This document shows, piece after piece, positions 1 through 41,062 of a stretch of DNA of 41,062 nucleotides. The DNA is from a bacterium. GTDB lineage: Bacteria; JBDRGX01. Under the pieces are notes generated by a model. It worked only from the letters and a program-made list of their open reading frames with translations, had not been told where the DNA came from and did no database searches. The stretch is taken from NCBI GenBank assembly GCA_043817485.1, contig JBDRGX010000078.1, positions 1 to 41,062 on the forward strand, written 5' to 3'. The position numbers were made by a program, and so were the translations under genes. How positions within the stretch are numbered: the stretch's first letter is position 1; each line of letters starts with the position of its first letter.

Positions 1-35
1 ATTATGGCGGCGCAGAAGGCTTTGCAGGAATAAAT

Positions 36-950
36 TTAGATAATTATGTTACTTTTCTTGTTTTTGGGGTTATTGCACAGGCTTTTTTCTACAGGCTTTT
101 CTAATACAATAATTTCTTCTTTCACTCTTTCTTTTTCAAATACAGAAAGTTCACTTTCTTTTTTAATCATAGTAAATAAAGATTCTTCTAATCTTAAATC
201 TCTAATTAACTTTTCTTCTTGTAATTTAAGATCAGGAGTATTAATTATCCGATTTTTTTCTCTAAATTCATATAAAATATTTTCTACATTTATTAATTTT
301 TTTTCTGATTCTTTTAATTGTTTTTCAATGAAAAATTGATTTTCTCTTGTTTTATAAAAATCTTGTTCTTTAAGAATTATAGATAATTCATTTAATAAAT
401 CATTCACTAAATTCTTCCCAAAATACGGATATTTTGTAACAAAAGATAAAGTAATTAAATTTCTTTTTGAATCAACTTTTATTGAAATTGATTTTTTAAA
501 AATTTCACAAACATTTTCTAATATTTCTTTTTTTGAAAGATTAAAATCTTTTATTTTAAATATTTCTGTTAATGTTTTCAATTTACAATCTTTTTTTTCT
601 AATAAATATTTTTTTTCTAATAATTGAATAATAATTTTTTCACTTCTTAAATTTCTTTCACACAAATATAATTGTACTTCCATTGCTTTAGAAAAAGAAT
701 TTCTTGCTTCATATTGCGAAACACCACTTAAATTTTCTAATCGTTGAATTTGATAAAAATTTGCTAAAGGCATAAAAACTGTTGTAATAGTATAAGAACT
801 ATTTGATATAAAAAAAAATAAAATAAATATAAAAATTGGCAACATAATTATAAATAGATAACAAAGTACTTTTCTTCTTTTTAAAATAATATTTACATAT
901 TTTAGTAAATTTATTTCTTCTTCGTTTATTTTTTCTTTTTCTAATGCCAT
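36..950 (-). CDS. Wzz/GumC-like polysaccharide chain-length determinant protein
   Basis: 304-aa ORF. N-terminal EEINLLKYVNIILKRRKVL is followed by a TM helix and a long coiled-coil-like region, which is the Wzz-domain layout. The start overlaps the stop of the upstream Wza-like gene by 1 nt (TAATG). Confidence 0.55.
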   Translation of the reverse strand: MALEKEKINEEEINLLKYVNIILKRRKVLCYLFIIMLPIFIFILFFFISNSSYTITTVFMPLANFYQIQRLENLSGVSQYEARNSFSKAMEVQLYLCERNLRSEKIIIQLLEKKYLLEKKDCKLKTLTEIFKIKDFNLSKKEILENVCEIFKKSISIKVDSKRNLITLSFVTKYPYFGKNLVNDLLNELSIILKEQDFYKTRENQFFIEKQLKESEKKLINVENILYEFREKNRIINTPDLKLQEEKLIRDLRLEESLFTMIKKESELSVFEKERVKEEIIVLEKPVEKSLCNNPKNKKSNIII

Positions 951-2974
951 TATTTTACATCCTTTTCTTTTTTTGATGGAACAATAATTTTACTTCCCAT
1001 ATTAGGTTTTTGAGGAAAAAACCATCGTCTTGCTTTTACAGTTTCTCCATTAGCAAAAACAATTATAATTCTATTTTTATCTGCTTTAACAGTAAATTCA
1101 CCTGTTTTTTTTATATAATAATTTACATCTTTGCCTTTTTTAAATAAGATAGATTGCGGATTCATTACTTCTCCTTCAACTTTAACCACACTTATTTTTC
1201 TAGGAATAAAAATTATATCCTCATCTTCTAAAACTATATTATCTTTTTTTAAATTTTTTTCATTTAACCAAAGAGGAATATCATTTATTTTTTTTCTTGT
1301 AAAAATGATTCCTTCTAAATATGCTGTTTCTTTTAAATTCCCAGCTCTTTTAATAATACTCCAAATCTGTTCTTTATCGTCTTTAAGAGAATATGTTCCA
1401 GGAAAATTTACTTCTCCTGTAATAACAACTTCTCTTTGTTTTTCCCATTCTGGTTTTTTTCTAATATAAATTATATCATAATCTTTAAGCAAAAAATCAT
1501 TATTTTGAGATAGTTTATTATAATCATTCCCTATCTCTACTAATATAATTTCTACTTTTTTATCATTATTTCTTCTAGAAATTTCTGCTTTTAATGTATA
1601 AGCACTGTCTTTTAATCCTCCAGCAAGTACAATTAAATTTTGCAAAGTCATTCCAGAAATTAAAGTATATTGTCCTGTATTTTTAACTTCTCCTTCAATT
1701 TGAACATACTCTGTTTTTTTAAAAGTATGAATGGAATAAATAATTACTTCATCTAATTTTTGTAAAAGATAATTTTCTTTTTCATCATTTTTTAAAGATT
1801 TTTCTAAAGAAAATGGAATAATTTTTTGAGTAAGATCTTCATTAGTTCTAATAATATCTGCTTTTTCCAGATAAGCATCTTTTAATATTCCTCCAGATTT
1901 TTCAATTAAATCTGAAACTTTCATTTTTTCTGTCAATTCATAAACAGATGGTTTTAAAATATATCCTCTTATATTCACTACATTTTTTCTTATTTCTGAT
2001 ATTGGAAAAAAAGAAATTACATCTCCATTAAATAGTTTTTCTTCTAAAAATACATCCAAATCTATATTTATTATTTTTCTTTCTTGATTTAAAAAAATTC
2101 TATCTATTTGTACTATTTTTCTGTCTGCTTCTGGTAATAATCCTCCTGCCATATCAATTAAATTTTTTAAATTTTCTTCTTTTTTTAATTCATAAATAGC
2201 TGGTTTTGTAATTTTTCCTTGAACAGTAACTAATAAAGAAGATAAAGGTACAAATACAGTATCTCCATTTTGCAATCTTTCATCTTCTTTTTTCTCTCCT
2301 TTTAAAAGATAATTATAAAAATCAATTGTTTTAATAATTTCATTATTTCTATAAAGAATAATTTTTCTAAGAGATCCTTTGTCAGAAGGTCCTCCTGCAT
2401 TATATAAAGAATTAAAAACTGTTGCCATAGATTTTAAAGTATATCCACCTGGAGATTTAACATTTCCAATAACAAAAACTTTTATTGATTTAAGTTTCCC
2501 AATAGAAACACCTAAATAAGTAGTACCATTTTTTAATCCCGAATAAACTTGAGAAAATTTTTGAATAAGATATAATTTTAATTTTTCTAAAGTCATTCCT
2601 AATACACAAATTTCTCCAATATTTTGAATTACAATAATTCCTTCTCTATTTACTTTAAAAGTATAATTTAATTCCACTCCTCCCCAAAGATTTACTATAA
2701 TTTCATCATCTGGTCCAATTAAATAATTTAAATCTACGGGACAATTTTCTAATGGTTCAAAAGTAGTAATTGATTCTTTAAAAATATTAAAACCAAAAGG
2801 TAAAATTTTTTCTTTTGAAATATCTTCTTCTATTATTCCTCTTTTCCTTAAAAAATTTTTACTTTCTTTTTCTAAATCTACTTCTGGTGCTCCAAATTTC
2901 TTTTTAATTTCTAAACTCATTAAAGATGAATTAAAAATAAAAACCATAATTAAAATTACTAATTTTTTAATCAT
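950..2974 (-). CDS. polysaccharide export protein (Wza/Poly_export family with repeated SLBB domains)
   Basis: The Poly_export-like segment (IGPDDEIIVNLWGG...REGIIVIQNIGEICVLGMTLEKLK) is followed by several SLBB-like repeats (V.V.GEV..PG.Y.L). The ORF runs to 3013, but the ATG at 2974 has an AAAGGA RBS and gives a signal peptide MIKKLVILIMVF. Confidence 0.8.
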   Translation of the reverse strand: MIKKLVILIMVFIFNSSLMSLEIKKKFGAPEVDLEKESKNFLRKRGIIEEDISKEKILPFGFNIFKESITTFEPLENCPVDLNYLIGPDDEIIVNLWGGVELNYTFKVNREGIIVIQNIGEICVLGMTLEKLKLYLIQKFSQVYSGLKNGTTYLGVSIGKLKSIKVFVIGNVKSPGGYTLKSMATVFNSLYNAGGPSDKGSLRKIILYRNNEIIKTIDFYNYLLKGEKKEDERLQNGDTVFVPLSSLLVTVQGKITKPAIYELKKEENLKNLIDMAGGLLPEADRKIVQIDRIFLNQERKIINIDLDVFLEEKLFNGDVISFFPISEIRKNVVNIRGYILKPSVYELTEKMKVSDLIEKSGGILKDAYLEKADIIRTNEDLTQKIIPFSLEKSLKNDEKENYLLQKLDEVIIYSIHTFKKTEYVQIEGEVKNTGQYTLISGMTLQNLIVLAGGLKDSAYTLKAEISRRNNDKKVEIILVEIGNDYNKLSQNNDFLLKDYDIIYIRKKPEWEKQREVVITGEVNFPGTYSLKDDKEQIWSIIKRAGNLKETAYLEGIIFTRKKINDIPLWLNEKNLKKDNIVLEDEDIIFIPRKISVVKVEGEVMNPQSILFKKGKDVNYYIKKTGEFTVKADKNRIIIVFANGETVKARRWFFPQKPNMGSKIIVPSKKEKDVK

Positions 2975-3170
2975 TACTTTTCCTTTCACTATTATAATAA
3001 TATTATTTTTCAAATGACATTTTCCACTTTTTAAATCGAGGAATATCGGCTCAACAATGTATTTATATTATTTAATTGATGCCAAATTCATCTCCCACAT
3101 TAAAGAAGGAAATGAATTAACACAATCTAATAAAAATAATTTAATTAAAAATTTTGTTTTTAGCAAATTT

Positions 3171-4355
3171 TTATTTTGAAGAATAATCGGTTCTATCTAC
3201 CATTGGACTTGTAGATAGGGAATACATTACAATATTTATTCCTAATTTAATACAAAGTTCTCTTACAGCATAAGAAGAATGTGGATGATTACCACTAGTT
3301 TCCATTAACCATCTACCAACAAGATCCATTGGAGTTAAAATCATTACCAATCGATTATTTATTTCTACACCAGTACAACGATAATCTTCTGGATTATATT
3401 CTTTAAAAGTTTGATCTGATGTTTGAGAATATGAAGGTAAAGAAGTAAATACATAAAAAGATTGAAAAACTTTATGACCAGCTGGAATCTTTTTTAAAGG
3501 ATATTCTGGAAAAAATTCTTTAGCAAAACCTTCAGCACTTTTTTGAAATGGAGAAGTATTTACAGGCCCCATACAATCATTAAACATTGCAAAACCACCC
3601 ATACCACCCATTTCTTTAGGTAAAAGATATTTTTTTAATCGTTCTTTTTCTTTATTAGTTAAACTAATACTTACATGTCCATAAAAAAGAATAAAAGGAA
3701 TTGTTTCTAATTCATCATCTAATAAATCAACTGCATTTCCTTCTATAGTACATCTTACTCCTGTTCTTTTATTCATTTCTTTAATCAATTCTGCCACTTT
3801 TATTGGAACAACATTATATACTGGACGGCTATTCCCATAATATGGATCTATCATTGTTGATGTCCATTTAACAACTGAAGATTTAAAAAATCCTTTAATT
3901 CCTTCTGGTGTAGAAATTATTTTAGCTTTTACTTTAGTAACTCCAAAATCTATATCTCCTTGTCCAATAGAAACTCCTTTTCCCATTTTTTCATATCTTT
4001 TTTCTTCTGTAGTTGAAATTTCCACTGCTTCTTTTATTTTTATTTGTGATTTCATAGAAGTAGTCCCTACCATTCCCTTGTTTTTAATATCTATTATATT
4101 TAATTCTGTTTTTACTTCTGGTTGCTGAATATCTTCTATTACTACCTTTTCTCTTTCTTCATATTTTGTTTCTGGAACTATTGCTCTTTCTTCATCATAT
4201 TTATTTACTACTTCAACTGGCAATATATCAACTTCTTCAAATTTAGGTAAAGAAGGAGGTAATTTAGATACAAAACACAATAAAAATATATGAAACAATA
4301 AAGATATAATTAAAGCTTTATTTTTTATTTTATTTAATTCTGTTCTTCGAGACAT
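3171..4355 (-). CDS. membrane-anchored DUF4159-domain protein with a TonB-like N-terminal anchor and charged linker
   Basis: The C-terminal ~230 aa match the remembered DUF4159 pattern (IPFILFYGH..., LKKYL...GGF..., FPEYPLKKIPAGHKVFQSFY, GVEINNRLVMILTPMDL, LGINIVMYSL). The N-terminus has one TM helix with an S-x3-H motif (SLLFH) followed by a Glu/Lys/Pro/Val-rich spacer. Confidence 0.75.
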   Translation of the reverse strand: MSRRTELNKIKNKALIISLLFHIFLLCFVSKLPPSLPKFEEVDILPVEVVNKYDEERAIVPETKYEEREKVVIEDIQQPEVKTELNIIDIKNKGMVGTTSMKSQIKIKEAVEISTTEEKRYEKMGKGVSIGQGDIDFGVTKVKAKIISTPEGIKGFFKSSVVKWTSTMIDPYYGNSRPVYNVVPIKVAELIKEMNKRTGVRCTIEGNAVDLLDDELETIPFILFYGHVSISLTNKEKERLKKYLLPKEMGGMGGFAMFNDCMGPVNTSPFQKSAEGFAKEFFPEYPLKKIPAGHKVFQSFYVFTSLPSYSQTSDQTFKEYNPEDYRCTGVEINNRLVMILTPMDLVGRWLMETSGNHPHSSYAVRELCIKLGINIVMYSLSTSPMVDRTDYSSK

Positions 4356-4439
4356 ACAAATCTCCTTTTCACAACATAATAGAATTCAACAAAATGAAAT
4401 TTTTTCTTACTATCCAATTTTATTATTCCACATCAAATC

Positions 4440-4734
4440 TATATATAACGACTTAAGTTAATTGGCATAAAAACTTAACTTTATCCATAAATACATTTGT
4501 TTGCATAAATTTTAATCCCTGTATCCCTGTACCTTTTCTCTTACATTTCGATATATATACCTTCTACAACAATGTCACCCCTTCGGGGTTTAATTGGTAA
4601 TTATTTAATAATTGCTATAATAATATCAGCCCTTCAGGCTTTAATATATATAACGACTTAACTTTATCCATAAATACATCTACTTGCATATTTTTTTTGA
4701 ATTGTTCGTTAACTATTTTTTGCCGTTATATATA
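4440..4734. repeat. 295-bp intergenic repeat, copy 1 (MITE-like or structured-RNA-like element)
   Basis: Near-identical to 8507..8801, with about a dozen differences by eye. Terminal inverted repeat TATATATAACGAC / GCCGTTATATATA. Internal direct sub-repeat (TATATATAACGACTTA...ACTTTATCCATAAATACAT) and two short GC hairpins (CCCC-TTCG-GGGG and AGCC-CTTCA-GGCT). Confidence 0.85.
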
Positions 4735-4795
4735 AAATAATTTAAAAATTGTAGATTAATCCCAATTATTTATCACTTTTATATTTTACATAAAT

Positions 4796-7700
4796 TTAAA
4801 ATTGCTGTTCAATGCTTATTTTCTTTGCTTTCTTTTTAATAGTTTCTAATAAACGACTTACTAAATCCTTTTTTATTTTTATTTCTTCTTTTTCTATTTT
4901 ACAAAACAAATCTTGATATATTTTTAAAGCTTTTTTGTTTTGATCCATATTTTCCCAACAACTTGCAATATAAAGATAAGCATTTATACTTGTTAAAGTA
5001 TTTGGATATTTTTCAATTACTTTTTGATACGCTTTTATTGTTTGTTCAAAATAAATTCCAGCATCTTTTTCATAAGTTTTAGTTACAGTAAGTTTATACA
5101 ACTTATTTGCTTTTTCTATTTCTTTTAAAGCTAATGCTTCTATACAATCATTTATTGATTCTTTTGCTTTTTCTACTTCTTTTGTTTTATTATATTTACT
5201 AATTACTTTATTATATTCTTGAATAGCAAGTTCATATTCTTTGTTATTAAAAAATAAATTTCCTTTTTTTAATTGAATTCTTGGAGCATCAAGATGTGAA
5301 GGAAAATGTAATAAAATTTTATCATAAGTTTTTACTGCTTCTATTATATTATTTTGTTTTTCATAACATTCAGCAATAGTTTCTAAACTATTAAAAACAT
5401 ACTTACTTTGAGGAAATAAATTAATAAATTGTTCATAAGATTTTTTTGCTTCTTCAAATTTCATTTGATTCCAATAAGATTCTGATAAAAAAAATCTTGC
5501 ATTTTCTAAAATTTCTTTTTCTTTGCTATATTTTTCTATTATTGATTGAAAAACAGGAATAGATTTTTCATAATCTCCATAATTATAAAATGCTTGACCA
5601 ATACTAAAATAAGCACAAGCTTTTAATTTTTCTTTTACATCTGGATTATCTATCACTTTTTTAAAATACTGAACAGCTTCATTAATATTTCGTTTCTTTA
5701 AAAACACAGAACCAATTTTATAAGTTGATTGAGAAGCATAATTTTTAACTTTAGAAAGTGAATTATAAATTTCTAAAGCTTTAGATTCATATTCTACATC
5801 TTTATCTGTAATTAAATTTCTGTAACACTCTGCTAATCCATATTTTGCATCATTTATTAAATCACTTCGAGAAAAATTATTTATTACTTCCTGATATTTT
5901 TTAATAGATACATCATATTTTTCTTGTTTTCTTAAAACATTAGCCAAAGATAAAATAATACGAGCTTTTATATTATATTTTTGAGATAGTGTTAAAGATT
6001 CATTAAAACTTTTTTCAGATTGTTGTAAAAGATTTTTATCTTCTTCTAAATTTCCTTTTTGCATTAAAAGCACGGCTTTTGCTTCACCTTCTGCTTGCAA
6101 AATTAATTTATTTATTTTTTCAATATCATTTAATTTTTGTTTTTGATAACATAAAGATAAATTATAAACAGATGGAAAAATAATATCAGAATTAGGATAT
6201 TTATAAATAATTTTTTCAAAATATTTTTCTGCATCTTGAAAATCATTTTCTATAAAATAACATTGTCCTATTTGATAAAAAATTTTATCACCAATTTCAT
6301 TACTTGCTATTTCATTTTCTAAACATAATTCATATTCTTTTTTTGCATCTTTATAATTTTTTTGATTATAATACAAAAAACCTTTTTTATATCTTACTCT
6401 AACTTTTGTTTTATCTCCTAATTCCTTTCTTGTTAAAATCTCATCACATTTTTTTAAAGCATCTTCTATTTTACCAGTTTTTTCTAAAAGATTTATAATT
6501 TGAAGTTCTGCTTGTCCAACTAATTCTCCTTCAGTTATTTCTTGAAAACATTTAAAAGCTTTATCTAATTGATTTGCAACATCATAAACTAAACCTAAAT
6601 TAAATTTTGCTTTTACTTTAACTTCATCATCTAAATTTTGTTGAGATAATATTTGAGTATAAAGAGAAATTGCTTCTTCTAATTTTCCTAATTCTTTTAA
6701 TACTAATCCAATATAAATTTGAGCGTCATATACATATCTTGTATCTTTATAATTTTCAAGTATTTTATTAAATTCTATTTTTGCTTGATCATATTCTTCT
6801 TTAAAATAATATATTTCTCCTATGTCTAATTGAGCTAATGCTTTAATTTCATTTTCTACATCACTTTCAATAATTTTTTTATCTTCATTAATAGCTAAAT
6901 TAATATCAATTTCTCTATAAATTTCACTTAATTTTATTTTTGCAAATTTATAAAAATTACTTTCTTTAGATATTTTCTTTAAATTATCCAAAGCTTTTTT
7001 AATATTATTTCTATCTTGAGTAATTAATTCAAAATAAACTAAACCTAATTTATAATAAACATTATCTATAATATAAGATTTGGGATATTTTGAGACAACT
7101 TCTTCTAAACTTGTAATAGATTTTTGAAGTTCTCCTTGTGTATAATAAATTTTTGCTTCTAAATAAATTACTTCATCTAAAATAAAAGTTTCAGAATATT
7201 TTTTTCTTATTTCACTAAGAAAATTTTTAGCCATTTCCAAATCATTTTTTTCAAAATAACATTTGCTTAAACCAATTAGTACTTTATCTGTTAAATCAGG
7301 ATCTTTTTCATAATCAAATTTTCCAGATATTTTGATTTGTTGTCCCTTATATAACTCATTATATTTCTTAATTGCTAATTCAAAATTTTCTAAAGTATAA
7401 TAACTATCAGCTAAAATCAATTTTGCATCATCTGCATATCTATGATTAGAATAATCTGGATTAATTTCAAAATATTTATAATTTGCTACGATAGAATTAT
7501 AATCTTTTAAATTAAACATACATTGAAACATTCTATATCGTGCTTCTGGAGATAAATCTGGATCATTAGGATATACCTTTTCTAATGTAATAAAACCATC
7601 TAATGCTTCTTTAAATTGACCCATTTTATAATAAGACCAAGCAATTCCATAATAAGCTAACTTTTCAGCTCTTGTATTTGGAAATCTTTTAATTACAATT

Positions 7701-8428
7701 TGATATTGTTCAATAGCTTTTTTATGCTCATTTTGACGCATATAAGCTTCTCCAATCTGAAATTGAGCATTACTTTGAAGTTCACTATCATTAGAATGTT
7801 GTATTAAATCTTTATAAATAGCTTCTGCTTTATCATATTCTTTTAATTCTCTATAACAAGCAGCCATTTTTTCTTTTACTTTATGCTCTAAATTAGAATC
7901 ATATTTTTCTGCAATAATCCATTTATGCTTATAAGATAAAACTTCTTTATATAAAACTAATGCTTTTTTTATTTCTTCAATATTAATTATTTCTTGTTGT
8001 TCTTTTAATTTTGCTTTATAATTATCTATTTTTTTATTCAATTTATTTTTTAAATCAAAATCTATTTCTTTTCCATAAATTGGAACTAATTTCTTATAGA
8101 TTTCAAATATATTTTTCAAAGAAGTATAATATATTTTTTTATCTTTATTTTTTTCTTTTAAAATTTCATATTCTTTTATTTTTTTTATTAATTTTTTCTC
8201 CATTTTCTCTTCAACAATTACTTTATTTTTTTCTTTTCTATTTAATTCAAAATATTGTTTTATAAAAGACTGTAAATCTGTATATTGTTCTATTGATGCA
8301 TTGTATTCCGAATGTTCAAATAAACTAGCAGCTTTTTCAGTTTTATATTTCAAATCAAAATGATTAGGAATATTATAAGATAAAAAAGAACTTACAGCAC
8401 AAATAACTAACCATATTTTAATAAACAT
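4796..8428 (-). CDS. very large tetratricopeptide (TPR) repeat protein, probably exported or periplasmic
   Basis: 1210-aa ORF with a hydrophobic N-terminus. It contains dozens of TPR-like 34-aa units (A.Y.IG..Y....Y..A...F..ii..YP.s....A.Y). Confidence 0.85.
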   Translation of the reverse strand: MFIKIWLVICAVSSFLSYNIPNHFDLKYKTEKAASLFEHSEYNASIEQYTDLQSFIKQYFELNRKEKNKVIVEEKMEKKLIKKIKEYEILKEKNKDKKIYYTSLKNIFEIYKKLVPIYGKEIDFDLKNKLNKKIDNYKAKLKEQQEIINIEEIKKALVLYKEVLSYKHKWIIAEKYDSNLEHKVKEKMAACYRELKEYDKAEAIYKDLIQHSNDSELQSNAQFQIGEAYMRQNEHKKAIEQYQIVIKRFPNTRAEKLAYYGIAWSYYKMGQFKEALDGFITLEKVYPNDPDLSPEARYRMFQCMFNLKDYNSIVANYKYFEINPDYSNHRYADDAKLILADSYYTLENFELAIKKYNELYKGQQIKISGKFDYEKDPDLTDKVLIGLSKCYFEKNDLEMAKNFLSEIRKKYSETFILDEVIYLEAKIYYTQGELQKSITSLEEVVSKYPKSYIIDNVYYKLGLVYFELITQDRNNIKKALDNLKKISKESNFYKFAKIKLSEIYREIDINLAINEDKKIIESDVENEIKALAQLDIGEIYYFKEEYDQAKIEFNKILENYKDTRYVYDAQIYIGLVLKELGKLEEAISLYTQILSQQNLDDEVKVKAKFNLGLVYDVANQLDKAFKCFQEITEGELVGQAELQIINLLEKTGKIEDALKKCDEILTRKELGDKTKVRVRYKKGFLYYNQKNYKDAKKEYELCLENEIASNEIGDKIFYQIGQCYFIENDFQDAEKYFEKIIYKYPNSDIIFPSVYNLSLCYQKQKLNDIEKINKLILQAEGEAKAVLLMQKGNLEEDKNLLQQSEKSFNESLTLSQKYNIKARIILSLANVLRKQEKYDVSIKKYQEVINNFSRSDLINDAKYGLAECYRNLITDKDVEYESKALEIYNSLSKVKNYASQSTYKIGSVFLKKRNINEAVQYFKKVIDNPDVKEKLKACAYFSIGQAFYNYGDYEKSIPVFQSIIEKYSKEKEILENARFFLSESYWNQMKFEEAKKSYEQFINLFPQSKYVFNSLETIAECYEKQNNIIEAVKTYDKILLHFPSHLDAPRIQLKKGNLFFNNKEYELAIQEYNKVISKYNKTKEVEKAKESINDCIEALALKEIEKANKLYKLTVTKTYEKDAGIYFEQTIKAYQKVIEKYPNTLTSINAYLYIASCWENMDQNKKALKIYQDLFCKIEKEEIKIKKDLVSRLLETIKKKAKKISIEQQF

Positions 8429-8506
8429 AATTATAACCCCTTTAACGCTTGCAAAATAAAAAACTTTTTTTTATATAGAAACTTCTTTAAAAAAAATTAC
8501 AATAAA

Positions 8507-8801
8507 TATATATAACGACTTAAGTTAATTGGCATAAAAACTTAATTTTATCCATAAATACATTTGTTTGCATAAATTTAATCCCTTATCCCATGTACCT
8601 TTTCTCTTACATTTAGTTATATATACCTTCTACAACATTGTCACCCCTTCGGGGTTTAATTGGTAATTATTTAATAATTGCTATAATAATATCAGCCCTT
8701 CAGGCTTTAATATATATAAAAACTTAACTTTATCCATAAATACATCTACTTGCATAATTTTTTTTGAATTGTTCGTTAACTATTTTTTGCCGTTATATAT
8801 A
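8507..8801. repeat. 295-bp intergenic repeat, copy 2
   Basis: Direct-orientation copy of 4440..4734, the same length and 4067 bp away. It lies immediately upstream (gene sense) of the TPR gene. Confidence 0.85.
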
Positions 8802-8916
8802 AGACAAAATAATCTTCATCTGAAATTACTTTTCAAAAAAACTACTTACCAATATTTGCTTATTTTCACTACATTTCATTATTTGTATAAAATTTAAAGT
8901 ACAAAAATTTTATAAA

Positions 8917-11487
8917 TTAAAATCCTGCATATATATTTAAAAATATTTTTTCACTATCCCATTCATCAGAAATATTTAAAGCATCATAATGTTCTGTAGT
9001 ATATCCAATGGTTACAGCAATATCATATCCACGAAATTGAGATTTATTAATAAGTTGAACAGATTTTAGAAAAGAAGTAAAATTATCAGTTGGATTTATG
9101 TTAAATATATCTGTTCTTTTTTGAACACCACCAACAAGTGATAAAGTAGGAGAAAATTCATATACTATTAAATTTGCAATAATTGTTTTATATTCATCTT
9201 TTTTTAAAGACCTTACATTTACTATTTTAGTCATATCTCCAGTTCCTATTGCTTTATTTCCTGTTGGAAAAGTAGTTTCAAGTTCAAAATTCATCAAATC
9301 TGGCATATTACGAGTTCTTTCATAATATTCCTTATTTTCATTAGACCAATTATAATTTTTTACAATATATTTTCCCATAGGTTTAAAATAAATTTGTCTA
9401 CAAAAATTAATTTTTTCTAAAGAAGAAAAAATAGAAGTTAAAGGAATTTTATAAAAAAATCTTGATAAAAAACCAATAGAATTAATTGTATTATTTTCTT
9501 TATTCTGATCATTGTTAATCCATTTGAATTTAGAAGTAAAATTAAATCCTTTTATTCCAGAATATTCAAACATAGCAAAAATTGTTTTAACTAAACTATC
9601 TTCATATAAAATCATATCATCAAAATATTTGCGAAAAGCACCCGGTTTTCCCATGTCTACAAAAATAGGAGAAGTTGAATCCATTGATGAAATATCAGCT
9701 TTTTTATCTATTTCAGAACGCCTTTGTTCTACACAATCATCTGGAATATTATCTGCAACTTTTTTTAATCTTGCTTCCCATACTAATTTACCTATAATAT
9801 TTTCCTTAAAGTTTATTTTTTTTTCTTGAGAAGTTATAAATTCAATAAAATTATTTTCACCTATATGAGGATTTCTTCTTTCACAAGGATCTTTTTGTGG
9901 AAAAGAAAGATAATCACCATATTCTGCATGTTTTCCTAAATCTACTTTTTCTTTTTCTAATTTAATATTTATGGAAAAATTCACATCTTTCCATAAATAT
10001 TCACTAATTAAACCTAACCCATCTCTATTGCGAGAATAAGCATAATCAAAATTACGATCATTTTCAAATTTATCTATTATTTCATTATTATTATTATCAT
10101 TCCCTTTTTCATATTCTGGAGAATCTTGAAAACAAATTAAAAAATCTTCTTCATAATCTGGAATACCATTTCTGTTTTCATCAATATCTGGAATATTATT
10201 TGCATCCTTATCTAAACCAGGAAAAACTCCATCTTTATCACCTAACATAAAACCCTCTGATTCTATGAAAAGTAAAGCATCCGGAACATTATCTGCATAA
10301 CGATCATTATCATCATTATCATCTACATATACATAATCTGAAAACCCTTTTCTTCTTGCTGTTTTCAAAGAACCCCAGTTATCAGTTATTGATTGCCAAT
10401 ATGATTTTTGCGAATTAAAAGTATCATAAACTGGAACAAAAGAAAATAAATAATAAGGATCTACATAATATTTTTCTAATCCTATTTTTAAATTTTTACC
10501 AAAAAATCTTTCTCCTTTTAAAAAATAAGCATAAGTTTGTCCTTTTGTTTTATCTCTATAAATTTCTTCATATTTAGAATTTATTACTTCACTATAAGCA
10601 TAAGATACATCTGCATATCCTTGTGAATCTATATTAACATAATCAGAAGATTTTTTTAATTCTTTAAAACTTTTTCCATCAAAAAATTTTTCATTACTAA
10701 CTAATTCTGTTTCAAAATTCCAACCCCATTTTGAACCTCTTAAATCCATTCCTATAAGCGATTGACCTGTAAGATCTCCTATTTTATCTGGATTTGGATC
10801 ATAACCATATAAAGAATTCTTTTTATTAGAATCTTTTCCAAAAGAATAAAAATTACAATGATTCATATAGGTAACACCTAATCTCATTATATCTCCTAAA
10901 CGAAATACATTATGAACTCCATATAAATAATGAGATTCTAATGTCGAATAGATGCTACTAGTTGGAGTATCCTCTCTACTATTAAAAAAAACTTCTCTTG
11001 ATATAGAACTTTTAGAATTATTTAGACGAACTGGTTTATCTGTATTAGTAGCTAAAATAGTAAATTCATTTCTATCATTAAATATATCCCATCTAAATCC
11101 ATGAAATTGAGATTTTTTAAAAGTAAGGTTTGTAAAACTGGTTTTTATTTCATCCCCAAACATAATTCGAGAATGAATTTTATTTTCACCAAAAGAATCT
11201 TTAGCAATAATTAAATGATTCATAAAAGATTGATATTGAGGAGCTTTATTTAAAATATTACCAGTAGTAAGAGGTGTTTCTCTTCCAAAAGTTAAAACAT
11301 TAATTCCTTCAAGTAAATATCCTCCAAAAGGATCATACAATACTTGCGTATTTGCTTTTTGAACCCAATCTTCATAATCTTCTTCACCATAATTTTTATA
11401 GTCTCCATTAATATTTACTTCAGCAAAAGCGCCATTTATTAATCCCAAAAACATAATTAAAAACGAAATAATTAAATTTTTCATCAA
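8917..11487 (-). CDS. putative outer-membrane beta-barrel protein with acidic thrombospondin-type-3-like Ca-binding repeats
   Basis: Signal peptide MMKNLIISFLIMFLGLINGAFA. The C-terminus IFLNIYAGF has alternating hydrophobics and a terminal Phe, as in an OMP beta-signal. Central region: DDNDDNDRYADNVPD...DKDANNIPDIDENRNGIPDYEED. Confidence 0.5.
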   Translation of the reverse strand: MMKNLIISFLIMFLGLINGAFAEVNINGDYKNYGEEDYEDWVQKANTQVLYDPFGGYLLEGINVLTFGRETPLTTGNILNKAPQYQSFMNHLIIAKDSFGENKIHSRIMFGDEIKTSFTNLTFKKSQFHGFRWDIFNDRNEFTILATNTDKPVRLNNSKSSISREVFFNSREDTPTSSIYSTLESHYLYGVHNVFRLGDIMRLGVTYMNHCNFYSFGKDSNKKNSLYGYDPNPDKIGDLTGQSLIGMDLRGSKWGWNFETELVSNEKFFDGKSFKELKKSSDYVNIDSQGYADVSYAYSEVINSKYEEIYRDKTKGQTYAYFLKGERFFGKNLKIGLEKYYVDPYYLFSFVPVYDTFNSQKSYWQSITDNWGSLKTARRKGFSDYVYVDDNDDNDRYADNVPDALLFIESEGFMLGDKDGVFPGLDKDANNIPDIDENRNGIPDYEEDFLICFQDSPEYEKGNDNNNNEIIDKFENDRNFDYAYSRNRDGLGLISEYLWKDVNFSINIKLEKEKVDLGKHAEYGDYLSFPQKDPCERRNPHIGENNFIEFITSQEKKINFKENIIGKLVWEARLKKVADNIPDDCVEQRRSEIDKKADISSMDSTSPIFVDMGKPGAFRKYFDDMILYEDSLVKTIFAMFEYSGIKGFNFTSKFKWINNDQNKENNTINSIGFLSRFFYKIPLTSIFSSLEKINFCRQIYFKPMGKYIVKNYNWSNENKEYYERTRNMPDLMNFELETTFPTGNKAIGTGDMTKIVNVRSLKKDEYKTIIANLIVYEFSPTLSLVGGVQKRTDIFNINPTDNFTSFLKSVQLINKSQFRGYDIAVTIGYTTEHYDALNISDEWDSEKIFLNIYAGF

Positions 11488-11562
11488 TCAAACCTCCAAA
11501 ATAATTTAAACATTAAATATTATTTTATTAAATAATATTATAATTTTACGATTTTTAACCTT

Positions 11563-12051
11563 TTACATCATTTCTTTACTATCTTCAATATTTTCTACTG
11601 CTGGTTGAAAAGAAAATGTTGTTTTTTTTCCATCTTTAAGAATAATTTTTTGAGTAATGTCCATTATTTTAATAATAACACCATGATAAACTTTATTTTC
11701 TGCTTCAATAATTAACAAATTTTTTGGAATTCTTTTTCTTTGATATTGAAATATTTCTTCATAATTTTTTAAATCTACTTTTACCCCATTTAATTTAATA
11801 ACACCTTCTTTAACTATTTTATGGCCTGTAGTAATTTCATCTTCCATAAAACAAATTTTTAATTGTTGTTCTACTTTAGCTGGTTGGTTTAAAAAAGAAT
11901 TGTCATCACTTGGAATTTTAATGCTAATTCCTACAATAATACTAATAGTATTAATACACATTAAAAAAATAAGAAGATTAAATATACAATCTATCATTGG
12001 AGTAAGATCTATTTCTGTATTTCCCCATCTTTCTCTTTTTCGTAAATTCAC
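11563..12051 (-). CDS. exbD: ExbD/TolR family protein (second copy)
   Basis: N-terminal EIDLTPMIDCIFNLLIFLM signature with the conserved TM Asp. 162 aa. Confidence 0.8.
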   Translation of the reverse strand: MNLRKRERWGNTEIDLTPMIDCIFNLLIFLMCINTISIIVGISIKIPSDDNSFLNQPAKVEQQLKICFMEDEITTGHKIVKEGVIKLNGVKVDLKNYEEIFQYQRKRIPKNLLIIEAENKVYHGVIIKIMDITQKIILKDGKKTTFSFQPAVENIEDSKEMM

Positions 12052-12164
12052 AATTTACCTCATTTATTTTTTTATAAAAAATAAAACTTACAAATTTATT
12101 GTATTACAAAAATTCAAAAAAATATATCCACCTATACTATAATAATTATAAATAAAATAAAAAA

Positions 12165-12599
12165 TTATTTTCCAGATTTTACTTCATTAGTAACAGCAAA
12201 AGTAAATTTTTGTACTCCAGATTTTTTTGCTATATCCATTACTTCAGATATTGTTTTATAAAAAACTTTTTGATCTGCTTTAATAACTAAAGTTTCTGTT
12301 TTAAGTTCTCTTAATTTACTGCCTAAATTTTCTCTATCAACTTCATCAAAATTTACTTCCATTTTGCCTGGAGTTAAAATAGCACCCGTTTCATTAACTT
12401 TTGCTGGATATAAATACATAATAACATCTGTTTTCTTTTCTTCTTCATATATTTCAGCAAGAGGAAGAGATATTCCAGAACTTTTTACCATTGTTAAAGT
12501 GACTAAAAAGAAAATAATTAAATTAAAAACTGCATCAATCATGGGTGTTAAATCAAAATCAACCCATGAAGTATCTTTTTTCTTTTTTAAAAAAGTCAT
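12165..12599 (-). CDS. exbD: ExbD/TolR family protein (first copy)
   Basis: DFDLTPMIDAVFNLIIFFLV signature. 144 aa. The start overlaps the exbB stop by 4 nt. Confidence 0.85.
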   Translation of the reverse strand: MTFLKKKKDTSWVDFDLTPMIDAVFNLIIFFLVTLTMVKSSGISLPLAEIYEEEKKTDVIMYLYPAKVNETGAILTPGKMEVNFDEVDRENLGSKLRELKTETLVIKADQKVFYKTISEVMDIAKKSGVQKFTFAVTNEVKSGK

Positions 12600-13285
12600 T
12601 TTTTTCCTCTAATAAGTAAAGTATCTATTAAATCAACAGTAGAAACTTCTATATCAGTAATATAATTATCTATTTGTTTTCTAATAATAGTGTAAAAAAC
12701 AATTACTGGAATTGCAATCATTAAACCTGCTTCTGTTGTAATAAGAGCTTGTGAAATTCCTCCAGCCAATTGATCTGGTCTTACACCTGCTGGATTACAA
12801 GCTATTACATTAAATGCTTGAATCATTCCCATAATAGTACCTAAAAGCCCTAATAAAGGAGCTATTTTAGATACTGTTTCTAAAATATTAAGATTTGCTT
12901 CAAATGCTGGTAATTCTTTTTGTCCAGCATCTTGAATAGCAGATTTAATTTCATCTACATATTTATCAGAAGAAACATTTGTATTTAAATCTCCAATATG
13001 TCGAATTAAACCTTCTTTTAAAATACCTGTTAAAGGACTTTTTATGGTATTACAGTATTCAATAGATTTTTCTAAAGCATCTTGTTTATTTTTATTTTCT
13101 GCAAATATACTTTTTATTTTTTCTATTAATTGATCAGCTGATATCCTTCCTTTAATTTTTTTTAAAAAAAGCAATCTTTCAATAATATAAGTTAAACCTA
13201 TTAAAGAACAAATACCTAAAGGAACCATCATAGACCCACCAGCTACACACCATCCCCAAAATTTAAAGTACCATGTTCCACCCAT
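12596..13285 (-). CDS. exbB: MotA/TolQ/ExbB proton-channel family protein
   Basis: 229 aa with the three-TM layout. The C-terminal conserved block APLLGLLGTIMGMIQAF...GGISQALITTEAGLMIAIP is typical of ExbB/TolQ. Confidence 0.85.
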   Translation of the reverse strand: MGGTWYFKFWGWCVAGGSMMVPLGICSLIGLTYIIERLLFLKKIKGRISADQLIEKIKSIFAENKNKQDALEKSIEYCNTIKSPLTGILKEGLIRHIGDLNTNVSSDKYVDEIKSAIQDAGQKELPAFEANLNILETVSKIAPLLGLLGTIMGMIQAFNVIACNPAGVRPDQLAGGISQALITTEAGLMIAIPVIVFYTIIRKQIDNYITDIEVSTVDLIDTLLIRGKK

Positions 13286-13402
13286 TTTTAAAACCTCCTT
13301 TAAAATTTTTACCTTTTAAACAAATTATATTTGATTGGAAAAAATTTAATTAAAATAAAAAAATTGTCAATATAAAAATACATTACATTTATATAATTAA
13401 AT

Positions 13403-13873
13403 TTACCTATAAAATTTTTTGTATTTTGGCAATAAAATTTCTGCCATCACAAAACCTTTTTGATAATCTTTTAACTCATTTAAAAAAGGTACAGATATTT
13501 TTTCTTCAGTTTTTGAAAATAATTTTTTTTTGTTTTGCATTATTTCTTGTTTTTGATGCATTTGTTCTAACATAAAAATAAGTTCTTTATTTTTTTCTTT
13601 TTCTTCTCCTAAACATTGTAATATTTTTTCATATTCTTGTTTTGAAACAACTTCTTCTGGTTTTTGTTCTAAAAAAATCTCTAAAAAACCTTTTTCTTCT
13701 ATAGGGGAATCTAATTGTTCTTGTTGTTCTATAGGGAAATCCAATTGTTTTTGTTGTTGTAAAACATTTTTTTCTTTTTTTATCAAATCTTTTTTTTGTT
13801 TTTGTTCTAAATTTTGTTTTAATGTTATTATTATCCATATAACAATAATAACAAAAGTGATTAATTGTTCCAT
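13403..13873 (-). CDS. small membrane-anchored hypothetical protein with a Gln/Glu-rich tandem repeat
   Basis: 156-aa ORF with an N-terminal TM helix. A 30-bp tandem DNA repeat (13698..13757) encodes QQKQLDFPIE/QQEQLDSPIE. No family recognised. Confidence 0.4.
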   Translation of the reverse strand: MEQLITFVIIVIWIIITLKQNLEQKQKKDLIKKEKNVLQQQKQLDFPIEQQEQLDSPIEEKGFLEIFLEQKPEEVVSKQEYEKILQCLGEEKEKNKELIFMLEQMHQKQEIMQNKKKLFSKTEEKISVPFLNELKDYQKGFVMAEILLPKYKKFYR

Positions 13874-13885
13874 TTTTTTATCCTC

Positions 13886-16800
13886 TTATTTTATTATACT
13901 AAATTTTCCTTTAAAAACATTTTTTTTTCCTTCTTCATTAAGTCCTTCAAAATAATAAAGATATATTCCACTACTTAATTTTTCTGGATTCCACTCAATT
14001 TTTTTTTGTTTTTTCTCAAAAATTATTTCAGATATTAATTCTCCAACAATATTGTAAATTTTAATTTTATTTTCATTTGCTTCTATTTTATCAGGCAAAA
14101 CAAAAGTTATTACTTGATGTTTTCTCCATAAAAATGGATTAGGATATATAAGAAATTTTTCTGATAATCCTAAATTAAAATTATAATTAAAAACAGTTTC
14201 TGTTTCTACTTTATTATATGCCTTATCCATAGCAATAAATTTAATTTTATATTCTCCTTCTAAATTTAAAAAACTTATTGGTATTAAAAATTTCAATTCT
14301 GTTTTTTCTTTATTAAAAAATTGCAATTCTAAATCAACTTTTTTTTGTGATGAATATTCACAATATGCTTTATTTACAAATATAAGCCCTTCTGAAGAAG
14401 AAAGAATTACTTCACATTTTCCTAATGATATATTAACTTTTGTTTTTATCTCAGGAATTATTTCATCAACAGGATTAATCGCTCCAAGCGGAATATTATT
14501 TTCTGTATTTAAAACTTTTGTTGTGTTAATACATGGTATTCCCCAAAAATTATTAGCATAAACTGGAATAACTGCATAATAATAAAAATAAGAATAATTC
14601 AATATTTTTTGTTCATTACCTTCTTTTAAATATTTCATATCAATATCTAAAAAAGTTGTTGTATCTATAAATTCTGTTTTTTCTTTACTAACACTTGCTA
14701 TAATATTTATATCATCAATTTGCATTCCATCTTTTTCAATTCCATCATCACCAGTATAATCATCTTTTCCAGAAAAAAAATCTTCCATTTCTTTTTTTAT
14801 ATTATTTACAGTACCTATTTCTGTAATTTTTGATCCTTCATTTATTTTTATGTATTTTTTTCTTAAAATAAGCCATTCTTTTACATCATTTATATTTCCT
14901 TCTGAAATCCATGAAATTTTTATATCTCCATTTTTCATTTCTTTTTCTTCATTTTCTATTTTCTTTTTTTCTATTACCCAATCCAGTTTTATATCTTCTT
15001 TCATTTTTACTTCAGGTAATTTATCTAAAATATCAGCAGAATAAGTGAAAGAAAAATTTTCAATTTTTTCTGCATATAAATTAGAAATTATTATGTCTAT
15101 TTTTAAAACATTTGTCCCAAAATCTTTTATTAAAACTTGTGCACATTGACTTGGATTATATAAAAACACTTCTTTTACTTCTACTTTATTATTAGCCAAA
15201 TGTTTAATAAGCCATACTCCATAACCTGCTGTTCCATAATAATCAAAAATTTCTTTTTGTGATTCTGGAATAAATGAAGATTTAAAATTAATTACTAATG
15301 TTCCTTGTCTTCCTTCTGGTAAAAAACGAATACACTTAAATCCTAAAAATTCAGGCACTTCTTCTTGAGACATTTTTTTAATTAAAGGATAATTTTTATG
15401 AATATATGCAGGATAAATTTGTATATTAGGAAAATCTTCTCCTTTTGAATAATGATATGCTGAATATTTTTGTAAATCATCTTTATGTGTTTGCGTAAGA
15501 CCCAAATCTAATTTATAATTTTCACCCGTAAAATAATTCCAAAGTGTAAATTCTTTAAAAAGAGAGCCAAATTTTTCTGCATATCTTAATGAAAAAACAT
15601 TTCCAAAATTAACTAACTTTTCATAAGATCCTTCTGCAAAACTTTCATAAAGAACTTTTATTACTTCATTTCCTAATTTTTCTGATAAAAATTTTGTCCA
15701 AAGAAATCCTCCATATTCATATGAACCATCAAATGTAGTAATACTTTTATCAAAATATAAAAATCGATTTAAAAGAAATTTTTTAATATCTTGATAACCA
15801 TCTAATTCTGCAGAATCAATTTCAAATCCTTTATTTTGAAAAATTTTTATTTCACCATTTTTTAATCCTATTACTAAATCTACATCTTCATCATAATCTA
15901 TATCTGCAAAAGAAATAAAAAAGGTTTCTTTTAATAAAGGCAAATTATTATTTGTTAATATAAATTTAGAATTAAAAACATTTCCTTCATTCCGATAAAA
16001 ATAAATTTTTTCATTTTCTCCATTTTCTCCAGAAATTAAAAGATCTAAATCTTTATCTTTATCTATATCAACTAATACAGGCACAGAATAAGAACCAACA
16101 TTTATATCCAAATATTTTTTAGAAACACATTCCCATAAATATTCTTCTTTTTCTACTTTTTTAATCCTTTTATATAAACTTATAGTTCCATTTTCTTTTC
16201 CAACAATAAGTTCTAATTCACCATCTCCATCTAAATCTCCTAATGTAGGTGATGTATTTTTATCTCCCGTATCTATAGATGGCCATATTTTCCCCCAATT
16301 TACACCATCATCTTCAAATTTAATACCTATTTCTGGTTTTTCTGGCACAATATTTTGTATACTAATACTCCCTTTAAAAAATTCTATTTTTCCATTTTCT
16401 TGTCCAATAACTAAATCCAACACATTATCTTTATCTAACAAATAAAATGCTGGCCTAAGTCTTGTTTTTCCCAAAAACTGCATTTTACTTCCAATATTTA
16501 ATTTACCTGTTTGATTTAAATATATTATCAATTCATCTTTTTCATTACCAATAATTACATCTAAATAACCATCTTCTAACAAATCTACTATTACAGGGGA
16601 AGCAAAATCTCCTACATCAATTAATTTTGAATTATTATTTTCAAAAGATTGAATTAAATTATTTTGAGTATCTTCTTGCCATAAAAAAACATCTTCTTTT
16701 TTTCCATCATAAACAATAGCTTCTCCCCATACTGCACAATTTTCCATAAACCAATTAGGCATTAAAAAATTATAACCAAATTGGATTCCATGAAAAAATT

Positions 16801-17539
16801 CATGAGCACAAGTTGTTTTTAAACATTCTTTAATCCTTGCTTTTCCAACCCATTTATAATAATTTACATTTATAGCAAAAAAAGGAGCAGCTGTTCCAAC
16901 AAAACTATTTGGCTTCATAGTAAGATACAAATCTATGGTTGCAAATCCACCCCATCCACCATCACTTCCAAAAATATAAACATCAATTCTTTCATCTCCA
17001 CCATTATCTTTTACCATTTCATCTGTTAATGGCTTTTTAAACTTCATTTTTTCAATATAAATTCGATAACTTTTTTCATAAGCTTCAGCACAAATATCAA
17101 TAATATCAGGAATCCCATTTATAGGAAATTCATCATAAGGATAAGCATGATAACCAAATTTAGTATAATGAAATTTAAAATGCGGTGTATCATAAATTAA
17201 TGGTAAAGAATCTTTACATGCCCAAGAATTTATATTTCCGGGTCTTGTAAAAAGTCCTTTTAATTTATTTCTTTTTTCAAATGAAATTTCTTCCCATTTT
17301 TTTTTTACTGTTAAAATATAAGGAGTTAAAGATTTTTGAAATTCATTTTGGGGAAAAGTATTTTTATCAAAACTTTGTTCTAAAATTGTTATTGCTTCTT
17401 GAACATCAATATCTGCATATAAAAAAGAAACAAAAAAATTTATAATAACAAAAAATAAAATTCCTTGCAATTTTCTGCAAGATATTTTTTCAACAAGATA
17501 TTTATTATTATATGGTTGATGACCCCACATGGTAACCAC
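13886..17539 (-). CDS. secreted HExxH zinc-metalloprotease-like protein with FG-GAP/VCBS repeats and a T9SS-type (Por/FlgD-Ig-like) C-terminal sorting domain
   Basis: TCAHEFFHGIQ motif near aa 245. Five FG-GAP-like units (e.g. GDLDGDGELELIVG, VDIDKDKDLDLLISG, ADIDYDEDVDLVIG). The C-terminal ~85 aa (IYPNPF...IKIYNIVGELI...LSSGIYLYYF...KFSIIK) match the T9SS CTD pattern. Confidence 0.7.
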   Translation of the reverse strand: MVTMWGHQPYNNKYLVEKISCRKLQGILFFVIINFFVSFLYADIDVQEAITILEQSFDKNTFPQNEFQKSLTPYILTVKKKWEEISFEKRNKLKGLFTRPGNINSWACKDSLPLIYDTPHFKFHYTKFGYHAYPYDEFPINGIPDIIDICAEAYEKSYRIYIEKMKFKKPLTDEMVKDNGGDERIDVYIFGSDGGWGGFATIDLYLTMKPNSFVGTAAPFFAINVNYYKWVGKARIKECLKTTCAHEFFHGIQFGYNFLMPNWFMENCAVWGEAIVYDGKKEDVFLWQEDTQNNLIQSFENNNSKLIDVGDFASPVIVDLLEDGYLDVIIGNEKDELIIYLNQTGKLNIGSKMQFLGKTRLRPAFYLLDKDNVLDLVIGQENGKIEFFKGSISIQNIVPEKPEIGIKFEDDGVNWGKIWPSIDTGDKNTSPTLGDLDGDGELELIVGKENGTISLYKRIKKVEKEEYLWECVSKKYLDINVGSYSVPVLVDIDKDKDLDLLISGENGENEKIYFYRNEGNVFNSKFILTNNNLPLLKETFFISFADIDYDEDVDLVIGLKNGEIKIFQNKGFEIDSAELDGYQDIKKFLLNRFLYFDKSITTFDGSYEYGGFLWTKFLSEKLGNEVIKVLYESFAEGSYEKLVNFGNVFSLRYAEKFGSLFKEFTLWNYFTGENYKLDLGLTQTHKDDLQKYSAYHYSKGEDFPNIQIYPAYIHKNYPLIKKMSQEEVPEFLGFKCIRFLPEGRQGTLVINFKSSFIPESQKEIFDYYGTAGYGVWLIKHLANNKVEVKEVFLYNPSQCAQVLIKDFGTNVLKIDIIISNLYAEKIENFSFTYSADILDKLPEVKMKEDIKLDWVIEKKKIENEEKEMKNGDIKISWISEGNINDVKEWLILRKKYIKINEGSKITEIGTVNNIKKEMEDFFSGKDDYTGDDGIEKDGMQIDDINIIASVSKEKTEFIDTTTFLDIDMKYLKEGNEQKILNYSYFYYYAVIPVYANNFWGIPCINTTKVLNTENNIPLGAINPVDEIIPEIKTKVNISLGKCEVILSSSEGLIFVNKAYCEYSSQKKVDLELQFFNKEKTELKFLIPISFLNLEGEYKIKFIAMDKAYNKVETETVFNYNFNLGLSEKFLIYPNPFLWRKHQVITFVLPDKIEANENKIKIYNIVGELISEIIFEKKQKKIEWNPEKLSSGIYLYYFEGLNEEGKKNVFKGKFSIIK

Positions 17540-17570
17540 CCTTTATTAAATCGTTAAGGAAATTTAATAT

Positions 17571-17598
17571 GTAGGGGCAATTCATGAATTGCCCCTAC
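17571..17598. repeat. perfect 28-bp palindrome GTAGGGGCAATTCATGAATTGCCCCTAC
   Basis: Read directly from the sequence. It lies between cmk and the metalloprotease gene and is GC-rich relative to its surroundings. It could be a terminator or REP-like hairpin, but there is no clear T-tract. Confidence 0.6.
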
Positions 17599-17646
17599 CA
17601 ATAATTTCATCTACGCTTTTCATTATTTTCTCTATCTCAACCAATG

Positions 17647-17726
17647 AAACCGTGTCTTAATTGAAAAAAAACTGCTTTTTGCAATTATGTATATAAAAAC
17701 AAAATTACATGATATGACACAGTCTC
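17647..17726. mobile_element. MITE-like element, family B (TIR ...ACTGTGTCATAAT), short degenerate copy
   Basis: The left end AAACCGTGTCTTAATTG and right end TATGACACAGTCTC match the ends of the 117-bp element at 40565..40681, and the internal GCAATT(A/G)T is shared. A further partial left end (AGACTGT-ATAAT) starts at 17744. Confidence 0.5.
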
Positions 17727-17798
17727 GGCCATTCGCCCCTACAAGACTGTATAATACGCAATTTAATTTCATTCGAAAATTTAAAATGATAATAAAAT

Positions 17799-18467
17799 TT
17801 ATTTAATTTCCATTGCTATTTCATAAATTTTTTCTACAACTTCATCAATACTCATATTAGTAGTATCAATAACTATAGCATCTTTTGCTATTTTCAGAGG
17901 ACCATCTTTTCTTATTTTATCTCTTTCATCTCTTATTTTAATTTCTTCTTTTAACTTTTCTATATTTACCTTTTCTCCTCTTGCAAAAAAATCCTTAAAT
18001 CTTCTTTGAGTTCTTTCTTCTAAAGAAGCATCAAGATAAATTTTAATTTCTGCTTGCGGAAATACTACTGTGGTAATATCTCTTCCTTCAGCCACTACTC
18101 CACCCAATTTTCCTATTTTTTGTTGTTGATTAACTAAAATATCTCTTATTTCTTTTACTTGAGCAATATAAAACGCATTTTTAGTAATTTCTTGACTTCG
18201 AATTTCATAAGTAACATCTTTTTCATTTAAAAATACTTTTAATTCATTATTTTCCATTTTAAATTCAATATTGCTTTTAATACTAAGTTTTATTAAAGAA
18301 GCAACATCTTCTAAATTTATATTTTCAGATATTGCTTTTAAAGTAATTGCCCGATACATTGCTCCAGTATCAAGATACATATATTTTAATTTTAAAGCTA
18401 ATTTTTTAGCAATAATGCTTTTTCCACTTCCAGCAGGTCCATCAATAGCAATAATTAGTTTTTTCAT
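17799..18467 (-). CDS. cmk: cytidylate kinase
   Basis: IAIDGPAGSGKSIIAKKLALKL.Y.YLDTGAMYRA is the N-terminus characteristic of Cmk. 222 aa. Overlaps the aroA stop by 4 nt. Confidence 0.95.
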   Translation of the reverse strand: MKKLIIAIDGPAGSGKSIIAKKLALKLKYMYLDTGAMYRAITLKAISENINLEDVASLIKLSIKSNIEFKMENNELKVFLNEKDVTYEIRSQEITKNAFYIAQVKEIRDILVNQQQKIGKLGGVVAEGRDITTVVFPQAEIKIYLDASLEERTQRRFKDFFARGEKVNIEKLKEEIKIRDERDKIRKDGPLKIAKDAIVIDTTNMSIDEVVEKIYEIAMEIK

Positions 18468-19750
18468 CTTACACTCACTTTTTCTAATATTTCTAAAAAA
18501 TTAGGACAAGAAATTTCAATACATTCTGGATCAATAAGTTTTATTTCTTTTTGTGCTTTTAATCCAGCAATAATCATTGACATTGCAATTCTATGATCTT
18601 TAAAACTATCTACTACAACATTCACTTTTATTATTTCTTGAGGATGTATAATCATTCCATCAGAAAATTCTTCTACTTCTATTCCTAATTTTTTTAAATT
18701 AGTACTTATAGATTTAATTCTATCTGTTTCTTTTACTCTTAATTCTTCAGCACCTTTAATTACAGTACTTTTTTGAGAAAAAATAGCAGCTATTGATAAA
18801 ATTGGAATTTCATCAATTAAAGATGGTACTAATTTCTCATCTATAGAAAATCCATCTAATTCACAAGAATGTATTTCAATATCAGCAATAAGTTCTTCAT
18901 TTAAAATTCTTTGATTGAAAAGATTTATTTTAGCTCCAGATTTTTGCAATATTTTTATAATCCCCATTCGAGTAGGATTAATTCCTACATTTTCAATAAT
19001 TAAATGAGACCCTTCTAAAATCGAAGCTGCAATAATAAAAAATGCAGCAGTAGAAATATCTCCAGGAACTATTATTTCATTAGATTTTAATATATTATTT
19101 CCTTGTAAAGAAATTGTATTTTCATTAATTGTAATATTTGCTCCAAAAGATTTTAGCATTTTTTCTGTATGATCTCTTGATTTTATTGGTTCTGAATAAG
19201 TTGTTATTCCTTCTGCCCTTAATCCAGCTAATAAAACACAAGATTTTATTTGAGCACTTGAAATAGAAGATTGATAAGAAATTGCTTTCAAATCTTTTCC
19301 TTTAATAGCTAATGGTAAAAAATTATTTTCTCTTGCCCAAATATTTGCTCCCATTAAAATAAGAGGTTCTATAATTCGTTTCATTGGTCTTTGTTTTAAA
19401 GAATCATCTCCCGTAAAAACAGAAAAAAAATTATAAGAAGACAAAATTCCACTTAAAAGCCGAATTGTTGTTCCAGAATTTTCAGCATCTAAAATATCTT
19501 GAGATTCTTTTAATAATCCATTGTTTTCAATAACTAATTCATCATTTTCAATAAATTCTATTTTTGAGCCCAATTTTTGCATACATTTTACTGTTGACAA
19601 ACAATCTTTTGCTTGTGAAAAATTTTTAATTCTTGTTTTACCATCAGCAATTGATCCCAATAATACAGCACGATGAGAAATAGATTTATCACCAGAAAGA
19701 GAAAAACTTCCTTCTAATCTTTTAATTTTTTTAATTGTAATTTGAGCCAT
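18464..19750 (-). CDS. aroA: 3-phosphoshikimate 1-carboxyvinyltransferase (EPSP synthase)
   Basis: GDKSISHRAVLLGSIADGKTRIKNF, LKQRPMKRIIEPL and DHRIAMSM motifs. The ORF extends to 19771, but the ATG at 19750 follows an AAAGGA RBS and avoids overlapping comEA. Confidence 0.95.
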   Translation of the reverse strand: MAQITIKKIKRLEGSFSLSGDKSISHRAVLLGSIADGKTRIKNFSQAKDCLSTVKCMQKLGSKIEFIENDELVIENNGLLKESQDILDAENSGTTIRLLSGILSSYNFFSVFTGDDSLKQRPMKRIIEPLILMGANIWARENNFLPLAIKGKDLKAISYQSSISSAQIKSCVLLAGLRAEGITTYSEPIKSRDHTEKMLKSFGANITINENTISLQGNNILKSNEIIVPGDISTAAFFIIAASILEGSHLIIENVGINPTRMGIIKILQKSGAKINLFNQRILNEELIADIEIHSCELDGFSIDEKLVPSLIDEIPILSIAAIFSQKSTVIKGAEELRVKETDRIKSISTNLKKLGIEVEEFSDGMIIHPQEIIKVNVVVDSFKDHRIAMSMIIAGLKAQKEIKLIDPECIEISCPNFLEILEKVSVR

Positions 19751-19761
19751 TTGTTCCTTTC

Positions 19762-20160
19762 TTACTTGCAAATAATAAAATTTTTAAGTTTTTCAAATGT
19801 TTTTTTTCCAATTCCTTTAATTTTCATTATTTCATCAATAGATTTAAACCCTTTGTGAGTTTCTCTATATTCAATAATTCGCTTTGCTTTTTTATCTCCA
19901 ATACAAGGAAGCATTTTTAATTCTTCTACAGATGCTTGATTGATATTTATTTTTTTAGATTCTTCTTTTTGAAAATTTGCTTTTCCTGTTTTTTCATTTT
20001 CTGAATTTTCTATTTTAGTTTCAACTTGTCTTATTTTTGTTTCTATTTCAACATCACTTAAACAAGTTCTTGCAATTAAAAAAATAACTGATAAAAATAC
20101 AATCACGCCAAAACAAAAAATTACATTTCTTTCTTCATTATTAAAAAGTTGCTTGATCAA
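19762..20160 (-). CDS. comEA: ComEA-like helix-hairpin-helix DNA-binding protein
   Basis: N-terminal TM helix, then INQASVEELKMLPCIGDKKAKRIIEYRETHKGFKSIDEIMKIKGIGKKTFEKLK, a ComEA HhH domain. Confidence 0.8.
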   Translation of the reverse strand: MIKQLFNNEERNVIFCFGVIVFLSVIFLIARTCLSDVEIETKIRQVETKIENSENEKTGKANFQKEESKKININQASVEELKMLPCIGDKKAKRIIEYRETHKGFKSIDEIMKIKGIGKKTFEKLKNFIICK

Positions 20161-21970
20161 TTCTTGTTACTCCAAATTGACTTCCTATCCAAATATATTT
20201 TACATCATTTGTTAAAGAAAAAATTTCATCATCAAGCAAGCCCTGTTCTTTTGTTATTTTTTTCCATTTTGTGTTTTTCAAATTATGAATTCGCAAGCCC
20301 TTATTTGTTCCAATATATAAATAATCTCCTTGTTTTAAAAATGAAAAAATAATATCTTTAGAATAATATTTTTTTATTTTTTTGGTAAGAATAAAATACT
20401 TAAAAATTCCATTTTGTGTTCCAATCCAAAGAAAATCTTTTGTAGCAATTATTTGATTTATTTTAACTTTCTTTTTATCAAAAATTTCTTTCCATTTTTT
20501 ATCTTTTTTTTCATAAGCATAAATTTTTCCGTTATTATCGCTTACAAAAACAGTATTTTCATTTTTAGATAACGAAACAATTTCTTTATTTTTAAAAAAA
20601 GTTTGAGTTTTTTCTGTTGTTTTATCTAATAAACTTAATCCATAATAAGTGCCTATCCAAAGAAAATTTTCATCAGATAAAAGAGAAATAATATCATTTG
20701 CTATTAATCCTTGTTCTGTAGTAAATTTTTGCCAAGTATCTTTATTTTTATCATACTTTCTTAAACCTTTCCATGTTCCAAACCAAACATAAGCTTCATC
20801 ATCTATAATTATTTTTGTATTAGGAATTGGATAAAATTTATAAGTTTTTTCTTCAAAATTGTATTTATTTGCTCCAAAAATTTGATAATCAAATCCCATC
20901 CAAATATCTTTTCCAGTATTTACTAATGTTTTAATATAGTTATTTACTAATCCACCATAAAAAAGTTGCCATTTCCCATTCTTTTCATCAAATCTACCTA
21001 TTCCTTTTTCATAAGTTCCACACCAAATATAATTATCATCACAAGATATAGATTCAATAATAGTTTTTTTATCATAAGTAGTAATAAAATACGGATTATT
21101 AAATTTTAGCCAAATATCTAAATCTTGAGAATATTTACAAATTCCTTTTTCTGTTCCTACCCAAATATCATTTTTTTTAATAACAATAGAATAACTTGAA
21201 TCATGAGAAAGTCCATCTTTAGTAGTAAATTTTTGCCAAGTATTTTTATCTGAATCAAATTTATAAACACCATTTTTACTTGCTAACCAAATTTTATTAT
21301 CGCAAATTGCCATATTATAAAAAATATTAAAATTATCTTCGCTTTGATAATTAATTATTTCTTTTGTAATTAAATTATAGCAAGATAAAATTCCTTTTTG
21401 AGAACCCAACCAAATTTTATCTTTATAAAATTTTACACAATGAACATAATTATCTTTTAAACCATTAGTTTCATCAAAAGTTTTAAATTCATTTTTATTT
21501 TTATCATAAAAACAAAAGCCCTTGCCATTAGTACCAATACCTACATATTTTTCATTATAATCAATTGACCAAATTTGATTAGAAGGTAATCCATCTGCAA
21601 TAGTAAAATTTTTCCATTGTTTATTTAAAGTATCATATTTACTTACACCACCCCAAGTACCACACCAAATAATGTTATTATCAATAGCAATAGATTGAAC
21701 ATTATTTTCTACTAAACCTTCAAAACTTGTATAAGTATACCAAATTTCTTTATCTTTGCAATAACGCCTTAATCCTTTATTAGTTCCAAACCAAATATTG
21801 TTTTCACTTGTTTTAATATCATAAAAATGTTTTACTTTTGTTAAAGATAAATAATTAGAAGAAATTGGAGATTTGTTTTTAGAAGTAATAGATGTGACAT
21901 AGATGCAAATAACTAATATTAAAAACATAAATACTAATTTTAAAATCAGAAATATTTGTTTTTTTTTCAT
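20141..21970 (-). CDS. membrane-anchored beta-propeller protein made of two-component-regulator-propeller (Reg_prop) repeats, with no output domain
   Basis: 609 aa. After the N-terminal TM helix there are more than 10 repeats of the form (I/L)W.GT..GL..Y......W..FT..DGL. Confidence 0.7.
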   Translation of the reverse strand: MKKKQIFLILKLVFMFLILVICIYVTSITSKNKSPISSNYLSLTKVKHFYDIKTSENNIWFGTNKGLRRYCKDKEIWYTYTSFEGLVENNVQSIAIDNNIIWCGTWGGVSKYDTLNKQWKNFTIADGLPSNQIWSIDYNEKYVGIGTNGKGFCFYDKNKNEFKTFDETNGLKDNYVHCVKFYKDKIWLGSQKGILSCYNLITKEIINYQSEDNFNIFYNMAICDNKIWLASKNGVYKFDSDKNTWQKFTTKDGLSHDSSYSIVIKKNDIWVGTEKGICKYSQDLDIWLKFNNPYFITTYDKKTIIESISCDDNYIWCGTYEKGIGRFDEKNGKWQLFYGGLVNNYIKTLVNTGKDIWMGFDYQIFGANKYNFEEKTYKFYPIPNTKIIIDDEAYVWFGTWKGLRKYDKNKDTWQKFTTEQGLIANDIISLLSDENFLWIGTYYGLSLLDKTTEKTQTFFKNKEIVSLSKNENTVFVSDNNGKIYAYEKKDKKWKEIFDKKKVKINQIIATKDFLWIGTQNGIFKYFILTKKIKKYYSKDIIFSFLKQGDYLYIGTNKGLRIHNLKNTKWKKITKEQGLLDDEIFSLTNDVKYIWIGSQFGVTRIDQATF

Positions 21971-22023
21971 AGATTTTTTTTTAAAAAGTAATTTTTAAAT
22001 TATAGGCTTTATCTTAAAATTTT

Positions 22024-23178
22024 TTATGCAATTTTTTCTTTTAATTTTTTATTTGAAATAAATTTAAAAATTCCTATTTCTAAAATTGTTGCAATTCCTA
22101 AAATAACAAAACATAAAAAATAAGGTGCTTTTAATCCCCAGTAATAAACAAAAATACCACCTAATAAAGGGCCTAATGAACCAGATATTCCAACTATTGC
22201 TTCATGGATACCAACTTTTTGACTACGATTTTCTATATCATTAGCACTATGAAAAATGCTCAAAAAATAAGTAAAACTTTTTAAAACACCTAAAGCTAAA
22301 AATACACTAGCCCATAAATAAATATTATTACTTAAAGTTATTCCTAATAATCCTAAACATATAATACTTTGTAATGTAAAAAATGGCCAAAATTTAGATT
22401 TCCAAAAAGTTTTTTTTGTTAAAATAAAAAACATAATACACTGAGACAAAGAAATAAAACTAATTATTGTACTTATTGCAATAACATCAATATTTAAAGA
22501 ATAAGCCAATTTAGGAAAATGACAAATTATCATAGCTCCAATAAAATTTAATATCCAAACTAAATACAAAAACAAATTATCTACATCCCATATATTTTTT
22601 TTATTATTTATTGATTTTTTTTCTATTTGATAATTTTGATAATGATGTTTTAAACAAGGTTCTTTTGAAATAACAATCATATTAATTATAGATAAAATAC
22701 TGATAACAACAAAAGGCAACCAATTATATATTTTATAAAAAAACCCATTGATAAATGAACCTATGGCAAGTGCTGAACACCAAGAAATATTATATATTCC
22801 TATTGTTTTAGTTAATTTTTTTGGTTCAACTTTATGTGAAAGCCAAGACAATAAAGGTGTCCAAAATATTCCCCATGATATTGCAGAAAAACATCCTAAT
22901 AAAAAAATTTGATTAAGAGATTTAGCCATAATTATAAAAAAATATATTATAGCAATTAAAATACAATTCATTAAAATTAACTTTTTTTGACTTATTGTAT
23001 TACATAAATTACCTGCTATTATTGCTATTATAGCATATAAAAAAGCCCATATTGCAGCAAATAATCCTAAAAAAAATGATGTTATTTGAAATTTATCAAT
23101 AAGATACAATGGCAATGCTACAGAGAATATTCCAACACATAAAGCACCTAAAAAAGCTGCTAAATAAAATGAAAGCAT
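22024..23178 (-). CDS. MFS-type transporter
   Basis: 384 aa, almost entirely hydrophobic with ~12 predicted TM helices arranged 6+6 around a charged central loop (KHHYQNYQIEKKSINNKKN). Confidence 0.65.
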   Translation of the reverse strand: MLSFYLAAFLGALCVGIFSVALPLYLIDKFQITSFFLGLFAAIWAFLYAIIAIIAGNLCNTISQKKLILMNCILIAIIYFFIIMAKSLNQIFLLGCFSAISWGIFWTPLLSWLSHKVEPKKLTKTIGIYNISWCSALAIGSFINGFFYKIYNWLPFVVISILSIINMIVISKEPCLKHHYQNYQIEKKSINNKKNIWDVDNLFLYLVWILNFIGAMIICHFPKLAYSLNIDVIAISTIISFISLSQCIMFFILTKKTFWKSKFWPFFTLQSIICLGLLGITLSNNIYLWASVFLALGVLKSFTYFLSIFHSANDIENRSQKVGIHEAIVGISGSLGPLLGGIFVYYWGLKAPYFLCFVILGIATILEIGIFKFISNKKLKEKIA

Positions 23179-23186
23179 TTTTTATT

Positions 23187-23825
23187 TTACCTTTCTATTA
23201 CCATTGCCCTACAAGGACTAGCGCTTACCCCTTTTAATTTCAAAGGAAAAACAATTAAATCAACTCTTTGTTTTTTTATTTTATCTAAATTAATTAAAGG
23301 TGAAAGAATTAAAACATTACTATCAAAAAGTTTTTTTAAAAATATCATATAAGATGCTTCAAATTTATCAAAAGAAGTCATATCACTACCTAAAAGAGAA
23401 ATTTTTTTTGAAAGTAAATAATCAATACACTCTTCCGTAAAATAAGGACTTTCTGAAACAAATTCTTTTTTCTTCCAATAACTACTCCAACCAGTATTAA
23501 GTAAAACAGCATCTCCTTTTTTAATTGTAATTCCTTTTATTTCTTTTAATTCTATTTGTTCTTTCGGCTTTTTCTTTTTTACTTTTATTATGACTGCTTT
23601 TTTAAATAATTCTTTTGGAACAATTTCATCTATAGTCCGATATCCTTCAATCATATGAGCCCCTGTTTCTAAATAAGTTCCAGAAATAGCACTCAAAATA
23701 AGATTATGAGAAACCCAACCTTCTTTTTTAATAGAGCCGATTTCTTCAAAATTCACCTTTGATAAAGGATTTCCTAAATGCCACATATTTGACTCAATTA
23801 CACCCGTTATATCAATAATTTGCAT
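23187..23825 (-). CDS. cyclase-family protein (kynurenine-formamidase-like fold) with a degenerate metal-binding motif
   Basis: Layout IIDITG...W...; GDAVLLNTGWSSYW; LLGSDMTS.D; PLKLKGVSASPCRAMV matches the putative cyclase family. The usual H.GTH.D.P.H block reads YLETGAHMIEGY. Confidence 0.65.
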   Translation of the reverse strand: MQIIDITGVIESNMWHLGNPLSKVNFEEIGSIKKEGWVSHNLILSAISGTYLETGAHMIEGYRTIDEIVPKELFKKAVIIKVKKKKPKEQIELKEIKGITIKKGDAVLLNTGWSSYWKKKEFVSESPYFTEECIDYLLSKKISLLGSDMTSFDKFEASYMIFLKKLFDSNVLILSPLINLDKIKKQRVDLIVFPLKLKGVSASPCRAMVIER

Positions 23826-23828
23826 TAT

Positions 23829-25082
23829 TTACTCCAAAGAAACATCAATAATTGTAGGAACATATTCATCTATTTTAAAACCATCTTTATATTCTATTTT
23901 TCCTAATATTTTTGCGTCAATCTCATTTTCATTTTCCTCTAAACTTGGAATTTCAAGAGTAATTGCTTTTATTAAACAATCTCCTGAAGAATAATTTTGC
24001 CATCTATAAAAAGAATTACTATGAAGTGCGTAAAGTGGTCTTGAAGCATCAACATAAGTAGGATCTAATTTTATTTTTAATGTTCCATTTTTTAAAAATT
24101 TTTTAGGAACAAAATACTTATATTTTTCTTGAGGTCTTCTATAAGCACCACCAGGAATAAATACACCACCCCATTCCCATTTTCCCAAAGGATCTTTTGT
24201 CCAAAAAGGCGAATGAATTCTATCTTCTCTTGAAATTTGAAATTTTATATCTGCTTCTACCTTTCCTTCGGGATTAAAAAACCAAATAGGTGAATGTATT
24301 TTCCCTTCTAAATCTTTTACATAAATACCTACCTGATAATAATCATCCAAAAGTTCAGACAAACTTTCCTTAATTACTTTATTTTTTTGAAATACAAATC
24401 TTTCAGGTTTAATATTATATGATTTTAATTCATTCCCAATTATGTTAGACACATTAGTATAATCTTGAATATCCGTACCATATAAATGAAAACCAACTAT
24501 ATTAGAACTATTTATAGATCTTTCCATTATTTCTTTAAACATTAATAAAGACATTGGGTCATGATAATTTGTTTCTTCAATAATAAATTTAAATAAAGGA
24601 CCATTCATATTCTCTTGATACATTTCCATATTTTGATTACAATTTATCCAAGGTAATTGATATTTTTCACAAGTAACAAGAGATTGCAATTCTATGTCTG
24701 GTAATATTTTTTGCAAAGTTTCATTAAAATAATTACTTGGTCTTTCTACTAATATTCCATCAATTCCATATTTTTTAACATATTCATAAGTTTTAGGAAT
24801 TATCATCCAAAGAGCTTCATCATTACAAATATAAATCAAAACTTTTAAACCATATTTATGAGCAAGATTAACAAATGGCAAAAGATCTAATTGAGTTAAA
24901 TTAAATATCACCATATTAAAACCATTAGGTAAAATTATTTCTTCAAGTAATTTTTTGAATTCTACAAATAGTTTGTCTGTTTCTACATTATTTTTTTTCA
25001 TAGATAATTGCCAAAATCGAATAAAAAATCCTACTTCTTTTAATGTTCCTTTATAATTTTTATTTTCATCTATATATAACAT
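23829..25082 (-). CDS. hypothetical protein
   Basis: 417-aa ORF, long and uninterrupted in AT-rich DNA, 3 nt upstream of the cyclase-family gene. No family recognised. The N-terminal half has an alternating beta/alpha feel. Confidence 0.5.
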   Translation of the reverse strand: MLYIDENKNYKGTLKEVGFFIRFWQLSMKKNNVETDKLFVEFKKLLEEIILPNGFNMVIFNLTQLDLLPFVNLAHKYGLKVLIYICNDEALWMIIPKTYEYVKKYGIDGILVERPSNYFNETLQKILPDIELQSLVTCEKYQLPWINCNQNMEMYQENMNGPLFKFIIEETNYHDPMSLLMFKEIMERSINSSNIVGFHLYGTDIQDYTNVSNIIGNELKSYNIKPERFVFQKNKVIKESLSELLDDYYQVGIYVKDLEGKIHSPIWFFNPEGKVEADIKFQISREDRIHSPFWTKDPLGKWEWGGVFIPGGAYRRPQEKYKYFVPKKFLKNGTLKIKLDPTYVDASRPLYALHSNSFYRWQNYSSGDCLIKAITLEIPSLEENENEIDAKILGKIEYKDGFKIDEYVPTIIDVSLE

Positions 25083-25244
25083 AATTTTTTTCCTAATTTT
25101 AAATGAATTTTATTAAAATAAAAAAATATATTAAAGTTTATATAAAGTCAAGTTTTTCAGTGTTTATTGTTTAATAAAAAAATCTAAATTAAAAAACAAT
25201 TTCTTAATATTTAATAAATAATGCTACCATCTTTATATATCATT

Positions 25245-25475
25245 GCTTCAAAATGTAATTACAAATTAATATGCCAGAACCTTTTTTTTCACTTCCTTTT
25301 CTAATAAAATCATTGACAAATTTCTTTTTATAAGTATAATTTCATTTTTCTTTATTTTGACGGTTTGAAATAAATCTCCCCAGCCATTTATGGCAGAGTA
25401 TCTTTTCTGCAAGGAAAATATATTATTATTGTGCCAATTCATCCCTGTTTCAAGAAACGTGGTATTTTTGGCACT
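25245..25475 (-). pseudogene. degenerate 3' fragment of an IS481-family element (transposase C-terminal remnant plus one IS end)
   Basis: GCTTCAAAATGTAATTACAAATTAATATGCCAGAACC...TTCACTTCCTTTTCTAATAAAATCAT aligns with the left end of the intact IS at 38461 (GCTTCAAGATGTGGTTACAAATTAACATTCCAAAACC...TTCACTTCTTCTCCTAATAAAATCAT). Weaker homology continues for ~230 bp. The 81-aa ORF at 25266..25511 is its decayed reading frame. The right boundary is uncertain. Confidence 0.55.
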
Positions 25476-25499
25476 CCCAGATAAAAAGGAGCAAAATAG

Positions 25500-26210
25500 A
25501 TGAATGAACAAATAAAATTAATTATATCTTTGCAAAGCATTGATACTAATATAGCAAATTTTAACACAAAAAAAAATGAAATTGAAAAAATTATTGATGA
25601 ACAACTTCAAAAAACAAATAAAAGCAAAAATTATTATGATGAAACCAAAAAAAAATTTTTTGAATTAGAAAAAGAAAAACATCATAAAGAAGTAGAAGTA
25701 AAATCATTAGAAGAAGAAATAAAAAAAATTCTAAAGCAATTATCTGACATAAAAACTAATAAAGAATATTCTGCATTACAACAAGAAATAAACCATAGAA
25801 AAGAAAAAAAAGAAAATTTAGAAACAGAAATAATTTTATGTTTTGATAAAGAAGATTTTTTAAAAAAAGAAACAAATGATTCCAAAAAAAAATTAGAAGA
25901 AGAAATAAAAAAAATTGAAAAAAACAAAAATGAATTAGAAGAAAAAATAAAAGAAATTGAAAAAAATATTATAAAAGAACAAGAAAATAAAAAAAATTTT
26001 GCTTTAAAAGTAGAAAAAAATCTTTTTAATAGATATGAAACAATTATCAATAATCCTAACAAAAATAGCTTGGCTATAACTATTATCAAAGAAGGTTTTT
26101 GTCAAGGATGTTTTGTTTTTTTACCTCCACAAAAAATAAATGAAATAAAAACAAATAAAAATATTATTTCTTGTGAATCTTGTGGAAGATTTTTATATTA
26201 TGATGAATAA
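25500..26210 (+). CDS. COG1579-type coiled-coil protein with a C-terminal C4 zinc ribbon
   Basis: Long Lys/Glu coiled coil containing the conserved NKEYSALQQEI block, then CQGC...x...CESCGRFLY. AAGGAG RBS 9 nt upstream of the ATG. Confidence 0.8.
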   Translation: MNEQIKLIISLQSIDTNIANFNTKKNEIEKIIDEQLQKTNKSKNYYDETKKKFFELEKEKHHKEVEVKSLEEEIKKILKQLSDIKTNKEYSALQQEINHRKEKKENLETEIILCFDKEDFLKKETNDSKKKLEEEIKKIEKNKNELEEKIKEIEKNIIKEQENKKNFALKVEKNLFNRYETIINNPNKNSLAITIIKEGFCQGCFVFLPPQKINEIKTNKNIISCESCGRFLYYDE

Positions 26211-26218
26211 ATATATAT

Positions 26219-26712
26219 AAAGGTAAGTCAGATGGTCGCAAAAGCATTTATACCAAATTGCATTCAAAATGATAATAAAATGGATAGAAGAAAACAACGG
26301 AAAAGAATTAAAAATTCCACCCCCTACCCCCGCCAGCAGGGGACAAAAGAAATTAAAAATTAGTTAGATAAAAATCTGGCGATGAAATTAACACAATTAG
26401 CATTTGAATACGATTTGGTATTTAGCTTTTGAGGAAAGTCCGAGCTTCATAGGTCAAGATGCCTGTTGTTAAAACAGGTAAAGGTAACTTTAAGGAAAGT
26501 GTCACAGAAAATATACCGCCTTGTTTTTTAACAAGGTAAGGGTGAAAAGGCGAGGTAAAAGCTCACCGCTAATGTAGGTAACTATATTAGCAGACAAACC
26601 CCATCTGAAGCAAGATCAAATAAAAAACTATAAGGCTGACCCCCTTGTTTTTGGGTAGATCGCTTAGATAAATGACCATCAAATACAGAACTCGGCTTAT
26701 GACTTACCTTTT
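26219..26712 (+). ncRNA. rnpB: RNase P RNA, bacterial type A, with an abnormally long P3
   Basis: Universal P4 halves GAGGAAAGUCCGAGC and ACAGAACUCGGCUUA. GGUAAGGGUGAAAAGG and AGCAAGAUCAAAUA-type conserved blocks. P1 AAGGUAAGUCA pairs with UGACUUACCUU. P2 GAUGGUC pairs with GACCAUC. Confidence 0.9.
26249..26422. mobile_element. MITE-like element, family A (TIR ATACCAAGTCGTATTCAAATG), located inside rnpB helix P3
   Basis: The left arm TATACCAAATTGCATTCAAAATG and right arm CATTTGAATACGATTTGGTAT are inverted repeats. The same terminal sequence recurs at 32382..32463 (both ends) and at 29263..29284 (one end). Confidence 0.65.
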
Positions 26713-26742
26713 AATAATTATAAAAAAATAGGGCAAATAAAA

Positions 26743-27753
26743 ATGAATAATTTATTAAATTTTGCATTTGTAAAATATTTTATTTGTTTTTTATCCGCAA
26801 TAATCCTTTCTTTTTTAAGCACTTTATTTTTTCGAAAATTAGCAATAAAATTAAATATTTTAGATAAACCAACCAATTTAAAAAAACATTTTAAATCAAC
26901 TCCTTATTTAGGTGGATTAGCAATATATTTAACTTTTGTTATAATATGCTTATTATTTTCTCCTTTAAATAAAACACTTATAGGAATTTTAATTGGTGGA
27001 ACAATTATTGCAATAACTGGGTTAATAGATGACATTAAAGGGCTTTCTGTTCATATTAGGATATTAATTCAATTCATAGTAGCTCTTATTTTAATTATTT
27101 GTAATATAAAAATAAAATTTATCCTTAATCCTTATTTATCAATTCCTCTAAGTATTCTTTGGATTATGGGAATAACTAATGCTTTTAACATTATTGACAT
27201 TATGAATGGGTTATCGTCTGGAATAGCTTTTATTGCTTGTATTTTTTTCTTTTTAATAGCTTTTTCAATAAATAAAGTAGAAATATTGTTTCCAATAATT
27301 ATTTTGGCTGGAAGTATTTTAGGATTTTTTAAATTTAATTTTAAAAATGCTTCTATTTTTATGGGTGATTGTGGTAGTTTATTTTTAGGACTTACATTAA
27401 GTAGTATTTCTCTTGCTGAAAGTTATACAAGTAAAAATAATCTTGGGTTATTATCTCCTCTTTTAATTTTAGCCATTCCTATTTATGATACTTTTTTAGT
27501 AATGATTTTGCGAAAATTAAAAGGTAAATCTATGTTTAAAGGAAGTCCAGATCATTTTGCTTTAAGATTAAAATCATTTGGAATAAGTAATTTTAAAGTA
27601 GTTTTAATTCTTTATGGAATGAGTCTTATTTTGGGAATTTGTGGTTATTTAGTTACTATTACAACTTTTCATCAAGCAGCAATTATTTATTCTTTTGTTA
27701 TTTTAGGATTGTTAATATTGGGCTGGAAAATTGGACAATTAAAAATAAAGTAA
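26743..27753 (+). CDS. MraY/WecA-family (glycosyltransferase family 4) undecaprenyl-phosphate sugar-1-phosphate transferase
   Basis: 336 aa and polytopic. Motifs LDKP, GLIDDIKGLS, NAFNIIDIMNGLSSG and FMGDCGSLFLG. Confidence 0.85.
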   Translation: MNNLLNFAFVKYFICFLSAIILSFLSTLFFRKLAIKLNILDKPTNLKKHFKSTPYLGGLAIYLTFVIICLLFSPLNKTLIGILIGGTIIAITGLIDDIKGLSVHIRILIQFIVALILIICNIKIKFILNPYLSIPLSILWIMGITNAFNIIDIMNGLSSGIAFIACIFFFLIAFSINKVEILFPIIILAGSILGFFKFNFKNASIFMGDCGSLFLGLTLSSISLAESYTSKNNLGLLSPLLILAIPIYDTFLVMILRKLKGKSMFKGSPDHFALRLKSFGISNFKVVLILYGMSLILGICGYLVTITTFHQAAIIYSFVILGLLILGWKIGQLKIK

Positions 27754-27815
27754 TTTTTTCGAAATTACTTTCAATCAAATCTATAATCCACATAAAATTT
27801 ATTGAAAAATAAAAA

Positions 27816-27904
27816 TGGTGCCGAAGGTCGGACTTGAACCGACACGAGTTTATACAACTCGGTGGATTTTGAGTCCACTGTGTCTGCCATTTCACCACTT
27901 CGGC
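27816..27904 (-). tRNA. tRNA-Leu (anticodon CAA) with a long variable arm and an encoded CCA
   Basis: The reverse complement folds as acceptor GCCGAAG/CTTCGGC, anticodon stem GTGGA/TCCAC with loop CT-CAA-AA, variable arm CGAGTTGTATAAACTCG, T arm GTCGG-TTCAAGT-CCGAC, then ACCA. Confidence 0.95.
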
Positions 27905-27955
27905 TAATTAAAAAATTTTTATTACTTTTAAGCCCTACTTTATTTTTTAAAAAAA

Positions 27956-29131
27956 TTATTCTTTCAAAAACTCTTCTACTTTATCAAATGCTTCTTTTAA
28001 TATATCTAAACAAGGTAAAACTACACTTCGAAAATGTCCTTTACCATATTCTTCTCCAAATCCTATTCCATAAACAAATAACACTTTTTTCTTTTCTAAT
28101 AAATCTAAAACAAATTTTTTGTCATCTTGAAATCTTTTATCTTCTATCTTGGGAAAAATATAAAAAGCACCATTAGGCTTAGTTGCACTTAATCCCTTTA
28201 TTTCATTTAGTCTTTTATAAGCATATTCTCCTCTTTGCTGAATTTTTGTTCTTACTTCTTTAATAAAATCACTTTTTGTATTTAAAGCTTTTGCATAAGC
28301 AAATTGAGCTTGATGATTAGCACAAAGCCGAATTCTTGCTTGTTTAATACAAGCATCATATAAATTTTCATTATTATTACTAAAATTCATATTTCCTATT
28401 CTCCAACCAGGAGCAAGATATGCTTTAGAAAGACCATTTAATTGAACAAAAGGAATATTTTCTGCAAAAGTACACGGACTTATATGTTCTCCAAAACTTA
28501 ATTGATCGTATATTTCATCAGAAATAAGTAATAAATTATTTTTTTTAATTATTTTTATCATTTCTTGAATTACTTCTTTTGAATAAAGAGCACCTGTAGG
28601 ATTATTAGGATTAATAATAACAATTGCTTTTGTTTTATCATTTATTTTTTCTTCAATATCTTTTAAATCTGGTTGCCAATTTTCTTGTTCTATTGTTCTA
28701 TATTCTACTGGAATTCCTCCAAAATATTTAACAAAAGAAATATATGGAGGATAACTTGGCCCTGGAATTAAAATTTGATCACCTTCTTCTACTAATGCAC
28801 CAAATAAAAATAAAAGTGCTTCAGAAACACCAGATGTAATAATAATTTTATCACTATTTATGTCTAAATTATGAAATTCTTGCTCTCTTTTTACAATTGC
28901 TTCACGAAGTATTTTAATACCTTCAGAAGAAGAATAACCATTATCTTTAAATTTTATTGCTTCTATATAAGCTTCTTTAATAAATTCTGGTGTATCAAAA
29001 TCATATTTATTTGGATCTCCAATATTTAATTTTAAAATTTTATGCCCTTGTTTTTCTAATTTATCTGCTTCTACAACAACATCTCTAATAGCATACTCAA
29101 TAGAATTAGAACGACGACTAACTTGAATCAT
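27956..29131 (-). CDS. class I/II PLP-dependent aminotransferase (alanine/aspartate aminotransferase-like)
   Basis: N-terminal IEYAIRDVVVEADKLEKQGHKILKLNIGDP, then IINPNNPTGALY and the PLP-lysine block NGLSKAYLAPGWRIG. 391 aa. Confidence 0.85.
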   Translation of the reverse strand: MIQVSRRSNSIEYAIRDVVVEADKLEKQGHKILKLNIGDPNKYDFDTPEFIKEAYIEAIKFKDNGYSSSEGIKILREAIVKREQEFHNLDINSDKIIITSGVSEALLFLFGALVEEGDQILIPGPSYPPYISFVKYFGGIPVEYRTIEQENWQPDLKDIEEKINDKTKAIVIINPNNPTGALYSKEVIQEMIKIIKKNNLLLISDEIYDQLSFGEHISPCTFAENIPFVQLNGLSKAYLAPGWRIGNMNFSNNNENLYDACIKQARIRLCANHQAQFAYAKALNTKSDFIKEVRTKIQQRGEYAYKRLNEIKGLSATKPNGAFYIFPKIEDKRFQDDKKFVLDLLEKKKVLFVYGIGFGEEYGKGHFRSVVLPCLDILKEAFDKVEEFLKE

Positions 29132-29262
29132 AAAAATTTCCTTTTATTTATTGTTTATACTTTTTTTTAAAAATTTTAGTATAAAATATTTACTTTTCTC
29201 TAATTTGTTAATGTTTTTTTAAATTTTTTAAAATCTCAACCCATATAAAAACCTATATTTTT

Positions 29263-29284
29263 TATCCCAAGTCGCATTAAAATG
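29263..29284. repeat. solo terminal repeat of MITE family A
   Basis: TATCCCAAGTCGCATTAAAATG(CTAAC) matches the family A end consensus. No convincing partner arm nearby. Confidence 0.4.
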
Positions 29285-29345
29285 CTAACTATTTTTTTTC
29301 CAAATAATTGTAAGAATCTTTCAAAAATACTATTACTTTATTTTA

Positions 29346-30701
29346 TCATAAATCTAAATAATCAATTACTTCTTCTAATTTTTGAACACCTTTTATTTTA
29401 ATTTTAAATTTTTTTAAATCTTTCAAATTTTTTTCAGGAATAATACATTCTAAAAATCCCATTTTTTCTGCTTCAATAATCCTTTTTTCTATTTGCGTTA
29501 CAGCTCTTATTTCTCCTCCTAAACCAACTTCTCCTATAAAAACAACTTTATTATCAATTACTGTGTTTCTAAAATTAGAAACAACAGCCATAATTATTCC
29601 TAAATCTATTCCCGGTTCAATTATTTTTATTCCACCTGCCACATTTATATAAATATCCATTTGCTGAATAATATATTTAGTTTTTTTTTCTAAAACAGCC
29701 AATAAAAGACAAAGCCTATTATAATCTGCTCCCAAAGCCATTCTTCTAGGAATGCCAAAATTTGTAGGAGTAACTAATGCTTGTAATTCAACTAAAACTG
29801 GTCTTGTTCCTTCAATAGTACAAACTACCACAGATCCAGAAGAAAAAATTTTATCTGACAAAAAAACTTGAGAAAGATCTATTACTTCTTTTAACCCATT
29901 TACTTCCATTTTAAAAACACCTATTTCATTTGTAGAGCCAAATCTATTTTTAACTGCTCTTAAAATTCTAAAAGTTTGAAATCTTTCTCCTTCAAAATAT
30001 AAAACAGTATCTACTAAATGTTCTATTATTCGAGGTCCTGCAATTATTCCTTCTTTAGTTACATGCCCAATAATAAAAATAGGAATATTTAATCCTTTTG
30101 CTAAATTCATAAGATAGGCAGCTGATTCTCTTGTTTGAGAAACACTGCCAAAAGATGAAGAATTTTCTGGAAGAAAAATTGTTTGAATAGAATCTATAAT
30201 TACTAATTGCGGATTAAGTTCTTTAATATATTCTTCTATTATTTTTAAATTTGTTTCAGATACAAGGTATAATTCTTGAGATGGGATTTCTAATCTTTCA
30301 GATCTTAATTTTATTTGCTGAATAGATTCTTCTCCAGATACATAAAGTACTTTTCCATAAGTATTACTAAAATAACTTGCAATTTGTAAAAGAAGAGTAG
30401 ATTTTCCAATACCAGGTTCTCCTCCTACCATGACAAAAGATCCAGGAACAATTCCTCCACCTAAAACACGATCAAATTCAGAAATTTGAGTAAAAAATCT
30501 ATTTACTTTTTCAGAAGAAATTTCATTTAATAATATTGGTTTAATAGATTTAAAAACTGGTCTTTTATTTTTTTCATCAGATAAAATTTCTTTTTCTTCA
30601 GAAAAAGTATTCCATTTTTCACAACAAGGACATTTCCCTAACCATTTATAACTTTTATATCCGCATTCTTGACAATAATATATTATTTTTTCTTTAGCCA
30701 T
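29346..30701 (-). CDS. radA: DNA repair protein RadA/Sms
   Basis: N-terminal zinc finger YYCQECGYKSYKWLGKCPCC, Walker A GEPGIGKST, the KNRFG motif and a Lon-like C-terminal domain. 451 aa. Confidence 0.95.
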   Translation of the reverse strand: MAKEKIIYYCQECGYKSYKWLGKCPCCEKWNTFSEEKEILSDEKNKRPVFKSIKPILLNEISSEKVNRFFTQISEFDRVLGGGIVPGSFVMVGGEPGIGKSTLLLQIASYFSNTYGKVLYVSGEESIQQIKLRSERLEIPSQELYLVSETNLKIIEEYIKELNPQLVIIDSIQTIFLPENSSSFGSVSQTRESAAYLMNLAKGLNIPIFIIGHVTKEGIIAGPRIIEHLVDTVLYFEGERFQTFRILRAVKNRFGSTNEIGVFKMEVNGLKEVIDLSQVFLSDKIFSSGSVVVCTIEGTRPVLVELQALVTPTNFGIPRRMALGADYNRLCLLLAVLEKKTKYIIQQMDIYINVAGGIKIIEPGIDLGIIMAVVSNFRNTVIDNKVVFIGEVGLGGEIRAVTQIEKRIIEAEKMGFLECIIPEKNLKDLKKFKIKIKGVQKLEEVIDYLDL

Positions 30702-31057
30702 TATTTTTTTTTAAGTAATTTCCAAGGATTTTTTTTTAAATCTTCTGTTAATTCTTTAAGATTTTTAGTGGTTTCAAAAATATTGTTATATAAATCTTCT
30801 TCTTGAATTAATTTTCCCAATGTTCCTTTTTTTACATCAATTTGAGAAATTATTGTATTTAATTGTTCTGTAATTTTTTCTAAATTTACAATAGTATTTT
30901 TCATTTTTTTATCTGCAGTTATTTCTTTTATATTAGTTAAAATTTGTGCTAAATTTTTTTTATTAGAACTTATCATATCATTTAAATTTTCTAAAGTTAT
31001 ATTTGCATTTTTTGAATTTTTTTCTAATTCATAAGAAATTTTTTTTTGAATTTGCAA
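30701..31057 (-). CDS. C-terminal coiled-coil portion of a split MlaD/MCE-family gene
   Basis: 118-aa ORF with only a TTG start, overlapping the preceding MlaD ORF by 29 nt. The repetitive L..L/N..L helical sequence is typical of MlaD-family tails. Its stop overlaps the radA start (TAATG). Confidence 0.5.
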   Translation of the reverse strand: MQIQKKISYELEKNSKNANITLENLNDMISSNKKNLAQILTNIKEITADKKMKNTIVNLEKITEQLNTIISQIDVKKGTLGKLIQEEDLYNNIFETTKNLKELTEDLKKNPWKLLKKK

Positions 31058-31640
31058 CTACTTCTCCTAAATGTTTTTCATCTAATAAAGTATTTAATTT
31101 TTCTGTGGCTTGATAAATATTATCAACAATTTTTTTTATTTTATCTTGAGATTTTTCATCAGTACTTATTTTTTCAACTACTTGTTGCATTTTTTTAGTA
31201 ATGTCTTCTATCATATCACCTAATATCGCATAATTAATTGGTTCTTTCCCTTTAAATACTTCATTTTTTTCAATTAAAGGAAAATTTCTAGTACCTTGAC
31301 TAATATCAATAATTTTTTCACCCATTAACCCAAGTGTATTAACATAAAATTGAGCATTTTTTCTTATTTTTATTTCGTCAGGCACCCAAATTTTTACTAT
31401 TACAAAATTTTTATCTTCTTTTTCTGCAATTTTTACAAAAACAACTTTACCTACTTTTACTCCTCCTAAATAAACACCAGTTTTAGCTTTTAATCCAGCA
31501 GCATAATCAAAAATAAGAGAAAAATTATATCCTTTTTCAAAAAGATTAAATTTTCCTACTAATAAAACCATTGTTAATAAAAAAATAAAAGCTAAAAAAA
31601 CAACCATACCTACTTTTGTTTCATTAGATATTTTTTTCAT
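31029..31640 (-). CDS. mlaD: MlaD/MCE-domain protein (N-terminal portion, reading frame broken at a homopolymer)
   Basis: TM anchor ETKVGMVVFLAFIFLL, then the MCE domain (F....GLK....V.LGGVKVGKV...I). The ORF ends just after a run of 9 A (gene sense). Confidence 0.75.
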   Translation of the reverse strand: MKKISNETKVGMVVFLAFIFLLTMVLLVGKFNLFEKGYNFSLIFDYAAGLKAKTGVYLGGVKVGKVVFVKIAEKEDKNFVIVKIWVPDEIKIRKNAQFYVNTLGLMGEKIIDISQGTRNFPLIEKNEVFKGKEPINYAILGDMIEDITKKMQQVVEKISTDEKSQDKIKKIVDNIYQATEKLNTLLDEKHLGEVVANSKKNFL

Positions 31641-31681
31641 ATATTTTTCCTTAAAATTTTAAAATTTCTAATTTTCTAAAA

Positions 31682-32356
31682 TTACTTTATCCCTACTTCT
31701 TCAACATGATGTCTTATATCTTTTCCTAATACCATAAAAATAACATCTTCAGCAATATTAGTAGCATGATCTCCAATTCGTTCTAAATGTCTTGAAATAA
31801 GAATTATTATTAAAATTTGTTCAAGAATTTGTGGGTTAGAAAGTCCTAATGTTAACAATTCTCTAAATATTTGATCTTTTAATTTATCTACTTCATTATC
31901 CATTAAAAGAACGCTTTTTGCTAAATTTACATCCTTATTTATAAATGATTCTAAACTTTTTTTAACCATTTCCATTGAAAGCAAGCTCATTTTTGGAAGA
32001 TTATTATGTGGTTCTAATTGAGGTTGCTTAAGTATTAAAGAAACGCTTTGTCCAATATTTACTGCTAAATCAGCAATTCTTTCTAATTCACTATTAATTT
32101 TCATTCCACCAGTAATAAACCGTAAATCAGCAGCTATTGGTTGATAAAGAGCTAAAAGATTTAAACACAATTCATCTATTTCTACATGAAAATGATTAAT
32201 TTCATTTTCATGTAAAAAAACTTCTTGAATTAAATTTTCTTCTTTTTGCATTAAAGATTTTATTGCTAAATCAACCATTTTTTCTGAAGTATTTCCCATT
32301 AAAAAAAGAGTTTCTTTTAATTCTTTTAATTTTTCATCAAAATGATGTCTTTGCAT
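31682..32356 (-). CDS. phoU: phosphate signalling complex protein PhoU
   Basis: 224 aa with two PhoU repeats carrying the E..ERI(A/G)D.A.NIA motif (ELERIADLAVNIG and HLERIGDHATNIAED). Confidence 0.9.
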   Translation of the reverse strand: MQRHHFDEKLKELKETLFLMGNTSEKMVDLAIKSLMQKEENLIQEVFLHENEINHFHVEIDELCLNLLALYQPIAADLRFITGGMKINSELERIADLAVNIGQSVSLILKQPQLEPHNNLPKMSLLSMEMVKKSLESFINKDVNLAKSVLLMDNEVDKLKDQIFRELLTLGLSNPQILEQILIIILISRHLERIGDHATNIAEDVIFMVLGKDIRHHVEEVGIK

Positions 32357-32381
32357 TAGATTTCCTTTCTAAATTTTAATT

Positions 32382-32463
32382 TATACCAAGTCGTATTCAA
32401 ATGTTAACTTTATTGGCTTTGTTATCGTCTCATTGCTTATCATTTTAAATGCAACTTAGTATA
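32382..32463. mobile_element. MITE-like element, family A, 82-bp copy between pstB2 and phoU
   Basis: TATACCAAGTCGTATTCAAATG ... CATTTTAAATGCAACTTAGTATA form ~22-bp inverted termini. They match the ends of the rnpB P3 insert. Confidence 0.6.
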
Positions 32464-32494
32464 AGTTTTAAAAAAAACTTTAAAAATTATTTTT

Positions 32495-33250
32495 TTAGCC
32501 AAACCTACCAGTAATATAGTTTTCAGTTTGTTTTTCTTGTGGATTTGTAAATATTTTGTTTGTTACCCCAAATTCTACTAATTCACCTAATAACATAAAT
32601 CCTGTTTCATCTGAAATTCTTGATGCTTGTTGCATATTATGGGTCACAATAACAATTGTATAATCATTTTTTAAAAAATAAATTAGCTCTTCTACTTTTT
32701 GAGTGGCAATAGGATCTAATGCAGAACAAGGTTCATCCATAAGCAAAATTTCTGGTTTTATTGGTAAAAGCCGAGCAATACATAATCGTTGTTGTTGTTC
32801 TAATGAAAGTTTTAAAGCTGAAGTATGCAATTTATCTTTTAATTCATCCCATAACATTACAGATTCTAAAGAGTTTTTTACAGCTTTTTCTATTTCCTCT
32901 TTTTTAATAGATATATGATGAATTCTAAATCCAAAAGCAATATTTTCAAATACAGAAAAGGGAAATGGATTAGGTCTTTGAAAAACCATACCAACTTTTT
33001 TTCGAAGATTAATTAAATTTGCTTTTGGATGGTATATATCTTCATTATCAATAATTACTTTACCTTCAATTTTTATTTTTTCAATCAAATCATTCATTCT
33101 ATTAAACACTCGCAATAAAGTTGATTTTCCACAACCAGATGGACCTATTAAAGCAGTAATCTTATTTGGTTGAATTTCAACATTTACTTCTTTTAATGCT
33201 TGAAATTTTCCATAATAAAGATTTAAATCTGAAGTTTTAATAATTGCCAA
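32495..33250 (-). CDS. pstB: phosphate ABC transporter ATP-binding protein, paralog 2 (catalytic motifs canonical, signature motif degenerate)
   Basis: Walker A GPSGCGKST, Q-loop VGMVFQRPNPFP, Walker B LLMDEP, H-loop VTHN and the PstB C-terminus ENYITGRFG are canonical. The ABC signature reads LSLEQQQRL instead of LSGGQQQRL. Confidence 0.9.
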   Translation of the reverse strand: MAIIKTSDLNLYYGKFQALKEVNVEIQPNKITALIGPSGCGKSTLLRVFNRMNDLIEKIKIEGKVIIDNEDIYHPKANLINLRKKVGMVFQRPNPFPFSVFENIAFGFRIHHISIKKEEIEKAVKNSLESVMLWDELKDKLHTSALKLSLEQQQRLCIARLLPIKPEILLMDEPCSALDPIATQKVEELIYFLKNDYTIVIVTHNMQQASRISDETGFMLLGELVEFGVTNKIFTNPQEKQTENYITGRFG

Positions 33251-33395
33251 AAAATTCTCCTATATTGAAAAATTTAATCAAACTTTTTTATAAAATTGCA
33301 TTAATATTTTTTTATAATTTTGCATTTTATTTACAATCATTTCATGAAAATACATTTTTGAAATTACTTCTTTTTTAAAATTTGAATATTTAAAA

Positions 33396-34046
33396 TTATT
33401 GTGAAATCATATAAACCAACCCCTCATCAATCTTTTCAAGATCTAATAGTACTTTTTCTCTCCTTGGAGAGCCATCAGCATTTCTGAAATCTCTCTGAAA
33501 CGAACCACATTTAACCAAGGTGTCATCTGTTATTTCAATGAAGGAAATTTGCTGTAAATCAAAAGATACCTTTCTTAATCTTGACCATGCACCTCTTTTT
33601 ATTCGTTCAATTGAATATTCCGATAATCCACCTTTCAACACTTCATGCCATTTCTGAAATGTTCTACCCTCATCGTTATATAAAACTTTTCCTAAAGCAA
33701 GAATTAAACCAACTGCTTTATAATCCTTAATTCCATTTACAGTGGCTTCACTATCATTAACGATTATTTGGTGACTACTTGTGTTAATAGCATGTGCTTT
33801 GAAATCCCATGGGATATTTTTAAAACCATCAAATTCAACATTCCCATATTTTTGTCCAGGAATCTCCATAATATCTAATAAATATCTCTCACAAAGAAAT
33901 TGAAAATAAAAGCCAATCCATTCCATTTGCTTCCAATGTGAATAATTTGCATTTTTCATCTCCAAGATTGATTTTCTTCCATCCCATATTTTTGGAATTT
34001 TTTTTAATTTTTTTTCAATCTGTTTAGCGGTTTCTAAAAAAGTCAT
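33396..34046 (-). CDS. putative type II restriction endonuclease (PD-(D/E)xK candidate)
   Basis: 216-aa ORF whose ATG overlaps the methyltransferase stop (ATGA). Possible catalytic pattern VEFDG-x7-DFK. Its composition is clearly less AT-rich than its neighbours. No family recognised by eye. Confidence 0.45.
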   Translation of the reverse strand: MTFLETAKQIEKKLKKIPKIWDGRKSILEMKNANYSHWKQMEWIGFYFQFLCERYLLDIMEIPGQKYGNVEFDGFKNIPWDFKAHAINTSSHQIIVNDSEATVNGIKDYKAVGLILALGKVLYNDEGRTFQKWHEVLKGGLSEYSIERIKRGAWSRLRKVSFDLQQISFIEITDDTLVKCGSFQRDFRNADGSPRREKVLLDLEKIDEGLVYMISQ

Positions 34047-34900
34047 TTCCCCTTCTCCATGTCAAATAGTGTTAATAATGTTTGGTTTTTAGAATTTTCA
34101 TTTATTTTTTTAATCCTATAAATATTTTCTTCTAATCGTTTTTTTGCAAATTCATAATAATCTTTTACAATTTCAAATCCAATATACTGCCTTCTTCTCA
34201 TTTTGCTAACAATTGCTATCTGTCCTGAACCTAAAAATGGATCCAAAACAATATCTCCTTCTTCACTTGAATACATAAGTATTTTTTCAATTAATTCAGC
34301 AGGTAATTTTGTAGGAGTTTTTTGGTCGCCTGTCCAATATTCTCTTTTTATTATCCAAACATCTTCTTTATCTTTATAATGTAAACTCCCACCATCTTTA
34401 TCATTATCTTCTTTTCCATATCTTGAATAAGGGAAAAATTTTTTCTTTTCATCATTTTTACAGACATAAAGACAATGATAATGAGAAGTGACAAATTTTC
34501 TTTTTGTTACTACTCCAAATTGATATTTCCAGATAATATGATTTATTGTGATAAAACCCAATTCATCAATGACTATTAAAATATCCTTTAGATTATTCCA
34601 GCCAGAAAAAACATACATACTCCCTGAATCTTTAAGAACTCTGTATATTTCTTTCATCCATTTTATTGTAAAATTGAAGTATTCTGTTTTGGGTATCTCA
34701 TTGTATCCTTCTATAACACTTGAAGATGTTCTATTGTAATTGTTTCTTTTTGCTTTGAAATCTATAGCAAAAGGTGGGTCAGTAATAACAAGGTCTATTG
34801 TATTATTAGGAATACCTTTTATTCCTTCTATACAATCCATATTATAGATTTCATTAAATTTTAGATTTTCCATATTTTTACTTTCTTTTATTAATAACAA
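34043..34900 (-). CDS. beta-class N6-adenine/N4-cytosine DNA methyltransferase (DPPF type, probably m6A)
   Basis: Motif IV IDLVITDPPF lies near the N-terminus and motif I DIVLDPFLGSGQ near the C-terminus, which is the beta-class order. An alternative start is at 34873 (MENLKFNEIYNMDC). Confidence 0.85.
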   Translation of the reverse strand: MLLIKESKNMENLKFNEIYNMDCIEGIKGIPNNTIDLVITDPPFAIDFKAKRNNYNRTSSSVIEGYNEIPKTEYFNFTIKWMKEIYRVLKDSGSMYVFSGWNNLKDILIVIDELGFITINHIIWKYQFGVVTKRKFVTSHYHCLYVCKNDEKKKFFPYSRYGKEDNDKDGGSLHYKDKEDVWIIKREYWTGDQKTPTKLPAELIEKILMYSSEEGDIVLDPFLGSGQIAIVSKMRRRQYIGFEIVKDYYEFAKKRLEENIYRIKKINENSKNQTLLTLFDMEKGK

Positions 34901-35005
34901 AAAATAATTAACGAATGACTTAAAAAATTATGAGATAAATAAAATATATCTACTGATAGAATTCTTTATGTCAATTAATTTAAGCCGTTACATATATTAT
35001 TTTTT

Positions 35006-35767
35006 CTATCCAAATCTTCCAGAAATATAATCTTCTGTTCGTTTATTTTGAGGTGTTGTAAATATTTGATTAGTATTACCTATTTCAATTAGATCACCCA
35101 TTAAAAAAAAACCAGTACGATCACTTACACGAGCAGCTTGTTTAGTATTATTAGTTACTAATATTAATGAATATGTTTTTTTTAATTCATACATTGCTTC
35201 TTCTATTTTCATAGTTGAAATAGGATCAAGTCCAGAACAAGGTTCATCAAAAAGAATTATTTCTGGTTTTAAAGATAATGTTCGAGCAACACACAATCTT
35301 TGTTGTTGTCCTCCAGAAAGAATTAAAGCTGATTCGAAAAGTCTATTTTTAACTTCATCCCAAAGATATGATGCTTTCAAACTTTCTTCTACAACTTCTT
35401 CTAACAAAGATTTTTTTTTAATGCCACTTCTTCTTAATCCATAAGCAACATTATCAAATATAGACATTGGAAGTGGTATTGGTAAAGCAAAAATCATTCC
35501 TACTTTTCTTCTTAAAACTTCTACATCAATATTTTTACTAAATATATCTTGATCATTTATCAAAACTTTTCCTGTTATTGAAATATTTGATTTTAAATCA
35601 ATTAAACGATTCAGTACTTGAAGAAATGTAGTTTTACCACTATTAGACGGACCAATAATACTTAAAATTTCATTTTTTTGAAGATTAAGAGAAATAGATT
35701 TTAGAATTTCATAATTATCATCACATTTAATGCTTAATTTTTCTACAACTACTACATCTTTTACCAT
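35006..35767 (-). CDS. pstB: phosphate ABC transporter ATP-binding protein, paralog 1 (signature motif canonical, catalytic motifs degenerate)
   Basis: PstB-like throughout, including the C-terminal EDYISGRFG and signature LSGGQQQRL. Walker A is GPSNSGKTT, the Q-loop is VGMIFALPIPLP (Q to A) and the H-loop is VTNN (H to N). Confidence 0.85.
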   Translation of the reverse strand: MVKDVVVVEKLSIKCDDNYEILKSISLNLQKNEILSIIGPSNSGKTTFLQVLNRLIDLKSNISITGKVLINDQDIFSKNIDVEVLRRKVGMIFALPIPLPMSIFDNVAYGLRRSGIKKKSLLEEVVEESLKASYLWDEVKNRLFESALILSGGQQQRLCVARTLSLKPEIILFDEPCSGLDPISTMKIEEAMYELKKTYSLILVTNNTKQAARVSDRTGFFLMGDLIEIGNTNQIFTTPQNKRTEDYISGRFG

Positions 35768-36615
35768 TTTTGCTTACTCCTTAAATTAGAACGAATAATA
35801 ATAGCAATTAAATTAACACCAAATACTACTCCTAATAAAACTAAAGCAGTAGCATATCTTGTATTTAAAGCAATATTTGGAATTTGAGTAGAAATAGCAA
35901 AAAGATGCATAGGCAAAGCCATTACTTGATCAAAAGCAGATTTAGGAAGCTGTGGTAAATAAAAAGCAGCAACTGTAAAAAGAATAGGAGCTGTTTCTCC
36001 AGCAGCTCTACTAATTTCAAGAATAATTCCCGTTAAAATACCAGCAATAGAATTAGGAAGTACAACATGTTGTATAGTTTGCCATTTAGAAGCACCTAAT
36101 GATAAACTTACTTCACGAAAAGATTGAGGTACATTAGATAAAGATTCTCGTGTAGTAGTAATAATTACTGGTAAATTCATAATAGCTAAAGTAAGAGATC
36201 CTGCTAAAATAGAAGTGCCAAATTTAAAAAATATTACAAAAAGACCTAATCCAAAAAGACCATAAACTATTGAAGGAACACCAGCAAGATTAATAATAGC
36301 TAATTTAAGTAATCGCGTAAATAAATTTTTTTTTGCATATTCATTTAAGTAAATCGCTGTTAAAACACCTATTGGTACTGCAAAAATAACTGCTCCAAAT
36401 ACTAAACAAAAAGTTCCAATAATTGCTGGGAATACTCCTCCCTCTCGCATTCCATTTCGAGGAAAAGTAGTTAAAAATTCCCAATTTATAACTCCTATAC
36501 CATTTTTGATAATAATTAAAATAATTAATATTACTGGTAATATTATTAATAATGTAATTAAAAAAAGAAGAAAAAAAATAATTTTTTGAGTTATTGGAGC
36601 TGATAATTTTTTCAT
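35761..36615 (-). CDS. pstA: phosphate ABC transporter permease PstA
   Basis: 284 aa, polytopic, with an EAA-type loop (SLGASKWQTIQHVVLPNS). It is the second permease after pstS-pstC and overlaps pstC by 4 nt. Confidence 0.9.
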   Translation of the reverse strand: MKKLSAPITQKIIFFLLFLITLLIILPVILIILIIIKNGIGVINWEFLTTFPRNGMREGGVFPAIIGTFCLVFGAVIFAVPIGVLTAIYLNEYAKKNLFTRLLKLAIINLAGVPSIVYGLFGLGLFVIFFKFGTSILAGSLTLAIMNLPVIITTTRESLSNVPQSFREVSLSLGASKWQTIQHVVLPNSIAGILTGIILEISRAAGETAPILFTVAAFYLPQLPKSAFDQVMALPMHLFAISTQIPNIALNTRYATALVLLGVVFGVNLIAIIIRSNLRSKQKW

Positions 36616-37496
36616 AATTTTTCCTTATGTAAAAAGAAATCAGCTATAAGATTTATAATAAAAGCAATAATAAAAAGAACTATCCCAACAGCAAATAAAG
36701 CAAAATAATGATTACTTCCTTGAACAGTTTCTCCCATTTCAGCAGCAATTGTAGCTGTAAGAGTTCTCACTGGATCAAGTAGACTATGTGGAATTTTAGC
36801 TGCATTTCCAGTTAACATCATTACTGCCATAGTTTCTCCCATAACTCTACCTATGCCTAACATACAAGCAGCAACAATTCCAGGAAAAGATGCTTTTAAA
36901 ATTACTCTCCAAATAGTTTGCCAATGAGTAGCACCAAAAGCTAAGCTAGCTTCACGATATCTTCGAGGAACAGAAGTAATGGCATCTTCCGCAATACTTA
37001 CAATAGTAGGCATTGCCATAATAGAAAGCATAATAGAACCAGTAAAAGCAGTAAGTCCAGTATCTAAATTAAATACTTTTTTAACAATTGGAACCAATAT
37101 TTCTATTCCAATAAAACCAATTACAACACTTGGGATAGCAGATAAAAATTCTATTCCAATTTTAAGAAATTCTTTTATTTTCCCTTTTGATATTTCTGCA
37201 ATAAATATTGCTGCAGCAATTCCACAAGGAATAGAAATAATAGCCGCACCCAAAGTAACCATTGCAGATCCAAGTATTAAAGAAAGAATTCCAAATACAG
37301 GTGGACGAGAAACTGGATGCCATTTTTCTCCCAAAATAAAATCTTTTAAACTAATTTTTTTAAAAATAGAAATGCCTTCTTTAAATAAAAAAAGAAAAAT
37401 TAAAACTACTAAAATAATAGAAATAAAACCACTTAATTTAACAATTGTCTCAAAAATAGATTCAAATAGTTTTTTTAAAGTTAGTTTTTTTAACAA
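36612..37496 (-). CDS. pstC: phosphate ABC transporter permease PstC
   Basis: 294 aa, polytopic, with an EAA-type loop (EASLAFGATHWQTIWRVILKAS). It is the first permease downstream of pstS. Confidence 0.9.
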   Translation of the reverse strand: MLKKLTLKKLFESIFETIVKLSGFISIILVVLIFLFLFKEGISIFKKISLKDFILGEKWHPVSRPPVFGILSLILGSAMVTLGAAIISIPCGIAAAIFIAEISKGKIKEFLKIGIEFLSAIPSVVIGFIGIEILVPIVKKVFNLDTGLTAFTGSIMLSIMAMPTIVSIAEDAITSVPRRYREASLAFGATHWQTIWRVILKASFPGIVAACMLGIGRVMGETMAVMMLTGNAAKIPHSLLDPVRTLTATIAAEMGETVQGSNHYFALFAVGIVLFIIAFIINLIADFFLHKEKL

Positions 37497-37538
37497 AATA
37501 ATTTCCTAATTATTAATTTTCGTTATTTATATTTTATA

Positions 37539-38384
37539 TTATCTAATTGGCACAAAATTAATTTTTTCCACAATTTTTTGACCTTGTTCGCTTAATATAA
37601 AATCTATAAATTTTTTTACAGCACCCGAAGGTTCTCCATTAGTGTACATTAATAAAGGTCTACTAATAAAATAACTGTTATTTTTCACACTTTCAATTGT
37701 AGGAAATACAAAAGGACTATTATTGTCTTTTGCTACAGCAATATTTTTTTGTTTTGGACTAATATATCCAATTCCATAATAACCAATAGCATTTACATTT
37801 TGAGCTACTTCATCAGCAATTGATTGTGAAGATGGTAAAAATAAAGTATTTTCTATATATTCTTTCCCTTCTCCTAATACATGTTCTTTAAAATAAACAT
37901 AAGTACCTGAATTACATTCTCTGGAAAGAATTACAATTTTAGCATTTTTTCCTCCAAGTTCTTTCCAATTAGTAATTTTGCCAGTAAAAACATCTGAAAG
38001 TTGACTAATAGTAAGTTTTTCTATTGGATTAGAAGGATGTATTACTACAACTATACCATCCATTCCTACAATAAATTCTTTAAATTCAACTTGCTTATTT
38101 TTTGCTATTTCTAATTCTTCTTGTTCTATTTTTCTTGAGCTAGACGCAATATCACAAGTTTTATTAAGTAAAGAAGCAATCCCATTTCCAGAGCCACCGC
38201 CAGTTACAGAAATACATAATTTTGGATCTTGTTTCATAAATTCTTCTATCCAAGCTTGAACTAAATTGATCATAGTGTCTGACCCTTTAATTTGAATAGA
38301 ATTTTCTTTTTTATTAGATGGAACACAACTAAATAAAATAAAACAAAATAAAACACTCAAAATAAATAAATTTTTTTTAAACAT
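37539..38384 (-). CDS. pstS: phosphate-binding lipoprotein PstS (PBP-like 2 family)
   Basis: Lipobox LFSC, then IQIKGSDTMINLVQAW, SVTGGGSGNGIASL and AIGYYGIGY. GGAGGG RBS. Confidence 0.85.
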   Translation of the reverse strand: MFKKNLFILSVLFCFILFSCVPSNKKENSIQIKGSDTMINLVQAWIEEFMKQDPKLCISVTGGGSGNGIASLLNKTCDIASSSRKIEQEELEIAKNKQVEFKEFIVGMDGIVVVIHPSNPIEKLTISQLSDVFTGKITNWKELGGKNAKIVILSRECNSGTYVYFKEHVLGEGKEYIENTLFLPSSQSIADEVAQNVNAIGYYGIGYISPKQKNIAVAKDNNSPFVFPTIESVKNNSYFISRPLLMYTNGEPSGAVKKFIDFILSEQGQKIVEKINFVPIR

Positions 38385-38453
38385 TTAAAACTTCCCTCCT
38401 ATTATAACAGTTAATAATTTTTTATAAACTGTGTTAAATATTTACCACTAATT

Positions 38454-39779
38454 TGTCCTGGCTTCAAGATGTGGTTACAAATTAACATTCCAAAACCTCC
38501 TCTTTTTCACTTCTTCTCCTAATAAAATCATATCCTAAAACTTGTCCTGTAATGATCAGTTTTTCTTCCACCCCCTTTCTCTTATTTGTCATTGTTATTT
38601 TTATTTTATTGATTCCAAATTTCCTTGTCAAGCATTTTTTTGAATTTGTTGATAAATGTGCCTCTGCTGGTGTAGCATAACCATTTTTCTTCAGCTTATA
38701 ACCCTGATGAGTTCTCCTGTAGTTATAATAGTCCATAAATCCATCTAAATCATCTTGAAGCTTCTCTATGCTTTCATACCTCTTCTTTCTGAAAGCTAAA
38801 GAGTAAAACTCATTTAATATAGTTTCATTTAATCTCTCCACATAACCATTAGTCCAAGGATGCCTTACCTTTGTGGTTGTGTGTTTTATCCCAAGCTTCT
38901 TGCACATTTTCTCAAATTCGTGATTTGGGATTGCCTCTTTATGCCAGGTAGTATATTCTGTCCCACAATCAGTAAGAATTCTTTCTATTTTTACCGTATC
39001 AAACTTCTTTGCAAGATGATTTTTCACAAAGTCGCACGAAGTGTTCACAGTTTTGTTAGTATAAATCTTTGCTAAACCAAAAGAAGAAAAACAATCACAG
39101 GCAACTTGATGGTAAATTCTACCTATTCCCTTCAAATAGCCAATATAAAAAGTATCTTCGCTTACTAACTGCCCCGGATAATTTGCCTCTATGTGATTAG
39201 TTTTAGATTTCTCTTTATCCCTTTGAAGCTCATCAAAAGTCACAATTTCCCCATTTAATTTCCTTATCCATTCCAATCGCATTTTTACTGTGTTTAGTCC
39301 TCTTCTTTGTAGAACATTATAAATTCCAGTATGCCCTACAATAATATTTTTTCTTGAAAGTTCTGCCTCTATTCTTGCCGGTCCATATGTAGGATAGTCT
39401 TTTATAAACTCAAGTATTTTTCCCTCAAGTTCTACTGGCACTTTATTCGGCATTTTAGGATTTGCTCTCATTTTCGTTCTTAATCCATTATCTCCATTTT
39501 TATCTCTCCTCTTTTTCCACTTATAAAACCATTTTCTGCTTACATGATACCTTTTACAAAAACAGGTTATTGAAATTTCCTTCTTATTTGCTTCTTCAAA
39601 TATTTTGATTCTCATGTGGTAAATAAAATCCTTCTCGCTCATTGCCAGTCCCTCCTTTTAACAATGTTTTAATAGAGGTTCTGGTTAAAGTCAAAAAAGA
39701 AATGTTATTTACAATTTCTTTAATTTCCTTTCTTGCTCTTTTACTCAAATATTGTAACCATCACTTGAAGATACTACAA
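38454..39779 (-). mobile_element. intact IS481-family insertion sequence
   Basis: Imperfect ~32-bp terminal inverted repeats: TGTCCTGGCTTCAAGATGTGGTTACAA versus the reverse complement of the right end, TGTAGTATCTTCAAGTGATGGTTACAA. Flanked by the 6-bp direct repeat CTAATT (38448..38453 and 39780..39785). One transposase ORF. Confidence 0.8.
38482..39642 (-). CDS. IS481-family DDE transposase (integrase/rve catalytic core)
   Basis: 386 aa. N-terminal HTH (CKRYHVSRKWFYKWKKR), then an rve-type core (SEDTFYIG...TDCGTEY...HPWTNGYVERLN). Confidence 0.9.
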   Translation of the reverse strand: MSEKDFIYHMRIKIFEEANKKEISITCFCKRYHVSRKWFYKWKKRRDKNGDNGLRTKMRANPKMPNKVPVELEGKILEFIKDYPTYGPARIEAELSRKNIIVGHTGIYNVLQRRGLNTVKMRLEWIRKLNGEIVTFDELQRDKEKSKTNHIEANYPGQLVSEDTFYIGYLKGIGRIYHQVACDCFSSFGLAKIYTNKTVNTSCDFVKNHLAKKFDTVKIERILTDCGTEYTTWHKEAIPNHEFEKMCKKLGIKHTTTKVRHPWTNGYVERLNETILNEFYSLAFRKKRYESIEKLQDDLDGFMDYYNYRRTHQGYKLKKNGYATPAEAHLSTNSKKCLTRKFGINKIKITMTNKRKGVEEKLIITGQVLGYDFIRRRSEKEEVLEC

Positions 39780-39859
39780 CTAATTAAAATTTATTAAAAT
39801 CTCCAAATTAAAAGAATTTTATTAAATAAATTAAAAACTTTAAATATTAAATTTTAAAT

Positions 39860-39888
39860 TTGTCAAGTTTTTTTTATGTGATTACTAA
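39860..39888 (+). promoter_or_regulatory. candidate sigma70-type promoter for the DNRLRE-domain gene
   Basis: TTGTCA - 17 nt - TACTAA, ~28 nt upstream of an AAGGAG RBS and the ATG at 39916. Pattern match only, in AT-rich DNA. Confidence 0.25.
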
Positions 39889-39915
39889 ATTATTTAAAAA
39901 AGGAGACTAAAAAAA

Positions 39916-40578
39916 ATGAAAAAATGTACATTAATAATAATTGGTATTTTTATTATAAGCTTTTTAAATATTAAAGCTGATATGAAAACATTTGGAACAA
40001 ATGGAGTAGGTGTTATGGACACTAATATGCAAGAAGCGTGGCCTGACGATTCTCAAGAAGCATATCATACATATTATATTTGTCCAGGTGGTGTAGGAAC
40101 AGAAAAAAGAGCATTACTTAAATTTAAAAATATATTTAAATCTGATGGCGGAACAATAGAAAATGGCTCAACTATTCAATTTGCTTATCTTGCACTGAGA
40201 TATTATCAATCTGGTTCTTTTACTTCAGGTAAATTTGAAGTTTATAGAGTAAAAAAAGATTGGGGAGAAGGAACTTCGACAAATTCTAAGGTAGAAATAG
40301 GCGCTGCTTGTTGGGATGCACCAAAACATGGATTCCCTAAATGGGAAAAAGCAGGATGTGATGGAGAAAGTGATCGAACTCAAATAGGAATACCAGGTGA
40401 AGCATTATGTCAAGAAGGTTCTACGGGAAACAAAGATATAGCAATTGATATAACTTCATTTGTTCAAGCATGGTCTAATGGAGAACCTAATTATGGACTT
40501 ATTATTATTTCCAAAGGTTTAGGAGGAGACAGGACAGCAGGATTTGCTTTTAGAGCTCATGAACAGACTGTGTCATAA
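39916..40578 (+). CDS. secreted DNRLRE-domain (CBM96-like) protein, with the C-terminus supplied or truncated by a MITE end
   Basis: Signal peptide, then ALLKFKNIF...GSTIQFAYLALRYY...FEVYRVKKDWGEGTST...DITSFVQAWSNGEPNYGLII, which fits the DNRLRE domain pattern. The last codons and the stop lie in the terminal repeat AGACTGTGTCATAA. Confidence 0.6.
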   Translation: MKKCTLIIIGIFIISFLNIKADMKTFGTNGVGVMDTNMQEAWPDDSQEAYHTYYICPGGVGTEKRALLKFKNIFKSDGGTIENGSTIQFAYLALRYYQSGSFTSGKFEVYRVKKDWGEGTSTNSKVEIGAACWDAPKHGFPKWEKAGCDGESDRTQIGIPGEALCQEGSTGNKDIAIDITSFVQAWSNGEPNYGLIIISKGLGGDRTAGFAFRAHEQTVS

Positions 40579-40681
40579 TTCAATTTCACGGCAATTGTTT
40601 TACAACATAAAGTGGTAGGTTTCCACAAAATCACAATATGTTGTGGTATGGATGTCTATATTTAGAGTTATGACACAGTCT
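40565..40681. mobile_element. MITE-like element, family B, 117 bp with perfect 14-bp terminal inverted repeats
   Basis: AGACTGTGTCATAA (40565..40578) is the exact reverse complement of TTATGACACAGTCT (40668..40681). Related copies lie at 17647..17726 and 17744 onward. Confidence 0.65.
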
Positions 40682-40734
40682 CATAGATGATCATTTTAAA
40701 AATATATCTACGAATAGAGTTATGTCTTTATATA

Positions 40735-40969
40735 TAATATGATGAGGTGCTGGTGAATTGCAAACATGAGAATGAAGATTTAATAAATTCCCCTTTATTA
40801 AAGGGGTGGCATTCCGAAGGAATGACGGGGAGAATAATTAAGTGGTAGCTTTTTCAAGTATTATGAGTTGGAGTAATATGATGAGGTGCTGGTGAATTGC
40901 AAATATGAGAATGGAGATTTAATAAATTCCCCTTTATTAAAGGGGTGGCATTCCGAAGGAATGACGGGG
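40735..40969 (+). repeat. tandem duplication (two 96-bp copies, 139-bp period) of the leader and 5' end of a DUF559 gene
   Basis: 40735..40830 and 40874..40969 differ at two positions. Each copy has two hairpins: CCCCTTT-ATT-AAAGGGG and CATTCC-GAA-GGAATG. Confidence 0.85.
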
Positions 40970-41062
40970 TATTTAAAATTACCTTATAATCCGAATTTAA
41001 AACAAAAAGCCAAAGAATTAAGAAAAGCAGGAAATTTATCAGAAGTGCTTTTGTGGAACGAG
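40961..41062 (+). CDS. DUF559 (Vsr-like endonuclease domain) protein, 5' partial, running off the window
   Basis: Translation MTGYLKLPYNPNLKQKAKELRKAGNLSEVLLWNE matches the typical DUF559 N-terminus (LPYN..LK..AR.LR...T..E..LW). The start codon is uncertain because the frame is open from 40877. Confidence 0.55.
   Translation, partial: MTGYLKLPYNPNLKQKAKELRKAGNLSEVLLWNE

Follow-up and report, generated by a model that had tools for sequence, protein, structure and literature searches.

The question raised by this locus is whether ExbB and ExbD motor genes that lie beside no canonical tonB, in company with genes for a giant TPR protein, a large outer-membrane barrel and an anchored DUF4159 protein, encode a trans-envelope machine, and what such a machine would do. 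The window (the whole 41,062-nt stretch of DNA analysed here) carries the eight co-directional ORFs of the preliminary description on its minus strand (3171-17539), each verified at its coordinates. Listed in gene order with their notable parts, these are:

13886-17539, minus strand: HExxH (MXAN_6640-type), FG-GAP and T9SS C-terminal sorting domain protein, 1217 aa (Pfam/NCBIfam)
13403-13873, minus strand: N-terminally anchored, Gln/Glu/Lys-rich protein, 156 aa (Pfam/NCBIfam blank)
12596-13285, minus strand: ExbB/TolQ-type proton-channel subunit, 229 aa (Pfam MotA_ExbB, 106.6 bits)
12165-12599, minus strand: ExbD/TolR paralog 1, 144 aa (Pfam ExbD, 74.7 bits)
11563-12051, minus strand: ExbD/TolR paralog 2, 162 aa (Pfam ExbD, 60.1 bits)
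8917-11487, minus strand: large outer-membrane beta-barrel (OMP), 856 aa (signal peptide, C-terminal ...YAGF, AlphaFold2, Foldseek)
10015-10332, minus strand: invariant block rich in Asp and Asn, roughly residues 386-491 of the barrel protein, which may be a Ca-binding insert (alignment A2)
8507-8812, no strand assigned: ~300-nt intergenic repeat, copy 1, in the barrel/TPR gap (94-99% identical to copy 2)
4796-8428, minus strand: giant TPR protein, 1210 aa, hydrophobic over a short stretch at its N-terminus (19 TPR-type Pfam families)
4440-4745, no strand assigned: ~300-nt intergenic repeat, copy 2, in the TPR/DUF4159 gap (hairpin at 4640-4628)
3171-4355, minus strand: TonB/TolA-like anchored DUF4159 protein, 394 aa, proposed to transduce energy (Pfam DUF4159, 99.7 bits)
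4269-4316, minus strand: its transmembrane helix ALIISLLFHIFLLCFV, residues 14-29, with S18xxxH22 and a basic N-terminus before it (read from the sequence)
3216-3827, minus strand: its DUF4159 head domain, residues 177-380 (Pfam, AlphaFold2, Foldseek)

Profile searches with Pfam and NCBIfam, which the preliminary description had called for on all eight proteins, return matches for six and no family match for the 856-aa and 156-aa products. The exbB and exbD1 genes share a 4-nt overlap. The cluster as a whole does not form a single tight operon: it is broken by a 489-nt spacer (OMP/TPR) and a 440-nt spacer (TPR/DUF4159), both of which contain the ~300-nt repeat and, in it, a terminator-like hairpin. 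In copy 1 the hairpin is at 8706-8694 of the gene strand, and this copy has no Rfam match and a fold z-score of -0.96. Wza-like (950-3013) and Wzz-like (36-950) genes are found just 3' of the cluster.

The closest NCBIfam model to the window ExbB is tolQ (89 bits, under cut-off), and judged by score the protein is nearer to cluster-linked ExbBs of other phyla (68-108 bits) than to the solved TolQ (44 bits) or ExbB (37 bits) in the PDB. Both ExbDs carry the transmembrane motif 'DLTPMID' with its conserved Asp; the two paralogs, an old pair, are 29% identical, and the proton-pathway motifs of ExbB and the ExbDs are intact. Stators of the MotA/ExbB type have a 5:2 stoichiometry. A Pfam scan of 33 ORFs of the window, each 100 aa or longer (leaving out ORFs 17799-18467, 18464-19771 and 19762-20160 (housekeeping), and all those under 100 aa) finds no TonB_C, TolA, TolB or Pal, in agreement with the earlier remark that no ORF has a recognisable TonB C-terminal domain; this absence of TonB and TolA covers 41 kb of the source genome. 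Among related loci, gene-family clustering places a TonB_C gene beside orthologous exbBD in 0 of 88, and a jackhmmer pass of low sensitivity over the same 88 loci, for which the C-terminal domain of E. coli TonB was the seed, finds none.

The OMP, TPR and DUF4159 genes recur with the motor in distant relatives. Across these 88 loci, which represent seven or more lineages of uncultured bacteria (including Ignavibacteria, Latescibacterota, Gemmatimonadota, KSB1, Zhuqueibacterota and Kryptoniota), the barrel adjoins a ~1050-1100-aa TPR protein, DUF4159 and ExbB/ExbD in conserved orders, OMP-TPR-ExbB-ExbD(-ExbD)-DUF4159 or ExbB-ExbD-ExbD-...-OMP-TPR-DUF4159:

Pattern (a), OMP-TPR-ExbB-ExbD-DUF4159(TM)-DUF4159(lipoprotein): L028, L029, L032, L066, L069
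Pattern (a) order with the anchored DUF4159 only: L047
Pattern (b), ExbB-ExbD-ExbD-CTD protein-PorP-like-OMP-TPR-DUF4159-DUF4159: L043, L045, L059, L060, L061, L072
Pattern (c), OMP(x2-3)-TPR-ExbB-ExbD-ExbD: Latescibacterota, Gemmatimonadota

The window follows the order of pattern (b). Family counts over the 88 loci are 88 for the OMP, 68 for the CTD protein, 62 each for TPR and DUF4159, 39 for the PorP-like protein and 25 for ExbB, with an ExbB at most 10 kb away in about 25-31 loci. Gene-family clustering puts TPR orthologs of 1040-1100 aa directly 3' of the barrel gene at 62 of the 88 loci (a jackhmmer pass labels a TPR ORF in 70), and the OMP-TPR gap in relatives is usually 0-20 nt. Gene order in these genomes shows the ExbB/ExbD, OMP, TPR and anchored DUF4159 families to be linked across phyla, and because the arrangement recurs so widely the cluster is more than a chance abutment.

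Relatives have three further components: a T9SS CTD protein, a barrel resembling PorP/SprF and a DUF4159 paralog that is a lipoprotein. The CTD protein (~575-600 aa, F5/8-type-C, CHU_C/FlgD_ig CTD) lies immediately 5' of the large barrel in 68 of the 88 loci, and the PorP-like protein, a barrel of ~311 aa that PorP_SprF matches weakly over its full length (E 6e-4), does so in 39. In Elusimicrobiota-type variants the partners of the large barrel are a PorV-like UPF0164 protein and amidase/SpoIID proteins that bear a CTD, and Latescibacterota genomes hold two to three paralogous clusters each, for example OZ253462.1 (L025, L026, L078) and OZ242318.1 (L014, L049, L068). The 13 accessory-family HMMs give zero matches in the window, which retains ExbB, ExbD, OMP, TPR and TM-DUF4159 and nothing else of the system; we therefore regard it as a predicted minimal core, a pared-down copy of a widely conserved and apparently undescribed bacterial envelope machine.

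The 1217-aa protein, with an MXAN_6640-type HExxH domain (E 5e-33, 115 bits, under the 140-bit cut-off), FG-GAP_3 and a Por_Secre_tail (32 bits, cut-off 27), fills the slot held in relatives by an unrelated T9SS-CTD protein. It has no homology to that CTD-protein family or to the Latescibacterota FG-GAP/UnbV_ASPIC neighbours; only position and T9SS tag point to membership of this protease in the system, which is uncertain. The 156-aa protein, described earlier as an anchored repeat protein, does have an N-terminal anchor, but its repeat is modest; jackhmmer homologs occur in 0 of the 88 loci, and it is lineage-specific and probably no core component.

The barrel-like character ascribed to the 856-aa protein holds. 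The protein starts with a signal peptide and ends in ...YAGF (...AGF across the family), its AlphaFold2 model contains ~26-28 long beta strands (pLDDT 64, pTM 0.64), and all Foldseek matches of the model are outer-membrane barrels, including SlpA (7zgx/8ae1, E 1e-11 to 1e-10), LptD, MtrB and TonB-dependent transporters. Plug and TonB_dep_Rec are absent in the Pfam scan, and there is no recognisable TonB box. With at least 437 tblastn-confirmed relatives in GTDB species-representative genomes, it would found a family that no Pfam or NCBIfam model covers. Deinococcus SlpA, LptD and MtrB are its best structural matches, with which a weak SlpA_C Pfam match in 2 of 19 homologues agrees, although TM-scores are low (0.2-0.3) and the protein lacks an SLH domain, the LptD N-terminal domain and a cytochrome partner. 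Peculiar to its family is the central Asp-rich block, in which D389, N390, D391, D392, D394 and D398 and, further on, D463, N465-467, D471, D476 and D480 are among the invariant columns of alignment A2, and which is modelled at low AlphaFold2 confidence. The preliminary term 'Ca-repeat' survives in part: the block is invariant, but a Pfam search at a maximum E of 10, thrombospondin type-3 Ca-binding repeat family included, is empty, and Ca binding is suggested at the level of motifs.

The 1210-aa protein is TPR throughout, of TPR_6, YbgF and BamD types; in NCBIfam, tol_pal_ybgF matches in nine stretches (226 bits) and BamD in six. Its N-terminal hydrophobic segment has neither a basic n-region nor a lipobox; none of the orthologs has a canonical lipobox, and a conserved 'PTPxE' follows their hydrophobic N-terminus. 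Its PorW/SprE match (112 bits versus a 250-bit cut-off) is one of generic TPR similarity.

The anchored DUF4159 protein is likely the TonB/TolA-type transducer of the cluster. AlphaFold2 models a transmembrane helix (2-30), a disordered region (41-140) and an alpha/beta domain (144-382); the basic N-terminus predicts an N-in orientation, and the linker of ~100 residues is disordered and rich in Pro, Glu and Lys. The S18/H22 anchor helix resembles that of TolA, in which we take the corresponding residues to be S18 and H22 as well. Of 21 full-length anchored orthologs, 17 have the transmembrane His column ([S/A]xxxH), which is invariant in a 17-sequence subset (A5); some anchored orthologs in ExbBD-bearing clusters (L020, L022, L083, L087, Latescibacterota type-c) lack the His, and His-bearing proteins also occur without adjacent ExbBD (L018, L019, L023, L026, L035). 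Anchor and linker show no significant sequence similarity to TonB or TolA, neither of which is retrieved from the PDB by a profile of the helix (a short query), and the anchored orthologs match DUF4159 in 22 of 22 cases and any TonB or TolA family in none. At L028, L029, L032, L047, L066 and L069 the DUF4159 gene lies directly 3' of exbD, the usual position of tonB.

The head has its counterpart in PDB 4I66 (hmmsearch E 2e-36; Foldseek E 1.8e-11, with a TM-score of 0.78 on target), the structural-genomics DUF4159 protein Hoch_4089 of Haliangium ochraceum, and is the same domain; 4I66 is a stand-alone protein of ~200 aa and unknown function that lacks the transmembrane helix and linker. The predicted fold is class-I glutamine amidotransferase-like without the nucleophile Cys ('GGFAMFND') and would be non-catalytic. 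DUF4159 proteins elsewhere mostly have other architectures, and we know of no role of this fold in binding outer-membrane proteins.

We consider it rather probable that the cluster encodes a Ton/Tol-like trans-envelope system of uncultured FCB-group bacteria (relatives of Bacteroidota) in which the DUF4159 head takes the place of the TonB domain. By analogy with ExbBD-TonB and TolQR-TolA, an ExbB pentamer with an ExbD1/ExbD2 dimer would convert the proton-motive force into movement of the S18xxxH22 helix, and the disordered linker would cross the periplasm. The head, standing in for the TonB C-terminal domain or TolA domain III, would dock at the outer membrane on a platform of TPR protein and barrel, a contact that in relatives would probably run through the outer-membrane lipoprotein DUF4159 paralog, while the CpoB/YbgF- and BamD-like repeats of the giant TPR protein would scaffold the link as CpoB does for TolA. 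Transmitted force would gate or remodel the barrel, whose invariant Asp-rich insert may serve as a Ca-stabilised plug or latch. Fuller versions place an F5/8-type-C T9SS type-B CTD protein and a PorP/SprF-like anchor barrel 5' of the barrel; the work of the machine therefore probably concerns binding proteins exposed at the surface, either handling or moving them or importing their catch, and siderophore-type uptake is unlikely. We infer this function of the whole system. Synteny, the barrel and the absence of TonB_C support the undescribed proton-motive-force-driven machine first proposed, whereas nutrient uptake, which that proposal had set aside, keeps a small share of probability.

An unlikely alternative, but the one we take most seriously, is a T9SS-linked or gliding-like machine in which ExbBD, via the DUF4159 and TPR proteins, would secrete, anchor or propel CTD proteins that PorP/SprF-like barrels hold, with the large barrel as translocon or track element; such a machine would be a functional counterpart of the T9SS and gliding powered by GldLM/PorLM, or of AglRQS-Glt in Myxococcus. 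The CTD and PorP-like genes immediately 5' of the large barrel (68/88 and 39/88 loci), the UPF0164, amidase and SpoIID partners of the Elusimicrobiota-type barrel and the T9SS-tagged protein 5' of exbB in the window all fit, and the order PorP-like, outer-membrane component, motor presumably echoes porP-porK-porL-porM-porN, which we count in its favour. Yet the window has neither accessory family, the cluster has no homology to GldK/L/M/N, SprA or Glt proteins, the 112-bit PorW/SprE match is the generic one, and SprA is not among the best 50 Foldseek matches of the barrel.

Tol-Pal-type envelope maintenance is improbable. A TolQ-like ExbB, TolR-like ExbDs, a TolA-like DUF4159 protein and a CpoB-like TPR protein would constrict the outer membrane via the barrel, which would replace Pal and TolB as the tether; tolQ/tolR are indeed the best models for ExbB and both ExbDs and TolQ the best structures, and the nine tol_pal_ybgF matches, the TolA-like anchor and the cell-wall amidases and SpoIID beside Elusimicrobiota-type barrels agree. 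Against this, TolB and Pal occur in neither window nor loci, every Tol score is far under cut-off, two to three clusters per Latescibacterota genome are unlike single-copy Tol-Pal, and carbohydrate-binding and CTD proteins are associated.

Still less credence goes to energised import of SusC/SusD or TonB-dependent kind, whereby surface lectin-like proteins would capture a substrate, the plug-less barrel import it and the DUF4159 protein pull; multi-copy clusters variable within a genome, F5/8-type-C, CBM9-like and Ig-like accessory proteins, transporters among the fold matches and a transducer gene in the tonB position would suit it, but Plug, TonB box and TonB_dep_Rec match are all absent, neither glycoside hydrolases nor inner-membrane transporters are linked with any consistency, and the window version has no surface-binding accessories. 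Chance abutment, or an exopolysaccharide export set (TPR and porin, compare AlgK/AlgE and PelB) beside ordinary ExbBD with TonB elsewhere, to which the Wza-like and Wzz-like genes, a weak PelBC match of the barrel (Foldseek rank 38) and the repeat-bearing spacers might point, is very improbable and largely refuted by the ExbBD-OMP-TPR-DUF4159 synteny in at least seven lineages, with Wza and Wzz conserved neighbours in 0 related loci and no linked glycosyltransferase or synthase.

On the favoured Ton/Tol-like reading, the cluster shares with Ton (ExbB-ExbD-TonB) motor families above Pfam thresholds, an N-in single-pass partner with SxxxH, a long disordered Pro/Glu/Lys-rich linker and a globular C-terminal head, a partner gene directly 3' of exbD in several relatives, and a large outer-membrane barrel as presumed target. 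It differs from Ton in a head of glutamine-amidotransferase-like alpha/beta fold (DUF4159) instead of TonB_C, a barrel of ~26-28 predicted strands versus 22 with neither Plug nor recognisable TonB box, and a giant TPR protein as obligate neighbour. Compared with Tol-Pal (TolQ-TolR-TolA-TolB-Pal-CpoB), ExbB and ExbD match TolQ/TolR models best, the anchor is similar to the SxxxH helix of TolA and the repeats are of CpoB/YbgF type; TolB, Pal and TolA domain III are lacking, ExbD comes as two paralogs, the TPR protein has ~4 times the size of CpoB and some genomes hold several copies. As in T9SS and Bacteroidota gliding (PorP-PorKLMN, SprB-SprF), fuller versions pair a type-B-CTD protein with a PorP/SprF-like barrel, and a MotA/ExbB-type stator motor goes with a TPR component (compare PorW/SprE), whereas the motor is ExbBD rather than GldLM, GldK, GldN and SprA are lacking, and the window copy has neither CTD-protein nor PorP-like genes. 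The resemblance to Myxococcus xanthus AglRQS-Glt/Nfs noted at the outset holds in architecture, no sequence homology to Glt or Nfs components having emerged: the TonB_C-like domains of GltG and GltJ are absent from the cluster, whose phyletic range is FCB-type lineages. By architectural analogy, the two would share one TolQ-like and two TolR-like genes, large TPR proteins, outer-membrane barrels, non-canonical TonB-like anchors and, as in that gliding and spore-coat machinery, a task other than uptake.

All eight open reading frames (ORFs) reported in the preliminary description are present where it placed them. Pfam and NCBIfam profiles assign six of the encoded proteins and leave the 856-aa and 156-aa proteins without a family.

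Proteins of the cluster with profile matches
13886-17539, minus strand: 1217-aa protein; HExxH region of MXAN_6640 type, FG-GAP repeats, C-terminal sorting domain (CTD) of type IX secretion (T9SS)
12596-13285, minus strand: ExbB; MotA_ExbB (PF01618), 106.6 bits, cut-off 22.9 (Pfam)
12165-12599, minus strand: ExbD paralog 1; ExbD/TolR (PF02472), 74.7 bits, cut-off 25.4
11563-12051, minus strand: ExbD paralog 2; ExbD/TolR (PF02472), 60.1 bits, cut-off 25.4
4796-8428, minus strand: 1210-aa all-TPR protein; nine CpoB/YbgF-model stretches and six BamD
3171-4355, minus strand: anchored DUF4159 protein; DUF4159 (PF13709), 99.7 bits, cut-off 25.9 (Pfam)

The conserved TM2 and TM3 motifs of ExbB are legible in its sequence as APLLGLLGTIMGMIQAF and ALITTEAGLMIAIP, and both ExbD paralogs, which share 29% identity, keep the transmembrane Asp within 'DLTPMID'. 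In the best NCBIfam matches, all three proteins fall below the TolQ/TolR equivalog cut-offs (tolQ, 89 bits against 221; tolR, 46 and 27 bits against 127). The window ExbB scores 68-108 bits against the cluster-linked ExbBs of relatives, compared with 44 bits against the solved TolQ and 37 bits against the solved ExbB, which places the motor in a distinct subfamily travelling with the cluster. Small genes upstream of the barrel in L009, one of 88 related loci fetched from other genomes around barrel homologues, had been suspected of encoding ExbB and ExbD and give no such matches.

The absence of a TonB C-terminal domain from the window, asserted in the preliminary description, holds in a Pfam scan of 33 ORFs of at least 100 aa, a set without the three at 17799-20160 (cmk, aroA and comEA-like); TolA, TolB and Pal domains are likewise absent from the 33 scanned ORFs. 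A jackhmmer search with an approximate E. coli TonB C-terminal seed returned zero matches among all ORFs of the 88 loci and the window, a weak negative. A canonical TonB could be encoded elsewhere in the genome, of which 41 kb is visible. Within the cluster itself, the likely candidate for the missing transducer of the ExbBD motor is the anchored DUF4159 protein. It has a basic N-terminus (MSRRTELNKIKNK), one transmembrane helix (ALIISLLFHIFLL / ALIISLLFHIFLLCFV) bearing S18xxxH22, a motif-level reading of the sequence, and a linker rich in Pro, Glu and Lys. AlphaFold2 models a helix at residues 2-30, disorder at residues 41-140 (pLDDT <50) and an alpha/beta domain at residues 144-382, a predicted layout of helix, disordered linker and globular domain that reproduces the TonB/TolA body plan.

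The transmembrane His is found as [S/A]xxxH in 17 of the 21 full-length DUF4159 orthologs, drawn from several phyla, and a basic stretch after it, 'VKFIQRAPRLxKxLELxKxP', is also conserved. The DUF4159 gene lies directly 3' of exbD in one of the conserved gene orders (pattern (a), below); in canonical operons, tonB sits directly after exbD. The His is missing in some orthologs, some of them adjoining ExbBD, and is also found in certain orthologs whose clusters are without a local ExbBD; a His-bearing anchor of the latter kind would need a motor acting in trans, as the motor of TonB systems does. A profile of the anchor helix built from 17 sequences and searched against the PDB with TonB/TolA as the target retrieved unrelated helices only, the query being a short helix, and a search of the anchor and linker in isolation against Pfam at a maximum E of 10 gave nothing useful. 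TonB_C (PF03544) is absent from the DUF4159 protein and its 22 orthologs, none of which matches a TonB/TolA family.

The DUF4159 head matches the structural-genomics PDB entry 4I66 (Hoch_4089), with an E-value of 2e-36 in the profile comparison and 1.8e-11 in the fold comparison, and has weak fold similarity to class-I glutamine amidotransferases (gamma-glutamyl hydrolase, E 5e-3). The nucleophile Cys of the G-x-C-x-G elbow is absent from the head; the position reads GGF[A/L][M/F] and then acidic residues, with G253, G254 and F255 invariant. Because the nucleophile is replaced, the head probably serves for binding and not for catalysis. Among ~8.3 million full texts, 'DUF4159' appears in a 2015 Pfam paper alone, a description under another name being possible.

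The assignment of the 856-aa protein as an outer-membrane barrel, proposed earlier, is borne out by several features. It has a signal peptide, and its family ends in ...AGF, a C-terminal aromatic signal of the type usual for outer-membrane barrel proteins. AlphaFold2, run with a 19-sequence alignment (pLDDT 64, pTM 0.64), gives ~26-28 long beta strands, and the strong Foldseek matches are all outer-membrane barrels, with Deinococcus SlpA best, followed by LptD, MtrB and TonB-dependent transporters. SlpA_C (Pfam) is matched weakly by two of the 19 barrel homologues, and the 856-aa protein itself has zero Pfam or NCBIfam family matches, Plug and TonB_dep_Rec included. The family has a central block of ~100 residues with many invariant Asp and Asn positions, which looks like a set of putative Ca-binding loops; the block has no Pfam match at a maximum E of 10, and the AlphaFold2 model is unconfident at this block.

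At least 437 tblastn-confirmed stretches of the barrel family occur in GTDB species-representative genomes, carried by Latescibacterota, Ignavibacteria, Gemmatimonadota, Handelsmanbacteria, KSB1, Zhuqueibacterota and Kryptoniota, as well as by metagenome-assembled genomes labelled Bacteroidota and, in shorter forms, by Elusimicrobiota. The genome locus scan used a 9-sequence subset of barrels, the initial alignment being too divergent. Barrel homologues of the Elusimicrobiota type are ~680 aa long (loci L001, L002 and L005, about 9000-14000; also L003/L004) and are flanked by an Amidase_3 protein on one side and a PorV-like UPF0164 barrel on the other, in surroundings that include SpoIID and amidase proteins with CHU_C/FlgD_ig tails. 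L003 and L004 carry a separate TPR-(339 aa)-ExbB-ExbD-ExbD set 6 kb from the barrel.

The giant TPR protein scores 226 bits against TIGR02795 (CpoB/YbgF; cut-off 90.1), spread over nine repeated stretches in 1210 aa; it appears to share the CpoB/YbgF repeat type and not to be an equivalog. Its PorW_SprE score is 112 bits, below the 250 cut-off. In relatives, the TPR gene usually starts a few bases from the barrel stop codon. The giant TPR proteins of 49 loci (for example L061, 7871-11005) and of the window (4796-8428) have a short hydrophobic segment at the extreme N-terminus, with neither a basic n-region nor a lipobox, which reads as an atypical signal or anchor. Most orthologs carry an 'F.PTP.E' motif after this segment, where the window copy has NIPNHFD.

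Each of the 88 loci was queried with the eight window proteins, and all genes of the loci were grouped by family. The barrel (OMP) family occurs in 88/88 loci, CTD-bearing proteins in 68/88, ~1050-1100-aa TPR proteins and DUF4159 proteins in 62/88 each, a ~311-aa PorP/SprF-like barrel in 39/88 and ExbB in 25/88. The linkage of ExbBD, OMP, TPR and DUF4159 genes posited earlier is found across relatives in three conserved orders: (a) OMP-TPR-ExbB-ExbD-DUF4159-DUF4159; (b) ExbB-ExbD-ExbD-CTD protein-PorP-like-OMP-TPR-DUF4159-DUF4159, which is the window's order; and (c), in Latescibacterota and Gemmatimonadota, OMP x2-3-TPR-ExbB-ExbD-ExbD. Each Latescibacterota genome has two to three paralogous clusters, arguing against a Tol-Pal-type housekeeping role, and TolB and Pal are absent from the conserved neighbour families of the related loci. 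Given the conserved order and the cluster-linked ExbB subfamily, chance abutment of these genes is effectively excluded. Close relatives of the window lineage are absent from the collections searched: a word-indexed protein search finds only three relatives for DUF4159 and a handful for OMP, all on short contigs, and a metagenome scan finds four distant loci.

Fuller clusters add a lipoprotein DUF4159 paralog with a ~250-aa N-domain. This domain is fused to the second DUF4159 in Ignavibacteria-type clusters (L006, 13030-14508; L061, 12454-14016) and stands alone directly 3' of exbD in pattern (c) loci of Latescibacterota and Gemmatimonadota (L025, 17820-18587; L071, 17832-18626). It carries the motifs 'GYTPxxFTVF..N....KIxFDP' and 'RMGIIxxT', and has no Pfam family, its stand-alone form giving no useful match at a maximum E of 10. 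Other additions are a conserved F5/8-type-C protein bearing a sorting domain of the CHU_C/FlgD_ig type, the PorP/SprF-like barrel (a full-length but weak match, E 6e-4), and DUF5683-like, ASH/Ig-like, CBM9-like, PpiC-type rotamase and DUF6785-type membrane proteins; 'DUF5683' appears in the literature in one unrelated nematode paper alone. HMMs built from 13 accessory families find nothing in the window, which therefore keeps the minimal core only, and we take its ExbB, two ExbDs, barrel, TPR and anchored DUF4159 proteins as the functional core. In five Latescibacterota loci (L031, L034, L037, L040 and L044, about 2000-7000), a gene for a 272-aa HEAT-repeat protein comes after the anchored DUF4159 gene in the same direction, and then one for a ~560-aa FG-GAP x6 / UnbV_ASPIC protein; the set may be a further accessory module.

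The CTD of the 1217-aa protein scores 32 bits against Por_Secre_tail (cut-off 27) and 24.8 bits against TIGR04183 (cut-off 23), and no T9SS core component (GldK/L/M/N, SprA or a PorW/SprE equivalog) is found in the window. Neither the usual CTD protein of relatives nor any of the FG-GAP/UnbV_ASPIC neighbours in Latescibacterota is related to this protease. An early jackhmmer result that placed MXAN_6640-like proteases beside DUF4159 in Latescibacterota was rejected, the neighbours being FG-GAP_3 x6 plus UnbV_ASPIC proteins; the apparent protease link is an artefact because the match runs through the FG-GAP repeats only. No Pfam or NCBIfam family covers the 156-aa protein; a Pfam search at a maximum E of 10 yields no useful match, and none of the 88 loci has a homolog.

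From the 1217-aa ORF through the barrel gene, the window cluster is tightly packed, with spacers of 12 nt (1217-aa/156-aa), 117 nt (156-aa/exbB), 113 nt (exbD1/exbD2) and 75 nt (exbD2/barrel) and with exbB overlapping exbD1 by 4 nt. Long spacers occur at two junctions of the cluster only, barrel/TPR (489 nt) and TPR/DUF4159 (440 nt), and each holds a ~300-nt AT-rich element (8507-8812 and 4440-4745), the copies being 94-99% identical. Within the element are a ~73-nt sub-repeat, two short GC hairpins whose loops read GAAG, and a terminator-like hairpin on the gene strand. Rfam gives no match for the element, and its overall fold is not significant; it may represent a regulatory cassette or else a miniature mobile element. 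Because these element-bearing spacers with terminator-like hairpins fall at the barrel/TPR and TPR/DUF4159 junctions, a single transcript for the cluster appears doubtful.

The window is very AT-rich (GC 22-29%), and nearly all of its genes lie on the minus strand. Its remaining genes are housekeeping ones (cmk, aroA, comEA-like, RadA, MlaD, PhoU, Pst and an IS integrase). A 609-aa secreted protein (20141-21970) consists of Reg_prop (two-component-regulator propeller) repeats, visible in the DNA as a six-copy 80-nt repeat family, with no sensor or kinase domain attached. The structured RNAs detected in the window are two, a bacterial class A RNase P RNA (26414-26715, plus strand, 209.6 bits) and tRNA-Leu(CAA) (27816-27904, minus strand), which could help place the organism given reference sets. 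The phosphate-transport operon at 31682-38384 (pstS, pstC, pstA, pstB ... pstB, phoU) is interrupted between its two PstB-like ATPase genes by two genes, one for a DNA methylase (N6_N4_Mtase, 34043-34900) and one for a 216-aa product without annotation (33396-34046); the ATPase genes have in common a 197-nt stretch with 73% identity (32625-32821; 35136-35332), suggesting an insertion with duplication. Near the contig end, just past the IS-type integrase gene (38482-39642, rve domain), lies a pair of 96-nt tandem repeats (40735-40969), 98% identical and spaced 139 nt apart, each carrying two perfect hairpins, CCCCTTTATTAAAGGGG and GGCATTCCGAAGGAATGAC.

In the mechanism we propose, a stator of five ExbB and two ExbD subunits (two different ExbDs here) would use the proton-motive force (PMF) to move the anchor helix of the DUF4159 protein, whose ~100-residue linker would span the periplasm. 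The DUF4159 head would then engage the TPR/barrel platform, directly in the window and probably via the lipoprotein paralog elsewhere, and the force would gate or remodel the barrel. By analogy with CpoB, which binds TolA, the CpoB-like TPR array may bind the DUF4159 linker. The conserved pair of CTD protein and PorP-like barrel, together with the carbohydrate-binding accessories, points to surface-protein handling or capture-and-import as the machine's putative task; Wza and Wzz, encoded downstream in the window, are not conserved neighbours in the related loci. We consider it unlikely, though not remotely so, that ExbBD, the DUF4159 anchor, the giant TPR protein, the Asp-block barrel, the PorP/SprF-like barrel and a type-B-CTD protein make up an unrecognised PMF-driven outer-membrane machine for CTD-tagged proteins. 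Were this so, such a machine would be spread over Elusimicrobiota and the FCB group, serving the export, anchoring or movement of surface proteins with CTD tags; it would be a second system, built from Ton-type parts, parallel to GldLM-driven type IX secretion/gliding and possibly linked to it in evolution, and DUF4159 would represent a force-transducing head domain of a new class.

The Ton, Tol, Mot, Agl and GldLM motors form one stator class of five channel and two plug subunits, to our knowledge the sole delivery of inner-membrane energy to the outer membrane in Gram-negative bacteria, and every newly recognised transducer and outer-membrane partner of which we are aware has up to now brought a new envelope function to light. 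The cluster adds as candidates a DUF4159 transducer head, a large barrel family with an invariant acidic insert and an obligate ~1100-residue TPR scaffold, conserved in the poorly studied phyla Ignavibacteria, Latescibacterota, Gemmatimonadota, KSB1, Zhuqueibacterota and Kryptoniota, and its stripped-down version in the window defines the minimal core. The proposal would assign functions to at least three 'unknown' families, would explain ExbBD operons without TonB and is testable in culturable carriers, for example Ignavibacterium or Gemmatimonas relatives.

Overall, we classify the cluster as Ton/Tol-like, set apart by its new transducer head, its new family of barrels and a giant TPR scaffold that is obligate. 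With T9SS the window shares the cargo CTD of the 1217-aa protein but not the core machinery, and from Tol-Pal it differs in having neither a TolB beta-propeller nor Pal in the scanned ORFs and in not reaching the TolQ/TolR equivalogs. The likeness to Myxococcus Agl-Glt/Nfs is one of arrangement only, namely one ExbB plus two ExbDs and a generic TPR/barrel content; GltG/J have a TonB_C-like domain, whereas the DUF4159 protein and its orthologs do not. The 856-aa protein, without Plug or TonB_dep_Rec, resembles TonB-dependent transporters at the level of the barrel fold only. Compared with TonB itself, the DUF4159 protein is alike in its SxxxH single helix and disordered Pro-rich linker and differs in its head, which is DUF4159.

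Follow-up and report, generated by a model that had tools for sequence, protein, structure and literature searches.

How does a gene for an essential ribozyme come to carry a helix P3 of 193 nt, what is the extra sequence in it, and can the RNA still be expected to work? The window, by which we mean the whole analysed stretch of 41,062 nt, belongs to an AT-rich, Elusimicrobiota-like bacterium and has an overall GC content of 24.9%. According to Rfam it holds one bacterial type A RNase P RNA, which the covariance-model scan matched to RF00010 with 209.6 bits against a gathering score of 100 (E=1e-66). From the RF00010 match, the minimum free energy (MFE) fold and the alignment with relatives, the gene, rnpB, is complete at positions 26219..26712 of the plus strand, and it is 494 nt long with the insert and 322 nt without it.

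The 5' end of the gene has to be read from the fold and not from the covariance model. The local Rfam alignment begins at 26414 and forces the P1 and P2 positions of the model onto mismatched bases, since an insert of this size is too large for a local covariance alignment to span, and a standard cmscan puts the 5' end about 195 nt too far downstream (26414, not 26219) for the same reason. The pairings given here are taken from an unconstrained MFE fold of 26218-26714. In that fold P1 is formed by 26219-26230 with 26700-26711 (12 standard pairs) and P2 by 26231-26238 with 26673-26680 (8 standard pairs), so that the 5' strands at 26219..26238 make 20 consecutive standard pairs, and the real 5' strands lie upstream of the Rfam start. 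Within them, GAUGGUCGC corresponds to GGUGGUCGC of the comparison rnpB genes. The basal stem of P3 follows, with the 5' strand CAAAAGC at 26239..26245 and the 3' strand GCUUUUG at 26425..26431 (7 standard pairs). P4 starts directly 3' of P3, at 26432; its 5' strand GAGGAAAGUCCG (26432..26443) matches the RF00010 consensus with high posterior probability, its 3' strand ACAGAACUCGGCUUA (26685-26699) matches it too, and both conserved P4 strands (GAGGAAAGUCCG and ACAGAAnnCGGCUUA) are thus found and agree with the consensus. The first-pass annotation, made from the sequence alone, had stated that the core type A elements are present, and the score together with the intact pairings of P1, P2, P3 and P4 bears this out. 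The RNA has no helix P18 (at 26658-26665 the model's 24 positions have 0 nt opposite them) and its P12 and P3 stems are short; with the insert discounted it is a compact type A RNA of 322 nt.

To judge what is normal for such a gene we used seven independent syntenic rnpB genes, which were reached through the gene upstream. This gene (25500..26210, plus strand) encodes a CT398-like coiled-coil and C4 zinc-ribbon protein (Pfam PF24481 and PF02591), and rnpB starts only 9 nt past its stop codon, so co-transcription of the two is possible. Homologues of the zinc-ribbon gene in Nitrospirota, Omnitrophota and other metagenome-assembled genomes (MAGs) have rnpB next to them in every locus with enough downstream flank, sometimes with an RNase H gene in between. 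The order of zinc-ribbon gene, optional RNase H gene and rnpB is kept across distant phyla (the window and loci L203, L204, L205, L208, L213, L214, L216, L219, L220 and L221). The glycosyltransferase gene downstream gave no such access, with 0 rnpB genes nearby among 80 genome loci and two Logan contigs. The closest homologue of a neighbouring gene was 57% identical, and no close relative was found in which the empty site could be compared.

In six of the seven comparison genes P3 is 19-25 nt long, against 193 nt in the window, and P4 lies 39-43 nt from the 5' end in these six and 130 nt in the remaining one, against 212 nt here. The segment between P2 and P4 is therefore abnormally long, as had first been noted, and a long P3 is not something that the relatives all share, although none of the seven is a close one. 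When the insert is deleted, the 322-nt RNA aligns over its full length with the rnpB genes of L203 and L205 at 62% identity, and these two are 63% identical to each other; the insert-deleted RNA was used because MAFFT misplaced the gap when given the uncut 5' region. The rest of the gene shows no sign of decay, with a divergence no greater than among the relatives, and a full-length alignment at normal divergence makes rnpB look functional.

The extra sequence sits between the two strands of P3, with the 5' strands of P1 and P2 upstream of it and P4 directly after, which places it inside the mature RNA. [quoted passage not shown] The left terminal inverted repeat ATACCAAATTGCATTCAAAATG (26250..26271, plus strand) is identical to the family consensus at 21 of 22 positions and the right one CATTTGAATACGATTTGGTAT (26401..26421, plus strand) at 19 of 22. 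The two arms, of 22 and 21 nt, pair with one U-G pair, one C-A mismatch and one bulge, and past a small internal loop they make a long helix above the base of P3. The CAAAAGC/GCUUUUG stem, the internal loop and the helix on top of them hence appear in the MFE fold just as they were first described. The 193-nt P3 segment folds at -41.9 kcal/mol (z = -4.93), and none of 200 shuffled sequences was as stable.

The centre of the element (26306..26361, plus strand) was read from the sequence as a GC-rich core with a flanking 11-nt direct repeat, AATTAAAAATT, whose copies lie at 26306-26316 and 26351-26361. The 34-nt core (26317-26350) has 67.6% GC against 24.9% in the window, so it was rightly called atypical. 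The 11-nt direct repeats suggest that this centre may have arisen by a nested insertion; no second copy of the core occurs within the window. The core has the look of a terminator, a hairpin followed by a T run, on the minus strand only, and transcription of rnpB on the sense strand should therefore not be stopped by it. The insert has no open reading frame longer than 43 aa, tblastn found no transposase similarity in the whole window, and there are no tandem repeats in 26200-26450. The copy in rnpB is strongly shifted towards AT: it agrees with the consensus at about 60% of its subterminal bases, and where it differs the change is mostly G-to-A or C-to-T. About 47 extra nucleotides are found in its centre, where other members of the family also hold insertions.

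What makes this a mobile element and not just a long hairpin is its relatives. All nine 125-bp elements behind the profile belong to one sub-family and come from foreign metagenome contigs, and the profile covers the insert in rnpB from model position 1 to 125 on the plus strand (nhmmer, E=2.6e-8). Judged from this match, the insert is homologous over its whole length to a 125-bp MITE family of many unrelated bacteria. A degenerate pattern of the arms has exact matches in at least 120 public metagenome contigs, which range from 19% to 75% GC among the matches listed, and many of the matched contigs carry complete elements of about 122-185 bp with the same ends of about 22 nt. A MITE specific to one lineage was considered and is ruled out by the presence of the same termini in contigs of 19-75% GC. 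Neither Rfam, in the window and in 16 MITE-bearing loci, nor a blastn comparison of the 125-bp element with the PLSDB plasmids gave a family or a match, and the arm sequence did not turn up in the full-text literature.

The same arms are also found at the ends of five full-length elements of 1141-1153 bp (L116:394-1539, L117:3857-5009, L123:173-1325, L145:559-1699 and L189:937-2077; L206 and L207 belong to the same subgroup). These carry two overlapping frames, orfA with a helix-turn-helix and orfB with a DDE_3 transposase domain (Pfam DDE_3, HTH_33 and HTH_29). Against the IS630 model NF033545 of NCBIfam, orfB reaches 120.6 bits where the cut-off is 100; only this DDE part passes, but both frames match and together they span model positions 4-298. 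The arm pair is asymmetric, with TTGC...AAAATG on one side and TCGY...AAATG on the other, and it is so in the full-length elements as well. By their sequence, then, the arms of the insert are the terminal repeats of full-length IS630-type elements. The similarity to other copies is significant and reaches well beyond the window, as both the foreign profile and the IS630 termini testify.

As a side result, these elements define an IS630 subgroup that crosses phyla, its contigs ranging from 19% to 75% GC, with the terminal repeat TACCAAGTTGCATTCAAA, a transposase split into orfA and orfB and a TNA target duplication. The transposase frame stops inside the terminal repeat, where ...H/N-L-N-A-T-stop is encoded by CATTTGAATGCAACTTAG, and the repeat has probably been conserved across phyla because the stop codon lies within it. 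At least three unrelated MITE interiors share the IS630 termini. Type 1 (the 125-bp element of L105) has two purine-rich, Shine-Dalgarno-like direct repeats, GGAGGAGG, around a small hairpin, and its stem has U-G pairs on the given strand that would be C-A mismatches on the other; type 2 (L109, L112, L172, L173, L174, L176 and L182) has a hairpin of the GTCATTGCGAACGAATGTGAAGCAATC type, and type 3 (L101, L154, L178 and L194) is a high-GC form.

Within the window the family is present at two further places, in agreement with the first suggestion that the arms are the termini of a repeat family with more copies; two complete copies and one solo end thus lie dispersed within 41 kb. The second copy is an internally deleted element of 80 nt at 32383..32462 on the minus strand, supported by two minus-strand nhmmer matches (model positions 77-125 with E=1.8e-6, positions 1-28 with E=0.0058), by matches to the arms and by a hairpin with z = -3.7. 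The arms are found there at 32383-32403 and 32441-32462 (1-3 mismatches), and chance alone would give 0.00 such occurrences; the copy sits between pstB and phoU, sense to that operon, and its orientation is opposite to that of the copy in rnpB. The solo right end, at 29265..29291 on the minus strand, matches model positions 98-124 (E=0.037) and also the core pattern; it lies between an aminotransferase gene and radA and has a single arm at 29267-29282. The core arm pattern has five matches in the window against 0.47 expected. All three copies share the direction of local transcription, which is plus for rnpB and minus for pstB-phoU and for radA/aminotransferase; with n=3 this is not significant.

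Other repeats are also found in the window. Two direct repeats of about 260 bp, at 4440-4698 and 8507-8764, are 94-99% identical and flank the gene of a 1210-aa TPR protein (4796-8428, minus strand); both contain a sub-repeat and small GC hairpins. Near the contig end, two 96-nt units at 40735-40830 and 40874-40969, 98% identical and 139 nt apart, each hold GC-rich hairpins (CCCCTTTATTAAAGGGG and GGCATTCCGAAGGAATGAC) without a match in Rfam. They lie just upstream of an open reading frame that is cut by the contig end (LPYNPNLKQKAKELRKAGNLSEVLLWNE...), which we take to resemble the N-terminus of proteins with a DUF559/Vsr-like endonuclease domain.

The target sites point to how the element came to lie in P3. 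The target duplication of IS630 elements is usually given as TA. At 22 of the 30 informative foreign sites (P = 1.2e-6), however, TACC...GGTA is preceded and followed by T-N-A, and N is the same base in both; this subgroup thus duplicates a 3-bp TNA and not the TA of IS630. A canonical TA duplication with a repeat starting at CC was tried and rejected, as the variable base is identical and not complementary on the two sides. Full-length relatives on a Polaromonas plasmid (TGA) and an Acaryochloris plasmid (TAA) obey the TNA rule. The copy in rnpB is flanked by TTA on the left and TTTA on the right, and the second copy (32383-32462) by TTA and TAA. By the family rule, the left duplication in rnpB would be the TTA at 26248..26250, and the right one, at 26421..26424, is imperfect with TTTA for the expected TTA. 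Allowing for one extra T, we infer an empty site of CAAAAGC-AUUUA-GCUUUUG, a 7-bp stem with an AUUUA loop; such a P3 would be 19 nt long, the same size as that of the relatives, and the element would have hit UUA within the original AUUUA loop.

Taken together, the most convincing explanation, and one that we hold with considerable confidence, is that a non-autonomous MITE derived from IS630 transposed into the UUA of the apical loop of P3 in a type A rnpB. The first-pass annotation had already proposed that a mobile hairpin element landed in this loop, and the match to the foreign profile, the IS630 termini and the position between the P3 strands all uphold it. The element would be included in the RNase P RNA transcript, where its arms would lengthen P3 by a helix of about 22 bp, a coaxial extension that the mature RNA would retain. 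The distal end of P3 lies at the periphery of type A RNase P RNA and faces away from the catalytic core and the substrate-binding surface, and the ribozyme should therefore still work. The insertion looks old, fixed and neutral, since the element is AT-shifted, the target duplications are imperfect, no transposase was found in the window and the host gene is intact. Most likely the element is a tolerated passenger that has gained no function; nothing supports the earlier idea that it has been put to use.

The fate of the RNA is less certain than the origin of the insert. A near-perfect helix of about 22 bp is a plausible substrate for RNase III, so retention of the element in the mature RNA is not assured. 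It is conceivable, although we think it considerably less probable than retention, that RNase III cuts the MITE helix and removes the insert, leaving a two-piece RNase P RNA in which a 5' fragment of about 30 nt (the 5' strands of P1, P2 and P3) is base-paired to a 3' fragment of about 290 nt. RNase III is known to cut hairpin-shaped intervening sequences out of rRNA, after which the ends are not religated, and in vitro bacterial RNase P RNA can be put together again from fragments. The arms offer some 22 near-continuous base pairs, about two helical turns, atop P3, and P1, P2 and basal P3 have 27 pairs that could hold the fragments together; on the other hand, the helix has a mismatch and a bulge, and the related 125-bp elements are mostly intergenic and thereby uninformative about processing. 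If it were true, a transposon would have created a fragmented essential ribozyme, to be compared with fragmented rRNA and two-piece tmRNA. A weaker variant of this reading would have the extended P3 serve a lineage-specific protein as its binding platform.

That rnpB was inactivated by the insertion, with the RNase P activity coming from another rnpB or from the protein-only enzyme HARP elsewhere in the genome, strikes us as improbable. An insertion of 172 nt could in principle disturb the folding of a structured RNA, 41 kb of the genome are in view, and both types of RNase P enzyme are known to occur together in some bacteria (PMC9945441). Yet the gene scores 209.6 bits even with P1-P3 misaligned, the pairings of P1 to P4 are all intact, and its identity to two relatives (62%) equals theirs to each other (63%). 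The conserved position downstream of the zinc-ribbon gene is also kept, and the element has aged in place, as seen from its AT shift, while the host gene is undecayed.

One of the comparison genes does have a long P3 of its own. The rnpB of L208 (2313-2787; Nitrospirota MAG GCA_040756135.1, contig JBFLZS010000070.1) has an insert of about 90 nt in the P3 loop, made up of two small GC hairpins and one heptamer-repeat hairpin, where GAAGTGA x5 (2350-2384) is paired with AACTTTT x3.9 (2396-2422); the fold has z = -6.9. Its sister MAGs L203 and L214 have a short P3 of about 20 nt. This insert is of another kind than that of the window; with it the P3 loop seems to be generally tolerant of insertions, and the L208 case makes the insertion in the window less singular. 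It also lends something to the thought that the long P3 is an expansion native to the lineage, whose likeness to the repeats is coincidental or convergent, since peripheral helices of RNase P RNA vary in length and the long P3 of L208 consists of heptamer repeats without transposon termini. For the window we regard this as very improbable, because the foreign-only profile matches the insert from end to end, the asymmetric arm pair is the same as in full-length IS630 elements, and two more copies lie at unrelated intergenic sites in the window. A chimeric join during assembly, induced by the repeat, would fit a metagenome-type contig with a dispersed repeat, but it is scarcely credible: the element is flanked by two halves of a single P3 stem that are complementary to each other, collinearity of the gene holds to its left and to its right, and the three copies in the window are too diverged from one another for a collapsed or chimeric join.

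The insertion of the MITE into rnpB gives a natural and sequence-defined DNA transposon remnant within the gene of a catalytic RNA, and an uncommon case of apparent tolerance: the apical loop of P3 apparently accepts more than 170 nt, which is over half of the length of the core RNA. Taken with L208, it points to mobile and repetitive DNA as one way in which the peripheral helices of RNase P RNA become longer. Given that the covariance-model annotation lost the 5' end of the gene, such insertions are likely to be under-reported in metagenomes, and gene boundaries to be mis-called, wherever a large insert sits in a peripheral helix.

In the literature we found no report of a MITE, or of an insertion of this sort, inside rnpB, and several known systems come near to it. 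In 1997 Vioque reportedly described STRR heptamers in helix P12 of the RNase P RNA of heterocyst-forming cyanobacteria. As in the window, a genome-wide repetitive element there lengthens a peripheral helix of an otherwise normal and functional type A rnpB, but the STRRs are tandem heptamers, they lie in P12 of the specificity domain and they have no termini related to a transposase, whereas the element in the window is an inverted repeat derived from a transposon, lies in P3 of the catalytic domain and has no tandem repeats. The insert of L208, though in P3, is nearer to the STRRs than that of the window. Correia elements, the MITEs of Neisseria, are co-transcribed and cut by RNase III, and from untranslated regions of mRNA they modulate mRNA stability; here too a MITE hairpin in a transcript gives a long double-stranded RNA, but the element in the window is inside a ribozyme. 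The extra DNA of the intervening sequences in 23S and 16S rRNA likewise forms hairpins and likewise sits in the apical loop of a peripheral helix, there of a structural RNA that is essential, and the host tolerates it. Those sequences are excised by RNase III and the rRNA is left fragmented, and a transposon origin can usually not be demonstrated for them, while it can for the insert in rnpB.

A MITE of similar description is Nezha, an IS630-derived element of Anabaena and Nostoc that is linked to ISNpu3-like elements and was reported to have been transferred to Polaromonas (PMC3184786). Elements of the Nezha type share with ours a size of 125-170 bp, termini in common with an autonomous insertion sequence, short direct repeats, a stable hairpin and AT-rich targets, and the best plasmid-borne relative of our parent transposase is in Polaromonas, with others in cyanobacteria; the likeness to Nezha is one of description only, and the IS630-derived MITEs reported so far are intergenic or fused to open reading frames. 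In eukaryotic and archaeal RNase P/MRP RNA, P3 is again the enlarged helix, and the expanded P3 binds Pop6/Pop7 or RPP20/RPP25 (PMC4919922). Theirs, however, are conserved helix-loop-helix modules for protein binding, whereas the extension in our rnpB is what is left of a transposon; it is decaying, and neither conservation nor a partner protein is indicated. The insertion in rnpB is thus a variant of known phenomena and no new kind of system.

Follow-up and report, generated by a model that had tools for sequence, protein, structure and literature searches.

The Pst operon in the stretch of DNA analyzed here (41,062 nucleotides, contig JBDRGX010000078.1, referred to as the window) encodes two PstB paralogs, PstB1 and PstB2 (B1 and B2 respectively), and, read from their motifs, neither is a canonical PstB. 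The two belong to a conserved matched pair that defines a distinct and widely distributed Pst subtype, present in many uncultured phyla. We consider it likely that they assemble into an obligate PstB1-PstB2 heterodimer, in which one ATP site is consensus and the other, although non-hydrolytic, probably still binds ATP. Such an arrangement of one working and one disabled ATP site is well known in ABC exporters, whereas we know of no description of it for the Pst importer.

The genes in the window are ordered pstS-pstC-pstA-pstB1-[insertion]-pstB2-phoU, all on the same strand (Table 1), and the 3' end of pstA and the start of pstB1 share 7 nt. Downstream of the insertion, pstB2 has its own ribosome-binding site (AGGAGA, 7 nt ahead of a TTG start). 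A scan of the operon returned zero terminator-like sites, and promoter-like sites did not exceed their frequency in shuffled sequence, with the strongest of the region located just upstream of pstS. The genome is AT-rich, with a GC content of about 24%.

Table 1. Features of the pst locus in the window, listed in the direction of transcription; indented rows are motifs of the preceding gene product.
Feature	Position	Strand	Description
Promoter-like site	38428-38401		Strongest of the region
pstS	37539..38384	(-)	Periplasmic phosphate-binding protein; TIGR02136 263 bits, above cut-off
pstC	36612..37496	(-)	Permease; TIGR02138 296 bits
pstA	35761..36615	(-)	Permease; TIGR00974 291 bits
pstB1	35006..35767	(-)	ATPase subunit, degenerate catalytic loops, intact LSGGQ
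 A-loop	35717-35728		C15 in place of the aromatic residue, plus a one-residue insertion
 Walker A	35627-35653		GPSNSGKTT, residues 39-47; N42 substituted
 Q-loop	35480-35494		IFALP, with A94
 Signature	35306-35320		LSGGQ, intact
 H-loop	35147-35158		VTNN, with N206
Type II DNA methyltransferase	34043..34900	(-)	PF01555 148 bits; PADLOC MTase_II E 3.7e-67
216-aa ORF	33396..34046	(-)	4-nt overlap with the end of the methyltransferase gene
pstB2	32495..33250	(-)	ATPase subunit, canonical Walker A/Q-loop/Walker B/H-loop, degenerate signature
 Signature	32795-32809		LSLEQ (L150, E151), residues 148-152; both signature glycines lost
phoU	31682..32356	(-)	TIGR02135 204.5 bits

The two paralogs are 52% identical to each other, and both carry the PstB-specific C-terminal tail TEDYI[ST]GRFG. 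TIGR00972 is by far the best family for B1, which at 333.6 bits falls just under the equivalog cut-off of 343.2, and B2 exceeds this cut-off with 383.8 bits. B1 matches E. coli PstB with an E-value of 1.5e-72, and its AF2 model (pLDDT 92.6) has a complete PstB-like NBD fold, whose best match in the PDB is E. coli PstB itself (9k3x_C, TM 0.94, rmsd 1.2 Å; TM 0.91 for 9k3s_C). The earlier note had read FALP, VTNN, GPSNSGKTT, and an intact LSGGQ in B1, and canonical loops with an LSLEQ signature in B2, and alignment to E. coli PstB confirmed both readings. Relative to the consensus catalytic motifs of canonical PstB, B1 is without the Q-loop Gln, the H-loop His, and the fourth-position Gly of Walker A; it retains the Walker A Lys, the Walker B motif (ILFDEP, with D174 and E175), and a D-loop reading SGLD. 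The remaining motifs of B2 are GPSGCGKST, VFQRP, LLMDEP, SALD (D-loop), and VTHN. The A-loop aromatic, which the earlier note overlooked, is F or Y in 118 of the 120 best B1-type homologs and is absent only from the window's B1 and its 91% relative.

Contrary to the possibility, raised in the earlier note, that orthologs would show canonical motifs, the degenerate motifs are kept in orthologs of both paralogs at 61-91% (B1) and 66-79% (B2) identity, across several candidate phyla. The best 120 B1 homologs all read GP[AS]xSGK[ST]x, F-A-[LTM]-P, LSGGQ, D-E, and V-T-N-N, and the best 120 B2 homologs all combine canonical catalytic loops with a signature of the form L-[ST]-x-[ED]-Q. When a B1-specific DNA pattern was run on metagenomes, it recovered 108 B1-type genes, 85 of them with at least 500 nt of sequence downstream, and in every one of these loci (85/85) a B2-type gene directly follows on the same strand, usually overlapping or closely spaced. 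The complementary substitutions, for which the earlier note had looked to dual-pstB operons, thus recur throughout as a B1-type gene followed by a B2-type gene. LSGGQ is present in all B1-type proteins of the metagenomic loci, and their B2 partners have VFQRP in the Q-loop (85/85), VTHN in the H-loop (83/83), and a Walker A of the form G[PS]SGCGK[ST][ST]. In 59 of 81 B1/B2-type loci, the gene immediately after B2 is phoU.

We also scanned genomes with the B1 alignment and generic patterns, which mostly returned canonical PstB loci that were used as a control set. Within this sample, B1-type genes with enough sequence downstream are without exception paired with a B2-type gene, and loci with a single pstB are canonical throughout. 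One genome (L006) contains a canonical pst operon next to one of the B1/B2 type, and the B1/B2 subtype is therefore a separate system. In a representative library clustered at 50%, the best 150 B1 matches were mostly canonical PstB or fragments, and further odd PstB-like forms are present. In the closest relative (L001), the gene after pstB1 encodes a pyruvate phosphate dikinase, and no pstB2 lies nearby; since this relative lacks a nearby partner and the window's own pair is split, tight co-expression of B1 and B2 is not guaranteed in this lineage. Two assignments in L001 were rejected on comparison, namely the gene after pstB1 as the counterpart of the window's 856-aa ORF, and an upstream ORF as pstS.

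Lineage noise, sequencing error, or early pseudogenization might be invoked to explain the substitutions, given the AT-rich genome, the IS element and methyltransferase cassette at this locus, and a dN/dS of 0.25 that is not very low. Both ORFs are intact, however, and the dN/dS of pstB1 against L001 (0.247) equals that of pstA (0.238) and pstC (0.255), so that purifying selection on B1 matches that on the two permeases. Further, many phyla, represented by hundreds of independent assemblies, show identical residues. The recurrence of the motifs in homologs and metagenomic loci refutes this reading, to which we give virtually no credence. The E. coli positions G46, Q98, H210, G156, and G157 are 100% conserved in the 72 canonical PstB sampled, and because the substituted positions are otherwise invariant, the changes are not chance variation.

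In a neighbor-joining tree calculated with the motif columns masked, B1-type and B2-type proteins form separate clades (bootstrap 87/100 and 73/100 respectively), with the clade-specific substitutions concentrated in the catalytic loops of B1 and in the signature of B2. Positions 46 and 99 of B1 covary with position 156 of B2, ranking 4th and 2nd among 23,840 inter-protein column pairs in a comparison that ignores kinship. Another reading is that B1 and B2 work independently, either as alternative homodimers or with partners of their own, for instance depending on the phosphate regime. Tandem pstB pairs in which both copies are canonical do exist (Carnobacterium L073), the two genes in the window are about 1.75 kb apart with pstB2 having its own ribosome-binding site, and L001 has B1 without an adjacent B2. 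Nevertheless, the adjacency in 85/85 loci and the covariation between the proteins point to a joint unit, and by motif assignment and ABC geometry either homodimer would hold two defective sites, those of B1 both lacking Gln and His, and those of B2 both formed with LSLEQ. We therefore regard separate action as very improbable.

In a head-to-tail ABC dimer, each ATP site is formed by the catalytic loops of one NBD and the signature of its partner. By this standard geometry, the claim of the earlier note that all defects fall in a single composite site (B1 loops plus B2 signature) stands, and the other site is fully consensus. In the heterodimer that we favor, the catalytic loops of B2 and the LSGGQ of B1 would form the site that hydrolyzes ATP, while the loops of B1 (Asn at position 4 of Walker A, Ala in the Q-loop, and Asn in the H-loop) together with the LSLEQ of B2 would make a site without a useful rate of hydrolysis. 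In HlyB and MalK, mutation of the H-loop His leaves almost no ATPase activity, and in CFTR G551D an acidic residue at the second signature glycine disables the site to which it contributes; we take the acidic residue of B2 at the second signature glycine to correspond to this mutation. Like its counterpart in heterodimeric ABC exporters, the dead site may keep the two subunits joined or serve as an allosteric gate.

The Walker B Glu is 100% conserved in the B1 clade, and some residual hydrolysis at the degenerate site is therefore possible. Taken further, both B1/B2 sites could be active in an ordinary two-site heterodimer, with the losses compensated, for example, by a clade-specific Lys at E. 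coli position 213 (Q213K), which is invariant in the B1 clade and lies three residues from the lost H-loop His. Such compensation would be consistent with the presence of the Walker B Glu in all B1-type proteins, but all 72 canonical PstB have the Q-loop Gln, the H-loop His, and both signature glycines, and in HlyB, MalK, and CFTR a single mutation at a Q-loop, H-loop, or signature position leaves hardly any ATPase activity. In addition, the confinement of all changes to one composite site, with the other perfectly consensus, is the pattern of known dead sites. Two active sites thus seem quite unlikely.

A somewhat stronger case, although still an unlikely one, can be made for a B1/B2 heterodimer whose degenerate site no longer binds nucleotide, in which B1 would be purely structural and direct contacts (e.g., between B1 Asn42 and B2 Glu151) would take over from ATP in holding the subunits together. 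The B2 signature glycines are exchanged for a bulky Leu and an acidic Glu, the B1 Walker A glycine for an Asn, and these positions covary; the A-loop aromatic is also gone in the window and in L001. Across the phyla of the B1 clade, however, Walker A retains its Lys and Ser/Thr and Walker B its Asp-Glu in 100% of sequences, and the A-loop aromatic is kept in 118/120 homologs, which would be unexpected without selection for binding, and the signature LNVEQ of Pdr5 does not prevent ATP from being held in its degenerate site. Because of these retained residues, the dead site of the favored heterodimer most likely still binds ATP; for the window's own dead site this is less well supported, since its lineage has lost the A-loop aromatic.

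The permeases offer a clue to how the two ATPase subunits may be placed. The EAA loop of PstA reads REVSLSLG, in which V169 and S172 are specific to B1/B2-type systems; in canonical PstA (n = 57, a comparison that ignores kinship) V occurs in 0% and S in 4% at the respective positions, and the same contrast between subtypes is repeated inside the single genome L006. The EAA coupling loop of PstC does not differ from that of canonical systems. Since the PstA coupling loop is subtype-specific and pstA overlaps pstB1, B1 probably docks on PstA. A more specific proposal is that this phylum-spanning class of Pst importers consists of obligate single-catalytic-site machines, in which an ATP in the dead B1/B2 site would serve as a permanent hinge, one ATP would be hydrolyzed per cycle at the consensus site, and B1 and B2 would dock on PstA and PstC respectively; on the sequence evidence, we give this full scheme about an even chance.

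The window shares its operon logic and protein families with the canonical PstSCAB of E. coli (cryo-EM structures 9k3x, 9k3y, and 9k3s). In E. coli, however, PstB is a homodimer with two identical consensus sites, instead of two diverged subunits with one degenerate site, and the PstA of the window has subtype-specific residues in its coupling loop. Tandem pstB genes that follow pstA also occur in B. subtilis (pstBA/pstBB) and in Carnobacterium L073, and in L073 both copies are canonical in Walker A, Q-loop, signature, and H-loop. As such canonical pairs exist, two pstB copies alone do not imply asymmetry.

Heterodimeric ABC exporters with one degenerate site (TM287/288, BmrCD, LmrCD, TAP1/2, CFTR, and Pdr5) follow the same logic as proposed for B1/B2, with loop substitutions in one NBD, a degenerate signature in its partner, and a consensus second site, and the LSLEQ of the window resembles the LNVEQ of Pdr5. 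Unlike the exporters, whose NBDs are fused to transmembrane domains, Pst belongs to the type I binding-protein-dependent importers, and its NBDs are separate subunits. Dead sites of exporters also commonly, though not universally, replace the Walker B Glu, whereas every B1-clade protein retains this Glu and it is the Q-loop Gln that has gone. Among importers, the CUT2 sugar transporters RbsA and MglA have fused tandem NBDs with two non-equivalent ATP sites, and differ from B1/B2 in being single fused polypeptides of a different NBD family with a different substrate.

The number of ATP that an ABC importer consumes for each substrate molecule, and its need for two hydrolytic sites, have long been debated; transport persists in HisP heterodimers engineered to have one dead subunit, whereas MalK needs both sites. 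If the proposed asymmetry is correct, the B1/B2 subtype would be a natural experiment indicating that one hydrolytic site is enough for a type I ABC importer, and this natural, conserved single-site Pst importer would provide a defined system in which to measure ATP cost and site requirement. The PstSCAB structures of E. coli, released in 2026, would allow direct comparison, and some genomes, such as L006, carry both types. The principle of paired consensus and degenerate sites would then reach from exporters to a binding-protein-dependent importer, by a different route to a dead site in which the Q-loop and H-loop are lost and the Walker B Glu is kept. A single-site Pst might be favored in energy-limited, mostly anaerobic uncultured lineages. 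B1-type proteins fall at or below the PstB equivalog cut-off and are given generic names, and a separate family model for each type would improve the annotation of phosphate uptake in Elusimicrobiota, Omnitrophota, Desantisbacteria, Aminicenantes, Planctomycetota, and related groups.

The DNA inserted between pstB1 and pstB2 encodes the methyltransferase and the 216-aa ORF, a probable restriction-modification pair. Searches of Pfam, NCBIfam, PADLOC, and PDB sequences gave no significant match for the ORF, and from its position it is probably the cognate restriction endonuclease. A search for repeats flanking the methyltransferase cassette gave nothing convincing. Five other loci (L002-L004, L006, and L205) share the pst gene order of the window minus the insertion; the methyltransferase is absent at the same position there, and B1 and B2 adjoin. 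An IS element is also present at the disturbed locus of the window. The insertion between the pstB genes and the loss of the B1 A-loop aromatic are features specific to the window.

The two PstB paralogs of the window, referred to as B1 (degenerate catalytic loops) and B2 (degenerate signature), share 52% identity. Aligned to E. coli PstB (solved structure 9k3x), B1 reads GPSNSGKTT in Walker A, IFALP in the Q-loop, LSGGQ in the signature, ILFDEP in Walker B, SGLD in the D-loop, and VTNN in the H-loop, while B2 reads GPSGCGKST, VFQRP, LSLEQ, LLMDEP, SALD, and VTHN respectively. The motifs given in an earlier note, which proposed from the sequence alone a PstB1-PstB2 heterodimer with a single hydrolytic site, are all correct. 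The equivalents of E. coli G46, Q98, H210, G156, and G157 are invariant in 72 sampled canonical PstB (i.e., those with all consensus ABC motifs). In an ABC dimer, one NBD supplies Walker A/B, the Q-loop, and the H-loop of each ATP site, and its partner supplies the signature. By this geometry the B1 loops and the B2 signature together form a site that contains all the defects (the predicted dead site), and the other site (B2 loops and B1 signature) is fully consensus, as the note had claimed.

A further change in B1, absent from the note, is the replacement of the A-loop aromatic residue (E. coli Y20) by Cys15, beside a one-residue insertion (35717-35728, minus strand; residues 14-17). The position is Ser in the 91% identical P0002, encoded in locus L001, and among 120 B1 homologs the aromatic is kept in 118, being lost only in these two proteins; the dead site may be degenerating further in their lineage. 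AF2 modelled B1 with high confidence (pLDDT 92.6), and the predicted fold matches E. coli PstB (TM 0.94, rmsd 1.2 Å on superposition), which argues that B1 is a complete NBD. Its TIGR00972 score is just under the cut-off. By sequence, fold, and context, B1 and B2 belong to the PstB family, and neither is a canonical PstB.

The same substitutions are found across orthologs. In all of the best 120 B1 homologs (61-91% identity), the Q-loop carries Ala, the H-loop carries Asn, and position 4 of Walker A is Asn or a close variant, while LSGGQ and the Walker B D-E are intact; their sources by name include Elusimicrobiota, Desantisbacteria, Poribacteria, Omnitrophota, Margulisiibacteriota, and Aminicenantales. 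The best 120 B2 homologs (66-79% identity) have canonical catalytic loops and the signature L-[ST]-x-[ED]-Q, mostly LSLEQ. Orthologs with canonical motifs, which would speak against the proposal, were looked for and not seen among the best 120 of either paralog. A distant B1 subtype (GPAGSGKST/VFATP) in Aminicenantes/Acidobacteriota MAGs follows the same pattern, and the named database matches are MAGs throughout.

Dual-pstB loci were surveyed for complementary substitutions by scanning metagenome contigs for a DNA pattern specific to the H-loop region of B1 (T-N-N-x-K-Q-x-A-R-V). The recovered loci contain 108 B1-type genes, 85 of them with at least 500 nt downstream, and in 85/85 the next gene is a same-strand pstB of B2 type with a non-GG signature; the partner Q-loop is VFQRP in 85/85 and its H-loop VTHN in 83/83, so the complementary degeneration described in the note recurs. 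Likewise, in a genome sample of 80 mostly canonical loci, each B1-type gene with room downstream has a B2-type partner (hosts: WOR-1, Planctomycetes, Acidobacteria, Desulfobaccales, and unnamed bacteria), and every single-pstB locus has fully canonical motifs. phoU directly follows B2 in 59 of 81 loci. In one WOR-1 genome (L006, 13-7158), a canonical pstA-pstB-phoU is followed in tandem by a complete pstS-pstC-pstA-pstB1-pstB2-phoU, which argues that the B1/B2 type is a separate system and not a drifted copy. L094, L128, and L154 each have an additional canonical pstB close to their B1/B2 pair. Both copies of a tandem pstB pair in Carnobacterium (L073) are canonical. Part-degenerate pairs in a Bacillota MAG (L048, 4785-6529) and in Chloroflexota (L054, 1262-5744; L065, 2887-3657), with Q-loop Ala, a retained H-loop His, and partner signature LSLGQ, are possibly intermediates or of independent origin. 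PstB-like proteins with stronger degeneration also occur among the representative sequences (P0332, P0352, P0371, and P0380).

When 159 PstB sequences are placed in a neighbour-joining tree, B1-type and B2-type proteins each form a single clade, that of B2 being nested among canonical PstB; with all 34 motif columns masked, the bootstrap values are 87/100 for B1 and 73/100 for B2. Clade-specific substitutions (E. coli numbering) are T39L, G46N, C47S, S50T, Q98A, K99L, F103L, A183G, L195A, H210N, and Q213K for B1, clustering in its catalytic loops, and K99R, A137V, V143L, R146K, G156L, G157E, G167L, A223G, and F225M for B2, clustering in its signature. Between the window and L001, its closest relative, dN/dS of B1 (0.247) is comparable to that of pstA (0.238) and pstC (0.255), indicating that B1 is maintained like the permeases.

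Covariation between the paralogs is suggestive of a co-evolving composite site, in two analyses that do not control for phylogeny. The residue at position 4 of the B1 Walker A varies together with that at position 3 of the B2 signature: N is paired with L-E in 51/53, G with G-E in 10/13, R with G-E or E-E in 7/7, and H with D-E in 2/2. When 23,840 column pairs were scored by APC-corrected mutual information over 80 distinct B1-B2 pairs, B1-99 x B2-156 and B1-46 x B2-156 ranked 2nd and 4th. The EAA coupling loop of PstA in B1/B2-type systems reads R-E-V-S-x-S-L-G (residues 168-174 in the window); in 57 canonical PstA, V and S occupy the same two positions in 0% and 4%, the residues being mostly Gly and small. 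This contrast is also seen between the two operons of L006, whereas the PstC coupling loop shows no comparable difference between B1/B2-type and canonical systems. Together with the pstA/pstB1 overlap and the more hydrophobic Q-loop of B1, these PstA residues hint that B1 may dock on PstA.

In a B1 homodimer both sites would lack Gln and His, and in a B2 homodimer both would carry LSLEQ. In HlyB and MalK, mutation of the H-loop His removes almost all ATPase activity, and the B2 Glu at the second signature glycine is the counterpart of CFTR G551D, a substitution that disables its site. A working ATP site is predicted from these motifs for the B1-B2 heterodimer only. We infer that the dead site would still bind ATP, since Walker A Lys and Ser/Thr and Walker B D-E are present in 100% of B1-clade sequences and the A-loop aromatic is kept in 118 of the 120 B1 homologs; it could act as a hinge or allosteric element, a role that such sites have in heterodimeric exporters. 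The system is predicted to work in the manner of heterodimeric ABC exporters that have one degenerate site, from which it differs in three respects: it is an importer (type I, binding-protein-dependent), its NBDs are separate subunits, and the Walker B Glu is kept. We know of no description of such a Pst subtype.

In the window (GC content ~24%), a methyltransferase gene and an ORF (33396-34900, minus strand) separate pstB1 from pstB2, compared with 0-160 nt in relatives; the two pstB genes are adjacent in L006 and in the close relatives L002-L004 and L205, ordered pstS-pstC-pstA-pstB1-pstB2-phoU. The inserted genes are probably a restriction-modification pair. No family was found for the ORF (Pfam, NCBIfam, PADLOC, PDB sequences), and no flanking repeats were found. 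A scan found no terminator-like sites in the operon.

Features of the pst locus and its neighbourhood in the window
Feature	Position	Strand	Remarks
304-aa ORF	36-950	-	no Pfam match
856-aa ORF	8917-11487	-	no Pfam match
1217-aa protein	13886-17539	-	FG-GAP repeats, type IX secretion sorting domain
RNase P RNA, bacterial class A	26414-26715	+
tRNA	27819-27904	-
phoU	31682-32356	-
pstB2	32495-33250	-	own ribosome-binding site
216-aa ORF	33396-34046	-	overlaps methyltransferase gene
DNA methyltransferase, Type II	34043-34900	-	PF01555 and PADLOC MTase_II matches
pstB1	35006-35767	-
pstA	35761-36615	-	overlaps pstB1
pstC	36612-37496	-
pstS	37539-38384	-
IS481-family transposase	38482-39642	-	244 bits, above cut-off; directly upstream of pstS
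220-aa ORF	39916-40578	+	no Pfam match

In L001 (1-6055), pstC-pstA-pstB1 has a ribA-like gene and purE on its upstream side and is followed by a pyruvate phosphate dikinase gene, with no pstS, pstB2, or phoU found in that locus; no B2 of ~90% identity is present in the database. The pst locus is undergoing rearrangement in this lineage. Elsewhere in the window, the GC-skew sign flips at ~25-27 kb, where gene orientation also switches, and the 1217-aa protein suggests an FCB-like lineage.
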